Part shown: positions 1-64,000 of the stretch, in pieces | Position numbering within the stretch: the first letter of the stretch is position 1 | Layout: each line of letters begins with the position of its first letter | IMG/VR virus record: IMGVR_UViG_3300022555_002641 | Coordinates: 32,001-96,000 of that record | Length of the DNA: 64,000 bases | From: a virus | Direction: 5' to 3' (one strand) | The notes under the pieces: generated by a model | Told to the model about the DNA's origin: nothing | Database searches by the model: none | Seen by the model: the letters and a program-made list of their open reading frames with translations, nothing else | Program-made: the position numbers and the translations under genes

Positions 1-708
1 GCCGTTCAGGAAGAAGCAATCAGGACATTTATCAGGATCGCACCTGAAGTTCTTGTAGGTACAAGCAATGTAATGTTTTCTCGTTTATTTAATATTCCAG
101 CACACGGCACACAGGCGCACGAGTGGTATATGTTTCATGCTGTGAAGTATGGTGTTCAAATGGCTAATCGTATGGGGCTTGGACGCTGGGTTGATGTTTA
201 TCATGGAGCCTTGGGTACTGCGCTATCAGATACATTTACTACCGATGTGTTTTTACGAGATTTTGATTTATTCTTTGCAAAGCTATTTGATGGACCACGC
301 CAAGATTCTGGAAATCCTGTTACATTTGCAGAAAAAATGATCAAACATTATCGTGATATGAACATCACAATTCCTATTACTTTTTCTCATGGTAAAACTG
401 CATTTATACCAAAAACTATTGTTTTTTCCGACTCAATTGATAGCCATGAAAAAATAGATAACATTGAAGAAGCTGTATTTGAAAAAATATTATCTGCTTA
501 TGGTATTGGGGTTTGGATTTCTTTTGATATTGTCGATTTGGCAGGGGTTAAAATTAAGCACATAAACATGGTAATTAAAATGACCTCAGCCAAACCAGAT
601 GATAAAATGCCTTGGGGTGACTGTGTCAAATTGTCAGACTCCGCTGGAAAACATACAGGCAATCAAAAAACAGTTGAATTATATAAAACCCAACTTGGTA
701 TTGAATAA
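1..708 (+). CDS. pncB: nicotinate phosphoribosyltransferase (5'-truncated by window edge)
   Basis: Frame is open from position 1 (AVQEEAIR...GTSNVM). NAPRTase motifs GTSN, GTQAHEW, RQDSG, FSDS, GIG and VKLSDSAGK. Confidence 0.9.
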   Translation, partial: AVQEEAIRTFIRIAPEVLVGTSNVMFSRLFNIPAHGTQAHEWYMFHAVKYGVQMANRMGLGRWVDVYHGALGTALSDTFTTDVFLRDFDLFFAKLFDGPRQDSGNPVTFAEKMIKHYRDMNITIPITFSHGKTAFIPKTIVFSDSIDSHEKIDNIEEAVFEKILSAYGIGVWISFDIVDLAGVKIKHINMVIKMTSAKPDDKMPWGDCVKLSDSAGKHTGNQKTVELYKTQLGIE

Positions 709-950
709 TGTGGCTCGATTTTGAAAGATTTAAAACTGCTGGAATAAAAAATATTTCTCTTAGCTATCTTAATTCAAAAGAAAATAACATTACTATTGAT
801 TTTTTGGATGATACTCCTCAATTTTCAATTAATCTTCCAGCTAAAGACGATTACTGGGATTTTACAGAAAAATACATATTCGAAAGAATGAAAAAACTTA
901 AAGCTGAAGAACGAAAAAATAAATTAAACCAAATATATAATTTACACTAA
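708..950 (+). CDS. hypothetical protein with C-terminal RxxKLxxI motif
   Basis: Start overlaps the pncB stop (TAATG); ends ERKNKLNQIYNLH. Confidence 0.75.
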   Translation: MWLDFERFKTAGIKNISLSYLNSKENNITIDFLDDTPQFSINLPAKDDYWDFTEKYIFERMKKLKAEERKNKLNQIYNLH

Positions 951-957
951 AATAATT

Positions 958-1251
958 ATGTCAAACACAGATGAAGAAATAAAAACATTAGCTGACATTC
1001 TTGCCGAAAATGGCATTGAATCTGAAGAAACATGGCGGCTCATTTTATGGAATGATAGTGTTAATTCATTTGAACATGTTATTGTATGTTTAGTTATTGT
1101 ATTAAAGTTTACCCCGCAGCAAGCTGAGCAATCCGCTTGGACTGTACATCTTCAAGGTAAAGACGTTATTAAAAGTGGTTCAAAAGAATCTCTTGAACCA
1201 TATAAAAAACTTCTCGAAGAGATGGAGCTTACGCTTACCATTGAACAGTAA
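958..1251 (+). CDS. clpS: ATP-dependent Clp protease adaptor ClpS
   Basis: LILWNDSVNSFEHVIVCL...QQAEQSAWTVHLQGK, typical ClpS core. Confidence 0.9.
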   Translation: MSNTDEEIKTLADILAENGIESEETWRLILWNDSVNSFEHVIVCLVIVLKFTPQQAEQSAWTVHLQGKDVIKSGSKESLEPYKKLLEEMELTLTIEQ

Positions 1252-1277
1252 TTGTTCAAAAAAAATAATTAAATATT

Positions 1278-1520
1278 ATGATAGCATTTATTGCTAAATA
1301 TATGTTGTATATTTATACTACGTATATCCAAGAAGATTTTGACATTTATAAAAAATGGGCATTACCTTTTATATATGCTGTATGGTTTATTCGTGGCATA
1401 TATATTTGGATTGGTTCCATAATATTTTTTCCGCTTTTTTACTTGGGTATGATTTTTGATAACAGTAATATGAAAAAAATGATCGAAGAGTACGCATCAT
1501 ATTTTTCAGAAATGTTGTAA
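1278..1520 (+). CDS. small membrane protein
   Basis: Hydrophobic central segment. Confidence 0.6.
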   Translation: MIAFIAKYMLYIYTTYIQEDFDIYKKWALPFIYAVWFIRGIYIWIGSIIFFPLFYLGMIFDNSNMKKMIEEYASYFSEML

Positions 1521-1537
1521 AAAAGATTATTTTTTTG

Positions 1538-1545
1538 TACATTTG
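1538..1545 (+). promoter_or_regulatory. Bacteroidota-type -7 promoter box (TAnnTTTG) upstream of clpC
   Basis: TACATTTG in the intergenic gap; the same box recurs before many genes (see findings). Confidence 0.6.
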
Positions 1546-1594
1546 CTAATATAATAAAGAATATATAAAAACTCAAACAAAAACTAACTAAAAA

Positions 1595-4147
1595 ATGAAA
1601 CATTCAAAAGATTTCGAAAAAGTTATTGCTGATAGCAAAAATATCGCTATCAATTACAAATCATCGACAATTAAGCCAGAGCATCTTTTTTTGGCTATGA
1701 TTGAAAATACTGGAAGCAAGGCTCACAATATTCTTTATGATACGCAAGTTAATATTGATGCAGTTAAGGATACTGTTATCAATGTATTGAAAGCATCGCA
1801 AGAATCAACATTCACATCTAAATCCAAAATTTCATTGGATGATAAAAGCAGTAAAATTCTCATAGATAGTGAAAAAATTGCTAAAGAGCTGAAAGATGAA
1901 GAAGTTGACACCCAGCATATCTTATATGCATTATTAGATAAGGAACCTAACCCGCCATTTTCAAATCTTATTCATGAATTATTCAGTAAAGTTCCACCAA
2001 TTTATATGGTGATCAAAGCCAAAATAAAAGGTGAATTTGATGATAGCTCAGCAGCTTATGGTGAAGATGATCATGATCCAGACAGTGAATTCGAAGAAAA
2101 ACCAGATAGAAGCAATTCTAAGAAAACCACAAAAATGATTGACTTGTATGGTACAGATTTAACCAAACTTGCCAAGGAAGGTAAATTAGACCCAGTCATT
2201 GGTCGCAAGCCTGAAATAAAAAGAATTTCTCAGGTTCTTGCTCGTAGGAAAAAGAATAACGCATGTCTGGTTGGCGAACCTGGGGTTGGCAAAAGTGCCA
2301 TTGTAGAAGGATTAGCCCAGCTTATTCTTGATGGAGCGGTTGCCGAAACATTGAAAAATAAGCGGATTGTAACCCTTGATATGGGTGCGCTTGTTGCTGG
2401 AACAAAATATCGTGGAGAATTCGAACAGCGTCTCAGGGGGATCATTAAAGAAATGGAAGAAAATAAAAATATCATTCTTTTCATCGATGAAATCCACACT
2501 ATTATTGGTGCTGGTAGTGCTCAGGGGTCACTTGATGCATCCAATATGTTGAAACCAGCGTTATCACGTGGAAGTTTCCATTGTATTGGTGCAACAACGC
2601 TTGATGAGTATCGTAAGTATATTGAGAAAGACGGAGCGTTGGAAAGACGTTTTCAGAAAATTCTTGTAGAACCTACAACCAAATCTGAAACTGTGGATAT
2701 TTTGAATAATATCAAAAACAGATATGAAGATCATCACCTTGTTACTTATACAGATGAAGCTATTTTAGCTTGTGTGGATTTAACAGATAAATATATGTCT
2801 GATAAAATGATGCCAGATAAAGCTATTGACGCATTAGATGAGTCTGGTGCAAAAGTTCATGTTAACAGGACTGTTAGAACACCAAAGAAAATTGAAGTTA
2901 TTGAGAAGAAAGCTAAAGAGGCTGAAACACAGAAACTGCTCTGTGTGAAAACTCAAAGATTCGAGGATGCTGCTGGTTATCGTGATCAGGAGCGTAATCT
3001 TCTTGATGAACTTGAAAAAGAAAAAGAAGTTTGGAAAAAAGAGCAAAATAACAACCGTGATCTTGTCACGAAAGATGATGTTGCTGAAGTTGTTGCGCTT
3101 ATGACAAAAATCCCAGTTGATAACGTATCTTCTGATGAAAATACAAAGCTCAAAAATATGGCTGTCAAAGTCAAGAGTGTTGTTATTGGACAGGATGATG
3201 CAGTTGACAAAGTTGTTCGTGCAGTTAAACGTGCCAGAATGGGTATTAAAGACCCGAAAAAACCAGTTGGTAACTTCATGTTTTTGGGACCGACTGGTGT
3301 TGGAAAAACATACTTAGCCAAAATCATGGCGAAAGAATTGTTCGGTTCAGAAGATGCGCTTGTTCGTATTGATATGACAGAATACATGGAAAAACACGAA
3401 GTTTCTCGTTTGATTGGATCACCTCCAGGATACGTTGGTCACGAAGATGGTGGACAATTAACAGAAGCCATCAGGCGCAGACCGTATTCGATTATCCTTT
3501 TCGATGAAATTGAAAAAGCACACCCAGATGTATTCAACATTTTACTTCAAATGCTTGATGATGGTGTTCTTACGGATAACATCGGTCGCAGGGTAGATTT
3601 CCGCAATACTATCATAATCATGACATCGAATGTCGGTTCAAGAAAAGTTAAGGAATTTGGAATGGGAATTGGATTTTCAGTTGCCGATCCAGACAATATC
3701 ATTAACAAACAGGCTATCGTTCAGAAAGAATTGAAAAAAATGTTTAGCCCAGAATTCTTGAATCGTGTTGATGAAGTTATTATGTTCAATTCCTTAGGTA
3801 AAGAAGAGGTTATCAAGATTGTTGATGTTGAACTTAAGACCACAATTCAACGTCTGAAGGATATTGGATATGACATAAGTGTTCCGCAATCCATGAAAGA
3901 CTTCTTGTTCGAAAAAGGCTGGGATAAGGAAATGGGCGCAAGACCACTTAAAAGAGCCATTCAAAAGTGGGTTGAAGATACTTTGGTTGATGCTATCATC
4001 AATGAGGAAATCAAATCTGGTGATCGCATATCAATGCGGTACGATAAGAATAAATCTACAGTTGTTCTTGTTAAATTAAACAAGGATGACGGTGAATTGG
4101 ATATGGAAGCTACGGTTGATTTAATTCCAGCGGCACCAGCAAATTAA
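1595..4147 (+). CDS. clpC: ATP-dependent Clp protease ATP-binding subunit ClpC
   Basis: Clp-N repeats, two AAA+ modules ([16 protein letters not shown]), short UVR-type middle domain ([13 protein letters not shown]) and IGF ClpP-docking loop (GMGIGFS). Confidence 0.93.
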
Positions 4148-4158
4148 TTTACCGATAG

Positions 4159-4197
4159 AAAAAATGGGGGAAATTTATTTCCCCCATTTTTTTTTTT
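4159..4197. terminator. bidirectional intrinsic terminator
   Basis: A6-TGGGGGAAAT...ATTTCCCCCA-T-run between convergent genes. Confidence 0.85.
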
Positions 4198-4867
4198 AAT
4201 CATTATCAATTGAATAATTATTTTGTGGTCTTTCTGTTGGTAGAATATCATTTGAATGATCCCAAGTTTCAGTGTCAAAGATATTTTCGGGTTTTTGTGG
4301 GAAATCTGGTGAACCATCTTGATCGCTAAGTTTCCAATTAACATCAATAAAATTAAATTTAATTGTTAACGAAAACGTGCTTTCTGACACATCCTGTGAC
4401 TGATACATTAAACGTACTTCGGATAATGATTTAAGTAAAACTGACCTTAAGATAACCGTATATAAAATATCACCATCCTTATCAAGTAAGTCGAGGTTCA
4501 ACCAAGGAATATAATGCTTTCTGGTATTATTAAAGTACTCAGCAAGTATTTGCTGTAACATAAAATAGTTAGTGTGTGAATCCACACTCCTAAGCGTTAT
4601 ATCCAATGAACTATTATAGGTATCATGAATATTTTGCGATGACTTCCATTCAATCTTTTTTCCGAACCTCAAAGTTTGTTCTGATCCTTCATAAGTAACA
4701 GAAGGAAATACTATTTCTTTGATTGTTGAATTAATATAATCAATTGGATTTTCATATGGTATCCAATTTTTTTCCATATATCTTTTTAGCTTATTATTTA
4801 CTTCATCAGAAACAAAATCAGTTGGAAAATTAAATCTAAATTGATTATTTTGCGAACTTAATCTCAT
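4196..4867 (-). CDS. putative virion structural protein (tail tube/baseplate gp19/gp48/gp54-like)
   Basis: QFRFNFP, EIVFPSVT and DLLDKDGDILYTVIL...TFSLTIKFN resemble the T4-like tube fold; lies in a minus-strand late block. Confidence 0.5.
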   Translation of the reverse strand: MRLSSQNNQFRFNFPTDFVSDEVNNKLKRYMEKNWIPYENPIDYINSTIKEIVFPSVTYEGSEQTLRFGKKIEWKSSQNIHDTYNSSLDITLRSVDSHTNYFMLQQILAEYFNNTRKHYIPWLNLDLLDKDGDILYTVILRSVLLKSLSEVRLMYQSQDVSESTFSLTIKFNFIDVNWKLSDQDGSPDFPQKPENIFDTETWDHSNDILPTERPQNNYSIDND

Positions 4868-4882
4868 GCTATTGGATTATTT

Positions 4883-5215
4883 TTATGCACCAATCCCACC
4901 ATTATTTAATTTTGTTGGATCAACAGGTGGATTTACTTTAGTATTTCCTGATTGATTTGGCGATACAGTAATATTATTCAATTGTTGTGGTGTTTGCTGC
5001 CCAGTATATCTCTTCAATGGTAAAGTATTCATGATTTGAATATATGGGCTTTTTAAAAGTTCATTATAAAAACTATCCGAAATATCACTTGCAATGATTA
5101 CATCATCTTTACTATAAACAACAATTCCTTGATGCTGATTAATCAAAGCTTCTACTTCATGACGATACGTTAATATTATTTCTTGTTTTATTGGTGGTTG
5201 AGCTGTGTTTGCCAT
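4883..5215 (-). CDS. hypothetical protein
   Basis: ORF in minus-strand operon. Confidence 0.7.
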   Translation of the reverse strand: MANTAQPPIKQEIILTYRHEVEALINQHQGIVVYSKDDVIIASDISDSFYNELLKSPYIQIMNTLPLKRYTGQQTPQQLNNITVSPNQSGNTKVNPPVDPTKLNNGGIGA

Positions 5216-5230
5216 ATTGAATATTTTTTT

Positions 5231-7045
5231 TTATGCTGATGATGTATTTGATGTAGTATTTGATACTATCGTTGAATTTTTATATTTAACATAGATTATA
5301 ACAGTTTTACCAGTCGATGGATTCCAAGTTTGCGGATTTATATTTTCTGTTACTGGTGTTGTGTTTGGTTCTTTTAAACTTTGATCTGGAATATTTACAT
5401 TATCATCCAAAAATTTAATATCTTCAAAAAATGAATATGTGCCAGAGTACAGCAAAGTTTTAATATTATTTGATGATAATGTTAAATAAAAATTTGTATA
5501 ACCTTTATCATATATTTTTTTCAAAACACTTAGATCATTCTCATTTATTTTGTAGTTAATAATACCATGCTCATAATCATTCGTTGATTCTTGATAGATA
5601 GATTTTTCTATAGATTCACTATCAGATTTAAAAATTAATAGCAAGTCTGAATTTTGCAGAATTGCAGACAGATTATAAATTTCTAATTGATTACTTGTAG
5701 ATAATGTACCAATCCTGAATTGAAGTATATTATCAAATGGCGTAATCACAACATTCAATAATCCCATGCCCCTGTACCCATTTACAGATTTTGGACTATT
5801 CACAACAACTTTACCAACTTCAATTAATTGTGGATATTTAACTTTAACAATTTCAGTTCGAATATTATTTGTTGCATCATTTTTTAAAATAATTTGCTCT
5901 GGTTTGGCATTATAAATTTTCAGCTTGTTAATATTTGAAATATTTAAGCTTACCAACTTTTTACCATACTTTTGAATATGGGTGGTTATACCATAAGTTG
6001 CATATCTGGAAATCGTACTCATATCTATAAGATCAATTACCCTCATTTCGACCTTTATAGCCGCTGTGGTGTTCGCAAATGTAATAATGGGTCGATAGTA
6101 TATCTTCTTGGTGAAGTCATCTGTAGGGCCCCCCGTTACAACGATAGTCTGTTTATTAGTCTGGATATTTTCTTCATATAGATAAATATCATATTCTATT
6201 CTAATTCGTCTACCTTTTGTCTCAACTTCATTAACAAATGTTTGTAAGTTTTCGTTACTTTCCCCGTAGGTTCCATATATTTCAAAAAAATCACCATCCG
6301 TAGCTTCAACAATTTGAACTGCAAGTGTATCATATTCTGGAGCCTTAGCAAAAGACGTTTTATTAGACTCTGTATTATAATAGTAAGTGGTACCAAGAAC
6401 AGTTTCCTTGTTCATTATAAATTGGAAATCAACAAAGATCGGTGATGTTTGACTTAAACCTTCATTTAAAGTCAAATTAGCATTTAAACTATTTGGTATA
6501 GTAACGTTGGTAACATTACTCATAATTCTTTGGTTTGAAATAAAGTTGATGGATGGTATTTGGAATTCAAAATATTTGCCCCATTCTTGTTCATCATAAA
6601 TAAATGGAATTGCAAGATTTAGTAAACTTGTAGGATTTGAATCATCGTAAAAAATATTTGATAAATCATATATTGTATTGTTTCCATACCCATATGTAAA
6701 CACTTTCAAATAGAATCCAATATAATTATTAAATTGGAAATCATAGCTCGTTGGTAAGTATATTCTAACCTTATCATAAGGAATCGGAGGAGTGCTATAA
6801 TCTTGTTCTTGCAGAAAATTAAATTTCTTTGGATTAACTACGGCATATTTTTTAAGAACTGGATCAATCTGAAATAAATTATCAGCCATTACATTTAATC
6901 CTGTAGTTGAAAGAAAACTTCGTTTTTTGTTTTCACCAAGGTTTGTTATGACCTGATAATTTTCAGTTATATTGTTCTCATTATCAAAAGTCCATTGCAG
7001 TAAAACACTTGGATGAACTTTTATATATTTTGATATTTGAGCCAT
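5231..7045 (-). CDS. large hypothetical protein, probably structural
   Basis: 604 aa, N/T/I-rich, preceded by a TATATA-type promoter at about 7063-7072. Confidence 0.7.
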   Translation of the reverse strand: MAQISKYIKVHPSVLLQWTFDNENNITENYQVITNLGENKKRSFLSTTGLNVMADNLFQIDPVLKKYAVVNPKKFNFLQEQDYSTPPIPYDKVRIYLPTSYDFQFNNYIGFYLKVFTYGYGNNTIYDLSNIFYDDSNPTSLLNLAIPFIYDEQEWGKYFEFQIPSINFISNQRIMSNVTNVTIPNSLNANLTLNEGLSQTSPIFVDFQFIMNKETVLGTTYYYNTESNKTSFAKAPEYDTLAVQIVEATDGDFFEIYGTYGESNENLQTFVNEVETKGRRIRIEYDIYLYEENIQTNKQTIVVTGGPTDDFTKKIYYRPIITFANTTAAIKVEMRVIDLIDMSTISRYATYGITTHIQKYGKKLVSLNISNINKLKIYNAKPEQIILKNDATNNIRTEIVKVKYPQLIEVGKVVVNSPKSVNGYRGMGLLNVVITPFDNILQFRIGTLSTSNQLEIYNLSAILQNSDLLLIFKSDSESIEKSIYQESTNDYEHGIINYKINENDLSVLKKIYDKGYTNFYLTLSSNNIKTLLYSGTYSFFEDIKFLDDNVNIPDQSLKEPNTTPVTENINPQTWNPSTGKTVIIYVKYKNSTIVSNTTSNTSSA

Positions 7046-7129
7046 GTAAACGTCTTTTTCTTTATATATATTAAAAGTTAAACTTTAAAAGAAAAAAAAG
7101 ATAAAATACTAAAAAAGAATCCAATAATT

Positions 7130-7813
7130 ATGGCTTCATCCACCGCAACTGGAGATTTCGATTTGTTCGGAATTTATAATACAACCACGATACCAACAAC
7201 CACCACAGTCCCAATTCCAACGTCATCAATACCAGCAGTAACTATAGTTTCACCAAATTATTTAATGCTTACTGGTAGCACAGGATTATATTCTATAGGA
7301 ACTGCAATTAATAATGTAGCCATAAATGGTATTTTTAGCCCGTCAACCACATATAGTACAAATTATATTTTTGGAACTGATCCATACGAGAATGAACTTA
7401 AAAATCTGACCTATGGAATAATGGTGGATGAACGATATTATGCTGAATTGGCAGATAATATTAAGGCAATAAAGAATAATAAAATGATATTCTGTTGTAA
7501 TATTATAAATAATAGAATAGTGCCATACGAATTAATAATGAGACTAATTGCGGATAAAGAAAAATTTGCAATGAAAATTTCAGTGACTAATCCAGTTGAT
7601 GGGTATCCTTTGTTTAATATCAATTATACTAATTTCAGATTTACTAAAATAGTAAATAATCTAAAATTTTCTAATAAATGTGATTTTACAGAATTGATTG
7701 TTAAATTCAAATATGATAAAGTAACTTGCGAAAATAGAAGATTAACTTTAAAACAAAAAAGAACAGATAAATTAAATAAAATATTCAAAGATGAATCCAC
7801 AGATTTCAGTTAA
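7130..7813 (+). CDS. hypothetical protein with C-terminal RxxKLxxI motif
   Basis: T/S-rich N-terminus; ends KRTDKLNKIFKDESTDFS. Confidence 0.7.
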   Translation: MASSTATGDFDLFGIYNTTTIPTTTTVPIPTSSIPAVTIVSPNYLMLTGSTGLYSIGTAINNVAINGIFSPSTTYSTNYIFGTDPYENELKNLTYGIMVDERYYAELADNIKAIKNNKMIFCCNIINNRIVPYELIMRLIADKEKFAMKISVTNPVDGYPLFNINYTNFRFTKIVNNLKFSNKCDFTELIVKFKYDKVTCENRRLTLKQKRTDKLNKIFKDESTDFS

Positions 7814-8054
7814 ATCAAGATATAGTCTGGCGAATATAAATCCGTCTTTCTATAGTACATTACCATTGAATAGTGGCACATCCATTGGCACTAAAGGAGG
7901 CGGAATTGGTCAAGGATATGTTTTCGTCCCTTATATTTTAGTTAATTCAAGTTCTGTTATTGTTGACGGTAAAAATTCCGAAATGCTAAGAAGAATTCGA
8001 ATAACGGCACTTAGAAAAGAAAGAAAAGAAAAAATAAACAAATTAAAATGGTAA
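7791..8054 (+). CDS. small protein with GYVFVPYI segment and C-terminal RxxKIxxL motif
   Basis: GYVFVPYI resembles the gp23-like G-x-x-Y-x-P-Y motif; ends RKERKEKINKLKW. Confidence 0.65.
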   Translation: MNPQISVKSRYSLANINPSFYSTLPLNSGTSIGTKGGGIGQGYVFVPYILVNSSSVIVDGKNSEMLRRIRITALRKERKEKINKLKW

Positions 8055-8106
8055 TAAATGGGATGGGTAAATGTGGCTCGTAATTATTTATAGAAATAAA
8101 AAACTT

Positions 8107-8865
8107 ATGATAACTACATTTATTTATGCGCTAAAAGACCCAACAGATAACAAAGTAAGATATATTGGTAAAGCTAATGATCCACACAAAAGATATGGTG
8201 ACCATCTCAATAGTGGTCGAGATAAAAATACTCATAAAAGAAATTGGATAAATAAGCTTAAAAAAGAAAATTTACGACCAATATTAGAAATATTGATAGA
8301 AGTTCCAATTGAAGATTGGAAAAAATATGAAAAAGAGTATATTCGAAAATATATTAAAGATGGATGTGATTTGGTGAATTATACAGAAGGTGGAGAAGGT
8401 TTAAGTTTTGGTAATCTCACATCATTTAAATCTGGACACGGTTCCAAAAAGATTGTAATGCTAAGTAGAAATGGAAATTATATAAAAACTTTTAATTCAA
8501 TATCTGAAGCTTCTACTAAAATCAATAAAAGTGGGTCTTTAATAAATAAAGTATTAGCAAAAAGAAAGAAAACCTGTAATAATTGTATTTTTATATATGA
8601 AAAAGATTACTTAAAAATGACAGATATTGATATTAAAAATATTGTAGAACTGGCAAAGCCTAAACCACCATCTTCAAATATCGGATCGTATAAAGAACGT
8701 GAAATATTTCAATATGATTTAAATAAAAATTTTATTCGAAAATGGAAATCTTTATCTGAAGCGTCAAAAAATCTAAATATTTATACAGAAGGTATATGCC
8801 TATGCGCAAAAATGAAATATAAGAGTGCTGGTGGATTCTTCTGGTCTTACAAAAAAATAGAATAA
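8107..8865 (+). CDS. GIY-YIG homing endonuclease with NUMOD1-type repeats
   Basis: FIYAL...RYIGKA, Arg of the catalytic helix, N-x-T-E-G-G-E-G, two C-terminal (F/W)xSxSEASK repeats. Start moved to the ATG at 8107. Confidence 0.85.
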   Translation: MITTFIYALKDPTDNKVRYIGKANDPHKRYGDHLNSGRDKNTHKRNWINKLKKENLRPILEILIEVPIEDWKKYEKEYIRKYIKDGCDLVNYTEGGEGLSFGNLTSFKSGHGSKKIVMLSRNGNYIKTFNSISEASTKINKSGSLINKVLAKRKKTCNNCIFIYEKDYLKMTDIDIKNIVELAKPKPPSSNIGSYKEREIFQYDLNKNFIRKWKSLSEASKNLNIYTEGICLCAKMKYKSAGGFFWSYKKIE

Positions 8866-8867
8866 AA

Positions 8868-9377
8868 ATGGTAATAGTACTATTAAACGGAATTGCAAAA
8901 TCTGGAAAGGACGAGTTTATTAAGCAATTCGAACTTATATCACCCTTTAAGGTTCATAATATATCTACTATAGATCAAGTAAAAAATATAGCCAAAACTT
9001 TTTTTGGTTGGGATGGTAGCAAAGATGAGAAATCACGAAAGTTTCTTGCAGAGTTAAAACAGCTTTGGATTGATTATAATAACGGTCCGTTTGAATGTGT
9101 GGTTAAAAAAATTGAAGAAATTGAGAATATTTCAAAGGATGAAAATATTATATTTATACATTGCCGAGAAAAATTGGAAATAAATAAATTTAAAGATTAT
9201 TATAAAGGATATGTTTTTGTTACCTTATTAGTAGAACGGGATGTTCCCACCCCAGAGAACGTTGCAGACTTACAAGTGTTCGATTATAAATATGATTATA
9301 CAATTGAAAATAATGGTAATATATCACAATTAAAGAAGAAAGCAAAAGAATTTTATAAGTATATCATGAGTAAATGA
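8868..9377 (+). CDS. deoxynucleoside monophosphate kinase-like P-loop protein
   Basis: N-terminal GIAKSGKD, FGWDGSKDEKSRKFL, YDYTIENNG. Confidence 0.7.
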   Translation: MVIVLLNGIAKSGKDEFIKQFELISPFKVHNISTIDQVKNIAKTFFGWDGSKDEKSRKFLAELKQLWIDYNNGPFECVVKKIEEIENISKDENIIFIHCREKLEINKFKDYYKGYVFVTLLVERDVPTPENVADLQVFDYKYDYTIENNGNISQLKKKAKEFYKYIMSK

Positions 9378-9449
9378 AATTTAATTAAACTTTTTTCAAC
9401 TTTATTATTATAACCTATCAGATCATCGTTTAACCTAACTTATTATTTT

Positions 9450-10616
9450 ATGAAAGAAGAATTGATTGAAGGCGTTAATATCGGTAAGTTACCCGATATT
9501 TTCCCATTTTTAACAAACAACAAAATTCCACGACTCAAAACAGATGGAGACCTTAATGAGGACTACATGCACATGTATCGGGAAATGGAAAAAACATTCC
9601 TGACCATGAGGGAAATCAGGGACGGTGAAATTGTCACAGGTGTTATCGCATCTAAAACAGATAAGGAAATTCTTGTCGATTTTGGATATAAAGATTATAT
9701 CTATGTTGACACCCCCAAAAAAGAAAAAATATCTGCCGATATTAATGTCGGAGATAAGATTGAAGTTCTTATTACCCATGTTATTGATAACCCATTTATT
9801 ATTAAGGGATCAATAACAGAACTTATCCGCCACAATGTCCATAACAAAATGAAGCAGTATTTTGAGCAAGGTTTAGCTCTTACAGCTTTTGTCAAAGAAA
9901 TGATTCCAGCGGGGTACATGATTGACATCCATATGGACAATATCACAATCGATGCATTTATGCCTAATACACTTGCTGACGTTAATAAACTAAGTGATCC
10001 AAGCTCAGTACTTGGTCAAACTTTTGAGGTTATGCTTGAAACATTACAGCAAGAAAAAGGTGTGTATGTAGTATCAAGAAGAAAATACTTACAGACTCTT
10101 ATTCCAAAAGAAATTAAGAAGCTTAAGTATAACACTGTTTACAAAGGTGACGTTACTGGTACAACTCCGTATGGTGTATTTGTTCAGTTCAACGGATGTC
10201 TAACTGGTATGATCTACAAAACAAATATTAATCCAGCCAATTTGGATAAGTGGGATCAGATTACTCCAGGTTTACCTATCGAATTCTACATCAAAGAAAT
10301 CGTGAAAAATGGAAAAATTATCTTAACTCAGATTCTTAAAGAATCACTTTGGGATACTATTAAGGTTGGTAAAACATTAACTGGAAAAGTAAAAGATGTT
10401 AAGCCGTTTGGAGCCTTGATTGATTTGGATTCTGAAACAGTTGGGTTAATTCAAACTGTGTATCTCAAGAATAACAAAACTTTAGTTGCTGGGGACGAAG
10501 TTAGAGTCACTGTAATATCATTGATAAGAGATGATAGAAAGATTTATCTTAATTTTGACAAAAAGGATAGACCTGTTGAGAAGGCTATTCAAAAAGAAGC
10601 TCAGAAAGATGAGTAA
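9450..10616 (+). CDS. multi-S1-domain RNA-binding protein (ribosomal protein S1-like)
   Basis: About four S1 repeats (GEIVTGVI...LVDFGYK; AFMP...VVSRRKYL; GDVTGTTPYGVFV; GKVKDVKPFGALIDL). Confidence 0.8.
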   Translation: MKEELIEGVNIGKLPDIFPFLTNNKIPRLKTDGDLNEDYMHMYREMEKTFLTMREIRDGEIVTGVIASKTDKEILVDFGYKDYIYVDTPKKEKISADINVGDKIEVLITHVIDNPFIIKGSITELIRHNVHNKMKQYFEQGLALTAFVKEMIPAGYMIDIHMDNITIDAFMPNTLADVNKLSDPSSVLGQTFEVMLETLQQEKGVYVVSRRKYLQTLIPKEIKKLKYNTVYKGDVTGTTPYGVFVQFNGCLTGMIYKTNINPANLDKWDQITPGLPIEFYIKEIVKNGKIILTQILKESLWDTIKVGKTLTGKVKDVKPFGALIDLDSETVGLIQTVYLKNNKTLVAGDEVRVTVISLIRDDRKIYLNFDKKDRPVEKAIQKEAQKDE

Positions 10617-10642
10617 AAAAAAAGGGGCGAAAGCCCCTTTTT
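10615..10642. terminator. bidirectional intrinsic terminator
   Basis: A-run GGGGC-GAAA-GCCCC T-run. Confidence 0.9.
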
Positions 10643-11148
10643 TATTTTTCAATCTGCATGTAATTTAATTCTACTGGAACGTCTCGACCAAAAATTTTCA
10701 CATTGATCTTAACCTTTTGCGTTTTTTCATCTACATGGGTTATATCACCCCTGAACGATGTAAACGGACCATCAGTAATTCCTACTTGCTGCCCAACTAT
10801 AAATGATTCTTTACTATCTTTTTGGGATTCTCTTCCAAGAATGCGCTCAACTTCTGCATCAGATAGTGGCTGCGGTATTCTACCACCCAAAAATCCAAGT
10901 ACCCCAGCAATATTTTTTACAACTGGAACAACTTCTTTAACTGATTCACATTCAATAAGAACGTAACCAGGAAAATAATTCTTTTCGATGGAAACTTTTT
11001 TACCTTTTCGAAGTTGAATTACTTTCTGGGTTGGAATTAAAATTTTTGTAACATTATCATCCAACTTGCTACGTTTTATTTCATATTCAATCATCTCTTT
11101 CATTTTTTTTTCTTTGCCCGTAGCGGCACGAATTACATACCATTTCAT
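10642..11148 (-). CDS. nusG: transcription termination/antitermination factor NusG
   Basis: KWYVIRA...NYFPGYVLIE...GVLGFLG NGN domain and KOW (VGITDGPFTSFRG...VKIFGRDVPVEL). Likely start is the ATG at 11148. Confidence 0.92.
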   Translation of the reverse strand: MKWYVIRAATGKEKKMKEMIEYEIKRSKLDDNVTKILIPTQKVIQLRKGKKVSIEKNYFPGYVLIECESVKEVVPVVKNIAGVLGFLGGRIPQPLSDAEVERILGRESQKDSKESFIVGQQVGITDGPFTSFRGDITHVDEKTQKVKINVKIFGRDVPVELNYMQIEK

Positions 11149-11257
11149 ATATTGATCTCCTTTCAATGTTATATATTACAAATATACGAATAAGATTAAT
11201 TTTTTTATGTGAAAAACTTTTATTATTTTTGTAAAATTATTAACTAAAACCTCAAAT

Positions 11258-12208
11258 ATGAATATTCAAAGTGCATCAATCGTAATTCCCACACATAACA
11301 GTTGTGTTAACAAATGCCCGTTCTGTGTGAGCCGAACCCACTGTAATCTTTATCAAAACGATATTTCAAAGACTAACGAATTTGAAGCATTCAAAAAATT
11401 TGGTGAATTGATATATAGCAAAAAGCAAAATTCAATTGAATTTCGGGATTACTTCAATCGGTTGCAATTTACCCGTAATAATGGATGTAACGTGGCAATT
11501 TTAACTGGCACTGGTGAGCCTCCGCAAAATATTAAATTCATCGAATTCTTCATGAATATTAATGAAACACTCAAACTACCGTTTGAAAATATTGAAATAC
11601 AAACAACTGGAGTGATGTTGGATGAAGGAATTATTCAGCACTTACGCCAGATTGGATTGACAACAATGGCGTTTTCAATATCCAATATTTTCAATAATGA
11701 TCGGAACCTTGAGCTCATCGATTGTAATGAAAACCTGAGATTTGATCTGGAAAAACAGATTGAACTTGTCAAAAAATATAAATTCAATTTGCGCCTTTCA
11801 TTAAATCTGGTGAATGATTATGACCGTTGCTCTGTTCCAGAAGTATTGCATCGTTGCAAAGAACTTGGTGCACATCAGGTAACATTTAGAAAGTTATACA
11901 AATCAGACACCAATACTGAAATTGATCAGTGGATTGAAGAAAATTCATCAAAGGAATTTTACCCAAAGCTTGTAGATTATATTATGGGTAAGCATGATAT
12001 TGATCCAATTGTGCGCTCAGGCGGTCACGGTCGGCTGATTGGGATTCTTCCTTTCGGTGCCAAAATATGGGACATTGATGAAATGTCTGTTGTTCTTGAC
12101 GATGATTGTATGAACGAAGAAGTGAAGGACACTTATAAGTATCTTATTCTGAGGGAAGATTGCCGCTTGTATTCAAAATGGGAAACTAAAGCCAGCTTGA
12201 TTTTTTAG
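11258..12208 (+). CDS. radical SAM protein
   Basis: CxxxCxxC (CVNKCPFC), LTGTGEP, EIQTTG. Confidence 0.85.
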   Translation: MNIQSASIVIPTHNSCVNKCPFCVSRTHCNLYQNDISKTNEFEAFKKFGELIYSKKQNSIEFRDYFNRLQFTRNNGCNVAILTGTGEPPQNIKFIEFFMNINETLKLPFENIEIQTTGVMLDEGIIQHLRQIGLTTMAFSISNIFNNDRNLELIDCNENLRFDLEKQIELVKKYKFNLRLSLNLVNDYDRCSVPEVLHRCKELGAHQVTFRKLYKSDTNTEIDQWIEENSSKEFYPKLVDYIMGKHDIDPIVRSGGHGRLIGILPFGAKIWDIDEMSVVLDDDCMNEEVKDTYKYLILREDCRLYSKWETKASLIF

Positions 12209-12445
12209 TTAATATTTATATTTCTCACGCCAAATATCTATAACTCTACTATACATATTATCCCTATCTGATATCGGGATATTGTTTGATATAAAAAACT
12301 CATCCATAAAATCTAATATGTCATGAATAGATGTGCATCTTTTTGCAATTTCATCTAAATCATTTTCATATTCATCTACCAAATCAACTGTTTCAACATC
12401 TGAATTTGGTTCAAATTCTTCAAAAAGTTTAAGTCTTGATCTCAT
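12209..12445 (-). CDS. small acidic protein with N-terminal KLFEEF motif
   Basis: Begins MRSRLKLFEEFE. Confidence 0.7.
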   Translation of the reverse strand: MRSRLKLFEEFEPNSDVETVDLVDEYENDLDEIAKRCTSIHDILDFMDEFFISNNIPISDRDNMYSRVIDIWREKYKY

Positions 12446-12460
12446 ATTAATAATTTATTT

Positions 12461-12946
12461 TTAATTACCAAAGTTCCTAATTATTACCTTATTCCTTGGT
12501 TCTATTGGTTCTGGTAATGGCTGTGGTACAAAATCTGGTTCTGGGACTGTAGTATCAACATCCATTGGATTCATATCAGTTTCTACCTGAACTTCATCTG
12601 CATCTTTTTCTTGCTGCTCAATATCGTCTTCTCTTTCCTGATCGATATGCTCAACCCTATCATTTAAATACTCACGAACATAATCGTGGGCAGTTTTTAA
12701 TGTTTTCTTTTTTCTGTGCTTAACTTTTATTAGGCTTCCATCCAGCTTATGCTTGGTGATATCTACAAAGAATAAATGTCCTATCTGGTGAATTTCAGCC
12801 GTATAAAATGGTAATGCATTCCCAGTTTTATAGTATATTTTTTTATTAGATACCTTTGGGGAATATTTAGCCTTACCACTTTTAAAAAGAGTGTGGTCTA
12901 TTTCATTATCATTCCATGTTTCAAATACTCTAACGTGACGCATCAT
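12461..12946 (-). CDS. hypothetical protein with N-terminal RVFETW motif
   Basis: Likely start MMRHVRVFETW directly after a TATATA box. Confidence 0.7.
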   Translation of the reverse strand: MMRHVRVFETWNDNEIDHTLFKSGKAKYSPKVSNKKIYYKTGNALPFYTAEIHQIGHLFFVDITKHKLDGSLIKVKHRKKKTLKTAHDYVREYLNDRVEHIDQEREDDIEQQEKDADEVQVETDMNPMDVDTTVPEPDFVPQPLPEPIEPRNKVIIRNFGN

Positions 12947-12975
12947 ATTATATATATAAATAAAAAAAATTAAAA

Positions 12976-13098
12976 ATGGGAAAGTCAAGAAAGGTTAAGA
13001 AAAAATTGAGAAAAAATCGTGGCAACATCGTAAAGCAGATAAAACTTGTCAAGCATAATCAAGAACTTTTGAAAGAAATAACTGAGAAATGTTCCTAA
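12976..13098 (+). CDS. 40-aa basic protein (not in ORF track)
   Basis: Manual translation MGKSRKVKKKLRKNRGNIVKQIKLVKHNQELLKEITEKCS*; fills the gap and overlaps the next start. Confidence 0.55.
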   Translation: MGKSRKVKKKLRKNRGNIVKQIKLVKHNQELLKEITEKCS

Positions 13099-13352
13099 AA
13101 ATTAGAATTGAACAGGATAAATACGATCAATTTCAAAGTAAATGTGAACAGAAGGACAAAACAATGAGTGAGGTCCTTCGAAATTTTATGAAACTTTACA
13201 ATGATTATGATAATACAATAGTATTCAATTTAGATGATAAGATGCTAAATGATGTTGCTATTTTTTGTAAAGATAAAAAAATAAAATTCAACGATCTTAT
13301 CAAGCTATTAATTGAACGAACAATTAATAATAAAGATAATTTCAATGCATAA
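13089..13352 (+). CDS. ribbon-helix-helix-type DNA-binding protein (possibly tandem)
   Basis: LKIRIEQ...KTMSEVLRNFM pattern, repeated in the second half. Confidence 0.6.
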   Translation: MFLKIRIEQDKYDQFQSKCEQKDKTMSEVLRNFMKLYNDYDNTIVFNLDDKMLNDVAIFCKDKKIKFNDLIKLLIERTINNKDNFNA

Positions 13353-14019
13353 AAAAGAAAAATGTTATCAAAAATCCTATCGTGGTAAATACGTTGATTT
13401 TTACCCAAAGGTTTCAAATTTCGCATTACAATACGATTTAGCTGGATATTTCGATCCCCGCCCACAAATTCATATTTGCTTGGGCTGGGGTAATCTATTT
13501 ATAAATTTACCATTCAAATCTAAATATAATGAATGCGAACCGCCACGATATGGAGTTTATTATCATGAACGATGCTTCTGGTTCCCACATGGACGAAAAA
13601 TATATTGCTTACATTTACCTTTCGAATATGATTGGGTTAGAACAAGCTATCTTCGTTCAGATAATACTTGGGAAAATGAAACAAAAAGTAATAGCAAAAA
13701 TTTTTGGAAGGATGAAGAATGGAAGGATATTCTCTGGAAAGAAGTGTATCCTTACACGTATACATTGAAAAATGGTACATCTCAAAACAGACAGGCAACA
13801 GTTAAAGTTGTTGAGCGTGAATGGAGATGGCGATCTTTTAAATGGACTAAAATTACAGCAATGAAAAGACGTGTGATAGACATTGAGTTCGATGATGAAG
13901 TTGGAGAAAGATCAGGATCATATAAAGGTGGTTGTATGGGATGTAGTTATGATTTACTACCAAACGAAACGCCTTTAGATGCCTTAAGGAGAATGGAATC
14001 CGAAAGAGTTTTTAAATAA
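13345..14019 (+). CDS. hypothetical protein
   Basis: W/Y-rich ORF; likely start is the ATG overlapping the previous stop. Confidence 0.7.
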   Translation: MHKKEKCYQKSYRGKYVDFYPKVSNFALQYDLAGYFDPRPQIHICLGWGNLFINLPFKSKYNECEPPRYGVYYHERCFWFPHGRKIYCLHLPFEYDWVRTSYLRSDNTWENETKSNSKNFWKDEEWKDILWKEVYPYTYTLKNGTSQNRQATVKVVEREWRWRSFKWTKITAMKRRVIDIEFDDEVGERSGSYKGGCMGCSYDLLPNETPLDALRRMESERVFK

Positions 14020-14078
14020 CCTCAATCTTTTGAATTTTTATTTTAGTTGAAGTTTGTAATAAAAAATTATTATCAAAG

Positions 14079-14100
14079 AAAAAGCCCCTTTCGGGGCTTT
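14079..14100. terminator. intrinsic terminator hairpin
   Basis: AAAGCCCC-TTTC-GGGGCTTT between convergent genes. Confidence 0.8.
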
Positions 14101-14102
14101 AT

Positions 14103-14315
14103 TTAGTACCAATCATCTTCTAAGATTAGTGGATCATATTTTAGTCCAAGTTCATTAATTTTTGACCAGATTTCGTCACTTGTTCGAGTTTCAAATAATT
14201 CGTTAACAGTTTCAAATTCACCGTCAATCTGTTTGAGGAATAATACAGCCTTTGTATCAGCGTCCCAAACCAGTTTCCATGGCAATTCAGCATTAGCCTT
14301 CTTGATTTTTTCCAT
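14103..14315 (-). CDS. hypothetical protein
   Basis: 70-aa ORF ending at the terminator. Confidence 0.65.
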   Translation of the reverse strand: MEKIKKANAELPWKLVWDADTKAVLFLKQIDGEFETVNELFETRTSDEIWSKINELGLKYDPLILEDDWY

Positions 14316-14434
14316 AAAATTTTAATGTTATTTTTTGTAAAATTGGGGTTGATTTTATCAACCTTTATAGGAAATATAGATATAAAACAATACATCAAGT
14401 GTATATATTTTTATAAAAAAATCATTTATTTCTA

Positions 14435-15043
14435 ATGGCAAAATTATATTTTAAGTATGGTGCAATGGCTTCTGGTAAATCTGTGGATTTGCTCAAAACG
14501 AATTTTAATTATACTGAGTATGGGGAAAAAGTTATCTGCTTGACATCAGCAAAAGATAATCGATACGGACAAGGAAAAATTGCATCAAGAATTGGAATTC
14601 AAACACAAGCATTATCTGTGTATGAAAATATGAATGTATATGATTTAATATATAATTTTTGGAAAGCAGCTATGGATGATGGAACTAAAATATCGTGTGT
14701 ATTGGTTGATGAAGCCCAATTTTTCACAAAATCCCAAATTTTTCAATTATCAGATATTGTTGACAGCTTAAATATTCCAGTAATGTGCTATGGAATAAGA
14801 TCAGATTCTAATTTGGAATTATTTGAAGGATCAAAGCAACTACTTGTATTGGCAGACACTATTGAAGAAATAAAAACGATATGTGCAAATTGCCGATCAC
14901 ATAAGGCTATAATTAATGCTCGTTTTAATAACAATAAAATTATTGAAAGCGGCCCACAAATTCAGATTGGCGGGAATGAAACCTATCGATCATTATGTAG
15001 AAAATGCTATAAAAAAGAAATAGAAAAAAATGCAAAGTTGTGA
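14435..15043 (+). CDS. tdk: thymidine kinase
   Basis: YGAMASGKS, VDEAQF, CYGIRSD, Zn-binding C...CRKC, QIGGNETY. Confidence 0.95.
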   Translation: MAKLYFKYGAMASGKSVDLLKTNFNYTEYGEKVICLTSAKDNRYGQGKIASRIGIQTQALSVYENMNVYDLIYNFWKAAMDDGTKISCVLVDEAQFFTKSQIFQLSDIVDSLNIPVMCYGIRSDSNLELFEGSKQLLVLADTIEEIKTICANCRSHKAIINARFNNNKIIESGPQIQIGGNETYRSLCRKCYKKEIEKNAKL

Positions 15044-16538
15044 TGTGAGTTCTTGTAATATAATCAGGACAATGCTTAATTCAAGCATGATGCCGAGTTT
15101 CTTATTAGAAAAAGATGGTACCATAATAACATTGAACGATAAAGCACTACCATATGTTAGGGCAAAAAGTCAAATGGATGTCATAGGAAAAAAATTAGAA
15201 ACTCTTATTGATGATGTTCTATATGAAGAATTAAGAAAAGTAATGCTTGAAGCTATATTCAGGGGTAAGTTCGTGACTTTCAATTATTATTGTAAAGAAT
15301 CCAAAAAAACATATGAAATTTTATGCACCCCAATTCATGATGAAAATCTTGGGTTTTCAGACAATATAGACTTTATATTCTTACACATATTTGATATTGA
15401 TATGATGAAAGTTATTAATCCCCCACAGGAAGATTCCAACGATATTCTCAAATCAACTTTCCTTTCAAACATTTCACATGAACTTAAGACTCCAATGAAT
15501 ACTATAATTGGATTTTCGGATTTGTTATTACTTCCACAATATAAAGATAATATTAGCCGTGATAGGTTCATAAAAGCTATAAATACTAATGCTAAGCACT
15601 TAGAAGAATTGCTAAATAATATTTTAGATTATGCAAAAATAGAAGCTGGGCAGTTAGATTTTTTATATGAGAATTTTGAAATTGGTGATATTTTTTGTGA
15701 TTTGAAATTACTTTTTGAAGATATTAATCTTCAAAAAAATCAAAAAAGTGTTAAATTAATTTTCAAAGACCAGAATACGAAAATAGTGTCAGATCAATTT
15801 AGAATTAAACAAGTCTTACATAATTTATTAAGTAATGCGATTAAATTTACAGATAATGGCACAATTGAAGTCGGATGTACTCCTGACTTTGAAAATGCAA
15901 CGATTAAATTCTATGTTAAAGATACTGGTATTGGAATTCCAGACAATCGAATTGATTTAATTTTTGATCGATTTGTCCAAATTGATTCTTCCCCAACCAA
16001 AAAGAATAAAGGTACAGGACTTGGGCTATCCATAGCAAAAAATATTGTAGAATTATTAGGTGGTACAATTTGGGTTGATTCTGTATTTGGTAAAGGTAGC
16101 ACTTTTTATTTTAGAATCCCATTAGAAGAAATTCAAGATGATATAACATTAAAAACTAAACATGTAGACGAATCAATAACATACGATAATAAAGTTATTC
16201 TGCTTGTGGATGGTATTCCAGATAACTACTCTTTATTAAGTATTATGTTAAAATCTAAAGGAATTAGATGCATATATGTAGATGATGGAGAAGAAGCCAT
16301 TAACATTTATAGAAAAGAAAAAAAAATTATTGATGCTGTTTTTTTAGATATTAATTTGGCAACAATAAACGGATTTGAAGTAGCAGAAAAGATTAAACAA
16401 ATTAATAAAAAAGCTACTATAATATCAATATCTGAAATTGATGTTAAAGATTCAAGATTTATAGATTATTATATGTCAAAGCCTTATACAAGGGGTAAGT
16501 TGTTAGATATCCTTAAACAAATATTTACTAATGGATGA
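15030..16538 (+). CDS. hybrid sensor histidine kinase (PAS-HisKA-HATPase-receiver)
   Basis: H-box SHELKTPM, N-box NLLSNAIKFT, DTGIG, GTGLGL, then receiver (LLVD...FLDINL...SKP). Confidence 0.9.
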   Translation: MQSCDVSSCNIIRTMLNSSMMPSFLLEKDGTIITLNDKALPYVRAKSQMDVIGKKLETLIDDVLYEELRKVMLEAIFRGKFVTFNYYCKESKKTYEILCTPIHDENLGFSDNIDFIFLHIFDIDMMKVINPPQEDSNDILKSTFLSNISHELKTPMNTIIGFSDLLLLPQYKDNISRDRFIKAINTNAKHLEELLNNILDYAKIEAGQLDFLYENFEIGDIFCDLKLLFEDINLQKNQKSVKLIFKDQNTKIVSDQFRIKQVLHNLLSNAIKFTDNGTIEVGCTPDFENATIKFYVKDTGIGIPDNRIDLIFDRFVQIDSSPTKKNKGTGLGLSIAKNIVELLGGTIWVDSVFGKGSTFYFRIPLEEIQDDITLKTKHVDESITYDNKVILLVDGIPDNYSLLSIMLKSKGIRCIYVDDGEEAINIYRKEKKIIDAVFLDINLATINGFEVAEKIKQINKKATIISISEIDVKDSRFIDYYMSKPYTRGKLLDILKQIFTNG

Positions 16539-16950
16539 ATTAAGAAGTGTTGATTTCAAAACCCTTGCTGATATTATTTTTAGGAATAAAAATAAGTATC
16601 AATATGTTAGTGATGAGGAAAAAGAAGCAAGTTTTTTTAAACTAAATAGAAAATTTGCAATTAAATATTTAAAGCAAGCTCAGTTTTTCAACAACAAAAA
16701 TGTGGATAGATCGGCTGCTATGGATATATGGTTCAGTAAGTTTTACAATAATATAATAGATGTTCCAGCTTGGTACTGGGCAACTAAACAACAAAGTAAG
16801 GATAAAGCAAAATCAAAATTCAGCGGGCCTGATTTAAAACTGTTCAAAGAATATCATGAAATTACAAATAAGGATATTGACTTTATGATCAAGCATTTTG
16901 AAGAAGTCGTTGATTTGGAGATTAAAAGAATAAAAAAAATAAAGAAATAA
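16531..16950 (+). CDS. hypothetical protein
   Basis: Coupled ORF. Confidence 0.7.
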
Positions 16951-17879
16951 TGAACTTAGATAGTAAGATTTATGTCGCTGGGCATCGTGGGTTAGTTGGT
17001 AGTGCAATAGTTAGAAAATTAAATAGTGATGGCTTCACGAATGTTGTCACGGCTACCCACAGTGAGTTAGATTTAAGAGACGATGCAAGTGTAGCTCATT
17101 TTTTTGATTGGGTTACACCAGATTATGTATTTCTTGCTGCCGCTAAAGTTGGCGGTATTGTTGCTAACAGTACATACCCAGCAGAATTTATCTATAATAA
17201 TTTAATGATACAAAGTAATATCATACATCAATCATATAAACATAATGTTAAAAAATTATTATTTTTGGGATCAAGTTGTATTTATCCAAAACTTTGCCCA
17301 CAGCCAATCAAAGAAGAATATTTGATGAGTGGATATCTTGAGCCAACAAACGATGCGTATGCTATTGCTAAAATTGCTGGAATCAAAATGTGTCAAAGTT
17401 ATAATAAACAATATGGTACAAATTTTATATCGTTGATGCCAACAAATTTATATGGTCCTAATGATAACTACGATTTAAATAGTTCTCATGTTTTACCAGC
17501 AATGTTGTCAAAATTTCATTTTGCTAAAACTAATGAATTAAGTGAAGTGAATCTCTGGGGGACAGGAACACCCAGACGTGAATTCTTGCATGTTGATGAT
17601 TTGGCTGACGCTTGTTTATTTTTAATGGATAAATATGATGATAGTGAAATTATCAATGTTGGTACTGGTGAAGATATTTCAATTGCTGAACTGGCTGCAA
17701 TGATCAGAGAAATTGTGGGATTTAAAGGTAGTGTTATATTTGATGCCTTAAAACCAGATGGTACACCAAAAAAATTATTAGATGTCAGCAAATTATCCAA
17801 ATTAGGCTGGAAATATTCAATTAAATTAAAATACGGTATAACTCAAGTTTATAATGAGCACTTTAATGAAAAGAATTGA
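16950..17879 (+). CDS. fcl: GDP-L-fucose synthase
   Basis: [57 protein letters not shown]. Confidence 0.95.
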
Positions 17880-18159
17880 TCAAAATACTTATAGTTTAAT
17901 GGCGATAGATGTTATTGGAAAGGAATGTAGACATTACTTTCATATATTTCCAGATGCCGTACTAATTTCTAAAAAACTATTACCTAAAAGGTTTCGTATT
18001 CGTCCGACATATTTCGGATATGCTAAATGGGAGATGAACTGCAAGGATGATATTCTTATTGGAAAAAATGAGAATATAATACCTTACAATTATGATTATA
18101 TTGTTCAGAAATTAGAACAGGAAGAAAGAAAGTGTAAATTAAATAAAATATGGAAATGA
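17866..18159 (+). CDS. hypothetical protein with C-terminal RxxKLxxI motif
   Basis: Ends [12 protein letters not shown]. Confidence 0.7.
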
Positions 18160-18207
18160 AGTATTTCAAAGCTGTTTGTATATGAAGTATTTCAAAGCTG
18201 TTTGTAT
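18156..18207 (+). repeat. 26-bp perfect tandem duplication of a gene start
   Basis: atgaagtatttcaaagctgtttgtat at 18156-18181 and 18182-18207. Confidence 0.95.
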
Positions 18208-18409
18208 CTGTCAAGATGAATATAGAAAATTCGTTAAAAATCAAGTATATGAATGTTGGTATGAATCATCTATATTCGGTTCATATGATATAGCTGTTGC
18301 GAGGCAAGGCGATTTTCCATATGGATTAAAAGAAGAAAATTTTAAAAAATATTTTATCAAATTAACAGAATTCAGAAAGCTAAAACTTCAAAAAATAAAT
18401 AGTATTTAA
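18182..18409 (+). CDS. small protein with C-terminal RKLKLQKI motif
   Basis: [10 protein letters not shown]...FKKYFIKLTEFRKLKLQKINSI. Confidence 0.7.
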   Translation: MKYFKAVCICQDEYRKFVKNQVYECWYESSIFGSYDIAVARQGDFPYGLKEENFKKYFIKLTEFRKLKLQKINSI

Positions 18410-19356
18410 GAAAATTTCTTACCTGTGAACCTGAACGGAACATTATATGTATTATAAGGTTTTGAAAAATATCCAGATGTTACAGCCCAACTACTTAAAA
18501 TAATCTTAACCCGCCTATTTTTAGTTCCATCATTTACAACCTCAATTTTATTGATGGCTTTGGCTTTTAGCATATGAAGTTGAGGAGCACTTTCGATCCT
18601 CTTTGTTCTCATATTCATTGCTTTGTGTGATCTATCAAAGAAGATTATGTAATCATATGGCAATCTTTCAAAAATGGAATTATAATTTGACATTTCAATT
18701 AATGTTGGTTCAATAGTTATTGATTGATTTTTTACTCTATACTTGACGTTTTCAGAAATGGTCTTTATTTTTATACCATCTCGTTCACCAGTTGCACGAT
18801 CCAATCTCCAAAGATCAATCCCAGATTCGTGAGACTCTACAACATCATAATTCTTTTTCCATAAATGCTTTAGAATATTTCTTGTTACACTTTCACTATC
18901 CTTTGAAATTTTAATTGTTTTCGCTACAATATCAGTCAAGTCCCTAATATTTTTATCATTAAATATTTTATCAATTACATTATCCAACTGCTGAAGTTTT
19001 ACTAAATCATCATCTGAAGTAGATAACAAATCTAATTTAAACATGAAATTTATTTTGGCAAGAACCCCATTATTTATTGGTAGTTTGTTAAAAATTCCGA
19101 TATGATCATTGTTGTAGTCCTCAATCGATTGTATAAAATATTTCACATATTCATCGTTACCATTATATTTTAATAAATACATATAGAAATATAATTTCAT
19201 CAATGATGAATAACAAAGTTTTGTGATTGAATTCTTTTTCAACCCCTGCCCACGAAATAATTTAATGTCTGGATCAAGGATAAAATAATTATTATCCTTT
19301 GTTTGAATGAATGATTTTTGAAGAAGTTCCATAATTATGTTGGCAGAATTGTTCAA
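18406..19356 (-). CDS. hypothetical protein
   Basis: 316-aa ORF; GIDLW...GIKIK might be a degenerate PD-(D/E)xK motif (weak). Confidence 0.7.
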   Translation of the reverse strand: MNNSANIIMELLQKSFIQTKDNNYFILDPDIKLFRGQGLKKNSITKLCYSSLMKLYFYMYLLKYNGNDEYVKYFIQSIEDYNNDHIGIFNKLPINNGVLAKINFMFKLDLLSTSDDDLVKLQQLDNVIDKIFNDKNIRDLTDIVAKTIKISKDSESVTRNILKHLWKKNYDVVESHESGIDLWRLDRATGERDGIKIKTISENVKYRVKNQSITIEPTLIEMSNYNSIFERLPYDYIIFFDRSHKAMNMRTKRIESAPQLHMLKAKAINKIEVVNDGTKNRRVKIILSSWAVTSGYFSKPYNTYNVPFRFTGKKFS

Positions 19357-19681
19357 AGTTTTTTAGTTTATCATCTTCTGCTTGTTTATTATATCTTTCT
19401 TCTTCCTCTTGGTTTAAAATATCTAACTCTTCTTCATTTCTTTTTCTAAGATATTCCATTAAATATTCACGCATATCTATAGAAAATAATCTGCCATAAT
19501 ATGCCATTGTAAAAACTGGTTTCCTTGTTCCACGGTTTATTGCGATATGCTTATGATACGGAATTGTTAAAAGCCCATAACCAGTCCATTCTTCAATTAC
19601 AACACTACCTTCTTCGTTATGATGAAACTTTACGTCTTCAATTTTTATTTTCGAAAAGTTTTGTATCTTTGCAAGCTTCAT
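19292..19681 (-). CDS. hypothetical protein with KLKNFEQF motif
   Basis: Preceded by a TATATA box at about 19700. Confidence 0.65.
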   Translation of the reverse strand: MKLAKIQNFSKIKIEDVKFHHNEEGSVVIEEWTGYGLLTIPYHKHIAINRGTRKPVFTMAYYGRLFSIDMREYLMEYLRKRNEEELDILNQEEEERYNKQAEDDKLKNFEQFCQHNYGTSSKIIHSNKG

Positions 19682-19727
19682 AAACGTGTACTGTTTTTTA
19701 ATATATATTTAAAATCAAAAATCAATT

Positions 19728-21020
19728 ATGATAGCTACCAAATATACAGATTTTTTACTTGAAAACCGTATCAAAATGAAGATAGACCTTCCAGAGGATA
19801 TTTATCTCATTAAGAACGAGTTTAGTAAACATAATAAAAAACTTTATGTTGTTGGTGGGTTTGTTCGTGATTGGATAGAAGCCGTTAGTAAATTCAATAA
19901 AGAAAATGGAACTGAATTCAAACGTCCTATTTCACACGATATTGATTTGGTTACAGATGCATTACCAGAAGAATCAAAAAAAATACTTAAAGGTAAATTT
20001 CGTGTTTCTGAGGAACAAGGCAAAAATTTTGGGGTTTTAAGAATTTACACTGAAAGCGAACCATTAGGATATGAGCTGGCAACTTTTCGATTAGATATAT
20101 CAAAAGGTCGTGACACAAAAGGAAATGATAAAAAAGTTGATTTTGGTTCCCATGTCACTATTGAAGATGATGTTAAACGAAGGGACCTAACACAAAATGC
20201 GTTATTCTATGATATTGATAAGGAAGAAATTGTTGATTTAGTTGATGGGGTTTATCACATTAAGCAAAATATTATATCAGCAGTTGGCGATCCAGTTCAA
20301 AGATTTAACGAAGATAGGCTTCGTATACTTAGGTCAATTCGATTTGCATCCAGAACGCTTGCTAATATAGATAAGAAGACCTCAGACGCTATTATGAATG
20401 ATAGAAGGCTCAGGAACATATCTGATATTGATGATGTCTCACAAGAGCGTATTTTTGAAGAATTTAAAAAGACAGTTGATTGGTGCAGAGATCACGGAAA
20501 GACCGACTCTTTAATGTTTTATCTCAAGTTACTCAAGAAATACCATTTATTTGAAGAGATGTTTCCTGATGTTAAAATAAACATTGAGGGTATTGATACA
20601 TTTGACCTTGCTATAATTTTCGCTTTATTGTTCAGGAATAATATCCCAGACAGATCACTTGAAAGTAAATTAGCCGAATTTAAGATTTCAAATTCAACTA
20701 AAGAGCCTAAGAAGCTTCTGGATAAAACTATCTTTTTGATTCAATTGAGAAATAATATTGAGAATATTGAAAAAATTCCAGAACTAAATAAAAAACGAAA
20801 GCAGATTGGAATTGATTATATAACAATCAAAAAGTTTTTTGATATTGAATATAAATCATCAAATCAAAGAAAGTTTGTCAATTGCTTTTTGGAATATGAT
20901 CCAAAAATTAGTGGAAAAGATTTAATTGCTTATGGAATTAAAGGTGTCGAAATAGGTAATGAAATCCGTAGAAGAGAAATTGAAGATTTTCAAAACTTAC
21001 TGGATAAATATAAAAAATAG
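19728..21020 (+). CDS. cca: CCA-adding tRNA nucleotidyltransferase
   Basis: YVVGGFVRD, DIDL, ELATFR, RRDLTQNA, RFNEDRLRILR (EDxxR templating motif). Confidence 0.88.
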   Translation: MIATKYTDFLLENRIKMKIDLPEDIYLIKNEFSKHNKKLYVVGGFVRDWIEAVSKFNKENGTEFKRPISHDIDLVTDALPEESKKILKGKFRVSEEQGKNFGVLRIYTESEPLGYELATFRLDISKGRDTKGNDKKVDFGSHVTIEDDVKRRDLTQNALFYDIDKEEIVDLVDGVYHIKQNIISAVGDPVQRFNEDRLRILRSIRFASRTLANIDKKTSDAIMNDRRLRNISDIDDVSQERIFEEFKKTVDWCRDHGKTDSLMFYLKLLKKYHLFEEMFPDVKINIEGIDTFDLAIIFALLFRNNIPDRSLESKLAEFKISNSTKEPKKLLDKTIFLIQLRNNIENIEKIPELNKKRKQIGIDYITIKKFFDIEYKSSNQRKFVNCFLEYDPKISGKDLIAYGIKGVEIGNEIRRREIEDFQNLLDKYKK

Positions 21021-21074
21021 GAGGCAGCTTCCTCACACTCGCAACGTGCGATCAGGACTTTAACCTGAGCCTCC
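21020..21074 (-). ncRNA. candidate structured RNA (multi-stem junction with T-loop-like hairpin)
   Basis: GC-rich island in AT-rich DNA. Minus strand GGAGGC/UCAGG-UUAAAGU-CCUGA/UCGCA-CGU-UGCGA/.../GCCUCC, followed by a U-run. Confidence 0.45.
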
Positions 21075-21151
21075 CGATTGACAATTTAATCCATTTACAC
21101 TTATTGCCATGGCTCCAGTAAAAGAATATTAAATTGCTTATTGTTATATAT

Positions 21152-21184
21152 AAAAAAAGCCCGATGATTGTCGGGCTTTTTTTT
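21152..21184. terminator. bidirectional intrinsic terminator
   Basis: A7-GCCCGA-TGATTG-TCGGGC-T8. Confidence 0.85.
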
Positions 21185-21186
21185 AT

Positions 21187-22500
21187 TTAAAGAATTGTCA
21201 AAATTCATCCACGATGTCTTTAGCATCGTGGATGAATTTTGACGAACAGGTTTGAAAATATATTTTTGAAAAAAATGACTTTTTAGATTTAATATATATT
21301 TATGAAAAAGGAAAAGTTTTCATAAGTTATGTTAAAATCGTTTAAATATAGAATCTACCCAACACAGGAACAAAAAGATTTGATGCAAAAAATCTTTGGT
21401 CAGGTTAGATTCGTGTATAATCTTGGATTGGAAACCAAAATAACTGCTTATAATGGTAATAAGAAAAATATAACCAGTATAGACCTTTCAAACCAAATTA
21501 AAGAACTTAAAGATACTGAATGTCCTTGGTTAAAAGAATCACCGTCACAGGCATTACAAATGTCTGTACGAAATCTGGATAACGCTTATACAAACTTTTT
21601 CAGGGGATTTGGTTTTCCAAAATTCAAGAACAAACATTCAAAACAATCATTTCAGTTGCCACAAGGAGTTTGGTTATCAGATGACAATAAACAAATTTAC
21701 TTACCTAAACTTAATTTGGTTGGTATAGATTTACATAGAATATTTAAAGGCGATATAAAAACCGTAACAGTATCAAAGACAATAACAAATAAATATTATG
21801 TTTCAATTCTGGTTGAAAATCATCAAATTAAACCAGAAAAGAAACTAATAAAATTAGAAAGTAGTGTTGGTATAGACCTTGGTATCAAGGATTTTGTGAT
21901 TACATCAGATGGAAAGAAATTCGAGAACAAAGATTTCTTTAAATCTGTGATGCGAGAACTTCGTGTTGAACAAAGGTCACTATCAAGGAAAAAGAAAGGT
22001 AGTAATCATTATTTGAAACAAAAAATGGTTGTTGCCTTACTTCACGAGCATATCAGAAATCAAAGACAGGATTATCTACATAAAATATCTAAGTATCTTG
22101 TTGATAACTATGATACTATTTGTATGGAAAATCTCAATGTGTCTGGGATGGTTAAGAATCATAATTTAGCCAGAGCTATATCAGATATGGGTTGGAATGA
22201 GTTCAAGTCTATGATTGAATATAAGTGTGATTGGTATGGAAAAAATTTAAGTGTGATTGGTAGATTTGATCCATCCAGTAAAACTTGTAATGTTTGTGGA
22301 ACAATCAATAAAGACTTGAAACTATCAGACCGTGAATGGACTTGTAAGAAATGTGATTCAACACACGATAGAGATACCAATGCTGCGTTAAATATAAGAA
22401 ATTTTGGGTTGAGGAACCATCCCAGCGTCACTCAAAGTGAATGGTTACATTGTGCTTGTGGCGTAGAAACTACGACATCTTTAGTGTCGTAGTAGTTCAT
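21187..22500 (+). mobile_element. non-autonomous IS200/IS605-family (IS1341-like, TnpB-only) element
   Basis: Left-end 20-bp perfect hairpin at 21197-21243 and right-end hairpin CTACGACA-TCTTTAG-TGTCGTAG share the loop TCTTTAG. Ends ...GTTCAT; preceded by TTTAT (putative TAM). No tnpA. Confidence 0.8.
21329..22492 (+). CDS. tnpB: RNA-guided endonuclease TnpB
   Basis: KYRIYPT HTH, RuvC I GIDLG, RuvC II ENLNV, Zn ribbon CxxC...CxxC, RuvC III DRDTNAA. Confidence 0.95.
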   Translation: MLKSFKYRIYPTQEQKDLMQKIFGQVRFVYNLGLETKITAYNGNKKNITSIDLSNQIKELKDTECPWLKESPSQALQMSVRNLDNAYTNFFRGFGFPKFKNKHSKQSFQLPQGVWLSDDNKQIYLPKLNLVGIDLHRIFKGDIKTVTVSKTITNKYYVSILVENHQIKPEKKLIKLESSVGIDLGIKDFVITSDGKKFENKDFFKSVMRELRVEQRSLSRKKKGSNHYLKQKMVVALLHEHIRNQRQDYLHKISKYLVDNYDTICMENLNVSGMVKNHNLARAISDMGWNEFKSMIEYKCDWYGKNLSVIGRFDPSSKTCNVCGTINKDLKLSDREWTCKKCDSTHDRDTNAALNIRNFGLRNHPSVTQSEWLHCACGVETTTSLVS

Positions 22501-23048
22501 TTAGCACAAATTTTGTCGGCACTATTTGTCGCCCCAAAACTGTATGGCTTTGAGATAACTTTGAATCCCATTGCGCATAACCAACCCATTACTTCAGTGT
22601 AAACTGAATTAGATTTATTGTTGGTCATTTTTCTACCATTCTTTGTTGACTTTTTTGGGTTTACGTCAACGTGAACTTCAACCAATCTTGTTGGAATAGA
22701 GTCATCGTAATAATTCTTATCGAACTTGTAGAAGTATTCTCCCCTGATTTCATTGTCGATGGAGTCAGCTACGGTATAAATATATTCTACTTCCTTACGA
22801 ATCTTCGTGGCAACATCCTTAATTTTAGGTACCCTGAACCTTGCGAAAACTACGTGAGCACCATGTCTTTTTTGTTCATTATAAAAGACAACTGTTACAG
22901 CATATGTAGTTTTTCTACCATGATTACTTGAGTCGGCACCAACAATTATTTTACATTGTCTGTCAATTGTTCTAATATAATTTAAAACATAAGATTCAAT
23001 ACTTTCGATTGATTCGCCTTTGAAATTCTTCCAGAATAATTTTTCCAT
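22497..23048 (-). CDS. ribonuclease H-like protein (YkuK/DUF458 family)
   Basis: IIVGADS, EVHVDVN, KPYSFGATNSAD. Confidence 0.75.
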   Translation of the reverse strand: MEKLFWKNFKGESIESIESYVLNYIRTIDRQCKIIVGADSSNHGRKTTYAVTVVFYNEQKRHGAHVVFARFRVPKIKDVATKIRKEVEYIYTVADSIDNEIRGEYFYKFDKNYYDDSIPTRLVEVHVDVNPKKSTKNGRKMTNNKSNSVYTEVMGWLCAMGFKVISKPYSFGATNSADKICAK

Positions 23049-23070
23049 AGTGTTTATTTGTTTTTGTTAT

Positions 23071-23109
23071 AAAAAAAAAGCCATCCTTTGTGTGGGATGG
23101 CTCTTTTTT
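23071..23109 (-). terminator. intrinsic terminator/attenuator just upstream of the RNase H-like gene
   Basis: Minus strand AGCCATCC-CACACAAA-GGATGGCT followed by a U-run. Confidence 0.75.
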
Positions 23110-23132
23110 ACTAAAAAGTTTACATTATACCA

Positions 23133-23216
23133 TCACCGATGTTTATATAGATCACTTGTGAACTGGATTGCCCAGCCACAATTTCCTGATTCATGTGAAT
23201 ATGGTTTCGTTTTCAT
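23133..23216 (-). CDS. candidate 27-aa leader peptide
   Basis: MKTKPYSHESGNCGWAIQFTSDLYKHR-TGA, between a TATATA box (about 23222) and the terminator. Confidence 0.4.
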   Translation of the reverse strand: MKTKPYSHESGNCGWAIQFTSDLYKHR

Positions 23217-23310
23217 GGTACTATATATTAATATTTTTTGTTCAAGTTTTATTTATTTTCTAATTCAAGTTTGCAAAAGTAAACATTTATATATAAATAA
23301 AAAAATTATT

Positions 23311-23589
23311 GTGAAGAAATTTTCATTTTTGATATTATTTTTTCTTTTTGCTGGCTGTGATAGACTTGCGGATTATAACGGTAATAGTCACATTAATGGT
23401 AAAGTTCCGCCAGTCACAATCATTGCAATGGATACAATTTCTAAATCTGTATTATTTCGTGATGGTGATAATAAAGTTTTCACAATAACCGATAATTCAA
23501 CCACCAGAGCAATTTGTAAATCTTTACATGTTGGTGATACTATAAGATTAGATTACCAAGTAACTTCGGTTAGCGGGAATATTAAATAA
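23311..23589 (+). CDS. putative lipoprotein
   Basis: GTG start, MKKFSFLILFFLFAGC lipobox. Confidence 0.65.
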   Translation: MKKFSFLILFFLFAGCDRLADYNGNSHINGKVPPVTIIAMDTISKSVLFRDGDNKVFTITDNSTTRAICKSLHVGDTIRLDYQVTSVSGNIK

Positions 23590-23614
23590 TCATAAAATTT
23601 TATTAACTTTGCAT

Positions 23615-24412
23615 ATGGACTTATATTTCATGGGGGATTCCCACGGTAAATGGAAATCATTTGAAGATATTATCACAAGACAAAATGTTACAGATGCTGT
23701 AATATATCATCTTGGTGATGGTGCATTTGGATTTAATAAACGTATGGAAGATATTTATATTCTTACCAAATTAAATGATTTTTGTGTAAATCATAATATA
23801 ATATTGTATAATATTCATGGTAACCATGATGACCCATATTTTTTCAAAGATGAAAAAGATTTGGTTAATCGATTAAAATCTGACGATGCTCATGTTGGGG
23901 ATTGGACAAAAAATGATATTATATACCAGAAAACATATTCTAATCCTGAAGAGTTCGCCAGCATAATAAAAAATCTTTCTAATATAAAATTTGTGAAAGA
24001 TTACGAAATTACAAATGTTAATGGGTTAAATATTCTTGGAATTGGAGGGGCTATTAGCATTGATCGCATATCCAAACGAAAAAAATTACTCTACTTTCCA
24101 GAAGAAGAAGTTACTTATAATGTTAAAGTTAAAAAACTAAAAAATATTGATATTGTTGCGTCCCATAGTTCTCCAATATTCTGTGAGCCATTTGAAATTT
24201 CAGATATTGTTCACGATTGGGCGTATTATGATCGCACATTATTAGCTGAAATTGACAAAGAACGAAAATTACTTGCCAAAATATATGATGAATTATCAGT
24301 AAATAATAAAATTGCTTACTATTTCTATGGTCATTTCCATCAAAATTATAAAACTGTTAAAAATGATACAACTTTTATTTGTCTGCCGCCTATAATATTG
24401 ATAAAAATTTAA
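23615..24412 (+). CDS. calcineurin-like metallophosphoesterase
   Basis: GDSHG, HLGD, GNHD, GGAISID, FYGHFH. Confidence 0.9.
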   Translation: MDLYFMGDSHGKWKSFEDIITRQNVTDAVIYHLGDGAFGFNKRMEDIYILTKLNDFCVNHNIILYNIHGNHDDPYFFKDEKDLVNRLKSDDAHVGDWTKNDIIYQKTYSNPEEFASIIKNLSNIKFVKDYEITNVNGLNILGIGGAISIDRISKRKKLLYFPEEEVTYNVKVKKLKNIDIVASHSSPIFCEPFEISDIVHDWAYYDRTLLAEIDKERKLLAKIYDELSVNNKIAYYFYGHFHQNYKTVKNDTTFICLPPIILIKI

Positions 24413-24416
24413 GATT

Positions 24417-24815
24417 ATGAATAAAGATGATGTTGAAGAATTGTTTAAAGAATCATTAGCAGAACTTGATGTGTACGCAAATGAAGTACGAAAAGTCAAG
24501 CAAGTTATAAGGATGGTTATTGAAAATATAGATTTAGTAAAAGATGATGTTACAGACGAACAAATTGCAAGCATGTCATCTGATGTTAAATTAAAAGTAA
24601 ATAGAGCTATTGCAATTGTAAAAGATATTTTGGCGGATTCCAAAGAGCTTGAATCTTTTATTAATGAAATAAAATTACTGAAAAGAAAAAGGCTCCGAAG
24701 GATTAGACAGGATGTATCTAAGGCTGAGGAAGCATCAATAAATAAATTGCTAATGCAAACCAAATTAAATAGAATGAAATCTATGTTTTCGAATACCAAC
24801 AAAAAACAAGTTTAA
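24417..24815 (+). CDS. coiled-coil hypothetical protein
   Basis: Helical, charged ORF. Confidence 0.7.
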   Translation: MNKDDVEELFKESLAELDVYANEVRKVKQVIRMVIENIDLVKDDVTDEQIASMSSDVKLKVNRAIAIVKDILADSKELESFINEIKLLKRKRLRRIRQDVSKAEEASINKLLMQTKLNRMKSMFSNTNKKQV

Positions 24816-24867
24816 TTTTTTTTTATTCGAATTCTTTTACTATATTTGCCATCTAAAATTTTTGGCA

Positions 24868-25272
24868 ATGAAAATATCAGATATTTTAAAATCAAAGGGA
24901 ATATTCTCAAAAGATATTAAACAGCGATTCCAGCAAAATCAAATAAAGATTAATGGCGTTGTTGTCGATGATATTGATATTTTTGTTCATCAGATTTTTG
25001 ATGGTCCTGATTGGTTTTTCACACATTTCTTTTCAAAATTATCTCTAAAGAAAAGAAAAATGTTTGACATTCTTGTTATCATAAATGGTAATTTTGAAGA
25101 GTTCTTTGATGGCGGATTTACTTTAAACGGTATTGAATTTGATCAATTAATTCCAGAACTTGAAATTTTCAAATCTAATATCTTCCTGAGAGTTTCAAAA
25201 AAAGAATTTTTCATAATAGAATTAAAAATAATTGTTGAAATTAATTCAGAAGATACTACAACGTGGGATTAA
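24868..25272 (+). CDS. hypothetical protein (N-terminus S4-like, weak)
   Basis: SKDIKQRFQQNQIKING; TATATTTG box upstream. Confidence 0.6.
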   Translation: MKISDILKSKGIFSKDIKQRFQQNQIKINGVVVDDIDIFVHQIFDGPDWFFTHFFSKLSLKKRKMFDILVIINGNFEEFFDGGFTLNGIEFDQLIPELEIFKSNIFLRVSKKEFFIIELKIIVEINSEDTTTWD

Positions 25273-25606
25273 CAACCTCAACAGTAATATTCTTCCCAGT
25301 TTCGTTTAATATTTGCGCTTCTATTCTGTGCTTTATTAAATTTGCTTCTACTTTCCTAAATCCCCTACCAACCCTTTGCCAATCGACATAAACTTTAATT
25401 GAATCTATTTCATCTTCATTTTGTTCTCGTATCTTTTTGAAAAGAGCTTCATCATTATCATAGTGCAATGGTGGGTTGGCATATCCACCCCCACCACCTC
25501 TTCTTTTAAAAATTATCACATAATTTACAAGAAGCATCCCTTTAGTAATATTTGAGATGTTTAATAAACCTTTAGTGACTAAATTAACAGCTATATGATT
25601 TGGCAT
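25256..25606 (-). CDS. hypothetical protein (late block)
   Basis: ORF in minus-strand structural operon. Confidence 0.65.
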   Translation of the reverse strand: MPNHIAVNLVTKGLLNISNITKGMLLVNYVIIFKRRGGGGGYANPPLHYDNDEALFKKIREQNEDEIDSIKVYVDWQRVGRGFRKVEANLIKHRIEAQILNETGKNITVEVVNPTL

Positions 25607-25610
25607 ATGT

Positions 25611-26219
25611 TTATAATTTTACAACTTTATAATCAATTAAAAGCCCAACATTGTCATATACAGCATTCATATTGTATGTGGCAAATTCATTAATATCGAA
25701 ATCGCAATCATCTTTAGTTTTAAATAGCTTAATAATAACAGATGTCAATCTATTTGATGAATCATATACATGATCACTTAAACGATAATTCTGCTGGGAT
25801 AATCCAAGGATATGTTTTATATCTAAACTAATTTCTTGTATACTTTCAGTTAATCCTGTAAGTACTGAATTAATAGGATCAATATTAGGGATATCGGTAT
25901 TTTTGGAAAGAATTGTTGATCCATTATTTATGAACGGTGTAGTGTAATCATCCGAATATAAATTATCATTAAATGTTACTGTAAGATTTTCTACTTTGAC
26001 AAGCCAATTATTTATAAGAAAATAATAACTTGGAGCATTTTGATTAACTGTTGTTGGATCACCGCCAAATGCCCTGAAAGCTGCCAGCCACTGTGAATTA
26101 TTATCCTGTAATACCCAATTCTTCCATTCCAAATAAAGATCAACTCGAACATCAATATCTGTTACGCCAGTGTTGATTATAATCAATCTATTTTGTCCAT
26201 CAAATTGAACTTTTGACAT
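25611..26219 (-). CDS. putative virion structural protein
   Basis: MSKVQFDGQNRLIIIN...DLYLEWKNW...GGDP, downstream of tail-fibre genes. Confidence 0.6.
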   Translation of the reverse strand: MSKVQFDGQNRLIIINTGVTDIDVRVDLYLEWKNWVLQDNNSQWLAAFRAFGGDPTTVNQNAPSYYFLINNWLVKVENLTVTFNDNLYSDDYTTPFINNGSTILSKNTDIPNIDPINSVLTGLTESIQEISLDIKHILGLSQQNYRLSDHVYDSSNRLTSVIIKLFKTKDDCDFDINEFATYNMNAVYDNVGLLIDYKVVKL

Positions 26220-26235
26220 TGTTTTATTTTTATTT

Positions 26236-26445
26236 TTATATAAACCCAAAATCAGTAATTAGCACATTTGGTATTTCATTTAATGTATTTTCATCAAACA
26301 AAATATCATTTGTTGATCCATTTGTGCCAATTACCTCACTTGTTAATGGATTGTCGAATAATATATCATTTGTAGCACCACTAACTCCTATTATTTCCAT
26401 CTCAAAATAATCAGATTCTGAGAATATTATATCTACTATTGCCAT
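26236..26445 (-). CDS. small acidic protein with internal repeat (G-x-T-N-D-I-L-F-D twice)
   Basis: GATNDILFD and GSTNDILFD. Confidence 0.6.
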   Translation of the reverse strand: MAIVDIIFSESDYFEMEIIGVSGATNDILFDNPLTSEVIGTNGSTNDILFDENTLNEIPNVLITDFGFI

Positions 26446-26467
26446 TTTATTTTAATTGATATATTTT

Positions 26468-29400
26468 TTATAATAATGTTAATACCGCTTTTATTCTTAT
26501 ATTATTTGCTGTTGAGGCTGGAGTATATCTTAAATAAGTAGTTTCATTTCCTTTATCATTATTTACCCAGTTAGACCAATTAGTACCATCATTAGTTGAT
26601 ATTTCAAAACTACCAAGAGCTGGATTTGTTAATGTGTTATCATCACACTGCATAACACCTGAAATAGCATCATACAATCTAACTCTTAAATTAGGAATAG
26701 TACCACCAGAAAGATTAAATGGTGTAGCAAATCTCCACGCAAATCGTTTATCCACAATTGATGATTTGCCAACTGATGGCTGATAATGACTATCAGATGT
26801 TATACCATCTTCCCATGTTAAACCAAGTGATGTAATTTCTGGTGAAACACAAGTCCAATTAAGTATATCAAAAACTATCTTAAACTGAATTGAAGTGGCG
26901 GCTGTTACATCATATAATGTAGCTTCATCGTTAATTTTAACCCATACTCCAGAATTGTCAGAAATACCATTTGTTCTATAATAAACATCATATCTTTCTT
27001 TTGCATAACTTCCACTACCACCTCTCTTTTCGGATACATATACTCTATAAAAAGCAGTAGCATTCGTTGTAATTATTTCTTTTGTTATAACATATGCACC
27101 ATGTGCACCAACTTCTATTAATAATAATTGTTGAGCGGCAGCGGCAGCGGCAGTCAACCCTTGCCTTGTAACTATTAAAGTTCTATCAGCATAACCGACC
27201 CTTGCAGTAAGCATAGTTGCAGCTACAATAGGTAAAGGACCTGCTGCAATTGGATTCGTTTCAAAATTTACTGTTCCCCAAAATCTTTCCAATGGTTGAC
27301 CTGGATTATAAATTGCTCTATAATCTCTAAATGATCCATTAGTCACAATTATGAAATAATCATTAATTGGATCATATGCAAGTCCACCCCAGTTATTTAC
27401 AGCTTGCTGAATCGTTGCACCTAATGGTGGTATATCAGTTATATAATCATCTTCACCAATTAATGTAGCGATAACCCTTCCATTTGTATCAGCAATATCT
27501 GACTCATTAGGCCCAATATTTACATATTGGATTGTTGTTGCATTGGCATATGTTATAACGACTTGAATACCTGGTTCTTTTCCAAACCCGCCATTATTAT
27601 AAGTTACACCACTAATACCAGTAAATCCATAAATAATAACTCTTTGGTTAACGGTAAAACTATGTGAAGCAAATGTTATTGTTGCGGTATTATTAAGTCT
27701 TGATCTTCTTGTTGTTGGGGTAGCATTTGTAAATCTACTTATAACAACTCGTCCAACCCTTGCAGCAGCAGTACCACGAGTAAAGAATAATGCAGTTACT
27801 CCTGAGATACCAACAGGATGATTAGAACCTGGAGTCGCTATTGTAATCTGTGATACAGTGGCGGATGGTAAGTTTGTAGCATATTCTGATGTCATAATTG
27901 CTGAACTATATCTTGATGTATCTGGAATGGTTATAATTCCATTTTGTGAGAGTGGAAGGGTACTTAAATCTAATAAATTTAAGGCTGGTGCAGCAACGGT
28001 ATTAGTGGTTTGTATTACATATATTTTAAGATTACCGTTATTTACCCCAGTATTAGTTGGATCAGCAACAGTAATATTAGAAATAGTAGATAATACATTA
28101 TTTGTTGAGCCAACTTTAGCTGGATACATATTAGGTGCGGGACTACATCCAACAGCCTGTCCTATTGTTTGGGGTAAGTTAGTTAAAACACCATTCCAAG
28201 TTATACAATCGTGTGAATACGCAGCGGTAAATGACCCAGCACCCTTAGTACCTACCGCTGTAAATAACGTACCATTAAAACAGATTCCATTACCACCAGA
28301 AATTGCTGGAAACATAGTAACACCAGCACCAGTCCAGTTAATACCATCAGTAGACCAAGCTATTGTATGTGATGCCCCAATACCAACAGCACACCATCTT
28401 GGTGTTATTGTCGTACCTGGTGTAACTATATTACCCACTTGTGCACCCCAACATACAGCATTTCCTTGAGTAAATGGTGGTGATGCACAGGCAGTCCAAG
28501 TTGTACCATTAGAAGAATAAGCCATTGTCATACCACCAATTCCCATAGCAACATATTGAGTACCATTATAGGCTATACCGTAACCCGCTGTAGAAAATGG
28601 TGAGTGTAATGCTCCACCGTCAGCCGCTTGACCATAACCAGTCCAAGTTATACCATCAGGTGATGATGCTAATGTATTTGTACCTTGACCAACTGCCCAG
28701 AAATTTGTACCATCCCAGCAAACCCCGTAAGCTCCAGTAGTGAACACCCCAGTGGCTGTAATACCTTGTGCGGGAATAACCCAGTTTGTTCCATCATTAC
28801 TATAAATAATAGAATTTGTACCAACCCCAACAGCTACCCATCTACCACCAACTCCAGCAATTTCACCATAACAAATACCTCTACATCTCGTACCAAAGTT
28901 ACCAACACCTGACGCAATACCAGTCCAAGCCATACCATCCCAAGACCAAGCCAGTGAGTTTGTCCCTTCACCACCAGCCACCCATAAGCCGCCACCATAA
29001 GCCACAGCCCAACCAGATGTTGCAAAAATAGTTGTTAATGCGGTATAAGTTGCAGCACCAGCCTGTGTTGCTAAAGTAGCACCCGCTTGTGTTGAATATG
29101 AAATAAAGTTAGTACCAGCACCAACAACCACAGTTCTATCAACAACTCCTGATCTAATTAAATAACACATTCTTGGTGCAATTGTATTAATACCAGAGGG
29201 TAAAGTCACACCAGCCCAATCATTTGCCGTAAGTCCATAAACCCAAGCAAGCCCACCCTGTAAAGGTGTTGCTGCTGTAAAAGCTATAATTACTTCTGTA
29301 GAACCCGAATTAACCCAAACATCTCTACACGTATTTACTTCTGATGTTTTAGATAAAGTCATAACAATATAACCCGCCCAAGCCAATGTTTTTTTATTCC

Positions 29401-29653
29401 ATCTGTTTACTCTAACTGACGTACCAGACCCCATAGTAGAAACAGTATAAATATAATTTGAATCGGCATACACAGAGTTTGCTAATAATGCACCATTACC
29501 TTGCTCAAGATATGGTATTGCTCTTGGTAAAGGCACTCTAATTACACCATTAACAACTTCTAAACCACCAAAAATGCTATTTTTAGTCGAATCATATGTA
29601 TTTCCTGTTGTGTATGTTTCAGTAAATTCTATTGTACTCCATTGTTTTGCCAT
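26468..29653 (-). CDS. putative tail fibre / receptor-binding protein with Asp-box (BNR) beta-propeller repeats
   Basis: 1061 aa, G/T/A-rich; repeated S-x-D-G-x-x-W (SWDGMAW, SNDGTNW, SPDGITW, SSNGTTW, STDGINW, SHDCITW). Confidence 0.7.
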   Translation of the reverse strand: MAKQWSTIEFTETYTTGNTYDSTKNSIFGGLEVVNGVIRVPLPRAIPYLEQGNGALLANSVYADSNYIYTVSTMGSGTSVRVNRWNKKTLAWAGYIVMTLSKTSEVNTCRDVWVNSGSTEVIIAFTAATPLQGGLAWVYGLTANDWAGVTLPSGINTIAPRMCYLIRSGVVDRTVVVGAGTNFISYSTQAGATLATQAGAATYTALTTIFATSGWAVAYGGGLWVAGGEGTNSLAWSWDGMAWTGIASGVGNFGTRCRGICYGEIAGVGGRWVAVGVGTNSIIYSNDGTNWVIPAQGITATGVFTTGAYGVCWDGTNFWAVGQGTNTLASSPDGITWTGYGQAADGGALHSPFSTAGYGIAYNGTQYVAMGIGGMTMAYSSNGTTWTACASPPFTQGNAVCWGAQVGNIVTPGTTITPRWCAVGIGASHTIAWSTDGINWTGAGVTMFPAISGGNGICFNGTLFTAVGTKGAGSFTAAYSHDCITWNGVLTNLPQTIGQAVGCSPAPNMYPAKVGSTNNVLSTISNITVADPTNTGVNNGNLKIYVIQTTNTVAAPALNLLDLSTLPLSQNGIITIPDTSRYSSAIMTSEYATNLPSATVSQITIATPGSNHPVGISGVTALFFTRGTAAARVGRVVISRFTNATPTTRRSRLNNTATITFASHSFTVNQRVIIYGFTGISGVTYNNGGFGKEPGIQVVITYANATTIQYVNIGPNESDIADTNGRVIATLIGEDDYITDIPPLGATIQQAVNNWGGLAYDPINDYFIIVTNGSFRDYRAIYNPGQPLERFWGTVNFETNPIAAGPLPIVAATMLTARVGYADRTLIVTRQGLTAAAAAAQQLLLIEVGAHGAYVITKEIITTNATAFYRVYVSEKRGGSGSYAKERYDVYYRTNGISDNSGVWVKINDEATLYDVTAATSIQFKIVFDILNWTCVSPEITSLGLTWEDGITSDSHYQPSVGKSSIVDKRFAWRFATPFNLSGGTIPNLRVRLYDAISGVMQCDDNTLTNPALGSFEISTNDGTNWSNWVNNDKGNETTYLRYTPASTANNIRIKAVLTLL

Positions 29654-29671
29654 AATATTATTATTTATTTT

Positions 29672-31621
29672 TTAAATTTGTATTTTTAATTGAACTGATA
29701 TATCTCCGCCAGCCATCGTATTTCCAACTTGATCTACATCTATTGATAAAATATCCCCTTCTACAAGTGAAGTTGTATCAAAATTTGATTGAGTTCCATA
29801 AGTTTGCCCACTTAAAATTTTTAATCTATTGGATTGTGTAATATTCCATATACTCACACCATTTATATTTATATCAAAAATATCGTCCGTTCCTTGTGGG
29901 CCAGTTCCAGAACTAACATATGCTTTCAATATTGTTCCTATATACGGAACTATTACTCTTGTTTTATTAGTTCCAGTTGTTAGTGCTGTACCTACTGCTA
30001 ATAAAAACGTAATATTAGATATACCTAAACCTGAACTACCTGAAGTTCCTGATGATCCAGAATTACCATCTATCCCAGATGTTCCTGAAGACCCTGATGA
30101 CCCAGAATTACCATCTATCCCAGATGTTCCTGAAGACCCAGATGTTCCTGAAGACCCAGATGTACCATCGATTCCTGATGTTCCTGAAGACCCTGATGAC
30201 CCAGAATTACCATCTATCCCAGATGTTCCTGAAGACCCAGATGTTCCTGAAGACCCAGATGTACCATCGATTCCTGATGTTCCTGAACTTCCAGATGATC
30301 CTGATATACCGTCAATTCCTGAACTTCCCGAACTTCCTGATCCTCCATCAGTCCCAGAACTTCCAGAACTTCCTGAACTTCCTGTTCCTCCATCAGTTCC
30401 AGAACTTCCTGAGCTCCCTGAACTTCCTGACCCATCAGTCCCAGAACTACCTGAACTTCCTGAGCTTCCTGTTCCACCATCAACCCCAGAACTACCTGAT
30501 GTGCCATCAGTTCCTGAACTGCCTGATGAACCTGAACTACCGTCAACACCTGATGAACCTGAACTACCAGAACTTCCTGAACTACCAGAACTTCCTGATG
30601 TGCCATCAGTTCCTGAACTGCCTGATGATCCTGAACTACCTGAAATTCCAGCACTTCCTGATGTGCCATCAGTTCCTGAACTGCCTGATGAACCTGAACT
30701 ACCTGAAATTCCAGAACTACCTGATGTGCCATCAGTTCCTGAACTGCCTGATGATCCTGAACTACCTGAAATTCCAGAACTACCTGATGTGCCATCAGTT
30801 CCTGAACTGCCTGATGAACCTGAACTACCAGAACTTCCTGATCCATCTGTCCCTGAGCTTCCTGAACTACCTGATGACCCATCGGTTCCAGAACTACCTG
30901 ATGATCCTGAAGAACCAGCTCCACCATCAGCACCAGAAGAACCAGAAGAACCAGAACTACCTGAAGACCCAGTTCCGCCATCGGTACCCGAAGAACCAGA
31001 ACTACCTGATGAACCAGTTCTACCATCAGTGCCTGATGACCCAGATGACCCTGAAGAACCATCTGTACCTGATATTCCAGAAGAACCTGATGTACCATCA
31101 CTACCCGATACTCCTGAAGACCCAGATGTACCATCACTCCCTGATATTCCTGATGACCCAGATGTACCATCACTACCTGAGCTTCCATCAACACCAGATG
31201 TTCCTGAAGTTCCAAAATTTGCGCCATCAACCCCTGAAGAACCTGACGTACCAGAAGTTCCAGAAGTGCTTGTCTTTCCACTATAATTCCAATCTTTATC
31301 GGGGGAAAACAGAATTGTTGTTGCCCCACTTGTTATAATACCTGTAGTAATTGTATATTTACCAATACCCAAACCAATAGCAACGGCAGTATAATCAGCA
31401 TCAGTATTTGGAGTTCGACCACCTTGAGTGTTTCCAGTATAATCAAAAGTAAAATAAATTGAAGTCCTTCCAGACACATATCCAGTAATTGGATTCCCAT
31501 CAGAATCTTGAATTAAGATAGCATTATTGGTTCCAAAAGAATTTGTAAAATAAATCCAATATTTAGATTGCTGATCATTAGCAAGATAATTGTTAAATAA
31601 TATATTACCAGTAGACATCAA
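29672..31621 (-). CDS. Gly/Ser-repeat (G-x-x) fibre-like virion protein
   Basis: About 410-aa (GSS/GTS/GTD) triplet repeat between globular N- and C-terminal domains; TATATA box upstream. Confidence 0.8.
   Translation of the reverse strand: MMSTGNILFNNYLANDQQSKYWIYFTNSFGTNNAILIQDSDGNPITGYVSGRTSIYFTFDYTGNTQGGRTPNTDADYTAVAIGLGIGKYTITTGIITSGATTILFSPDKDWNYSGKTSTSGTSGTSGSSGVDGANFGTSGTSGVDGSSGSDGTSGSSGISGSDGTSGSSGVSGSDGTSGSSGISGTDGSSGSSGSSGTDGRTGSSGSSGSSGTDGGTGSSGSSGSSGSSGADGGAGSSGSSGSSGTDGSSGSSGSSGTDGSGSSGSSGSSGSSGTDGTSGSSGISGSSGSSGSSGTDGTSGSSGISGSSGSSGSSGTDGTSGSAGISGSSGSSGSSGTDGTSGSSGSSGSSGSSGSSGVDGSSGSSGSSGTDGTSGSSGVDGGTGSSGSSGSSGTDGSGSSGSSGSSGTDGGTGSSGSSGSSGTDGGSGSSGSSGIDGISGSSGSSGTSGIDGTSGSSGTSGSSGTSGIDGNSGSSGSSGTSGIDGTSGSSGTSGSSGTSGIDGNSGSSGSSGTSGIDGNSGSSGTSGSSGLGISNITFLLAVGTALTTGTNKTRVIVPYIGTILKAYVSSGTGPQGTDDIFDININGVSIWNITQSNRLKILSGQTYGTQSNFDTTSLVEGDILSIDVDQVGNTMAGGDISVQLKIQI
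30030..31270 (-). repeat. low-complexity 9-bp-period coding repeat
   Basis: cctgaacta/cctgatg-type units, including longer perfect internal duplications. Confidence 0.95.
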
Positions 31622-31736
31622 AAAAGTCGTTTTTTCAATGACTATATATAATTTACTAACAGTCAGAATTTAATTGGTTGGTAAAAAAAATTTTTGATGG
31701 AAAATATTAATATATACTAAAAAATAATATCATCGT

Positions 31737-32231
31737 ATGGAATTCTTCAATAATAAAGAAAACGAAAATCTGAAATTTAAAATAAATAGCGAAGGTATCG
31801 ACACAGAAAAAGTTGAGCCAAGACTTATATTAACAACAAAAGAAAATAAGAATTACTTATTCTTCGGGGAAATTCACAATGGTGTTTGTAAATTTAATAT
31901 TCCAGAATTGGGACTATATGAAAAAGGAGAGCAGGGAAAGATTAGATTTGAAATTATATCCGAAGATTTGTATTTCCCAGTATGGCAAGATACTTTTGAA
32001 ATTAAATCAAAAGCTTCAATTAAGATAGAAGAAATGATTTCTGAAATTAACAAAGAAACAATTAAAACAAAGGCTAAAATATCTTCTGAAATTATCAGGG
32101 ATATTAAACCAGAACCAAAAAAAGAAGCACCAGTATTTGAAAAATTAAAAGATACAAAACCAGAAATAAAAACTGTAGCAAAACAAGATTTAAAATCCGA
32201 TAATAAAATAAAAGGATTTGAAGATTTCTAA
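31737..32231 (+). CDS. hypothetical protein ending in KIKGFEDF
   Basis: AATATATA box upstream. Confidence 0.7.
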   Translation: MEFFNNKENENLKFKINSEGIDTEKVEPRLILTTKENKNYLFFGEIHNGVCKFNIPELGLYEKGEQGKIRFEIISEDLYFPVWQDTFEIKSKASIKIEEMISEINKETIKTKAKISSEIIRDIKPEPKKEAPVFEKLKDTKPEIKTVAKQDLKSDNKIKGFEDF

Positions 32232-32334
32232 ATATAATCGTAAAAACATCATTATTAAATTAGGGCAATAAAATGCCCTTTTTTATTTCTGAAAAAAGAG
32301 ACTTCAATTTATTTATATATACATATAAAACAAT

Positions 32335-32505
32335 ATGAAACTGCAAAAAACATTTACGATTGATGAAAAAATTTCCAAACTCTTTGACGAATTAGCAAAG
32401 AAGAATTCAATAAACAAATCATTATTTGTTGAAAATTCCATGTTGGAATATATTCAATATGAAAAATTGAATATTGATAAAAAAATATCATATGATAATG
32501 AATGA
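32335..32505 (+). CDS. 56-aa ribbon-helix-helix protein (not in ORF track)
   Basis: Manual translation MKLQKTFTIDEKISKLFDELAKKNSINKSLFVENSMLEYIQYEKLNIDKKISYDNE*; overlaps the endonuclease start. Confidence 0.65.
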   Translation: MKLQKTFTIDEKISKLFDELAKKNSINKSLFVENSMLEYIQYEKLNIDKKISYDNE

Positions 32506-33292
32506 ATATTATGTTTATATTTATTTAGACCCTCGAAAAAAAGGAAAATTTATATATGGTGATTTAGAATTTGAATATGAACCTTTTTATGTTGGGAAGG
32601 GAAAAGGTGATAGAATTTATAGGCATTTGCATTTATATAAAAGTGATTATACAAATGAATATAAATATAATAAAATAAGAAAAATAAAATTAGAAAATTT
32701 AGAACCAGTAGTTATAAAAATTTTCGATAATTTAGATGAAAAAAACGCATTTAAAAAAGAAAACGAAACAATTTTAAAAATTGGAAGATTGAAAAACGGA
32801 CCATTAATAAATTTTAGTGATGGTGGGGAAGGTCAAAGTGGTTATAAACATCGTGAAGAAGATAAAAAGAAAATCGGAGAACGTGTAAAAAATTCAGAAA
32901 AATGGCAAATCGCAATAAAAAGTGATGAACATAAAAAGAATTTAAGCAAATCTTTAATGGGGCACGAGGGACATGTATTTATCCATAGTGATAAAGCTAA
33001 AGAAAAAATAAGAATTGCTCAATCTGGAAATAATAATTCATTTTATAAAAAAACTCACACAAAAACTCTTAAAAATAAATGGAGTAGTGAGCGAAAAGGA
33101 AATAATAACCAGAATTCAGTATTATATGAAATTAAATCCCCAATTGGCGATATACTGAAATTTAAAGGTATGAACGAAATAAAAGATTATACCAGTAAAA
33201 CTAAATTGTTTAGTCCTACCAGTATAATCAAATATGGAATTTCTAAAGGATATCAAATAATATCCAAAATCAAATTAAACAAGATTTTTTAA
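32498..33292 (+). CDS. GIY-YIG homing endonuclease with NUMOD3-type repeats
   Basis: YYVYIY...FYVGKG, N-x-S-D-G-G-E-G, HREEDKKKI / HSDKAKEKI repeats. Confidence 0.85.
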   Translation: MNEYYVYIYLDPRKKGKFIYGDLEFEYEPFYVGKGKGDRIYRHLHLYKSDYTNEYKYNKIRKIKLENLEPVVIKIFDNLDEKNAFKKENETILKIGRLKNGPLINFSDGGEGQSGYKHREEDKKKIGERVKNSEKWQIAIKSDEHKKNLSKSLMGHEGHVFIHSDKAKEKIRIAQSGNNNSFYKKTHTKTLKNKWSSERKGNNNQNSVLYEIKSPIGDILKFKGMNEIKDYTSKTKLFSPTSIIKYGISKGYQIISKIKLNKIF

Positions 33293-34171
33293 TTTCAATG
33301 CTCTTAATAATCTCGTTAAACCGCAACCACATCCATACCTATTAATCATAGTTAAATTCAAGAACTCTTCTAATTCTTTTTCAACCCTATCTTTACCAAA
33401 TTCATTATAAAGTAATTTAGCATACATTCCATCTGATATTGTATGAAAACTATTTCTCATTTGAACTACATCCACAGACCTTTCAGCCGATCCAAATGTT
33501 TCTTGACCGCAAATTATAAAATCACATTTATTGAATATTTTTTCATTGGTTAAATTACTATATCCATTGTTTTTCATATTAAAAAACGGGGAAGTTCTCT
33601 CAGGAAAATTTATAATTCCAACAACATCCCCATACTCTTTCCATAATCTGGTTTCTTGATCAGATTCTAAATAGTTAACTCCATATTTAATACATAATTC
33701 ATCATATGTAAATATAGGAATATTATCAACAGAATCAATAAATCCCATATATACTGCTAATTCACTAAGAGTATTTATGAGGTCTGAAAATATTCCTTTG
33801 TGCTCAAATTCCCACATGGGGAACGTTAAATCGTGTCTGCCTGGTATAGGGGCTGGCTCATCACGATATGATGCGGTTAGACAAAAAAGTCCATCCAATT
33901 TATCAGCATACATCATTAATTCTTTTTCCAAATGCATTTGTGAAGTTTGGGGAAGGGGCCAAATATCACCATCAAAATTAAAACTCCTAACTGTTTTTGG
34001 GTCTTCACACGCAGCTAAGATACTTAGCCGTGATTGTGGAAATGTTTCTAAATAACCTTTTTCAATAAAAAACCCTCTCAACTTTGATATCATTTTGTTA
34101 AAGTCTTGAGGGTCAATGATTTTCTGTTCGTAAACTCGTTTGTTCATGGGCATTTTTTTTTTAGAAGGCAA
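33275..34171 (-). CDS. class II aminoacyl-tRNA synthetase catalytic-domain protein (AsnRS/asparagine synthetase-like, no anticodon domain)
   Basis: LPQTSQMHLE, motif 2 SYRDE...GRH...FPMWEFE, ETFGSAER, motif 3 GCGCGLTRL. Start position uncertain. Confidence 0.75.
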   Translation of the reverse strand: MPSKKKMPMNKRVYEQKIIDPQDFNKMISKLRGFFIEKGYLETFPQSRLSILAACEDPKTVRSFNFDGDIWPLPQTSQMHLEKELMMYADKLDGLFCLTASYRDEPAPIPGRHDLTFPMWEFEHKGIFSDLINTLSELAVYMGFIDSVDNIPIFTYDELCIKYGVNYLESDQETRLWKEYGDVVGIINFPERTSPFFNMKNNGYSNLTNEKIFNKCDFIICGQETFGSAERSVDVVQMRNSFHTISDGMYAKLLYNEFGKDRVEKELEEFLNLTMINRYGCGCGLTRLLRALKLKNLV

Positions 34172-34220
34172 TACCTTCCAAAAAATGCACTTAAAAATTA
34201 AACTTCACTATATATTAAAA

Positions 34221-34883
34221 TTATAAATCAAATCTTTGTTGAATCTTTACTTTTTTAAATTCTTTTACAATTTCTGGAAATAATCTTTGAAATTTTATAA
34301 AAAACATAAATCTACTATCGGTTGCATATTCTACAAAATCCCAAACGTTCATACCATTCATATCTTTGTAATATGGATCACCACCAGCATTATAAATTAT
34401 CTTAAATGCTTCTAAAGCATTATCTTCGTTACTTTGCCTTATATCCTGAAATACTAATATTAATGGAGTTGCCCCGCCTTTAGTTTTAGAATTTGGATTT
34501 GCTCCAGCGTCAATAAGTAATTTTGCTATAATAGGATTTTTATTCACTGCCGATTGATGTAATGGGGTACAATTAAATTGATCGCCCTTATTTACATCCG
34601 CCCCGTTATTTATTAAAAATTTAGCTAAACTATCTAATTCAGATTTACACGCTTTAAGTAGTGCTGATTCGGATGGGGAATCCAAATCACAAACATCATC
34701 TATTAATTGAGGGTTTTTTTTTAATAATCTTTTCATTTGACTGAACACATAAGATTCCCCTCCAATACCTGATACTTCCCCAGCTCGTCCACTTATAATT
34801 AAGTTAACCAATCTTGACCATAATTGCTCAGGGGTTTCACCTTCTCGGTTAAAAGATTCGAATATATTAAAATTATAAATCAA
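34221..34883 (-). CDS. ankyrin-repeat protein
   Basis: ALLKAC...LINNGADVN, TPLHQSA...LIDAGANPN, GATPL. Probable TTG start MIYNFNIFESF; ends KIQQRFDL. Confidence 0.85.
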   Translation of the reverse strand: MIYNFNIFESFNREGETPEQLWSRLVNLIISGRAGEVSGIGGESYVFSQMKRLLKKNPQLIDDVCDLDSPSESALLKACKSELDSLAKFLINNGADVNKGDQFNCTPLHQSAVNKNPIIAKLLIDAGANPNSKTKGGATPLILVFQDIRQSNEDNALEAFKIIYNAGGDPYYKDMNGMNVWDFVEYATDSRFMFFIKFQRLFPEIVKEFKKVKIQQRFDL

Positions 34884-35214
34884 ATCTTTGTTGTATTTTC
34901 TTTTTTTTGTATTCTTTATCAAACTCACGATATAATGCACGTTCTTCCTTTGTCGCCAAATGATAACAACCATTTGTTAAAACTGTGGATGTCGAATCAC
35001 AAAATTTTTTAAAATCGCCATACCATCCACCATCATCAATAACATATCCCTCAAAATCGCACATCCCTGTTGGTGTACTTGCGGTTTCTCGTCTTTTACG
35101 AACTAATTTAGAAAGAGTTATAAATCGATCTGGATACTCAACTCTAAAAATATCCCCACTCCGTATATTACGAACTGAATTTATAATTCTTTCAAATGTT
35201 TTAATATATTTCAT
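34873..35214 (-). CDS. hypothetical protein, N-terminal MKYIKTFE and C-terminal KIQQRFDL
   Basis: TATATA box upstream at about 35221. Confidence 0.75.
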   Translation of the reverse strand: MKYIKTFERIINSVRNIRSGDIFRVEYPDRFITLSKLVRKRRETASTPTGMCDFEGYVIDDGGWYGDFKKFCDSTSTVLTNGCYHLATKEERALYREFDKEYKKKKIQQRFDL

Positions 35215-35282
35215 ATAAGGTATATATTTTATAAACTTATTGATTTTTTTTATCTAAAAATGAAAAACTAAAATTATTTATT

Positions 35283-36485
35283 ATGGTAGATGTTGTTATA
35301 GATTTACAGTTCGGGGATTGTGGTAAAGGTCGTATAGTCGATTGGTTATCACCAGATTATGAGATTATTGCAAGATTTAATGGCGGTCCTAACTCTGGGC
35401 ATGTTGTAAAATTCAATGGTAAGGAATATTCCTTACATCTTATCCCATCTGGAATATTTGAAGGTAAGCGATGTGCTTTGGGTAATGGTGTAGTTATTGA
35501 TCCAATATCTTTTAAAAAAGAAGTTGAAATGCTGGAAGCTGATGGTATTGAAGCTAAGGTTAATTTGTGTATATCAAAATATGCTCATATTATTACTCCA
35601 CAGCATATTGTTGAAGATGCTGAAATTGAAAAACGACTTAATATTGGAACAACCCTTAAAGGTATCGGTCCTGCTTACACCTCTAAGTTTCGCAGGGATG
35701 GAATTCGTATTTGCGACATCACTGATGACCTAATTCAAAGTTTCGCTGGATACCCAGAATTTCAGGATGGGTTAAGATATATTGTAGATAATATTGCTAT
35801 AGCCAGTTTAGAAAGATTACTTAATTCACCATACACGCCAATTTTGGCAGAAGGTGCTCAAGGCACATTACTTGATGTAGACTTCGGAACATATCCATAT
35901 GTTAGTAGTTCAAATAGTACAATTGGTGGGGTATGCACTGGACTTGGAGTTTCTCCAAAGAATATTGATAAGGTTTATGGGGTATTCAAAGCATATATGA
36001 CTCGTGTAGGCGGAGGACCATTTATAACCGAAATAGACGATGAAGATGGTGAAAAGATCAGAAGCATCGGTAATGAGTTTGGATCAACCACAGGTCGTGC
36101 AAGGCGTTGCGGGTGGCTGGATTTACCAGCATTAGAATATGCTTGTATCATCAATGGTGTAACAGATTTGATAATGACAAAGGTTGATGTACTTAATGGG
36201 TTTGAAAAAGTAAAAATTTGCGTTGGGTATGCATTGGAAAATGATGCAGATTTTGATCCTGATTATGATGATGAGAATAATGTGTATACATACGATCCAA
36301 CTATTCATAAAGAAAATCCAACCCCAATATATAGCGAATTTCTTGGCTGGGAAGAGTCTACATCTGAAAATGAAAATCTTGAAACATTCATATCATTCAT
36401 TGAAAGAAAAATCGGTGTGAAAATTAAGTTTGTATCTTATGGGAAAGATAGAAATGATATGTTCGAAAGGATATTTGAAAAATAA
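35283..36485 (+). CDS. purA: adenylosuccinate synthetase
   Basis: QFGDCGKG, GGPNSGH, EGAQG, GTYPYVSSS, TTGRARRCGWLD. Confidence 0.95.
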   Translation: MVDVVIDLQFGDCGKGRIVDWLSPDYEIIARFNGGPNSGHVVKFNGKEYSLHLIPSGIFEGKRCALGNGVVIDPISFKKEVEMLEADGIEAKVNLCISKYAHIITPQHIVEDAEIEKRLNIGTTLKGIGPAYTSKFRRDGIRICDITDDLIQSFAGYPEFQDGLRYIVDNIAIASLERLLNSPYTPILAEGAQGTLLDVDFGTYPYVSSSNSTIGGVCTGLGVSPKNIDKVYGVFKAYMTRVGGGPFITEIDDEDGEKIRSIGNEFGSTTGRARRCGWLDLPALEYACIINGVTDLIMTKVDVLNGFEKVKICVGYALENDADFDPDYDDENNVYTYDPTIHKENPTPIYSEFLGWEESTSENENLETFISFIERKIGVKIKFVSYGKDRNDMFERIFEK

Positions 36486-36494
36486 TTAAATGGT

Positions 36495-37382
36495 TTGATA
36501 TTAGAAGCAAAAGATTTTGAAAATCCTTTCTTTCAAGTGCTTACAACTTCAAATGATATTATTGAAGTTGCCTATATGGACTTGGAAGAAAGGAATAATT
36601 TTAGTCCAATGACTTATCCACAAGAACTTGCTATTACTACAAAAAATAAATATTTTGAATTAAAAGAAATAACAGTATCTAAATCAACGGATTTAAAAAA
36701 TCAATTAAAAAGATTTCTTTTAGAAGAAGCTATAAGTAAAGCTTCGATGCTTGGATTGAAGCCGTATAGTGTTAATTCTTATAAGTTAGATATTTTAATG
36801 GATGAAATGCCAACTAAATCGAATAATCAATTTGGCAAAGAATCAAAAATGCATTTACATTATGAACATATGATGGGTAAAATCAACGGAGCATCTAATG
36901 TTATTGCTATGAATTCTCGTATTGGACCTGCACAATATATGATAATAAACAGTAACACTTATAAATTTTTATATCCATATTTTAGTACGTGCCCTGAATC
37001 ATTTTCAAGAAAGGGGGATAGAGAGTATGTTTTTAGAACTGGTAACCACCCATTTGGTGATTTACCAGTTTATATACACGATAGTATGAAGGATGATCTT
37101 ATTTTGCTTGGACGAAAAGGTCAACCACAAGATGGTGGAATTAAAATCGCATTCCAAGATAATGGTCAAACTTTTACACCAGAAATTAGTTTATCGACAA
37201 TATGGCGAGATCAACAAGTGGATAAGAGAATAAATTGTGTCGATAACAACTCATATGTTAAATTAAAATATTCTATAGTTGAGGTTGGAAGCAATTTGCA
37301 TAATTTCTATTATACTATTTATCTTGATCGTGGGTTAGTTGCAAAAAGAAAGGCTAAATTAAATAGATTATCTACATTATAA
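36495..37382 (+). CDS. hypothetical protein with gp23 capsid-like segment and C-terminal RxxKLxxL motif
   Basis: KINGASNVIAMNSRIGPAQYMII resembles gp23 ANxIAxxxxRGxGNF; ends KRKAKLNRLSTL. Confidence 0.55.
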   Translation: MILEAKDFENPFFQVLTTSNDIIEVAYMDLEERNNFSPMTYPQELAITTKNKYFELKEITVSKSTDLKNQLKRFLLEEAISKASMLGLKPYSVNSYKLDILMDEMPTKSNNQFGKESKMHLHYEHMMGKINGASNVIAMNSRIGPAQYMIINSNTYKFLYPYFSTCPESFSRKGDREYVFRTGNHPFGDLPVYIHDSMKDDLILLGRKGQPQDGGIKIAFQDNGQTFTPEISLSTIWRDQQVDKRINCVDNNSYVKLKYSIVEVGSNLHNFYYTIYLDRGLVAKRKAKLNRLSTL

Positions 37383-37569
37383 TTTTTTTTATCAATTTTT
37401 TGTGTTACATTTGTGCTTTGATTGTAAATATCGTTTATTTGTCGAACTTAATTTAAATTAACCATGAAACACTGCCACGATCCCCCCAGTTAAGATTATA
37501 AAAAATATAATAATGATATAAGAAGCCAAAAAAGCAAATCAGGTATTTAGATATATAAAATGAAGAATG

Positions 37570-37601
37570 AAAACCCCCGCCTACGTGCGGGGGTTTTTTT
37601 T
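37570..37601 (+). terminator. intrinsic terminator
   Basis: AAAACCCCCGC-CTACGT-GCGGGGGTTTT followed by a T-run. Confidence 0.85.
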
Positions 37602-37636
37602 ATTAAAAATTTTGATTATATTTGCAAAAATATAAT

Positions 37637-38140
37637 ATGTCATTAACACCATTTCCATCCGTGTCACGACCAGAAAAACGAATCCCAATTGTAATGAAGC
37701 ACATTGATTGGGCAGATTTCATAAACGAATTAGGTTTTACTTTATCTGAAGAAGAAAAGGATAAAATAGTATTGAATTGCCAAATACGATATAATGATAT
37801 TTTTACTAAATGGAAGGAATCACCAGATTTAAGATTGACTCAGGTGCTTGCCACATTGGAAATAGTCCCCAATTTTGCGGGTGGTTGGTTCTATATTGAA
37901 GAATCTGACTATATGGTCAGAAAAAACTTTATTAAGCCAGAAGAAATTTTATTCTGGGGATCATATGGAAAAAGTGGAAAACTTGAAGATTTTCATTGGG
38001 TGCTTATTAATGATATGGAAACTAAACATATTGAAAATTGCCTTTCTACACAAAAAAATATGAAACCTGTTTACAGGCAAGCAATGACCAATGTTTTGCG
38101 AAAAAGAAAAATAGCACATCTTAATGACAGCGAGGACTAA
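37637..38140 (+). CDS. hypothetical protein with C-terminal RKRKIAHL
   Basis: RPEKRIP, WKESPDLRLTQVL, WGSYGKSG...DMETKHIENCL. Confidence 0.7.
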   Translation: MSLTPFPSVSRPEKRIPIVMKHIDWADFINELGFTLSEEEKDKIVLNCQIRYNDIFTKWKESPDLRLTQVLATLEIVPNFAGGWFYIEESDYMVRKNFIKPEEILFWGSYGKSGKLEDFHWVLINDMETKHIENCLSTQKNMKPVYRQAMTNVLRKRKIAHLNDSED

Positions 38141-38179
38141 GTTAAAAATAATCCTTATGCTTATATTAGATTTTATTGC

Positions 38180-38584
38180 ATGAAAAGAAAAAAGCCAAAT
38201 AAGATTAAAATTCCAACCACTATTTTTTATTTCGAAAATAAAAATTTATTGGTACCAATTCTTATCGGCAATAAATATACCCCAATTCGATTTTTACCAT
38301 TATCTAATTTGGAAAAATTAAAATCACACAAGAGACTTCAAGTATTCTACCATAAAGGGTTTTTATGCGCAAGCGGTTGTGGTAAAATCGGTAAATATCT
38401 TATAGAAGCACAAGAAGCTAACGGTAGAAAACATATTGATTTATATACCGAAGATTTTGAATTAATGACTGTTGATCATATAAAACCGAAATCAAAAGGT
38501 GGAACAAACGAATTAGATAATTACCAGCCTATGTGTCTAACTTGTAACCAAAAGAAAAAGGATATTTATCACGGCTCAGAATAA
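38180..38584 (+). CDS. HNH endonuclease
   Basis: MTVDHIKPKSKGG...NYQPMCLTCNQKK. Confidence 0.9.
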   Translation: MKRKKPNKIKIPTTIFYFENKNLLVPILIGNKYTPIRFLPLSNLEKLKSHKRLQVFYHKGFLCASGCGKIGKYLIEAQEANGRKHIDLYTEDFELMTVDHIKPKSKGGTNELDNYQPMCLTCNQKKKDIYHGSE

Positions 38585-38779
38585 TGATGACTTCTTTTGA
38601 ATCTCAAACTTGATATTATTATTTTTCAATATTTTTGCAAGTTGGTTTTGATCCTTCTCATTTATTTCAAGGTACATTCCAAATCTTCCACCTTCCTTGG
38701 GGTGCAAATAAAATATGACATCATTAACGATCACATCGTCAAATACCACATCATTAAAATCTTCATTATTAAATTTCAT
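38576..38779 (-). CDS. hypothetical protein
   Basis: Preceded by an AAACTT-N16-TAAAAT box. Confidence 0.6.
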   Translation of the reverse strand: MKFNNEDFNDVVFDDVIVNDVIFYLHPKEGGRFGMYLEINEKDQNQLAKILKNNNIKFEIQKKSSLF

Positions 38780-38809
38780 ATCTATTTTATATAGAAATGT
38801 CTGAAAAGT

Positions 38810-39118
38810 TTATGGTTTTAATTTGCAATATAGTAAGCATAACCCATAAGATGTTATTCCACCAAAAAGACCGTCAAAAAATATTGATAATATTCTGATA
38901 TTTGTAAATATTAAAAATGATGGAGAATAAATAAAACTTAATAAAAATCCACTCCAAACAGCCACACAAAGGATGCAGTGAATCCATTTACCAAACAATT
39001 TAGGAGATTTTTTATCCAGATATATTCGTAACCACTCGAATGCGTAGCTATTTGTGATAATATAGCTTGCTGCAAAATTTATCAATATAAATAAAAACAA
39101 ATTGTATAATATGATCAT
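38810..39118 (-). CDS. membrane protein with CxxC (DUF1360-like)
   Basis: Hydrophobic, WIHCILCVAVW. Confidence 0.6.
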   Translation of the reverse strand: MIILYNLFLFILINFAASYIITNSYAFEWLRIYLDKKSPKLFGKWIHCILCVAVWSGFLLSFIYSPSFLIFTNIRILSIFFDGLFGGITSYGLCLLYCKLKP

Positions 39119-39165
39119 ATTCTATATATATTTAAACAAATTGCTCATTTCTCACTAAAAGTGAT

Positions 39166-39540
39166 ATGGATTTAATCAAAAAAATAAATAGCCAAGAGGT
39201 TCGATCTAAGACTCAAATTGAACGAAGACGAATGCTAAAAGATAAAATTCTACAGCGGTCACAAAGTAGAATTGGACTGAGTGTAATTTGTTTTGAAAAT
39301 GAAGGTATAGAATCAGACCAAACGTTTATGTATAAACGTGCGTTTATACCCTATAAGACAATTCCAAAAAAAGTCCCATTAACAATTGGTAAATTTTATA
39401 CAATTTTGGAAATTAAAAAAGATGAAATAAAAGTAAAAAATGACTTGGGTAAGAAAGTGTGGTATACGATTAAAAGATTTTTATATACCATAAAATATGA
39501 ACGTTGTGAAAAACTAAAAAATATAATTCAAAATGTCTGA
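39166..39540 (+). CDS. small beta-barrel-like protein with C-terminal RxxKLxxI
   Basis: LTIGKFYTIL...KNDLGKKVWY; ends ERCEKLKNIIQNV. Confidence 0.7.
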   Translation: MDLIKKINSQEVRSKTQIERRRMLKDKILQRSQSRIGLSVICFENEGIESDQTFMYKRAFIPYKTIPKKVPLTIGKFYTILEIKKDEIKVKNDLGKKVWYTIKRFLYTIKYERCEKLKNIIQNV

Positions 39541-39733
39541 CGGTATAAGTGAATCAAGAAGGGGTACATATTTTTCAAGTTATAAATATGATTTTGAAAT
39601 AAAAAGTAAGTTATCAGAATTTGTAACTGATGATATTTTAAAAACTTGCCCAGAAGGTGTATCGAAAGATGCTTTCAAAGAATCAATAATTAACGCATTG
39701 TTTAACATTAATAAAAACACTCGAATAATATGA
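39533..39733 (+). CDS. hypothetical protein
   Basis: Coupled ORF. Confidence 0.6.
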   Translation: MSDGISESRRGTYFSSYKYDFEIKSKLSEFVTDDILKTCPEGVSKDAFKESIINALFNINKNTRII

Positions 39734-39909
39734 AAGGCTTTGATGACGACATATTTGACAGTTTAGATTTTGGTTCATTCGGAACTGGAAACGATTATGA
39801 AAAAATTGATTACGAGAAAATTTTGGAAGATATTCCAATATCCGAAATCGAAAAATTTTTAAGAAAGAAAAAATTAGAAACAATTAAAAATGGTAAAAAT
39901 AATAAATAA
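39730..39909 (+). CDS. 59-aa protein with RKKKLETI motif (not in ORF track)
   Basis: Manual translation MKGFDDDIFDSLDFGSFGTGNDYEKIDYEKILEDIPISEIEKFLRKKKLETIKNGKNNK*; ATGA overlap; paralogous to the next ORF. Confidence 0.7.
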   Translation: MKGFDDDIFDSLDFGSFGTGNDYEKIDYEKILEDIPISEIEKFLRKKKLETIKNGKNNK

Positions 39910-39910
39910 G

Positions 39911-40159
39911 ATGGATGATTTAAGTGATTTCTTTGACTATTGGAAAGTGGAGCCAACTAAACCTAAAAACTATGAGGATTTGGATGATTTGAAAGTGAGA
40001 CCTAAAAACCATGAGGATTTGGATGATATTTTTAATATGTCATATATGCCAATGTATGAAGAATATTTACAGCAAATAAAAAAGATTCCCATCCGTTTTT
40101 TGGAAAGATACATCAGAGAACAAAAAATACAAAATTTAAACAAACAAGATATAACATGA
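39911..40159 (+). CDS. acidic small protein with REQKIQNL motif
   Basis: Internal PKNxEDLDD duplication; tail IPIRFLERYIREQKIQNL. Confidence 0.7.
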   Translation: MDDLSDFFDYWKVEPTKPKNYEDLDDLKVRPKNHEDLDDIFNMSYMPMYEEYLQQIKKIPIRFLERYIREQKIQNLNKQDIT

Positions 40160-40593
40160 TATTGGACATAAAGAAATATGGAGCCGATAAATATGGGGCA
40201 TTAAGAAAAAAATGTATTAATGTTAAACCAGAACACCCATCAATACAAAAATTGATCGATGATATGTTCGAAACTGTCAAATTTTATGGCGGGGTCGGGT
40301 TGGCAGCACCTCAAGTAGATTGGGCATTAAATATGTTTATTATTAATACTTCAACATTCCAAGAAGTTATGATCAACCCAGAGGTGTCTGCATACGGTAA
40401 TCACCTTCAAGTAAGAGAAGGGTGCATTAGTTTTCCTAATTTGGAGACTCCTACGAGTAGGCAATCCAAAGTGGCAGTACGATACCTTGATCGAAATTGG
40501 ATTCAACGTACACGAGATTTAGAGGGGCTATTAGCAATTATTGTTCAGCATGAATATGATCACTTACAAGGTAAACTAATTATAGATTTTTAA
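40156..40593 (+). CDS. def: peptide deformylase
   Basis: GVGLAAPQV, EGCIS, QHEYDHL. Confidence 0.95.
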   Translation: MILDIKKYGADKYGALRKKCINVKPEHPSIQKLIDDMFETVKFYGGVGLAAPQVDWALNMFIINTSTFQEVMINPEVSAYGNHLQVREGCISFPNLETPTSRQSKVAVRYLDRNWIQRTRDLEGLLAIIVQHEYDHLQGKLIIDF

Positions 40594-40643
40594 TCTTAAT
40601 TCATCAGAATGACAACATTTTAATTATTTATTAGTATAATACT

Positions 40644-41462
40644 ATGATGAAGAAAGATAAAACATTTTTTTATTATGTTTTTGATTGGGATAATAATATT
40701 CTAAATCTTAGTACCCCTATGTACTTTAAGAAAAGAATTAATAATTGTTGGAAGAACGTTACAATTTTTCCAAATGACTTTGCCAAGATTAGAAAAAAAT
40801 ATGGTGCTGAATATATGAACAACCCAGAGTGGAAGGCGACCCAAAAAACTGCATTCACCGAATTTGGGGATTACGGAAAGCGTGGAAATATGGCATTTAT
40901 TGAAGATTGCATTGTTGCAATTAATAATAAAGATTTTGGACCTTCATGGGATTCATTTATTCAAACCATAATGGAAGGTAGATTATTTTCCATTGCCACC
41001 ACGAGAGGTCATGAGCCAGCCACCATAAAAAAAGTAGTAAGGTATATTATTGAAAATATTCTTACACCAAGTCAAAAACAAATAATGGCTGATAACCTTA
41101 AAGAGTTTGCAAAATTCTTTAAAATTAAAAATAAAGATTTGCTAACTTACTATCTCAATAAGTGTTATTTTATAGGATTATTTTCAAAAAAATTCAAAAA
41201 ACAATTTGGATATGTTCCATATGGTGAGTTAATAGAAAAAGGTAAGCAAGATGCAATTCAATATTTTATTGAATATGTAAGAAAATTTGCCCAAAGACAC
41301 AATAAATCATTGAGTGTTGGATTTTCTGATGACGACATACATTTTTCTAATGCAGCTAAGCAGTTATTTATCAAGATGAAAAATTTAAATGAGAATGAAA
41401 ATTACTACGTTTTTGATACATCCAATAGAAAAATTAAAGGTGGTATCAGAATAAAAATCTAA
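40644..41462 (+). CDS. HAD-like DxD hypothetical protein
   Basis: YVFDWDNNI, ATTRGH, GFSDDD. Confidence 0.6.
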   Translation: MMKKDKTFFYYVFDWDNNILNLSTPMYFKKRINNCWKNVTIFPNDFAKIRKKYGAEYMNNPEWKATQKTAFTEFGDYGKRGNMAFIEDCIVAINNKDFGPSWDSFIQTIMEGRLFSIATTRGHEPATIKKVVRYIIENILTPSQKQIMADNLKEFAKFFKIKNKDLLTYYLNKCYFIGLFSKKFKKQFGYVPYGELIEKGKQDAIQYFIEYVRKFAQRHNKSLSVGFSDDDIHFSNAAKQLFIKMKNLNENENYYVFDTSNRKIKGGIRIKI

Positions 41463-41524
41463 TTCAATTTTTTTTTTCTCAATAATTATTTATATCTTTG
41501 TGCTCTTAATTAAAAATAATCATA

Positions 41525-42292
41525 ATGAAAACAAATTTCAACGATTTCCAGTTAGACTCATATTTGATAGAAGACCTTTATCAGAATAAAAACAGGACTT
41601 TGAGTGAAATTGGAAAACGTTTCAATTGCTCTACCGACAAAGTAATTGAATCTATAACTGAAAAGGGTCGAATAAACTACGAACAACAAATAAAAAATCC
41701 AACAGTTTATAGTCAATTAAAAAATTTCATTGAGACTGAAATTGACCCATATTGCAATAGTACTTTGATGCCAGTACTGGATACTTTCAAACTTTTTCGT
41801 TGGAAAGAATATACAGTTGCAAAAAATATTAGAACTACGGAATATGAGTTTAACTTTACACCATCACGATATGGGATGAGTGGATTTGGTGCATCTATAA
41901 GCTTTTTTGTTGTCGAAGAAAAGGATACAAAAGTGATTATAGATTGTTATTTTGAACTTAACATTTTTGGTTACAATTATAAAAAAATAGCTGGAAAGGA
42001 TCATGCAAAACTCATAACCGATATTACAGATCATAACTTAAAGCAAATGTTCAATTTGAGTAGGTTATCTGAAGATAAGAAAATTGAAATGTATATTGAC
42101 CAAATTAATATTGATATAATCAGAAAAATCGCAAAGAAAAATATACAAGGTATGGTAGGTGATATTGATTCAGCATCAGATGAAGATGTAAGAGAAGCGT
42201 TGAAAGAATTTATCTATGAGGACGAAACCTATTCTACACCAATAAAAAAATCTGTTTTAGCACAAGCAAAAAAATTAGGAATAACCGTATGA
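41525..42292 (+). CDS. hypothetical protein (possible N-terminal HTH)
   Basis: RTLSEIGKRFNCS. Confidence 0.65.
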   Translation: MKTNFNDFQLDSYLIEDLYQNKNRTLSEIGKRFNCSTDKVIESITEKGRINYEQQIKNPTVYSQLKNFIETEIDPYCNSTLMPVLDTFKLFRWKEYTVAKNIRTTEYEFNFTPSRYGMSGFGASISFFVVEEKDTKVIIDCYFELNIFGYNYKKIAGKDHAKLITDITDHNLKQMFNLSRLSEDKKIEMYIDQINIDIIRKIAKKNIQGMVGDIDSASDEDVREALKEFIYEDETYSTPIKKSVLAQAKKLGITV

Positions 42293-42678
42293 AAGTAACT
42301 AAAGAAATATTATTCATGAGTGGATATGATATGCGAGAGATTGCAACTAAAATAGTTACTAATAAAGCAACAGATTTCACAAAAAAATTAAAGGGTAGGT
42401 ATAAAAAATTCATGTCTGATGAATTTATTATCGCTTACATTACTTATAAATTTGTAGATTTGTATGTGGAGTATTGGGGTAAAGGTGTTAGAACTCCCAA
42501 TGCCATAAATATTGCCTATGATTCAACAATAGAACTTTTTGAAAATATTCTTGAGCATCGTTGTCATGCAACTGGTAATGGGCATCATGTTGCTCAAATG
42601 TTTTCTGGTTATTTTGAAGATGCATTAATAACTGACAAAGAACTTAGAAAATTAAAATTACAAAAAATCGAATTATGA
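42289..42678 (+). CDS. hypothetical protein with C-terminal RKLKLQKI
   Basis: GNGHH motif; ends ELRKLKLQKIEL. Confidence 0.7.
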   Translation: MKVTKEILFMSGYDMREIATKIVTNKATDFTKKLKGRYKKFMSDEFIIAYITYKFVDLYVEYWGKGVRTPNAINIAYDSTIELFENILEHRCHATGNGHHVAQMFSGYFEDALITDKELRKLKLQKIEL

Positions 42679-44669
42679 AATACTTAACATTATCAGAAAT
42701 TTATGATCTCCTTTTTGAAGGAAATTATTCAGCAGCCGTAGAGCAGCTCCGTCTTTTAAATGACGCTTACAGGAAAGGTGACCCAAAAATAAGCGACCCA
42801 GAATGGGATAAAATTTATGAAGATGTCAGGTCTTTCGTTCCTGATGATGATTTTTTCAAATCTGCCGTCATTGAGGAAGTTATTGTCAATCCTGAGAGGA
42901 TGGAAAAACTTATTTACCCTATGTATTCATTGAACAAATTGACAACTATCGAAGAAATTCAGAAAAAAATTGCCAGCAAAGGGCTTCCACCGAATATTCT
43001 TGTAGTCGTATTATCAAAGTATGATGGTTGTTCGGCACTCAATTATGAGCAGGGCCCATCGTGCTGGTCGAGGGGAGATGGTGTTGAAGGTCAACGATTA
43101 ATGGAACATTATAAGAAAGTTGGACAAAACGGTCAAAAATTAAAAGCCAATTTGTATACCATTGGCGAACTTATCATTGCTAAAAAAACATTTGCCGACA
43201 ACCAACATTTAATGATCAAGAAGGATGGAACCCCATACAAAAATCCTCGCAACATGGTGGCTGGACTTATAAATGATGATAATGCTTCTGATTACTGGAA
43301 GTACGTCACTCATATTCGTTACGGTATTGCTGATGCCGATGCCAATTTTACAATGGATAAGCTTGAGCAGTTAAAGCTTATTCCTGAAATTCCTTATCTT
43401 GCAATTCCAGCCAATGAATTAACCGAAGAATTACTTGACGGTTTGTATTACAAATGGGGTGAAGACTGGGAAATTGATGGTCTTGTCATTGACATAAACG
43501 ATAAAAATATTCGTAAATCCCTTGGGCGTGAGACCAATGATAACCCTGCATATGCTTGGGCATACAAAAAAGGCTGGACAAAGCCGACAACAACACCATT
43601 GATAAGCGAAGAATGGAATCTTGGTAAAAAAGGTTTTATGGCTCCAGTTATCAATATTCAGCCAGTTGAAGTTGAAGGTGTTACCGTATCACGTGCGACT
43701 GCATACAATGCAAGGTTCGTTCTTGAAAACGGTATTGGGACTGGCGCAATTGTTGACATTATCCGATCTGGTTCCGTTATTCCTAAGATTGTAAATGTAA
43801 GAAAGCGTGGAGCCGTTAGCCTTCCTACACACTGCCCATCATGTAATCATGAGCTTGTTTGGAGCACCAATACCAAAGGTGAGCATGTGAATCTCATGTG
43901 CATCAATCCAGATTGTGAAGAAATCAAGTTTAAGATGGCAGCATTTTTCTTCACCAGCTTTAAATTAAAAGATTTTGGTGAAGGTACAGCAAAGATTCTG
44001 TTTAACAACGGATTCGACAGTGTCAATAAAATTCTGAATATGACCATTGATGATCTTAAAAAAATTAATGGGCTTGGTAATGTTTCTGGTACAAAATTTC
44101 TGAAAGAAATCAGCACAAAGATACGGAAATGTACATTCGAAAGAATTGGGCATGCGTCTGGGTGTTTTGAGAACCTTGGCTCAAGAAAACTGAAGATGAT
44201 CCTTGATGGTATTGGGCTTTCGTATATTGAGCTCGCTTCAAAAATTTCAACATCAAATGGTGTTGAATTGTTGAATTTTCAGAACAACCTACTGAGTATT
44301 AAAGGCGTTTCAGATAGAACTGCCGCTGCATTTATGGATGGGCTGGCTGAATTCAAGGAATTCATCAAAGATATTGACGTAGAAATTGTTGATGTTGTTG
44401 AAGATGCCGAATCTGATGCTCCTGATGCAGTTGTTCTTAAGCCACAGGATATGACAGGTAGGGCATTCCTATTCTCAGGCTTTCGTGATGCCAATCTTGA
44501 AAAATATATCGTAAAGAATGGCGGTGAGATAAAGTCATCATATTCAACTAAAGTTACCGATCTCCTTCTGGCTGACATTAATTCGTCTTCAAAAAAGACA
44601 AATGATGCAAAGGCTAATGGGTGCACGATCACACAAATTGATGATTTCAGGAAAAGCTTATCAGTATAA
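42675..44669 (+). CDS. ligA: NAD-dependent DNA ligase
   Basis: YRKGDPKISDPEWD, KYDG, SRGDG, NPRN, DGLV, OB fold, Zn finger CPSC, HhH repeats, C-terminal BRCT. Confidence 0.93.
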   Translation: MKYLTLSEIYDLLFEGNYSAAVEQLRLLNDAYRKGDPKISDPEWDKIYEDVRSFVPDDDFFKSAVIEEVIVNPERMEKLIYPMYSLNKLTTIEEIQKKIASKGLPPNILVVVLSKYDGCSALNYEQGPSCWSRGDGVEGQRLMEHYKKVGQNGQKLKANLYTIGELIIAKKTFADNQHLMIKKDGTPYKNPRNMVAGLINDDNASDYWKYVTHIRYGIADADANFTMDKLEQLKLIPEIPYLAIPANELTEELLDGLYYKWGEDWEIDGLVIDINDKNIRKSLGRETNDNPAYAWAYKKGWTKPTTTPLISEEWNLGKKGFMAPVINIQPVEVEGVTVSRATAYNARFVLENGIGTGAIVDIIRSGSVIPKIVNVRKRGAVSLPTHCPSCNHELVWSTNTKGEHVNLMCINPDCEEIKFKMAAFFFTSFKLKDFGEGTAKILFNNGFDSVNKILNMTIDDLKKINGLGNVSGTKFLKEISTKIRKCTFERIGHASGCFENLGSRKLKMILDGIGLSYIELASKISTSNGVELLNFQNNLLSIKGVSDRTAAAFMDGLAEFKEFIKDIDVEIVDVVEDAESDAPDAVVLKPQDMTGRAFLFSGFRDANLEKYIVKNGGEIKSSYSTKVTDLLLADINSSSKKTNDAKANGCTITQIDDFRKSLSV

Positions 44670-44720
44670 TTTTTTTATTCAGAAAATTGTTTTATATTTG
44701 CACAACTAAAAATCAATAAT

Positions 44721-45053
44721 ATGCAACGTACAAGCAGTAATCGTTTTATGCGGTCAAGTAACTGGATTGAATTGATGACATCATTTGCCGCACCAGTTTT
44801 ATTTCTGGTAATCTTTTTTATTCTTGTTGCAGTAAAGGGTTGTACTGACCCTGAAAAAGCAACTATGGTTCTGAAAGCAGATGGTTACACCGAAATCACA
44901 ATTGTTGGGTGGGCAGGACCATTCGCTGGTGGAAAAGGTGATTGGTACAACACTGAATTTCGGGCAGCAAAAAGCAACCAGATTATTAATGGTGTTGTTA
45001 GTGAAGGTCTTATCTTCAAAGGTTCAACTATCAGGATAAATAGCGCACGATGA
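44721..45053 (+). CDS. membrane-anchored / lipoprotein-like protein
   Basis: Hydrophobic stretch ending VKGC. Confidence 0.6.
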   Translation: MQRTSSNRFMRSSNWIELMTSFAAPVLFLVIFFILVAVKGCTDPEKATMVLKADGYTEITIVGWAGPFAGGKGDWYNTEFRAAKSNQIINGVVSEGLIFKGSTIRINSAR

Positions 45054-45454
45054 TACAACTTGAAACCATATTAGCATTTACATTAGTAGGGATTATAATT
45101 TTTTGTCTACTAAGTATTATCTGCTACACTTTATTTTCATTGGTATACTTTCCAATTATAATATTCAAAGGAGAAACAAAATTCACAAAGCGAATTGAAA
45201 ATTTCATGCTTTACAATAAATTTTCGTTGATCCTAATAAATTTTGTTATCACTGGGATTTTGACATTTGTAATTGGAAGCATTCTATTATATGTATCTTT
45301 TCAATGCCACCCTGAAGATCACTATATTTTAGGCGGCATTGTAAGTTCATTTATGATTTTAATTGGTGGAACCCGAACATTAATATTTTTCAAAAAGTAT
45401 TTTATAAAAAAAGACTTTAATAAAAAAAATGCATATGAAAATAAAAATATCTGA
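45050..45454 (+). CDS. membrane protein (3 TM)
   Basis: Three hydrophobic segments. Confidence 0.7.
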   Translation: MIQLETILAFTLVGIIIFCLLSIICYTLFSLVYFPIIIFKGETKFTKRIENFMLYNKFSLILINFVITGILTFVIGSILLYVSFQCHPEDHYILGGIVSSFMILIGGTRTLIFFKKYFIKKDFNKKNAYENKNI

Positions 45455-45668
45455 AATAGATGTCCTCAAGGGCAAGTTTTCAAACACAATATCAGCTATC
45501 GAAGGCGTTCTAAAAGAAAGTCATGGTGATATTGAAGTAGGTCAATCATACAGCGCAGAAGCGGTTTACAGCCGCACTAAACGGATTAAAGAAGTCTTTG
45601 AAGACGAAATAAAAAAGCTTTCTATGGATATTACATTAACAATTGATGAATCAACCCAACCTGAGTAA
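45435..45668 (+). CDS. hypothetical protein
   Basis: Coupled ORF. Confidence 0.6.
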   Translation: MKIKISEIDVLKGKFSNTISAIEGVLKESHGDIEVGQSYSAEAVYSRTKRIKEVFEDEIKKLSMDITLTIDESTQPE

Positions 45669-45678
45669 AAATAAACAT

Positions 45679-46241
45679 ATGAGAAAAATCCTATTAAGCC
45701 TTATGCTGTTACTGACAACAACAGTATCATTTTCGCAAAAATTACCCGACTATGATCCATCTCACCGTTGGGTTACAGATTTGGGTGGATTGTTTACCCC
45801 AGAGCAGAACAATCAAATCTATCAGATGCTTGATCAATATGAAAAACAAACATCAATTGAAATTGCTGTTCTGACAGTATGTGATTTCGAAAGCAGCCCA
45901 GAAGATTTTTCTCAAAAAACTGCTGAAAAATGGGGTGTTGGAAAAAAAGGTGTCAACAATGGAATTTTTATTATGATTTCTAAATGCAAGGTTCCACATG
46001 TGTTTCGTGTTGATATTGGATACGGATTGGAGGGGTACCTTCCAGATGGATGGGTAAAATTACAGCAAGACTCTATAAAGATTAAATATCTTCAAAAATC
46101 TCAATATTTTGAAGGTACCGTTGCGCTTATCAATAAATTCACAACAAAGATCGGAATCGCTAACATATGTGGGTTTAAAGATAAAAACCATATTTTCAGG
46201 CACAGGCTGGTGCAGATAAAGCTCCGACAGTCAATTTTTAA
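45679..46241 (+). pseudogene. TPM-domain gene fused by deletion to the 3' tail of a lemA gene (frameshifted)
   Basis: Signal peptide plus TPM motifs (VTDLGG, EIAVLTV, WGVGKKGVNNGI, IGYGLEGYLPD), then IANICGFKDK and, after a shift in an A-run, PYFQAQAGADKAPTVNF*, which is a LemA-like C-terminus. Terminator follows. Confidence 0.7.
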
Positions 46242-46257
46242 TTTCATCATTTCGAAT

Positions 46258-46297
46258 AAAAAATGGGGAAAGCTTAGTCTTTCCCCATTTTTTTTTA
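46258..46297 (+). terminator. intrinsic terminator
   Basis: AAAAAATGGGGAAAG-CTTAGT-CTTTCCCCATTTTTT. Confidence 0.85.
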
Positions 46298-46337
46298 TTA
46301 TAATAAAAACTGTATATTTGTCAAAAACTATAACCTT

Positions 46338-46535
46338 ATGAAAAATATATGGTTGATCATTTTTGATGAAGTTTACAATTTAACAAATATTGCTATATTT
46401 TTTATAGTTTTTTTTGTTACTTGGATATTTTCAACATTTACTGGAGCTTGCAGTGCAACATTTGCAGTGCTAATTTTGGTTATAATTGGAGCTTATGTGA
46501 AAGTTGTATTTAAAGAATATGAAGAAAATGAATAA
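46338..46535 (+). CDS. small membrane protein
   Basis: Two hydrophobic segments. Confidence 0.6.
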   Translation: MKNIWLIIFDEVYNLTNIAIFFIVFFVTWIFSTFTGACSATFAVLILVIIGAYVKVVFKEYEENE

Positions 46536-46857
46536 AGATGACATCTATAGGGTTGCCATATTTATGATTGTAAAGCCCCCAAAGGATGCGTGGACGACCG
46601 CACATGGGTATTCAGTTGGTGATGACATTAGACTACCATTTGATCATGCAGTGGAAAGCTTCAAAAATGGTAAACAAGTCACAATGCAACTTGGGCAAGG
46701 AGATGGGTGTTGTTTTGAAGCTGATGAATTAGAACTTGTAGAAATTAGTTACTCAAGGAAGTGGGTTGCTAAACCATCTGAGGAAGAATTAGAAGAAATG
46801 CTTATTGCCCAAGGTAATATCCAACGCCTTAGAAAATTAAAGTTGAAAAAATTATGA
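46528..46857 (+). CDS. hypothetical protein with C-terminal RKLKLKKL
   Basis: Ends QRLRKLKLKKL*. Confidence 0.7.
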   Translation: MNKDDIYRVAIFMIVKPPKDAWTTAHGYSVGDDIRLPFDHAVESFKNGKQVTMQLGQGDGCCFEADELELVEISYSRKWVAKPSEEELEEMLIAQGNIQRLRKLKLKKL

Positions 46858-47351
46858 CGGAAATCTTCCCGACACTTAGTAAATTGCTTAAAGGATTAAG
46901 AAATCCAAAGAAGAAACATGAATTTGTCAATTATATTGCTGAAATGGATTATGACAATTTCAAACGTATATGGGTTACTTATTCTGATATTCTTTTTAAG
47001 AAGCGAATAAAATATGCTAAAAGTAGAGTTCTAAGTAGAAATTGGTTTAAATACCATACGATTAAATATTATTATGCTGAATTATTTTTATTATTCGATA
47101 AGGCTAATAAGCCTTATGTCACTCGTATTATGAATGAGCTTGACAAATTTACTACAAAGTTATTAAGTTTGATGAGTATCATTTCTGAACGACAAGCAGC
47201 GTTGGAATATATTGGCAAAATTGATTTCACACTGAAAGAGAATTCCAGCAATAAAATTTTGATAATTTTGGTTCTAATGGAAAGTGTTTATTCCAGAGAT
47301 GAACTTATTAAAGCAATGAATGATCTAAGAAAATATAGAAAATTTATATGA
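46854..47351 (+). CDS. hypothetical protein
   Basis: ATGA-coupled ORF. Confidence 0.7.
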   Translation: MTEIFPTLSKLLKGLRNPKKKHEFVNYIAEMDYDNFKRIWVTYSDILFKKRIKYAKSRVLSRNWFKYHTIKYYYAELFLLFDKANKPYVTRIMNELDKFTTKLLSLMSIISERQAALEYIGKIDFTLKENSSNKILIILVLMESVYSRDELIKAMNDLRKYRKFI

Positions 47352-47632
47352 AACGTATTGAGTCAAATGAATTAAAATATTCAGATTTTTTAATTGGTCA
47401 AAAAATAGTTTGCACCAATCTGGAAGATGAGATTATTGATTATTGGGATCAGCATTTAACCATAGGCAAAACGTATATTGTTGATGATGTGGATTTTCAC
47501 TTTCCAGAAAGTGTGGCAGTTAAAACTGATCACGCTGTGGTAATGTTCGTTAGGTGTAAATTCTTTAAAGAAAATCTAAAAGAAATCAGAAAAAGAAAAC
47601 TTGCAAAAATTGCCAAAAAAAGTGAAAGGTGA
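47348..47632 (+). CDS. small beta-barrel-like protein with C-terminal RKRKLAKI
   Basis: IGQKIVC...HLTIGKTYIV. Confidence 0.7.
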   Translation: MKRIESNELKYSDFLIGQKIVCTNLEDEIIDYWDQHLTIGKTYIVDDVDFHFPESVAVKTDHAVVMFVRCKFFKENLKEIRKRKLAKIAKKSER

Positions 47633-48004
47633 AATAAAATATGAATACTGGGCAGTTGAATATTCATTGATTTATGAATTTAGTGAATTTTTAAAAAATG
47701 AATATACAGTGAATTACAACATGGTAGTGATCCATATGCATTTAGTATTGTAAGTGCTGTATCGCCTTATACAAAAATTCCAATTGATTATTTTTATGTT
47801 ATTTTAACATTCCAAGATAATGAAGATGGGACACAAATCTTGTCTGATGGGCATAATTTATTTAGTAAAGGAACATGCGGTAAGGTAAATACAAGAGTAT
47901 CGTTTGATATTCAATTGAATCCATATTTTAAAAATAGAAATTGGAAAAAATATGACACCAAATTTTCAAGAAAATATAAACTAATAAGATTAAATAATAT
48001 ATAA
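47622..48004 (+). pseudogene. frameshifted or non-ATG-start gene carrying the C-terminal RKYKLIRL motif
   Basis: Open frame 47702-48004 (100 codons, no ATG) ends SRKYKLIRLNNI*; an upstream GTG ORF (47622) is in another frame. Confidence 0.45.
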
Positions 48005-48024
48005 AAGAAAAAAAACATATTACC

Positions 48025-48708
48025 ATGGAAACTATAATTATTGAAATTAGAGCATCCGAAGGTGGAAATGACTCTAAATTATTAGTTAAGGATTTAGCAA
48101 GTATTTATACAAAATCTTGCCGCAACAATAACTTCAGCTATAAAGTTGAAGAAAGAGAAGGCTTTGCCTCCATATGAATAACAGGAAATGAAGTAAAATC
48201 TTACTTCAAAAATGAAAGCGGCTCTCACTGCTTCGTCCGAATTCCCCCAACAGAAAAATATAATAGAACACAAACAAGCTTTATAACGGTAGCTATTATG
48301 CGACCTGATATAAAGAAGGACATCATTTTGAATAGAAATGATGTCATAAAAAGTTATATAAAAAGTAGTAAAAAAGCGGGAGGACAGCATTTGAATAAGA
48401 CTTCGTCATGTTGCCAATTAACTCATATTCCAACTGGAATCATGCTTAAAGTACAGGATACAAGGGATCAGCACAAAAATGAAACTATTGCGTGGGATAG
48501 GCTTACCGACAAACTTCAAGAAATTAATGATAAATTTCATGACTCTAATATAAATTCACATAGAAACGGTCAGATTGGAAATGGTAGCCGTGGCGGAAAT
48601 AAAAGACGAACTTATCGAATCAAAGATGATATCGTAGTTGATCATATAACTGGGAAAGAATGTAGATGGAAAGATATATTAAAAGGTAGATTAGAACTTC
48701 TTTTCTAA
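48025..48708 (+). CDS. RF1-type peptide chain release factor lacking domain 1, with in-frame TGA at 48175-48177
   Basis: METIIIEIRASEGG...EGFASI*ITGNEVKSYFKNESGSHCFVRIPPTEKYNRTQTSFITVAIM...AGGQHLNKT...RRTYR: PxT and GGQ motifs in one frame across the TGA. Confidence 0.85.
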
Positions 48709-48731
48709 TATTTTTTGCTTATCTTTGAAGA

Positions 48732-49289
48732 ATGAAAGTAGTAGATGATATATTATTGAATTTAAAGTTTCCACCACAAATGGTGTTGGTAATATCTAAT
48801 AATTCTAATGCTTTATTGAACACTCTTTGTGATTCTATTTATAAAAGTTATTCTGGACCAAAATGTATTATCGAGAATCAAAAAGGATTGCTTAGAAAAA
48901 TTCATAAGATTCAAAATAAATTAGTTTATGTTAATGTTGATTTATCAAAAATTCAATTGAGTAGTTCACAGAACACAAATTCATTATTGAGAGATTTTGA
49001 TAACTTGAAAACATTTATTTGTGAATCGCATAATATTTTGGTATTAAAGTTAAGCCTTAGAAAATTTAACCCACCACCCAGAGACACAGTACCTCAGCGT
49101 GGTTGGAACTGGGATCGTGAATATGATAGATTTGTAAGAGCTATTATTCCATTTGAAAATAGTATTGATAGAATATATTATATCGAAAAAGATGGAATTT
49201 ATCTTAGTAGATATGGTGATACTCCAAAATATTCAATTGATCAGCTTGTTCGGTATAGTAAATTGAAAAAAATAAAGCGGAGTTTATAA
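48732..49289 (+). CDS. hypothetical protein with C-terminal RYSKLKKI
   Basis: TATCTTTG box upstream. Confidence 0.7.
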   Translation: MKVVDDILLNLKFPPQMVLVISNNSNALLNTLCDSIYKSYSGPKCIIENQKGLLRKIHKIQNKLVYVNVDLSKIQLSSSQNTNSLLRDFDNLKTFICESHNILVLKLSLRKFNPPPRDTVPQRGWNWDREYDRFVRAIIPFENSIDRIYYIEKDGIYLSRYGDTPKYSIDQLVRYSKLKKIKRSL

Positions 49290-49350
49290 ATCAAATCGAT
49301 TGCCGTTCATCGAGCCCATGTTTCTTTATATATAAAAACAAAAATATAAA

Positions 49351-49542
49351 ATGAAATATTTAATTCACATTTGCCTTATAACTGGAGATATTATTAATAT
49401 GGACGTTGAATACGATAAGGAATATGATTTACGTAAGGATGTAACAATAATGGGAAACAACGGGGTAACTAAAAAAGAAGATAATAAATATGTGTTTTAT
49501 CCAGCACATCAAATTATGAAAATTGTAGTTGATGAAGTTTAA
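49351..49542 (+). CDS. hypothetical protein
   Basis: 63-aa ORF after a TATATA box. Confidence 0.65.
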   Translation: MKYLIHICLITGDIINMDVEYDKEYDLRKDVTIMGNNGVTKKEDNKYVFYPAHQIMKIVVDEV

Positions 49543-49543
49543 A

Positions 49544-50935
49544 CCGTTAAAAAAAATCTACACAAATCTACACCTGTGTAATTTTCTCTTCTTGTTTCAA
49601 CCAATCGATATTGTGATTGTCCACAAGCGTAAATTCGGTAGAACGGCTACCTATTATTATTTTTAATCCTTCTTTCTTGATATTAATGGCTGCATTTAAG
49701 TCCCTGTTATGATTTGTTTTACAATCAGGACAAATCCATTCTCTATCTGATAATGTTAATTCCGTGTTTTTATAACCACACACATTACATAATTTACTCG
49801 AAGGAAACCATTTATCTACTTCAACAACATACCTACCATACCAATTAGCTTTGTAAATCAACATTGATTTAAAATGATTCAATGATAATTCTTGAATTGA
49901 CCTCGCTAATTTATGGTTTGACATCATATTCTTTACACTAAGGTTTTCCATCGATATAATTTGGTTTTCATTAATCAATTGGTTACTAACTTGATGTAAA
50001 TAATTTTCTTTGATGTTGTTTAAATGTTCGTGATATTTAGCTAATTTTTTTCTACATTTATTTTTGTTTTTACTACCATTTGTTTTCTTTGATAACTGAC
50101 GATTTAATTTTACTAATTTCTTTTCATTATTTCTTTTTATCTTTATGTTTTCAAATGTTTTACCGTCTGAACAGATAATGAAATCTTTTATTCCAAGGTC
50201 AATACCAATCACTTCGTTGATAGGTTTTAATACTTGTTTTTCTAATTCACCATCAATCAAAACTGATAAAAAGTAATTACCCGATTTTGTCTTGGTTAAA
50301 GTTGCTGACTTAATACCAGATTTATATTTATTTAAATAAATTTTATATTCATCTGAACATCTGAATTTGACATTTTTTAGTGATTTTGTCAAGGTCAGTT
50401 TACCAGTGGAATAATCATTGTTTGATGATATGGCTTCCTCTGGAAATCTACAGGATTGTTTGTTATCGTGTTTAGATTTAAACTTAGGAAATCCACTACC
50501 ATTAACAAAAAAGTTTTTGTATGATTCTAACATATTTAGAATTGATTGTTTGAGTACCTTTGTGTTATGTTCAGTTAAAAAATGATAATCAGCATCCTTA
50601 GTTAATTCATTATGAAAGTAATGTCCTAAATGAGTTAATGTAAGATTCGATTTATCATTCAGGTAAGCTGTTTTCTTTTTATCCAGACATTTATTGTAGA
50701 CAAGTCTATAACAACCAAGTAATTGATTAATATAATCCTGTTGGATTGTTGTTGGATATAAACGAATTTTAACTGCTCTTAACATATGTTTTTATAGTTT
50801 AGGGATAAAATATCCCTTTTCTATAAATACTATATATTAAAGTAAAAAACTCATTTTTTGATAATTTATTTTAACTTGTAGATTTGTGTAGAATTGTGTA
50901 ATTTTGTGTAGATTTTTGGTAGCAGTTACTTAACC
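49544..50935 (-). mobile_element. non-autonomous IS607-like TnpB-only element
   Basis: Ends carry tandem 10-bp repeats (AAATCTACAC x2 at about 49555-49573; TGTGTAGATT-like x4 at about 50877-50917) in inverted orientation. AACC (GGTT on minus) at both boundaries fits a GG-core serine-recombinase crossover. Confidence 0.75.
49568..50785 (-). CDS. tnpB: RNA-guided endonuclease TnpB
   Basis: KIRLYPT, GIDLGIK, ENLSV, CNVCG...[14 protein letters not shown]. Confidence 0.95.
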
Positions 50936-51135
50936 CTAACTTCTAACTCATTCTTAATTTTTCTTATATTTAATTCATAATGGAACAGATGTTCGTTAAC
51001 ATAGAACTCCGTACTTTCTGGGTCCTTCGTTATTATATCTTCAATATCTTCTTTTAAGAATATGTATGATGATAATAAGTCCAATAGTTCATTTAATGTT
51101 TTTGATCGTAGTTCTTTATAGCAATACGTTTTCAT
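50926..51135 (-). CDS. hypothetical protein (stop codon supplied by the IS607-like end)
   Basis: 69-aa ORF. Confidence 0.65.
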   Translation of the reverse strand: MKTYCYKELRSKTLNELLDLLSSYIFLKEDIEDIITKDPESTEFYVNEHLFHYELNIRKIKNELEVRVK

Positions 51136-51137
51136 TT

Positions 51138-51569
51138 TTAGGTGATCTTTTCAAAATCTTTATTATCGCTGGTATAAAAAATATCATCGCATAAAAATTT
51201 TACAGTTATAGATTTTCCGTTAGCTGGGTAAGTAGCAATCGATGTATCAAAATCTATTAAGTTACTAATTTCAATGAATTTTAATGTCCTGAATATAACA
51301 AAGCCTAATATTTTATGATCCTTATCGTGAATTTTAACTCTAACTTCACCCGTTGTTTTATTGTTCTTTAATTTTAATAATATTTCTAATGGTTCTATTT
51401 TCTTTTCAAATGCTAACAAATCAAATTCCATCACATCCTCATTGATTCGCACTAATGTTTCTCTACAGATGTCCTTCTCAGTTTTTGTCAATTCTTCAAA
51501 GTCAAATTCACATTCGAATAAATTTTTATTTATTGGCTGTGTTTTATCGTAGATGTTTTCCTTTTTCAT
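51138..51569 (-). CDS. hypothetical protein, tail-tube-like (weak)
   Basis: NLFECEF...IHDKDHKILG...ITVKFLCD. Confidence 0.55.
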   Translation of the reverse strand: MKKENIYDKTQPINKNLFECEFDFEELTKTEKDICRETLVRINEDVMEFDLLAFEKKIEPLEILLKLKNNKTTGEVRVKIHDKDHKILGFVIFRTLKFIEISNLIDFDTSIATYPANGKSITVKFLCDDIFYTSDNKDFEKIT

Positions 51570-51617
51570 AATTAATTAATTGTTTTTAATTGAAATATAT
51601 ATTAAATGTGGTAGGTC

Positions 51618-51655
51618 AAAAAAAAAGCAGCCCCAATTGAGACTGCTTTCTTTTT
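51618..51655 (-). terminator. intrinsic terminator
   Basis: A-run GCAG...CTGC T-run downstream of the 51669-51896 gene. Confidence 0.6.
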
Positions 51656-51668
51656 GAAAAATAACTAT

Positions 51669-51896
51669 TTACATTTCATCGTCATCATCCGAAATCATTC
51701 TATCATCGTCAAAGGTATTATCTTCAACGTTATGAACTGTAACTTCGCTGATACTTATATCTTCACGAATTTGAAGATCATCATTCTTTCTGATATCTTC
51801 TGCCAATTGATCTGCATATTCTGCAACTTCGTCAACTGTAACAGAGCGATCCGCCTTTACTGTAAATGTCATTGTAATTTCGAATTCTTTTTTCAT
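51669..51896 (-). CDS. small acidic protein
   Basis: Preceded by AAACTT-N16-TATAAT. Confidence 0.7.
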   Translation of the reverse strand: MKKEFEITMTFTVKADRSVTVDEVAEYADQLAEDIRKNDDLQIREDISISEVTVHNVEDNTFDDDRMISDDDDEM

Positions 51897-52007
51897 AGGG
51901 ATTTGGAGTTAATTTTTGGAGTTTTTTGATTATAAACAGAAAAAAGTATAAAGTTTAGTTTTTTATTGAATATTTTTTTATTATCTTTGAATTAAATATT
52001 GAAACCT

Positions 52008-52598
52008 ATGACAAAGGATAAAAGAAAATTGTTAGTTGATATGTTCCTTGCGGAAAATGAAAAGGAAAAATTATTCAGGAATATGACTGATGGTGAGTAT
52101 TTTATAAAGTACACAAATGAAAATTTCGACATTAGAAGAAACCTTTTTTATAATACGTTACACGCTGTAAAATATAAACCAAACCATCATCGATATCCAT
52201 CCAGTAATTTGGATATTGATCAGCAACGTCTTATTAAAAGGTTTTATTTTAAACCTATTGTACCTATAGCACTTATATTAATCGTTGGACTTCTATATAT
52301 AATATCTCAGCCAACTTCTGTTTTTGGCAAATTGCTTGGAGATTACATATTTATTTTGAAATCCTTCGTAGTACCTATGCTTACTACATACTTTTTAATT
52401 TTTATATATGATCGAATTATCAATCGTAAAATATTTAAAAAGTTTAAAGATATAAAGAACGCTATGCTTGATAACGCACAACACATTGAAAATAGTAAAG
52501 ACAATGAATTTGTTGACGAGTTAATCAATAATAATATAGCTTATTATCGGAAGCTTAAACTTGACAGATTAAATAAGAATGCTGGTTCCAGATGTTGA
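52008..52598 (+). CDS. two-TM membrane protein with C-terminal RKLKLDRL
   Basis: Two hydrophobic helices; ends YRKLKLDRLNKNAGSRC. Confidence 0.7.
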   Translation: MTKDKRKLLVDMFLAENEKEKLFRNMTDGEYFIKYTNENFDIRRNLFYNTLHAVKYKPNHHRYPSSNLDIDQQRLIKRFYFKPIVPIALILIVGLLYIISQPTSVFGKLLGDYIFILKSFVVPMLTTYFLIFIYDRIINRKIFKKFKDIKNAMLDNAQHIENSKDNEFVDELINNNIAYYRKLKLDRLNKNAGSRC

Positions 52599-52866
52599 TA
52601 ATTTACCTAAGAAGGTTATATGTGTAAAAGATGTAAAGAATTCTAAAGGTGAAGTTTTGGTTAAAAAAGGTAGTACTTTTATATGTGAATATGATGATGG
52701 TGGTGGCTATTGGAAACGTAACGGAGCAACAACCCCGACAATATTTGTAACACTTATAGGAATTCCTGAATTGAAGTTTGCCCATCATTGGCAATCAAAT
52801 TGGACGGAGTTTGAAGATTTGGATGAAAATAGAAAACAAAAATTGGCACAATTACAAAAAAAATAA
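52579..52866 (+). CDS. small protein with C-terminal RKQKLAQL
   Basis: KKVICVKD...; ends ENRKQKLAQLQKK. Confidence 0.7.
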   Translation: MLVPDVDNLPKKVICVKDVKNSKGEVLVKKGSTFICEYDDGGGYWKRNGATTPTIFVTLIGIPELKFAHHWQSNWTEFEDLDENRKQKLAQLQKK

Positions 52867-52920
52867 ACTTTTTAGTTAATAATTAATATATTTATAAATC
52901 AAATCAAAACAATTAAGACA

Positions 52921-53259
52921 ATGAAAGACGCAAGTGAAATTTTAAATGCAAGTGATGTTAATACTTTTAAAAGTATTACCCATGGTGACCAGACCGAACT
53001 TTTTGGAAAATTGAAAGAGATGAAATTCTTTGAATTGGCAGTTCCAGAAAGGGAGAATTTGATTAGCTTCCTTGGGGTCGCTGAACAGGACCTCGCTAAG
53101 GATTATCTTTTTCATGTTTTAGATAATGAGCTTCCCTATCCTGTTGATGACGAAAAGGCAAAGGTTTTATTTGCTGATGACAGAATCAAGACCTTGAAGG
53201 AGCAAATGATGATGGAACTTCAAGAAGATGATGAAGCTACCGAAACAACTGAAGCTTAA
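52921..53259 (+). CDS. acidic hypothetical protein
   Basis: 112-aa ORF followed by a terminator. Confidence 0.75.
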   Translation: MKDASEILNASDVNTFKSITHGDQTELFGKLKEMKFFELAVPERENLISFLGVAEQDLAKDYLFHVLDNELPYPVDDEKAKVLFADDRIKTLKEQMMMELQEDDEATETTEA

Positions 53260-53277
53260 TCAAACAAAAACTGTCAC

Positions 53278-53304
53278 AAAAAAAGCGGCATTTGCCGCTT
53301 TTTT
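53278..53304. terminator. bidirectional intrinsic terminator
   Basis: A-run GCGGC-ATTT-GCCGC T-run. Confidence 0.85.
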
Positions 53305-53708
53305 TATTTGATATCATTAATTCTTTTTTGAATAGTTATGTAGTCATCTGGAACATAAGGAATATAGCCTTCGTCTTCGAATGAATCTGGTTCAAAATAA
53401 TATGATCTAACACCCTTTCTCTTTTTTTCAAGTTTATGATATAAAATCTTTTGAACGATAAGTGCAAATGGGAATCTTAAAGAGAACGTATCTATAATAT
53501 TTTCAGTATTTTCAATCTGTTCTGAAAATTTACAGGTATTTATTATTTTTAGAATTTTTTCAAGTGCATCACCAGCATTTTCGAAATCGATTGAAGTTAA
53601 TTCATATTTTCTTGAAGATAATTTATCTGATATTTTATAAAGATAAAATCTTTTTTTCAACAATCTTATTTGAACTTTTATAAACCAAGTTAACTGTGTT
53701 TGCGTCAT
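53304..53708 (-). CDS. hypothetical protein
   Basis: TAACTTTG box upstream (53734-53741). Confidence 0.65.
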   Translation of the reverse strand: MTQTQLTWFIKVQIRLLKKRFYLYKISDKLSSRKYELTSIDFENAGDALEKILKIINTCKFSEQIENTENIIDTFSLRFPFALIVQKILYHKLEKKRKGVRSYYFEPDSFEDEGYIPYVPDDYITIQKRINDIK

Positions 53709-53766
53709 ATTAAAGTTTTTTATTATTGGATGGCAAAGTTAATAAAAATATCCAATAAAAAAAATA

Positions 53767-54096
53767 TTACTTCTTCAATTTCTTAACAACACTATAAAAA
53801 CGCCTTAAATTATTTTTACCATATTTATTTTTCTTACCTTCGGTATGTTCAAATTCATTTTGTATTAAGTCAAGAAACTTTTTAGAATAATTAAGATCAG
53901 ATAATGTTGCCGAATAAAATTCAACTCCATCATCTACCATTATCTGCATTTCGTAGCCAGTAATATTAATTTCAACAACCTTCAATATAATATCGCATTT
54001 TATTGAAAAATATATTCCATCCCTTTCAAACACGTAATGTTTTTTGTTTTCAATTATATAGTTGTAGATATTTTCGAGTGCATCGTTATCGGTCAT
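53767..54096 (-). CDS. hypothetical protein
   Basis: 109-aa ORF. Confidence 0.65.
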   Translation of the reverse strand: MTDNDALENIYNYIIENKKHYVFERDGIYFSIKCDIILKVVEINITGYEMQIMVDDGVEFYSATLSDLNYSKKFLDLIQNEFEHTEGKKNKYGKNNLRRFYSVVKKLKK

Positions 54097-54172
54097 TTAA
54101 TTGGGGTTATTTTATCTATATATTTTTTTTTATAATTTTTTTTCCTACCTTTGCATTCTAAAATATATTTTT

Positions 54173-54781
54173 ATGAAAATACTTAGCAAGAATCAAATTG
54201 TAAGAACAATTTGGGATAAACGTTATCTTAAAGTTTTTAGTTTTTCAGTAGAAGATAAAGGAAAATTTTTTAGCCGTGAATATGTACAGACTCACGATTC
54301 AGTTGCTGCTATTGTTCATAACACAGATGAAAACACGTTTGTTTTTGTTGAGCAGTTCAGGGTTGGTCTGGCTGGTAGAAATTTTGAAATCAATGAAGAT
54401 TTTAACTTGATTGAGCTTGTAGCTGGGCATATTGATGTTGTTGATGGTGTACTCGAATCCCCAGAAATTGCAATTAAAAGAGAAATTTATCAGGAAACTG
54501 GCTACGATGTTGATTCATTGGAGTTATTAATTCAGCCATATTATACTTCCCCAGGATTTTCAACCGAAACAATTGCTATTTACTATGCTCGTGTATCAAA
54601 TAAAAGTGGTAAAGGTGGCGGATGTGAATCTGAAAATGAAAACATAAAAGTTATAGAAATGCCAGAAGATGATGCGTATTCTTATAACTTCAAAGATGGA
54701 AAAACTATAATGGCATTGGATCGACTCATTTTAAGAAGTGTCAACCCATTTGCTGGTATGAACATGCGAGGACTAATATAA
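54173..54781 (+). CDS. NUDIX hydrolase (ADP-ribose/GDP-mannose pyrophosphatase-like)
   Basis: VEQFR, ELVAG...REIYQETGY (E-to-Q variant Nudix box), YTSPG, GGG...ENENI, DGKT. Confidence 0.85.
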   Translation: MKILSKNQIVRTIWDKRYLKVFSFSVEDKGKFFSREYVQTHDSVAAIVHNTDENTFVFVEQFRVGLAGRNFEINEDFNLIELVAGHIDVVDGVLESPEIAIKREIYQETGYDVDSLELLIQPYYTSPGFSTETIAIYYARVSNKSGKGGGCESENENIKVIEMPEDDAYSYNFKDGKTIMALDRLILRSVNPFAGMNMRGLI

Positions 54782-55395
54782 TGATAACAGCACAACAAAT
54801 AATTGAAGCAACCAAGTTGCATCCTTACAAAATAAAAAATATTTATATGTTTGGATCACAAGTGTACGGGACCCAGAATGAGGACTCCGATTATGATTTT
54901 ATTGTGCTTGGGTCAAGTTTGTTATCAAAACAAGAAATTCATGATGGCGATTTAAATATTCATATTCATACCCCAGATGTTTTCTTAGAGGGATTGAAGA
55001 ATTATGAAATGAATTATTTGGAATGTGTTTATGCTCCAGACTTTGCAAAACTTCAAGAAAAAATTATTCTTCCTGATAAAAACTTTTCGTTAAAAACGGA
55101 TATGCTAAAATATAAAGGAATGGCTCAATCTTTCAATGCATTTCATAAAGCCAAAGAAAGAATCAATGACGGTGATGATTTGTGGCGTGGGGTTAAGAGT
55201 CTTTGGCACAGCATAAGAATATTGCAGTTCTTTATTCAGATCATAGAGCACAAAAAGATTGTTGATTTTTCATCTGCAAATGATCTTTGGAAACAAATAT
55301 TGGATGATTATGATAACGACATTTGTGACTGGGCATACTATAAAGAAAAGTATTTGCCAATAAAAATTAAATATGAGAAGCAATTAAATGACTGA
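54781..55395 (+). CDS. nucleotidyltransferase-domain protein
   Basis: YMFGSQVYGT...SDYDF (GS...DxD), KSLWHSIRI. Confidence 0.8.
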   Translation: MITAQQIIEATKLHPYKIKNIYMFGSQVYGTQNEDSDYDFIVLGSSLLSKQEIHDGDLNIHIHTPDVFLEGLKNYEMNYLECVYAPDFAKLQEKIILPDKNFSLKTDMLKYKGMAQSFNAFHKAKERINDGDDLWRGVKSLWHSIRILQFFIQIIEHKKIVDFSSANDLWKQILDDYDNDICDWAYYKEKYLPIKIKYEKQLND

Positions 55396-55645
55396 CAAGG
55401 AAAAAGCCCATAAAATAAAAAAGATAGATCGGCAAATGAAATTGATTGCGCTTGAAGGAAAACTTGACCCTGAATCAAAAAGAAAATTCATTAATCGAGT
55501 AGGCAACATTATCTTTTATAATGAAGATTCAGAAGAAAGTGATGCTGAAATTCATGCAAGAATAAAAAGAGAAAATACCGCAGCTATGGGTAGCCAAATA
55601 ACACCAGATATGTTTGTAAAAAGACCGTGGCATGGACTCTTCTAA
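55388..55645 (+). CDS. hypothetical protein
   Basis: Coupled ORF. Confidence 0.6.
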   Translation: MTDKEKAHKIKKIDRQMKLIALEGKLDPESKRKFINRVGNIIFYNEDSEESDAEIHARIKRENTAAMGSQITPDMFVKRPWHGLF

Positions 55646-56177
55646 ATTTATTATTGTCGAGGCCCCAAATGAGTCCAAACTTACTGGGAAATGTATAAAG
55701 GTCTTTATTGCTGGAGGTATCAGCAACTGCCCTGATTGGCAAACTGATCTTATATCTCGTTTAAAAAAAGATAAACGACTAAAAAACTGCGGTACAGTAA
55801 AAATATTAATATTTAATCCACGAAGAAAAAATAAACCAAGGGTTGATGAAACTGAAGCTCAGGTTACTTGGGAATTTTTTAATTTAAACAAATCGGATAT
55901 TATAAGTTTTTGGTTCTCCGAAGGGTCTTTGAATCCAATTGTATTGTTTGAATATGGTCGGATTCTTGCGGCACCCAACCGCTGGAAAAAAAGTGTTATA
56001 GTTGGATGTCATGAAAAATATGGAAGACGCACAGATGTGATCATACAAACTAAATTGATTGAGCAATCCAGATTCAGGCACCCAGAAATTGAAGTTAAAA
56101 ATACGTTTGAAGATTTTGCAAACGAATTAATAGAAAGTATAGTTAATCACATAATAAGGCATAATTTTATTACATGA
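55632..56177 (+). CDS. nucleoside 2-deoxyribosyltransferase-like protein
   Basis: VFIAGGISNCPDWQ, FNPRR, QVTWE, PIVLFEYG. Confidence 0.8.
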   Translation: MDSSKFIIVEAPNESKLTGKCIKVFIAGGISNCPDWQTDLISRLKKDKRLKNCGTVKILIFNPRRKNKPRVDETEAQVTWEFFNLNKSDIISFWFSEGSLNPIVLFEYGRILAAPNRWKKSVIVGCHEKYGRRTDVIIQTKLIEQSRFRHPEIEVKNTFEDFANELIESIVNHIIRHNFIT

Positions 56178-56998
56178 AATCAACGTGGCTCATAGAAAAA
56201 GATTTATTTGAAGATACTGAAATCGATTTAATTGGAACGGTTAAAAGACTTGGCTATCCAATTAAAGTTGTTAAGTATATTCCTATGGATGATGATTTGT
56301 CGTGGCTTGAGCGCATGTTTAAGCCTGAAGACTGCGTTATTTATTATGGGTCATTGAATCTTGGATTAAAGATAAAAAAATTCGGATGGATTCCAGGTTG
56401 TTACGGAACCATTGAAAAATATTCTTGTACAAATTATTATCCATATTTTGGTATCAATCACATCAACAGTGAATACCAAGTTATGACATATGGCGAATTA
56501 CTTTTGAAAAAAGTTGAACTTTTTAGCAAAAATAATGTTATCTTTGTTAGACCAAATAGCATTTTAAAAGAATTCACTGGAATGGCGGTATCTGAATATA
56601 ATTTTGACAGAGCCTATGCGCTTATGGGATTTTACAATGATGTTGTATCTTCCGATCTTCCAATTATTGTATCCACAGTAAAGGAAATAAAAAAAGAATG
56701 GAGATTCGTTGTTATCGGTAGTACTATAATTTCAGGAAGCTTATATCGGTCTGGTGATGATGATAAGACACTACATGAACCATGCACTGACCATCAAGCA
56801 TTAGAATTTGCAAAAGAAATGGCAAAATTATATCAGCCAGATAATGTTTGGGTTCTGGATATTTGTTTATCCAATCTTGGATATAAAGTTATGGAAATTG
56901 GCTGTTTTTCGTTTGCTGGTTTGTATGGTGGTGATCTCGATGTAATTGTTGAAAAAGTATCAAACACTGCGATTGATGAAAAAATGGGAAGAACTTAA
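56174..56998 (+). CDS. ATP-grasp domain protein (DUF4343-like)
   Basis: FVRP...KEFTG, EWRFVV, WVLDIC...VMEIG...AGLY. Confidence 0.75.
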   Translation: MKSTWLIEKDLFEDTEIDLIGTVKRLGYPIKVVKYIPMDDDLSWLERMFKPEDCVIYYGSLNLGLKIKKFGWIPGCYGTIEKYSCTNYYPYFGINHINSEYQVMTYGELLLKKVELFSKNNVIFVRPNSILKEFTGMAVSEYNFDRAYALMGFYNDVVSSDLPIIVSTVKEIKKEWRFVVIGSTIISGSLYRSGDDDKTLHEPCTDHQALEFAKEMAKLYQPDNVWVLDICLSNLGYKVMEIGCFSFAGLYGGDLDVIVEKVSNTAIDEKMGRT

Positions 56999-57299
56999 AG
57001 TTGGCGATATTATTTATTTTGTCAGTCTAAACAAAAATAATATTAAATTATTAAATGGAATGACGGTTCCACAAGATAATGTTGTCAGTATAACAAATAC
57101 GGGGAAAGATTATCTCGTTATAACTGGTAAATTTCAAGTTATAATAAATTATGATGATTATTTTAATCGGGGTAGTGATGTAACATATTCAGATGATACA
57201 TTAGAAAATCCTGAAAATTGGGAGCTTTTAATTATGGCTACAACTCAAGATGGTATCATACATGAAATAAAAGAATTCTTTTTAACAAAAGAACAATAA
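56976..57299 (+). CDS. hypothetical protein
   Basis: MKKWEELKVGDIIYF. Confidence 0.6.
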   Translation: MKKWEELKVGDIIYFVSLNKNNIKLLNGMTVPQDNVVSITNTGKDYLVITGKFQVIINYDDYFNRGSDVTYSDDTLENPENWELLIMATTQDGIIHEIKEFFLTKEQ

Positions 57300-57325
57300 T
57301 TATTAACCTTAAACTTAACTATACT

Positions 57326-58015
57326 ATGAATGAATTTCAAAAATTTGCTATTGGGCACAGTTTCTGCGGACCTGTCGCTATTGCCAAATATACTCAGGCT
57401 GTCAATTCAATTGCGGCTGGTTATATTTCACCGACCATTATTGAGGAACGTCAGTTAAATGTTGCTCAGATGGACGTTTTCTCCAGATTGATGATGGATC
57501 GTATCATATTTTTGGGGACTGCCATCGATGATACAGTCTCAAATATTATTCAGGCACAACTTCTTTTTCTTGAGTCAACAGACCCAACAAAAGATATCAT
57601 GCTTTATTTGAACACACCAGGTGGCGGAGTTCACGCTGGACTTGGCATCTACGACACCATGCAGTATATCACGCCTGAGGTCGCAACTATCTGCACTGGA
57701 ATGGCTGCTTCAATGGGAGCCGTTCTTATGTGTGCTGGTGCCAAAGGAAAACGCAAAGCACTCCCTCATGCACGTGTGATGATTCACCAGCCAATGGGAT
57801 ATGCTGAGGGTCAAGCAACTGACATGCAAATTAGCGTCAATCAGGTCAACATTCTGAAGAAGGAATTGTATAATATAATTTCTATTCATTCTGGTAAAAC
57901 GTATGATGAAGTATACGCTGATTCAGAGCGTGATTACTGGATGACCGCTGAGGAAGCTAAAGCTTACGGAATGGTGGATGAAGTTCTCATCAAAAGTAAG
58001 CGTGAAGAAAAGTAA
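57326..58015 (+). CDS. clpP: ATP-dependent Clp protease proteolytic subunit
   Basis: MDVFSRLMMDRIIFLG, GMAASMG (catalytic Ser), MIHQP (His), ERDYWM (Asp); Bacteroidota-style N-terminus. Confidence 0.96.
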   Translation: MNEFQKFAIGHSFCGPVAIAKYTQAVNSIAAGYISPTIIEERQLNVAQMDVFSRLMMDRIIFLGTAIDDTVSNIIQAQLLFLESTDPTKDIMLYLNTPGGGVHAGLGIYDTMQYITPEVATICTGMAASMGAVLMCAGAKGKRKALPHARVMIHQPMGYAEGQATDMQISVNQVNILKKELYNIISIHSGKTYDEVYADSERDYWMTAEEAKAYGMVDEVLIKSKREEK

Positions 58016-58020
58016 TTTGA

Positions 58021-58057
58021 AGTTGAAAGGAGTGGAACCCCACTCCTTTCAACTTTT
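58021..58057 (+). terminator. hairpin/terminator after clpP
   Basis: AGTTGAAAGGAGTGG-AACC-CCACTCCTTTCAACT. Confidence 0.75.
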
Positions 58058-58079
58058 CTGTAAAATAATACTACATACC

Positions 58080-58325
58080 ATGAAAAATAATGATTTTGAA
58101 AAATGGGTTAATGAAAACTTCAGTAAAGCAAGAATTGAAGAGTTCATAAAAAAATACAAAAACAACTATATGAGTAGTTGTTGGAGTGAAATATTGGAAG
58201 ATGGTGGGGAGGAGTTCGATCCACTTATATATATGGAAGAACTTGATCGTTGTCATTATGATTGCAAATTTAATGGAACTGATCTTAGGCAACTTGAGAA
58301 ATTTTTTAATTACCCGATAGCCTAA
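58080..58325 (+). CDS. hypothetical protein
   Basis: Likely ATG at 58080. Confidence 0.55.
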   Translation: MKNNDFEKWVNENFSKARIEEFIKKYKNNYMSSCWSEILEDGGEEFDPLIYMEELDRCHYDCKFNGTDLRQLEKFFNYPIA

Positions 58326-58343
58326 AAAAATTATGATTATGAC

Positions 58344-59417
58344 TTGGATAAAAACAATTTTATTTTTAGAAGAAGTGGGCATTCGGTAAATTGCGAATAT
58401 TGGAATAACCTCAGTGATGAAGCCAAAGAAGTATTTGCTCAACAGATTTTTGATGAATATCGCACCGATGATAATGGTATTCCATACAACCCAAAAAGTT
58501 TAGGGTACCCATATTATCCAACAGACCATGAATATCGTGTTAAAGAATTCGAAAAATTAAAATCCTTTGATTTCAGTACAGTACTGACAACTGGTGATAC
58601 AATTCGCCAAACTATGCATGGGCTTGGATTAGCATGGTCTTATTTCCCGCATGCATCTGAAGTCGAATGTGCAAATATGATGAGCCCATTAAATGCGTTC
58701 TGTAGTGATTTAATTTTCAAAAAAATTATTCATAAGAGATTAAAAATGGGAACTTATATATCAGATTCTGGAATCAGAAAAATGATAAAAGTTTACACTG
58801 GAGTGCAAGGTGTTTCAAATTTCAGACCAACCGCAGCGGCAGCAATTTATAAAGAGTTTGCACCTAATGGTGTTGTTTGGGACCCGTCTGGCGGATGGGG
58901 TGGTAGAATGCTTGGTGCAATAATAGCAGGGGTTGACACATATGTTACAACTGAGCCAGCAGCATTAACAGTTAAAGGTTTGAAAGAATTGGCTGAAGAT
59001 TTTGCTGGTGATATGAAATACGAAATAATTCAATCTGGCTCTGAAGATTATGATCCAGAACCAGACAGATTTGATCTTTGTTTCACATCACCACCATATT
59101 TCAATTTAGAAAGATACTCCGATGAAGATAGCCAGAGTTACAAAAAATTTAGCAATAAACAATTGTGGATTGATGGATTTTTAGCGTCAACGCTTAAAAA
59201 TTGTTACAAAGGAACAAAACAAGGTAAGCTAACTTTGATTAACATGGCTGATCCAAAGGGAAAGAACGGATTAAATCTGGAAGATGAAATCATTAGAGTG
59301 GCTAAATTAGTTGGGTTTAAATACGAAGGAATGCTTAAATTAGCTCTTTCAAATCCAACAATGAAAAATAAATTATCACCATTTAAATTTGAACCTGTAT
59401 TTATTTTCAGAAAATAA
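58344..59417 (+). CDS. amino-methyltransferase (DNA N4-C/N6-A type)
   Basis: SNFRP, WDPSGGWGGR SAM-binding, catalytic FTSPPY. Confidence 0.8.
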   Translation: MDKNNFIFRRSGHSVNCEYWNNLSDEAKEVFAQQIFDEYRTDDNGIPYNPKSLGYPYYPTDHEYRVKEFEKLKSFDFSTVLTTGDTIRQTMHGLGLAWSYFPHASEVECANMMSPLNAFCSDLIFKKIIHKRLKMGTYISDSGIRKMIKVYTGVQGVSNFRPTAAAAIYKEFAPNGVVWDPSGGWGGRMLGAIIAGVDTYVTTEPAALTVKGLKELAEDFAGDMKYEIIQSGSEDYDPEPDRFDLCFTSPPYFNLERYSDEDSQSYKKFSNKQLWIDGFLASTLKNCYKGTKQGKLTLINMADPKGKNGLNLEDEIIRVAKLVGFKYEGMLKLALSNPTMKNKLSPFKFEPVFIFRK

Positions 59418-59460
59418 TTATTTTTTTGTTATATTTGCTTAAACATTTAAATTAATTAGC

Positions 59461-60051
59461 ATGAAAAAAATCCTACTATTACTTTTTGTATTGGTGTCAA
59501 TGCAAACATTTGCGATTTCACCTGAGCCAGTATCTAAATCTAAACCTGTAATGATTACAAAACCAATGGTTGAATATCATGATACGATGTTCTTTTCAAA
59601 ATATTTTTATTGGCATATACGTAAACAACATGATTTAGCTGATTGGCACGATGATAAAAATGATGAGTTGGGTATTGTTGGATACTTCAAAGTCTGTTTC
59701 TGGTTTACTTTTATATTTTCTTTTATACTATGTATAGTGACATTCCTTGTTGGTGTCGGAAATACAACAACTGAATTTATAATGGGAAATTACGGGTGGC
59801 TATATTTTATATTACACCTTTTTTACTTAGCAATAATTTTTACGTATGGGATATTTCTGGCTAATGTTGGACCTGTCTGGTTTGGGGTTGTTGGAGTTAT
59901 AACATGCATCGTATTAGGAATAACATTAAGCAATTTTCACACAAATACATTTTTACCACTTCTTCAAACTTTTTATAAAAATCACACTACAAAGAACAAA
60001 TTTAAAGACAATTATAATAAAATAAAAAATCAAAAGCCATGGAATCAATAA
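59461..60051 (+). CDS. secreted/membrane protein (signal peptide plus 3 TM)
   Basis: MKKILLLLFVLVSMQTFA and hydrophobic helices. Confidence 0.7.
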   Translation: MKKILLLLFVLVSMQTFAISPEPVSKSKPVMITKPMVEYHDTMFFSKYFYWHIRKQHDLADWHDDKNDELGIVGYFKVCFWFTFIFSFILCIVTFLVGVGNTTTEFIMGNYGWLYFILHLFYLAIIFTYGIFLANVGPVWFGVVGVITCIVLGITLSNFHTNTFLPLLQTFYKNHTTKNKFKDNYNKIKNQKPWNQ

Positions 60052-60890
60052 CAAGTTTAAAAATTCATCAAGACCTTGAGAAAGCAAGAAAAGAATTCGA
60101 TGTCGAAATTCAAAACGTCTCCAAGGCAATGGAAACCCTTTTAAATACAAAGGATGACTCCTTTGATTATTTCAGCCGTCTTGCCAATATCGGATTTAAA
60201 TCTGTGATTGGTATACAAGAAACCAGAGTAAGGTCTGAGCAAATCGCCAAAAATAAAAACATCAAAAATGCTTTTGATACTATTTTTGCGTATTACAAAC
60301 AAAATTATCCGCAATATTCAATCATATCATTGAAAGACATGATCACTGTTTGCGAAAAATACGGATTGATTTTTGGTGCTGTAGCTAATTACAAAAATTT
60401 AATTCCAGAAAAAAATCTCAACGATGTTGAAGAATTTTTCAAAATGATGGATGATCGGGTTAAAAAGGCATCAGACACTTTGGGAAATTACAGAATGAAA
60501 AACATATACCAAAAAAATATGTCATCCCCATTAACAGTTGAAGCATCATTCAGTTTGTCGGATGTTGATAAATACAATCAAATTAATCCTCGTAACGCAT
60601 ATTTACAGATTACCGCTCCTAAGGATCATTTTACATTAGGTCACAGAGACAAGATTATTGGTAGTTGCATTGTTAGTCACGGTGATTTTGATCTATCTGA
60701 AAGCTTTGGTAATAACAGGGAATCCCAAAGATTAGCAAGGGAGGAAAGACGGGCTCGTAGATTAAGAGTTACCGATCCGATTATTTGGGTTCCTGTTCAG
60801 TTCCCGATGATTGGTGGAGCTTGTATGATCATCACAAAATGGGGTGAAGAAGCAAATTACCCAGAATTCGCTAACAGTATTGAAAATTAA
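60039..60890 (+). CDS. hypothetical protein
   Basis: C-terminal DPI...IITKWGEEA. Confidence 0.7.
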   Translation: MESITSLKIHQDLEKARKEFDVEIQNVSKAMETLLNTKDDSFDYFSRLANIGFKSVIGIQETRVRSEQIAKNKNIKNAFDTIFAYYKQNYPQYSIISLKDMITVCEKYGLIFGAVANYKNLIPEKNLNDVEEFFKMMDDRVKKASDTLGNYRMKNIYQKNMSSPLTVEASFSLSDVDKYNQINPRNAYLQITAPKDHFTLGHRDKIIGSCIVSHGDFDLSESFGNNRESQRLAREERRARRLRVTDPIIWVPVQFPMIGGACMIITKWGEEANYPEFANSIEN

Positions 60891-60932
60891 ATTGGAGCCT
60901 CGAACTTCATTTTTGAATCCCGTCCTTGCCAG

Positions 60933-60965
60933 AAAAAAGAAGAACTGTTGTTCTTCTTTTTTTTT
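60933..60965 (+). terminator. intrinsic terminator
   Basis: AAAAAAGAAGAAC-TGTT-GTTCTTCTTTTTT. Confidence 0.7.
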
Positions 60966-61076
60966 ATTAATTTTTTAAACTTTTAATTTAAACACACTAT
61001 AATAACCATGTTAATTAATTTTTTAACATTTTTTAACATTTAAATATTAATATATAACCAAAAAAAAAACAAGAAA

Positions 61077-61328
61077 ATGAAAAAAGTTGCATTAAGTATC
61101 CTTGTAGTTTTAGCTCTTGCAGTTGTTTCTTGCGGTCCTTCACAGAGTGAGATCGCTGAGAAAGCCAAAGCTGATTCTATTAAATTAGCCGATTCAATCG
61201 CTTTAGTTAATACCAAAGCTAAGATTGTTGCTGATTCTATCGTAAAAGCAGATTCTATCAAGAAAGCTGATTCAATCGCTAAGATCAGTGTGAAGGAAGT
61301 AAAAAAGGCTAAAAAAGGTAAGAAGTAA
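61077..61328 (+). CDS. small lipoprotein with five ADSI repeats
   Basis: Lipobox VVSC; own promoter and terminator. Confidence 0.8.
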   Translation: MKKVALSILVVLALAVVSCGPSQSEIAEKAKADSIKLADSIALVNTKAKIVADSIVKADSIKKADSIAKISVKEVKKAKKGKK

Positions 61329-61341
61329 ATTTCCTTCAGCC

Positions 61342-61381
61342 AAAAAAAAAGGAACGGATTTAATTTCGTTCCTTTTTTTTT
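61342..61381 (+). terminator. intrinsic terminator
   Basis: A-run GGAACG...CGTTCC T-run. Confidence 0.8.
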
Positions 61382-61413
61382 ATTTTTGCATAAAAAATGA
61401 TTAACTTTACAAT

Positions 61414-61785
61414 ATGAAAGAATATAGACTTTTCCTTGATGATTATAGAGTCCCATTGGACTCTTTTGGTATTACACGAAATCCTATCTACAAAGAAAAA
61501 TGGATTATTGTAAGAACATATGAAGATTTTTTAAAAACAATTTCGCATTATGGCATTCCAACTATGGTTAGTTTTGATCACGATCTTGTTGATGAGCACT
61601 ATAAAGTTGTGAATGAAAGCCAGTGGGAAGAATATCATAAAAACCCAGCACATCAGCCAACTGGATACGATTGCGCACTTTGGTTAAAAAGATATTGTTC
61701 ATTTAATAATTTACCATTACCAGAATATTATATTCATAGTCTTAGCCAAGTTGGGGGCAAAAAAATAAGAAAACTATTAGGATAA
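61414..61785 (+). CDS. cyclic-phosphate-processing receiver-like domain protein
   Basis: LFLDDYR, VSFDHDL, TGYDCA, IHS. Confidence 0.7.
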   Translation: MKEYRLFLDDYRVPLDSFGITRNPIYKEKWIIVRTYEDFLKTISHYGIPTMVSFDHDLVDEHYKVVNESQWEEYHKNPAHQPTGYDCALWLKRYCSFNNLPLPEYYIHSLSQVGGKKIRKLLG

Positions 61786-61839
61786 TTTTTTTATTTGATT
61801 AATAATCAATATATTTGTATTTAACCAAAAAATACAACT

Positions 61840-62742
61840 ATGAAAATAGGTATTCTAAAAGGTATTAAAAGTTGGCTTTTCGATAAACTTCACGACATTA
61901 ATTCATATCCTGAAGATCAAGAGTTAAGACGGGATATAGAAATTTATGATCATCTTTTACCGCATCTTATTGCTCTACAAAAAAGAATCCTTCCAGCTAA
62001 AATAAAATACTTTTTTAAGCATGAACCAACATTTTTTATAAAGTTTATTCTTAGAATATTATTAAGAGTTTTGATATGGTTATCTGGAATAGCCGCCCTT
62101 GGCGTTGTAGTTGTGGCTGTTGGGGTGTTATTTTTTCACCTTAAAATAAATCTTAAGACTGAGCCAATTAAAGTTGATAATCGTGAGCTTTTAATTTATG
62201 TTCCAAATGTTGGCGTGAAAGAAACTGATTCACTTAACATGGTTTTCTATAAATCAAAAATCAAATCCAAAGCAAAGTTTGTGTGGCTATATGTTAGTAC
62301 ACCAACAAAAACATACGATAAATGGGCAAACGATCTTTGCGGTCTTGAGTCTAAGGATTGGTCAAACCCTTATATTGCCAGAAGGGATGGAAGCCAGTAT
62401 TGGGGAAAATATCAAATGGGCGAATCCGCACGTAAAGCGGTTAAGATGGAAAGATATACTTGGAGCGAGTGGCAAAAGAATCCAGCACTTCAAGAAGCCG
62501 CATTAAGATTGTGGGTTGACGTATTATATAATGAATTGTCTGATGATATTAAAAAATATGATGGTCAGTTTCTGAATGGTTGGCATATTACAACCTCTGG
62601 AATAATCGCTATGGCTCATAACGTGGGTCCTGCTCCAGTAAAAACTTTTCTTCATAGTGGAGGGTCAATCGTACCAAAAGACGGTTCTGGACGAGATGCG
62701 ACAAGATATTTGATATTGGGTGGGTATGATCTTAATTTTTAA
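61840..62742 (+). CDS. membrane-anchored lysozyme-like protein
   Basis: TM helix, then LES...YWGKYQMG...AMAHNVG...DGSG (lysozyme/transglycosylase-like). Confidence 0.6.
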   Translation: MKIGILKGIKSWLFDKLHDINSYPEDQELRRDIEIYDHLLPHLIALQKRILPAKIKYFFKHEPTFFIKFILRILLRVLIWLSGIAALGVVVVAVGVLFFHLKINLKTEPIKVDNRELLIYVPNVGVKETDSLNMVFYKSKIKSKAKFVWLYVSTPTKTYDKWANDLCGLESKDWSNPYIARRDGSQYWGKYQMGESARKAVKMERYTWSEWQKNPALQEAALRLWVDVLYNELSDDIKKYDGQFLNGWHITTSGIIAMAHNVGPAPVKTFLHSGGSIVPKDGSGRDATRYLILGGYDLNF

Positions 62743-62785
62743 TAAATATTTTTGAAAGTTTATGAAAGAATAGTATTTTTGCGAT

Positions 62786-63334
62786 ATGCAAGAAGAAGAA
62801 ATCACATTCGATGATGTTTTAAATCTTATTAAATCACCAGAGAAATCAGATAGAATAATTATTTTAAATGCTGAGGTTATCAGTTCATCATTTATGTGCT
62901 TTCTTAATAGTATTATAAATAGATTTGAGGATAGTAAATTTGTTCATGAATTAAATGATTATTTCATGCCCATCAACAAATTTACAGTAATTGAATTGGA
63001 TGAAATTAAACTGAGTGGGTTCCCAAATACACTGCAATATAGTGAGCCTATTTATAAAGCAAAACGGTTATCTTCATTATTTAGAATTTGGAATAACTTA
63101 TGTATAGAGAAAAATATTAAATTGATGGTGATAACAAATAAGATGTGGGGGTTTAATAATGTTTCACCAATGGCAATGACATATCAGCCATATGCTATAC
63201 TTAATTACAGAACAGATAATAAAGTATATTTTCCAAAAGTTAATGATCCGAAATTTCAGCATGCCATGTTTGATGCAACTGTTTTTGCAAGACGGGCTAA
63301 AATGAATCAACTTAATGACAGAAACCAAATATAA
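62786..63334 (+). CDS. hypothetical protein with C-terminal RRAKMNQL
   Basis: TATTTTTG box upstream. Confidence 0.7.
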   Translation: MQEEEITFDDVLNLIKSPEKSDRIIILNAEVISSSFMCFLNSIINRFEDSKFVHELNDYFMPINKFTVIELDEIKLSGFPNTLQYSEPIYKAKRLSSLFRIWNNLCIEKNIKLMVITNKMWGFNNVSPMAMTYQPYAILNYRTDNKVYFPKVNDPKFQHAMFDATVFARRAKMNQLNDRNQI

Positions 63335-63339
63335 CCAAT

Positions 63340-63765
63340 ATGAAACGAATTTTTTTATTATTGCTACTTATTCCATATTTTGGAATGTCGCAAACAAAAG
63401 ACCAGATCAAAGAATTGGTAATTAATAATTTTATTGGATTATCCAAGGACTCAATATTACATAAATTTCCTGATGGATTGAACAATGATACGTTAGGCGG
63501 TGTAAAATATGACATCATCAGGGGTAGGATAAATAAAATATTAACGACAAGCGTTTTTGATTTATCTAAGAATAAACAACATTGTTTTTATTATAAGATG
63601 CTCATTATGACGACATATATATCACCAAGTGATATCTCAGGCATTTTAAATTCAAATTTCAAGAAAGATAAATCCAAATGGATACAATATAAAGAAAATG
63701 ATACGATTACTTGGTCATACAAAGAAGCACAATACATAGTAACACTCGAAGCACAAAGAAAATGA
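63340..63765 (+). CDS. secreted hypothetical protein
   Basis: Signal peptide ending GMSQ (Bacteroidota-type Q at +1). Confidence 0.7.
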   Translation: MKRIFLLLLLIPYFGMSQTKDQIKELVINNFIGLSKDSILHKFPDGLNNDTLGGVKYDIIRGRINKILTTSVFDLSKNKQHCFYYKMLIMTTYISPSDISGILNSNFKKDKSKWIQYKENDTITWSYKEAQYIVTLEAQRK

Positions 63766-64000
63766 AGAAATTATTTATCATCCTATTACTTTCAATTTTG
63801 TCAATTGCTGGATATTCCCAGCAAATAGATTATAATATCTATACTGGATTGACAAAAAAAGCTATTATATTCAGATTTAAAGATTTTGGATATAATTACA
63901 CATCACAGCAAAAAATGTATGTTAAGATCGATAGCACTGGTAATTGGCAATTAGATAATAATTATTATACGTGGCTTATTTATTATTCTTTTGATGATAA
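63762..64000 (+). CDS. secreted hypothetical protein, truncated by window edge; probable paralogue of the previous gene
   Basis: MKKLFIILLLSILSIAGYSQ...YTGLTKKAIIFRF versus FIGLSKDSILHKF. Confidence 0.6.
   Translation, partial: MKKLFIILLLSILSIAGYSQQIDYNIYTGLTKKAIIFRFKDFGYNYTSQQKMYVKIDSTGNWQLDNNYYTWLIYYSFDD

Follow-up and report, generated by a model that had tools for sequence, protein, structure and literature searches.

Why should so many dissimilar small proteins of one phage end in the same short peptide? The question is raised by a 64,000-nt stretch (the window) of a 121,682-bp record of an uncultured freshwater huge phage (G000), in which the first-pass annotation had noticed about 18 ORFs with the motif R-x-x-K-[LIM]-x-x-[LI] near the C-terminus. 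All 18 carry it within 10 residues of the stop, 0–9 residues following the motif:

708..950, + strand, tagged ORF, 80 aa, RKNKLNQI at nt 912-935, followed by 4 more residues
7130..7813, + strand, tagged ORF, 227 aa, RTDKLNKI at nt 7760-7783
7791..8054, + strand, tagged ORF, 87 aa, RKEKINKL at nt 8022-8045
17854..18159, + strand, tagged ORF, 101 aa, RKCKLNKI at nt 18127-18150
18176..18409, + strand, tagged ORF, 77 aa, RKLKLQKI at nt 18374-18397
36495..37382, + strand, tagged ORF, 295 aa, RKAKLNRL at nt 37347-37370
37622..38140, + strand, tagged ORF, 172 aa, RKRKIAHL at nt 38099-38122
39166..39540, + strand, tagged ORF, 124 aa, RCEKLKNI at nt 39502-39525
39730..39909, + strand, tagged ORF, 59 aa, RKKKLETI at nt 39862-39885
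39890..40159, + strand, tagged ORF, 89 aa, REQKIQNL at nt 40115-40138
42289..42678, + strand, tagged ORF, 129 aa, RKLKLQKI at nt 42646-42669
46504..46857, + strand, tagged ORF, 117 aa, RKLKLKKL at nt 46831-46854, abutting the stop codon
47348..47632, + strand, tagged ORF, 94 aa, RKRKLAKI at nt 47588-47611
47840..48004, + strand, tagged ORF, 54 aa, RKYKLIRL at nt 47969-47992
48732..49289, + strand, tagged ORF, 185 aa, RYSKLKKI at nt 49251-49274
51999..52598, + strand, tagged ORF, 199 aa, RKLKLDRL at nt 52548-52571
52579..52866, + strand, tagged ORF, 95 aa, RKQKLAQL at nt 52831-52854
62786..63334, + strand, tagged ORF, 182 aa, RRAKMNQL at nt 63290-63313

Longest-ORF starts differ from first-pass starts in 7 of the 18 (17854, 18176, 37622, 39890, 46504, 47840 and 51999 vs. 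17866, 18182, 37637, 39911, 46528, 47702 and 52008, in the same order); ATG 37637 is the likely true start of 37622..38140.

Genes were called greedily over the whole record (ORFs of at least 40 aa, overlaps up to 60 nt). The tag lies in the last 18 residues of 20 of the 179 genes obtained, about 1 in 9, vs. 0.17 matches expected from internal 18-aa windows. Internal matches in the same genes are 3 in about 36,000 positions, and neither the N-terminal windows of the called genes nor a search with the reversed motif gave any. Shuffled tails yielded 0.61 matches on average and 5 at most in 5000 rounds, 0.60 and 4 in a second run of 500, and the terminal enrichment holds against both shuffled and internal controls. 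The greedy call drops the tagged ORF 39730-39909, keeping an antisense ORF instead. Two carriers beyond the 18 emerged from a scan of the 294 window ORFs of at least 40 aa:

33275..34171, - strand, phrog_29758 protein, 298 aa, tail RALKLKNL at nt 33281-33304
46060-46203, antisense ORF with the motif, 47 aa

The antisense ORF is probably spurious. The tail of the phrog_29758 protein is identical in its homologue from the published 735-kb relative LR756501 (66% identity); being conserved along with the whole protein family, it is probably a family C-terminus matching the pattern by chance, and no tag.

The motif might be the by-product of a signal in the DNA of gene ends, for instance one acting in transcription (a promoter), translation or recombination. 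Its A-richness would fit, as would the use of ATA for the position-7 Ile in 73% of 106 cases (47% genome-wide) and the 88% identity of two 24-nt copies (family D15). Yet Arg is encoded by AGA, CGA, CGG or CGT, and Leu by TTA, CTT, TTG, CTA or CTC; Leu, Ile and Met interchange at position 4, and the spacing from the tag to the stop codon and to the following start is variable. Matches to a DNA matrix reside in frame at gene ends in 18 of 25 instances, only 3 being intergenic or straddling, and 4 falling elsewhere. A nucleotide signal is thus extremely unlikely, and close to refuted. Codon fractions in the motif and in the genome are 0.83 vs. 0.75 for AGA (Arg), 0.68 vs. 0.63 for TTA (Leu) and 0.93 vs. 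0.90 for AAA (Lys). The varied synonymous codons and the mostly in-frame matrix matches therefore denote selection on the peptide, and the first-pass claim of conservation at the protein level is borne out. As far as sequences can tell, the view of the tag as a portable feature selected at that level is supported.

Tagged genes are also found in four AT-rich IMG/VR fragments (G001-G004; 651 kb in all) of phages of roughly 700 kb, 6–46% complete, in which they number 36 of 98, 105 of 428, 40 of 160 and 90 of 623, and the tag share ranges from 11 to 37% of genes across tag-bearing genomes. Of 167 body matches between genomes, 157 retain the tag, identity being 63.8% in the tag and 49.6% in the bodies. 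The tag is retained in the G003 orthologue of 7791..8054, in the G004 homologue of 36495..37382, and in the G001 and G004 orthologues of 47348..47632. Residues following the tag number 0–10; the motif is internal in one case, the G003 orthologue of 39166..39540, in which 68 extra Cys-rich residues follow.

In G000-G003 the motif occurs in 201 of 865 tails, vs. 23 internal matches. Residue choice is strict: R outnumbers K by 201 tails to 40 at position 0, and K outnumbers R by 201 to 2 at position 3. At position 4 there are 173 L, 27 I, one V and one M; at position 7, L and I account for all tails except five (one F, one A, two K and one T). The consensus spans about 16 residues, [YF]-F-x-x-[LI]-K-E-h-R-K-x-K-L-x-K-[LI]-N. 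The invariant Arg and Lys (+3) would share a helix face with both Leu/Ile positions. The helix anticipated at first pass is predicted at residues 77-93 of the 47348..47632 product, in a model of low confidence (mean pLDDT 52). LR756501 features a different dialect, R-T-[KE]-L-[IM]-D-x-M-L (21 of 596 tails vs. 2 internal), devoid of the invariant Lys. No description of the tag was found in a literature search, in line with the first-pass statement that no function was known.

Carriers have little in common besides the tag. Bodies are BLAST singletons in 142 of 200 instances, which fits the unrelatedness first claimed, and none of the 32 proteins of at least 300 aa of the 121,682-bp record has the motif, as expected if recognisable enzymes and large structural proteins lack it. 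Most carriers are small soluble orphans, a hydrophobic segment being found in 5–8%; in G000, membrane segments are predicted for no carrier other than the 51999..52598 product, and the 708..950 product had no match in PHROG and Pfam searches. Several tagged proteins are pieces of a gp23-type capsid protein or of the neighbouring 807-aa protein: the 36495..37382 body shows homology to residues 364-545 of the LR756501 gp23-type major capsid protein, and the 7791..8054 product weakly resembles the C-terminal part of the same protein. One further carrier is a Tad3 homologue. Roles in counter-defence or in takeover of the host are probable for the tagged accessory proteins. A second tag, [KR]-F-[ND]-[LIMV]-COOH, has 162 carriers; its G000 version is found in

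34221..34973, - strand, ankyrin-repeat protein ending RFDL-COOH

The tag is very probably a portable docking helix, which would link small soluble accessory proteins, numerous and quick to evolve, to one co-evolving partner. C-terminal docking modules shared by many proteins and read by a single, known partner include the poxvirus ankyrin PRANC/F-box-like module, the dockerin module recognised by cohesin, and the cargo peptides of encapsulins and microcompartments. PRANC and dockerin modules are longer than the phage tag, and the cargo peptides bind a shell protein, of a kind not found in the 121,682-bp record. A helix with an intrinsic role and no external reader, serving mutual oligomerisation of small proteins or the capping and stabilising of folds, would agree with its amphipathic nature, with the helix modelled in 47348..47632 and with the failure to find a reader. 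Such a role is very unlikely, as helices with a net charge of +4 to +5 would tend not to associate with one another, a packing helix would not be expected to insist on R over K at one position and on K over R at the other, carrier bodies are of unrelated kinds, and the helix model is the low-confidence one above.

Some hints on timing come from upstream motifs. The TAATATATA motif is found 18–27 nt 5' of most large structural genes (306, 652, 2290, 204, 1433 and 604 aa), is missing upstream of the large structural 649/1061-aa run, and recurs at the same distance 5' of the genes for ClpS and ClpC. Only 4 of the 20 tagged genes lie downstream of it. Three tagged genes and one untagged gene are preceded by a conserved intergenic element containing a TAnnTTTG box, the latter taken here as the Bacteroidota -7 promoter element; the box lies 5' of 37622..38140, along with a terminator-like hairpin, just 5' of 48732..49289, and 5' of 51999..52598. 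Tagged and structural genes would belong to different promoter classes, judging from motifs alone. The components of a Clp machine encoded in the window are

958..1251, + strand, ClpS adaptor homologue, 97 aa (Pfam ClpS, 3.4e-16), candidate reader machinery
1595..4147, + strand, ClpC/ClpA-type double-ring unfoldase, 850 aa, candidate reader
57326..58015, + strand, ClpP protease, 229 aa (Pfam CLP_protease, 2.4e-72)

We tentatively favour a Clp-family AAA+ unfoldase as the docking partner. In the G000 phage this would be its own ClpS/ClpC/ClpP machine, the ClpC protein featuring Clp_N, a UVR motif and the G-I-G-F ClpP-docking (IGF) loop. Tagged proteins would come from earlier transcription units than the unfoldase and, once this appears, may be captured and removed, or pass on what they bind; both the timing and any binding or degradation are inferred. 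The presence of the full set, and of the tagged ORF 708..950 directly 5' of the ClpS-ClpC cassette, favours Clp docking. The degron or adaptor site for the phage ClpC/ClpP suggested at first pass is a candidate reading in so far as the machine is encoded. The whole 735 kb of LR756501 encode neither ClpP nor ClpS, and no IGF loop was seen in its ClpC-like protein, which makes the ClpCP of the phage itself less likely as general reader. Among the four tag-rich fragments a ClpC-like gene was not found and ClpP only in G003, weak counter-evidence since the fragments are 6–46% complete. With 0–10 residues after it, and an internal position in one orthologue, the tag is unlike signals needing a free C-terminus, and the phage ClpS reads N-termini, not C-termini; both count against Clp docking.

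An AAA+ reader of C-terminal helices is known from MIM1, a MIT-interacting motif at ESCRT-III C-termini read by the N-domain of the Vps4 ATPase. MIM1 likewise forms an amphipathic helix, with Arg at its centre and Leu at intervals, and is borne by several proteins, but these are eukaryotic or archaeal and form one family. The two-tag pattern also echoes the two classes of C-terminal ClpX signals, one hydrophobic and exactly C-terminal, one basic. Precedents are found in MuA, with its basic ClpX degron RRKKAI, in the XB tail of SspB and in ComK/MecA (PMC8138137); these, as ssrA, show that short C-terminal peptides, some of them basic, may bring unrelated proteins to one unfoldase. In contrast, the phage tag is a helix of about 16 residues, resides on 11–37% of genes in dialects shifting between related phages, one of which lacks ClpP, and its link to Clp is a predicted one.

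The partner may alternatively be another hub or compartment encoded by the phage, for instance a factory for replication or translation, a condensate or a shell resembling a vault, with the second tag as a second address. Dialects differ between relatives whose common core genes are 45–58% identical, which speaks for a quickly evolving reader encoded by the phage and against a conserved hub of the host. The two tags are never found on one protein (0 among 291 tag-1 and 162 tag-2 carriers), orthologous bodies bear different tails in different phages, and G002 encodes a major-vault-protein-like protein. The vault-like gene was nevertheless seen only in G002, no candidate reader was found, and the proteins common to all genomes are enzymes (HAD-like protein, CCA enzyme, R2K ligase, cREC); such an address is rather improbable. 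One of these enzymes is a minor candidate reader:

56174..56998, + strand, R2K-clade ATP-grasp protein, predicted peptide ligase

For R2K enzymes, a peptide-ligase activity directed at proteins has been predicted (PMC4431377). The phage enzyme might recognise the helix and modify the residues after it or the C-terminus, as the 0–10 free residues would allow. Its gene is present in G000, G001, G003 and LR756501, and adjoins ClpP in G000 and the ClpC-like gene in LR756501. This neighbourhood may be plain synteny, the LR756501 dialect lacks the invariant Lys, and the modification is hypothetical, making this a highly improbable reader.

The main rival of Clp docking, unlikely as it is, is head loading, the helix binding the procapsid interior (coat or scaffold) and the small proteins being packed and delivered with the DNA. 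The tag would be the C-terminal counterpart of the T4 capsid-targeting sequence, which is N-terminal and cut off at L/I-x-E. Both are short conserved peptides of small hypervariable accessory proteins, with at least one in counter-defence, and T4 internal proteins are similarly small; several tagged proteins are capsid or 807-aa-neighbour fragments, one is the Tad3 homologue, and a capsid would be available as reader in every huge phage. However, an in-register cleavage-like site ([LIV]-x-E at -4 to -2) accompanies only 44 of 288 tags, the tails of T4 gp22, gp68 and gp67 hold no tag-like motif, the motif preceding structural genes is missing upstream of 16 of the 20 tagged genes, and 14–37% of genes would make a very large cargo list.

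Head loading has a precedent in the scaffolding protein gp8 of P22, the C-terminal end of which is ...DVETYRKLKAKLKGIR, a basic helix that shares with the tag both the string Y-R-K-L-K and the R-x-x-K spacing. At positions 4 and 7 it departs from the pattern of the tag, the hydrophobic register after Lys being another, it occurs on a single protein per phage vs. hundreds here, and the P22 coat is of a lineage distinct from the gp23-type capsid of these phages. Y292, R293 and K296, the latter two three residues apart, anchor gp8 to the coat N-arm (PMC9965877), and the C-terminal part of gp8 is portable, foreign cargo fused to it being loaded into P22 shells (PMC9962691). YRKLK occurs in 11 of 1488 phage tails vs. 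1 internal match, [YFW]RK.K in 44 of the same tails vs. 6.

All 18 ORFs listed in the first-pass annotation end in R-x-x-K-[LIM]-x-x-[LI] (the main tag; motif position 0 is the Arg, 3 the Lys, 4 and 7 the hydrophobic residues), followed by 0-9 residues and the stop codon. The proposed enrichment at C-termini was borne out by a scan of the whole record with controls. Among 179 genes called (table 11, ORFs of at least 40 aa, greedy selection), 20 carry the tag within their final 18 residues, just 3 copies reside elsewhere in 38,656 residues, and shuffling of the tails yields a mean of 0.6 tags. Neither N-terminal copies of the motif nor copies of the reversed pattern were found in the whole record. 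One of the carriers, a minus-strand protein of 298 aa, has the same tail as its homologue in LR756501 (a published 735-kb huge phage), within a C-terminus conserved across the family; its likeness to the tag is probably a coincidence.

Conservation at the protein level, earlier suggested by differing codons, holds, as Arg is encoded by four codons and Leu by five. Synonymous codons inside the motif track genome usage in another 271 copies, from relatives, and a 24-nt weight matrix made from tag copies retrieves 25 sites, 18 of which are in-frame copies at gene ends. Because codons vary, synonymous usage is genome-like, matrix sites are mostly in frame and the distance from motif to stop is variable, the evidence favours selection on the peptide rather than on the DNA. 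A DNA repeat, cassette or promoter should be conserved irrespective of frame; neither the matrix sites nor the codons, save for ATA at position 7, follow this pattern, and a DNA-level signal has a negligible probability. Across the five genomes, 73% of the 106 Ile residues at position 7 use the codon ATA (47% genome-wide), as do 6 of 8 in this record (33% genome-wide), a small nucleotide-level bias within an otherwise peptide-level motif.

The motif reaches further upstream, reading [YF]-F-x-x-[LI]-K-E-h-R-K-x-K-L-x-K-[LI]-N, and is very specific in residue choice.

Residue counts in tails at the four motif positions
Position 0: R 201, K 40
Position 3: K 201, R 2
Position 4: L 173, I 27, V 1, M 1
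Position 7: L 121, I 80, F 1, A 1, K 2, T 1

An AlphaFold2 model of the tagged protein at 47348-47632, made with two orthologues, has a mean pLDDT of 52, a low confidence, and was used for the helix call only. A purely intrinsic role of the helix, with no external reader, is very improbable.

The record measures 121,682 bp, at about 30% G+C, the window being its bases 32001-96000. It encodes a ClpC/ClpA-type unfoldase, ClpP, ClpS, an adenylosuccinate-synthetase-like protein, a hybrid histidine kinase, a CCA-adding enzyme, an S1 protein, an NAD ligase, a collagen-like fibre, an Acb3-like CBASS inhibitor, an R2K ATP-grasp protein, a cREC receiver domain and an ankyrin protein, and seven tRNA-Leu genes, all outside the window. 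The Acb3-like inhibitor (13312-14019; Pfam, 4.2e-42) is untagged. Among named phages, its closest relatives are the published huge phages LR756501-4. A GluRS-like protein shares 45% identity with its LR756501 counterpart. Matches to the first 421 kb of LR756501 were found for 41 of the 179 proteins, structural proteins being 31-58% identical. It follows that the record is part of a huge phage whose capsid is of the T4-type (gp23) lineage; the capsid gene is absent from the fragment. A release-factor-like gene (48025-48708) is split by an in-frame TGA, its halves matching adjacent LR756501 stretches at 64% and 53%, an arrangement that LR756501 may share. Near-identical DNA was found in 11 DNA sequencing runs on freshwater or lake metagenomes from five studies, one of them the possible source; there were no RNA runs among the runs listed. 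A megablast search of 36000-53000 against phages gave no match.

A degenerate DNA pattern for R-K-x-K-L-N-K-I hits at least 119 IMG/VR loci. Among the 119 loci listed, 94 have no gene-end copy and a dozen are dense with copies. Four parent records were taken whole (G001-G004; the record under study is G000). They have 22-25% G+C, and their CheckV completeness implies genomes of roughly 700 kb.

Tags in the record and in four related records (size; CheckV completeness; genes called; main tag in the last 18 aa; internal copies; second tag, [KR]F[ND][LIMV] at the C-terminus)
G000: 121,682 bp; 179 genes; 20 main; 3 internal; 2 second
G001: 40 kb; 6%; 98 genes; 36 main; 0 internal; 0 second
G002: 209 kb; 29%; 428 genes; 105 main; 15 internal; 57 second
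G003: 73 kb; 10%; 160 genes; 40 main; 5 internal; 10 second
G004: 330 kb; 46%; 623 genes; 90 main; 21 internal; 93 second

Tail shuffles in G001-G004 predict 0.8-2.4 tags only. The four phages are kin of the window's phage: structural proteins are 55-70% identical to those of G002, and a syntenic block is found with G003. The genes of G002 include those for Cas3, UvsW and a vault-protein-like protein. G002 also has a tRNA with a CUA anticodon, of the amber suppressor type (locus L155:3963-4034), and 32 of the 271 tagged ORFs of G001-G004 stop at TAG; some table-11 ORF ends may therefore be read through.

Carriers are small (median 79-120 aa), and 5-8% of them have a hydrophobic segment, versus 9-21% of untagged small proteins. 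The earlier remark that recognisable enzymes lack the tag agrees with the finding that none of the 32 record proteins of at least 300 aa is tagged. Tagged genes are clustered, adjacent tagged pairs being above expectation in all five genomes. Only five of the 148 largest carriers of G001-G004 match any Pfam family: DUF6794 (2), ResIII (1), MazG (1) and Tad3 (3.3e-34), the latter a Thoeris inhibitor-like protein. Pfam searches with 10 window carriers (E up to 5) returned chance-level rows only. Among 20 proteins searched against PHROGs (the tagged ones plus 32474-33292), 18 had no match; the 298-aa protein hits phrog_29758, and the untagged 32474-33292 hits phrog_5356. The protein at 47348 matches viral hypothetical clusters only in the ESM Atlas. 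The 295-aa protein at 36495-37382 has no relative except itself in an index of 5.8 billion proteins, and IMG/VR scans with this protein and with the ligase gave no match. This protein and its tagged homologues in G002 (103486-104340) and G004 (245191-246072) are pieces of a gp23-type major capsid protein. For the protein at 7791-8054, the likeness to the C-terminal end of this capsid protein is weak and partly transitive, and a tagged G001 protein matches an 807-aa gene adjoining the LR756501 capsid gene.

The view that tagged proteins have unrelated bodies is upheld, since 142 of 200 bodies, once deprived of their tails, have no BLAST relative among the rest. Homologues keep the tail, as would be expected of a functional tag: 157 of 167 cross-genome body matches are tagged, counts taken from directed pairs that include paralogue families and are thus not independent. 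Two of the remaining matches carry the motif further from the end, and eight, five of them in LR756501, have no motif. Identity in these matches is 63.8% in the tag region and 49.6% in the body. Three window carriers have aligned orthologues; in that of the protein at 39166, found in G003, 68 extra Cys-rich residues come after the retained motif.

The main tag is found in 1 of 596 genes in the first 421 kb of LR756501, and this is the coincidental family tail. LR756501 tails follow a dialect, E-[FW]-K-N-h-[KR]-R-T-[KE]-L-[IM]-D-x-M-L, found in 21 of 596 tails and at 2 internal sites (loci L005 and L008-L027, clustered at about 216-223 kb and 274-278 kb), a helix of like type that keeps the leading Arg but is worded differently. 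D-P-Y-G-E-E-x-W occurs in 10 LR756501 tails and at 35 internal sites, and replaces the tag in the homologue of the tagged protein at 7791. The second tag, reading A-x-K-F-N-[LI] exactly at the C-terminus, resides in G002 (L154-L164), G003 (L150-L153) and G004 (L165-L182). Both copies in the record read RFDL, one of them in the ankyrin protein (34221-34973, minus strand). No protein of the five genomes carries both tags; together, these mark about 29-38% of genes in the two largest relatives, G002 and G004.

The main tag is real, peptide-selected, portable, conserved and clade-wide. It is very probably a docking or address helix, with one co-evolving partner as reader. No description or function of such tags was found in the literature searched (supplementary material being outside this scope), in line with the first-pass statement. 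On a broader and much more tentative reading, huge phages would possess a proteome-scale protein address code, with, in this clade, two orthogonal C-terminal tags whose dialects are clade-specific and exchangeable between orthologous bodies. A small, fast-evolving arsenal would be routed to distinct phage-controlled fates by readers belonging to no described targeting system, one fate being timed capture by an unfoldase, the other for example the head. If one short helix sets the fate of a quarter of huge-phage proteins, hundreds of orphan genes become one functional class predictable from sequence. The reader would then be a single point for studying or blocking the whole accessory programme of these phages, the two orthogonal tags a portable handle, already at hand, for controlling proteins in Bacteroidota-type hosts, and the code a testable account of how huge phages create and manage many new small genes.

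Upstream motifs bear on the timing of tagged genes. A promoter-like motif, TTTTAATATATA[GA], is found 18-27 nt upstream of start codons throughout the record (for example at window positions 7065, 1560, 932, 19700 and 31709); AATATATA occurs in 22 of 104 upstream regions versus 1.5 expected. TTTTAATATATA[GA] precedes most large structural genes, ClpS, ClpC and the CCA enzyme, as well as two long ORFs with putatively TnpB-like N-termini. Only 4 of the 20 tagged genes lie downstream of it within a co-directional run; the other 16 are not downstream of the TAATATATA motif found before structural genes. The Clp genes and their neighbour are arranged as follows.

958-1251, ClpS, preceded by the TAATATATA motif
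1595-4147, ClpC-type unfoldase with a G-I-G-F ClpP-docking loop, preceded by the TAATATATA motif
56174-56998, R2K ATP-grasp protein, adjoining ClpP
57326-58015, ClpP, adjoining the R2K ATP-grasp gene

A conserved intergenic element of 32-42 nt has an invariant TTAT.TTTG core, which lies 5-30 nt before start codons.

Copies of the TTAT.TTTG element in the window
37594-37635
44670-44711
48698-48729
51960-51991

Three of the four aligned elements stand before a tagged gene and the fourth before an untagged one, and one copy comes after a GC-rich hairpin and a T-run. The element probably acts as a promoter of host type, giving very short leaders; TAnnTTTG is, we assume, the Bacteroidota -7 promoter box. 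A simple count of TAnnTTTG upstream of genes is not clearly above chance, and reliance is placed on the four aligned elements only. The distribution of TTTTAATATATA[GA] and the TTAT.TTTG elements hint that tagged genes form part of an earlier class, served by the host polymerase, and that the unfoldase falls in the structural-gene class, both classes being defined by motifs only.

Of the specific readers considered, a Clp-type unfoldase is the likeliest, though itself doubtful. The record encodes ClpS, ClpP and a ClpC with the docking loop, and a tagged gene lies directly upstream of ClpS. However, LR756501 has neither ClpP nor ClpS, and its unfoldase lacks the IGF loop; no ClpC-like gene and one ClpP only were found in G001-G004, all of which are fragments. 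Clp degrons of the ssrA/MuA type, moreover, form the very end of the protein and leave its carboxylate free, whereas the main tag is followed by 0-10, mostly 3-6, residues; it is the second tag that lies exactly at the C-terminus. R2K ATP-grasp proteins, predicted in PMC4431377 to be protein-directed peptide ligases, are encoded in G000, G001, G003 and LR756501, next to ClpP or a ClpC-like gene (in LR756501, one without ClpP-docking loop). Recognition of the tag by this ligase is very improbable.

Delivery of tagged proteins to the phage head is unlikely. The P22 scaffolding protein ends in ...ETYRKLKAKLKGIR, and shares with the tag the string Y-R-K-L-K and the R-x-x-K spacing; YRKLK is found in 11 tails and at 1 internal site. 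Residues Y292, R293 and K296 of this protein hold it to the coat N-arm (PMC9965877), and its C-terminal part has been used for loading cargo into shells (PMC9962691). Yet the resemblance covers few residues, and at motif positions 4 and 7 the P22 tail misfits. A profile of tails searched against PDB sequences gave two chance-level rows and did not retrieve the P22 protein, and T4 gp22, gp68 and gp67 have no such tail. Nor do tagged genes look like head or late genes, few of them following the structural-gene motif and TAnnTTTG boxes preceding 3, in classes drawn from motifs. The T4 capsid-targeting sequence differs in being N-terminal and removed at L/I-x-E by the prohead protease; [LIV]-x-E is in register in only 44 of 288 tags.

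It is rather unlikely that the docking helix is read by another, unrecognised phage hub or compartment. A 272-aa protein (40644-41462), encoded in all genomes, was considered as reader and dropped, being HAD-like (DWDDN and SDDD motifs). It belongs to no Pfam family, has over 455 metagenomic homologues that are about 50% identical to it, and is a putative conserved core enzyme of huge phages.

Follow-up and report, generated by a model that had tools for sequence, protein, structure and literature searches.

An in-frame UGA in the compact release factor gene of a very large phage suggests readthrough-dependent expression

Introduction

How can a gene for a translation termination factor be expressed when its own reading frame carries a stop codon? 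The question is raised by a locus in a stretch of phage DNA of 64,000 nucleotides (the window), in which a gene for an RF1-like class-I release factor without domain 1 (48025..48708, plus strand) spans 227 codons including one in-frame TGA. The textbook example of recoding is RF2, which regulates its own synthesis through a programmed frameshift, and a sequence-only reading of the window had proposed for the present gene a switch by which full-length protein is made only if termination at UGA is weak. Sequencing runs, homologous genes, a structure model and related genomes point to a functional gene that requires programmed recoding, with a probability of about 0.9. What the internal stop responds to is less certain, and the readings that compete on this point are weighed below where the relevant evidence is given.

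The gene and its internal stop

The reading frame starts with the ATG at 48025. Its first 50 codons (ORF1, 48025..48174, plus strand), supported by a Pfam PCRF match, predicted secondary structure and pN/pS, are followed by the TGA of codon 51 (48175..48177, plus strand, in the context TCC ATA TGA ATA ACA), the proposed recoding and sensor codon. The same frame continues for 176 codons (48178..48705, plus strand) up to the terminal TAA of the gene (48706-48708, plus strand). These codons complete domain 2 and encode domain 3, with the GGQ motif, and domain 4. Within this part, CCC CCA ACA (48244..48252, plus strand; residues 74-76) encodes Pro-Pro-Thr, a 'peptide anticodon' of the PxT type, and GGA GGA CAG (48379..48387, plus strand; residues 119-121) encodes the GGQ motif for peptidyl-tRNA hydrolysis. 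The frame as it had been read from the letters, from the ATG through the TGA and onward through PxT and GGQ, was confirmed in all its coordinates and in the context of the stop.

In Pfam searches the read-through protein matched RF-1 and, over profile positions 101-194 of 194, PCRF. Residues 1-50 by themselves reached 29.1 bits with PCRF, for which the cut-off is 24. From base composition, the chance that a random TGA is followed by an open frame of 176 codons at 32% G+C is estimated at about 1e-6. An AlphaFold2 model built on a 35-sequence alignment (pLDDT 88.4) predicts a strand at residues 2-10, a helix at 15-34 and strands at 38-44 and 47-54. Residues 1-50 belong to the domain 2/4 sheet in this model, and codon 51 falls midway along the last of the three strands. 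The stop is therefore predicted to lie off any domain boundary, and the downstream part alone would be an incomplete domain. An internal start for a C-terminal product was considered and rejected, as the nearest ATG, GTG or TTG 3' of the TGA comes 40 codons on, inside conserved protein sequence.

As to the surroundings of the gene, zero PHROG matches were obtained for the small ORFs upstream of or neighbouring it, and a scan for sigma-70-like promoters found 11 sites, with 15.1 expected. The 30 nt upstream of tdk, the fcl-like gene, the cca-like gene and the ORF 3' of the release factor gene are A/T-rich, with no obvious Shine-Dalgarno run.

One rival explanation is an error in sequencing or a pseudogene formed by a recent nonsense mutation. 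It has the stop itself in its favour and otherwise nothing. Contigs from other runs, belonging to three further studies, cross the site in four of four cases with zero differing letters at 48175-48177, so that the TGA is present in four independent runs. One of these runs represents a strain variant, which has 36 differences over 901 bases (about 96% identity) and keeps the TGA; by our own count, its changes within the gene fall mostly at third codon positions. The 13 runs listed as containing the stretch include no RNA runs. In comparisons with the closest relatives, pN is 0.06-0.14 and pS 0.62-0.81, the latter near saturation, for the 50 codons 5' of the stop, and pN is 0.22-0.27 for the part 3' of it. 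These values indicate strong purifying selection on either side of the TGA, and the stop, which is conserved at codon 51 in relatives, has outlasted saturated synonymous divergence. Moreover, the same short stretch is interrupted in 89 of 93 relatives. The release factor gene is neither a sequencing error nor a pseudogene, and the opposite view is given practically no chance.

The type of release factor

The protein had been described from its sequence as RF1-type and as lacking domain 1, the part that contacts RF3 and the L11 stalk. The absence of domain 1 was borne out: the match to the RF1 profiles begins only at position 105 of 347 (NF001859) and at position 113 of 361 (TIGR00019), and only 0-26 open codons lie upstream in the closest relatives. 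The designation RF1-type is apt for the PxT motif and GGQ, but it does not extend to membership of RF1. The gene product scores below the curated cut-offs of both RF1 profiles (161.3 bits against 400 for NF001859, 152.1 against 423.25 for TIGR00019) and falls outside the clade of RF1 and RF2 described below.

Other known classes fit less well. The RF2 profile TIGR00020 gives 123.6 bits against a cut-off of 370, and the SPF tripeptide of RF2 is absent, with PPT in its place. The ArfB profile NF006718 gives 32.3 bits against 100, and the protein has a PCRF domain, unlike ArfB. PrfH (RFH, paired with RtcB2) is similar in lacking domain 1, in its length of about 200-230 residues and in keeping GGQ. 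However, the PrfH profile TIGR03072 reaches 69.2 bits against a cut-off of 166.65, and the window factor has kept the PxT loop in canonical form. Among the 46 window ORFs of at least 150 amino acids, Pfam detected none of RtcB type. The ranking of the profiles, RF1 (161 bits) before RF2 (124) before PrfH (69), is the same as the order in a sequence search of the PDB. In Foldseek comparisons, the AlphaFold2 model superimposes on ribosome-bound RF1 with a TM score of 0.90 and an rmsd of about 2.0 A, on RF2 with a TM score of 0.89 and on PrfH with one of 0.65. The window factor shares with bacterial RF1 a PxT-type motif, GGQ and the fold of domains 2-4, and RF1 profiles score best; it differs from RF1 in domain 1, in the level of that score and in its place in the tree.

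A careful maximum likelihood tree was calculated from 30 rows over residues 55-227, a region downstream of every recoding site. In this unrooted tree the 22 family rows are split from five RF1 and three RF2 rows with a support of 100/98, and RF1 and RF2 are each coherent (97/90 and 100/100, respectively). The eight bacterial rows were labelled by their motif (five PxT, three SPF) together with the names of phage-collection records. A quick search with 96 rows agrees with the careful tree. We take this to mean that the family, whose PxT motif is RF1-like, is probably a lineage distinct from both bacterial types, as far as an unrooted tree with eight bacterial rows can indicate. Residues P74, P75 and T76 are invariant in alignments A2 and A3, and PPT is found in nearly all family members. 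The decoding loop reads GSHCFVR..RTQTS in the subgroup of the window and GGHR[IW]QR..RVHTS in the remaining groups.

With respect to function, domain 1 is described, in the available text of one study, as needed for stimulation by RF3 but not for recognising codons or releasing the peptide (PMC1586002). A compact, RF3-independent factor is plausible on these grounds.

Interruption across the family

Relatives and their DNA were drawn from phage records, IMG/VR and bacterial assemblies, and 93 distinct genes were scored. The locus search used the small alignment A2, since A1 (nine sequences) was too diverse. Loci were fetched via conserved peptide patterns and not via the stop, so that the sample is unbiased towards interrupted genes. 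One 0-frame stop is present in 60 of the 93 genes and two such stops in 10; 16 genes need a +1 shift, and three (L004, L009 and L132) have a partial or atypical shift motif. Only four genes (L026 and L122-L124) are uninterrupted, all with a G+C content of 0.66 or more. In the other 89 distinct genes, the interruption falls inside the stretch of query codons 36-51 or immediately ahead of it.

All 80 internal 0-frame stops are located at query codons 36-51, 77 of them being TGA and three TAG. The base following these 80 stops is A in 47 cases, G in 20 and C in 13, and never T. Two genes, L022 and L024, would have one UGA as well as one UAG to read through. A large group of intermediate G+C content has its TGA (codons 36/37) after a Gly codon, exactly at the position of 'KGW' in bacterial RF1; a single G-to-A change would convert TGG to this TGA, and readthrough with insertion of Trp would restore the original residue. 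Eighteen other distinct genes likewise have a stop, TGA or TAG, at codon 51, and its neighbours are in every case codons for Ile or Leu. Of the 17 genes that were aligned at this codon, 16 carry a stop, the exception being L008 with Ser.

The similar codons around position 51 suggest a further route past the stop, a +3 hop in which peptidyl-tRNA-Ile moves from ATA to ATA across the TGA, giving a protein that is one residue shorter. Identical flanking codons are indeed found in the window (ATA TGA ATA) and in L006, L016, L011 and L021. Matching flanks are restricted, however, to five of the 17 aligned genes, the stops at codons 36/37, 39 and 43 have unrelated flanks, and the beta-strand predicted by the AlphaFold2 model would account for Ile or Leu on either side. 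A hop is accordingly considered highly improbable.

An RNAalifold consensus of 17 sequences, made to look for conserved RNA structure at the stop of codon 51, was empty; single-sequence folding around the stop gave z-scores of -3.4 to +0.8 relative to mononucleotide shuffles. As no conserved RNA structure was found at this stop, a selenocysteine (SECIS) reading was dropped.

In the shift-type genes, the junction CTT-stop-C (n = 16) contains TGA in 10 cases, TAG in five and TAA in one. In L010 and L003, GGAGG or AGAGG is followed by a 3-nt spacer (GGT) and CTT TGA C, which is the architecture of prfB, and relatives such as L035 and L125 also combine a Shine-Dalgarno-like element upstream, the slippery CUU-stop-C and a continuation in the +1 frame. 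At the shift site, the near-identical genes L127/L128 and L126/L132 differ only in TGA versus TAG. The G+C content of the locus ranges from 0.25 to 0.62 (median 0.41) for the stop type and from 0.33 to 0.72 (median 0.60) for the shift type.

These observations bear on the possibility of direct autoregulation, in which the phage factor would itself terminate at the gate codon of its own gene, by reading UGA or all three stops, and thereby close a loop like that of prfB. The use of TGA, TAG or TAA as gates, sometimes with an exchange between near-identical genes, speaks for such a loop, as do the full prfB-type cassette in GC-rich members, the separation of the family from RF1 and RF2, and the altered decoding-loop residues in the subgroup of the window. 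P-P-T is nevertheless kept in nearly all members and predicts specificity for UAA and UAG. Direct autoregulation is on balance thought unlikely.

Genetic code and tRNAs of the phage

The window is part of a single contig of 121,682 bp with 32% G+C. The virus record is estimated to be about 17% complete by CheckV, and the source is an incomplete piece of a very large phage from freshwater. Phage-like genes on the contig include those for ClpP, a ClpC-like ATPase, GIY-YIG homing endonucleases, TnpB, an NAD-dependent ligase, tdk and an Acb3 homologue, and the nearest relatives of the release factor gene are located in uncultured phage records of 485-735 kb. Two relatives are contained in Bacteroidota MAG bins, which, together with the A/T-rich upstream sequences noted above, makes for a weak host assignment. 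Related genomes used for comparison were G003 (the closest relative, 211 kb), G002 (354 kb, rated 100% complete) and LR756502 (W01, 642 kb, complete).

That the genome is not globally recoded had been deduced from tdk and the fcl-like gene, which stop with TGA, and from the cca-like gene, which stops with TAG. The ORF statistics agree. In the standard code, 118 ORFs of at least 100 amino acids span 84% of the contig and end with TAA in 81 cases, TGA in 27 and TAG in 10; behind the 27 TGA-ended ORFs, only 0-41 codons remain to the following stop. When long ORFs were chosen by length, the ends (TAA/TGA/TAG) were 83/31/11 in the contig, 179/58/13 in G003, 241/100/24 in G002 and 513/104/126 in W01, which gives TGA a share of 14-27% in the four genomes. 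Forty-one TGA codons of the contig have at least 40 open codons on either side. Judged by eye from the flanking translations, only the release factor site resembles coding sequence for a single protein on both sides. A stricter filter for ORF pairs in the same frame left three TGA cases in the contig, and the release factor gene alone has a long continuation without an early start codon. The standard code also applies in G003, G002 and LR756502, in which no other gene is split by TGA. Translation with code 4, or another reassignment of the stop, was therefore rejected, TGA being an ordinary stop in the contig, G002, G003 and W01. In each of five genomes there is exactly one gene with an RF-1 domain, and it is always the interrupted gene.

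The tRNAs of the contig consist of seven tRNA-Leu genes only. A tRNA with anticodon UCA, which the sequence-only reading had named as a possible suppressor, was found in none of the four genomes (0 of 7 tRNAs in the contig, which covers about 17% of its genome, 0 of 67 in G003, 0 of 49 in G002 and 0 of 46 in W01). G002 does encode a tRNA with anticodon CUA.

These data bear on a timed switch of the kind suggested for recoded phages, in which a UGA-reading tRNA of phage or host arises late, or TGA is partially recoded, and the gene is turned on. 'Code-change modules' that include RF1 are reported for recoded phages in the available text of Borges et al. (10.1101/2021.08.26.457843), the tRNA with anticodon CUA in G002 points in the same direction, and in the window phage a suppressor tRNA could sit outside the fragment. 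On the other hand, two of the four genomes without tRNA-UCA are complete (G002 and W01), TGA is a common end of long ORFs with no second gene split by it, and a suppressor tRNA cannot serve the +1 shift variants. The same text reports the release factor gene of Jade phages to be in the standard code (10.1101/2021.08.26.457843). Taken together, a timed switch appears quite improbable.

Proposed regulation

The comparisons described above make programmed, readthrough-dependent expression of the full-length factor well supported as an interpretation of the sequences. The intact, functional gene encodes a compact class-I release factor of a huge phage, consisting of domains 2-4. For the full-length product, the ribosome would pass the UGA of codon 51 without a change of frame, the likeliest route being near-cognate readthrough by a host tRNA. 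The residue that is usually inserted at UGA is Trp. Termination and readthrough would compete at codon 51, and through this competition factor output would go up when UGA termination is slow, that is, when host RF2 is limiting, inhibited or titrated in infection. Efficient termination would instead lead to a short product of 50 residues. That expression is gated in this way by the efficiency of UGA termination via host factors, with the sensing step included, is put at even odds.

The product may act as a release factor that reads UAA and UAG independently of RF3. According to the published tripeptide rule, PxT predicts specificity for UAA and UAG and not for UGA. As the gate is a UGA, which a PxT factor is expected not to read, feedback would close only indirectly. 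Added capacity for termination at UAA and UAG could, for example, free RF2 for UGA.

The prfB cassette in relatives, an established sensing device, is the strongest support for a sensing role. The TAG and TAA gates in the family and the prfB-like +1 shift in GC-rich members nonetheless weaken the interpretation of the device as a pure cross-sensor of RF2, and genes with two stops would yield extremely little protein at ordinary rates of readthrough. A flexible gate codon and the occurrence of two-stop genes would fit better with sensing of general termination capacity, or with a factor that reads more broadly than RF1. Of the original proposal that full-length protein depends on weak UGA termination, the dependence on readthrough has thus held up, and a gate specific for UGA does not apply to the family as a whole.

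It may also be that the stop senses nothing and works as a fixed attenuator, which keeps a potentially harmful factor constantly at a very low level. In B. subtilis, a surplus of RF1 and especially of RF2 reduces fitness, according to the available text of Prince et al. (2025; PMC12421855). The two stops in 10 of the 93 genes would suit extreme down-tuning, and the lack of a stimulatory RNA structure at the position-51 stop in the 17 sequences is in line with a fixed device as well. A weak start signal or promoter could do equally, however, and the stop devices kept by the family are of two mechanistic types and occupy several sites, the prfB cassette that is known for sensing being one of them. 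The absence of T as the fourth base in all 80 stops likewise argues against simple attenuation, to which we attach little weight compared with gating by the efficiency of termination.

Relation to known systems

The present gene resembles prfB in having an early in-frame stop in a class-I release factor gene, with an output set by the competition between termination and recoding, and GC-rich family members additionally share the Shine-Dalgarno-like element and the CUU UGA C cassette. It differs in that the window gene has ATA TGA A with a continuation in the 0 frame, which calls for readthrough and not for a shift. The recoding site of the family is situated in domain 2 (codons 36-51), whereas that of prfB is at about codon 26, before domain 1, and the window protein has PxT where the prfB product has SPF. 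Some family members moreover use TAG. In the available text of Prince et al. (2025), the shift motif of prfB in 8,164 genomes contains TGA in 98.6% and TAA in 1.4% of cases and TAG in none (0 of 8,164), and programmed recoding of prfA was not found (PMC12421855).

A version of this regulation by 0-frame readthrough was predicted decades ago and is reported never to have been seen in RF1 or RF2 genes, as far as the available part of the review by Atkins et al. (2016) goes. There, an early 0-frame UGA is stated not to be known in any RF2 gene, a UAG/RF1 counterpart is described as unknown, and the sole viral case is the eRF1 of giant viruses (PMC5009743). The class-I release factor of Mimivirus and Megavirus is comparable in being a viral factor whose internal stops are passed by readthrough and frameshift, which has been read as autoregulation in the text available (PMC3521657). 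It is, however, of the eukaryotic/archaeal eRF1 type and from amoeba viruses, whereas the window factor is of the bacterial type and from phages, and the phage family is large and diverse, usually with one device per gene.

In recoded phages (Lak, crAss-like and Jade), homologues of RF1 and RF2 have likewise been tied to the manipulation of termination (10.1101/2021.08.26.457843). Those phages show genome-wide reassignment and suppressor tRNAs, in contrast to the standard code and the absence of tRNA-UCA in the window contig and three relatives. As far as the available texts go, Al-Shayeb et al. (2020) include RF1 and RF2 among the genes of huge phages with internal stops unmentioned (PMC7162821), and Borges et al. 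(2021) describe release factor genes in recoded phages only (10.1101/2021.08.26.457843). A full-text literature search returned no description of recoded phage release factor genes; the supplementary tables of Al-Shayeb et al. (2020) and Borges et al. (2021) could list such genes.

The predicted 0-frame version appears to exist and to be widespread in phages, beside shift versions with TGA, TAG or TAA. A more far-reaching interpretation, which is offered tentatively and somewhat against the odds, is that the family represents a third, phage-carried lineage of bacterial-type class-I release factors, which would be independent of RF3 for want of domain 1 and gated at any of the three stops, in the 0 frame in AT-rich members and by a +1 shift in GC-rich ones. 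If so, a natural switch by 0-frame readthrough would be described for the first time in a release factor gene of the bacterial type, as would gating of an RF1-like gene by UAG. One of two things would follow: the factor reads all three stops, or the phages monitor the termination capacity of the cell and top it up. As a natural series, the family lends itself to asking which quantity is measured by termination sensors, how evolution converts readthrough into frameshifting and back, and for what reason large phages carry an RF3-independent factor.

Of 120 relatives listed in the protein database, 56 are full length, and the aligned stop position is occupied by W in 46 of them and by T, L, I or C in the other 10. 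One of these records, P0010, is identical to L006 with W at both TGA codons, which suggests that the W residues in the database stem from code-4 gene calls and not from TGG, the retrieved loci being those for which this was checked at the DNA level. With gene callers either splitting such genes or translating them with code 4, as the W in 46 of 56 entries suggests, the family seems to be systematically mis-annotated.

Variation in the decoding loop

In the subgroup to which the release factor gene of the window belongs, the decoding loop reads GSHCFVR..PPT..RTQTS (window 48220-48290, residues 66-85), whereas the other groups of the family, as well as RF1, have GGHR[IVW]QR..PxT..R[IV]HTS at this place. 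Compared to these, the subgroup has exchanged a Gln for Val and a His for Gln, at loop positions that we take to be stop-codon contacts. Family members L010 (LR745208) and L031 lack the PxT tripeptide owing to shortened recognition loops, HRVQRTSNGRIHSS and GGHRWMRDRTGKVHTS, respectively. The codon specificity of both proteins may be different or relaxed.

Uninterrupted genes and a possible double shift

Three uninterrupted genes of the family (L122-L124) are found on three contigs of one Myxococcales MAG assembly, and they account for three of just four uninterrupted genes in the family set. Another arrangement is seen in L009 (2880-2990), from a phage of 595 kb (LR756511), in which the release factor body lacks its own start codon. 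Here, a strong RBS and an ATG open a frame encoding MKKKVKNQVCL, which terminates at CTT TAA C; the +1 frame from this site runs for 16 codons up to CTT TGA C, and the release factor is encoded in the +1 frame relative to the latter. L009 may contain two +1 shift sites in succession.

tRNA genes in the contig and its relatives

A large tRNA gene array contains or adjoins the release factor gene in three related phages, i.e., LR756501 (W02; 358-367 kb), the complete 354-kb genome G002 (280-302 kb) and G003 (63-73 kb). This is not the case in the contig of the window (G000), nor in LR756502. The 121.7-kb contig does carry, outside the window, a 1.4-kb cluster of seven tRNA-Leu genes (G000:C1:116328-117746) with anticodons tag, cag, gag, taa (twice), aag and caa, covering all Leu anticodon types; it holds no other tRNAs. 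G002 encodes a tRNA with anticodon CUA, of the amber-suppressor type (C1:174391-174465, minus strand). Despite this tRNA, its ORF statistics are consistent with the standard code, and its release factor gate is TGA. For G003, ARAGORN lists two tRNA-like genes, at C1:90792-90874 and 12128-12198, whose anticodon loops are abnormal and are given as 'gcca' and 'gt'.

Other genes of the window

Two TnpB/IS605-OrfB-type genes are present in the window, one at 21329-22492 (plus strand) and one at 49568-50785 (minus strand), the latter lying approximately 860 bp downstream of the release factor gene on the opposite strand. The window additionally encodes a homologue of the CBASS inhibitor Acb3 (13312-14019), a hybrid histidine kinase that includes a receiver domain (15030-16538), a class-II aaRS-like protein of 298 aa without the anticodon-binding part (33275-34171), and a collagen-repeat protein (29672-31621), where the local G+C content is elevated (0.40).
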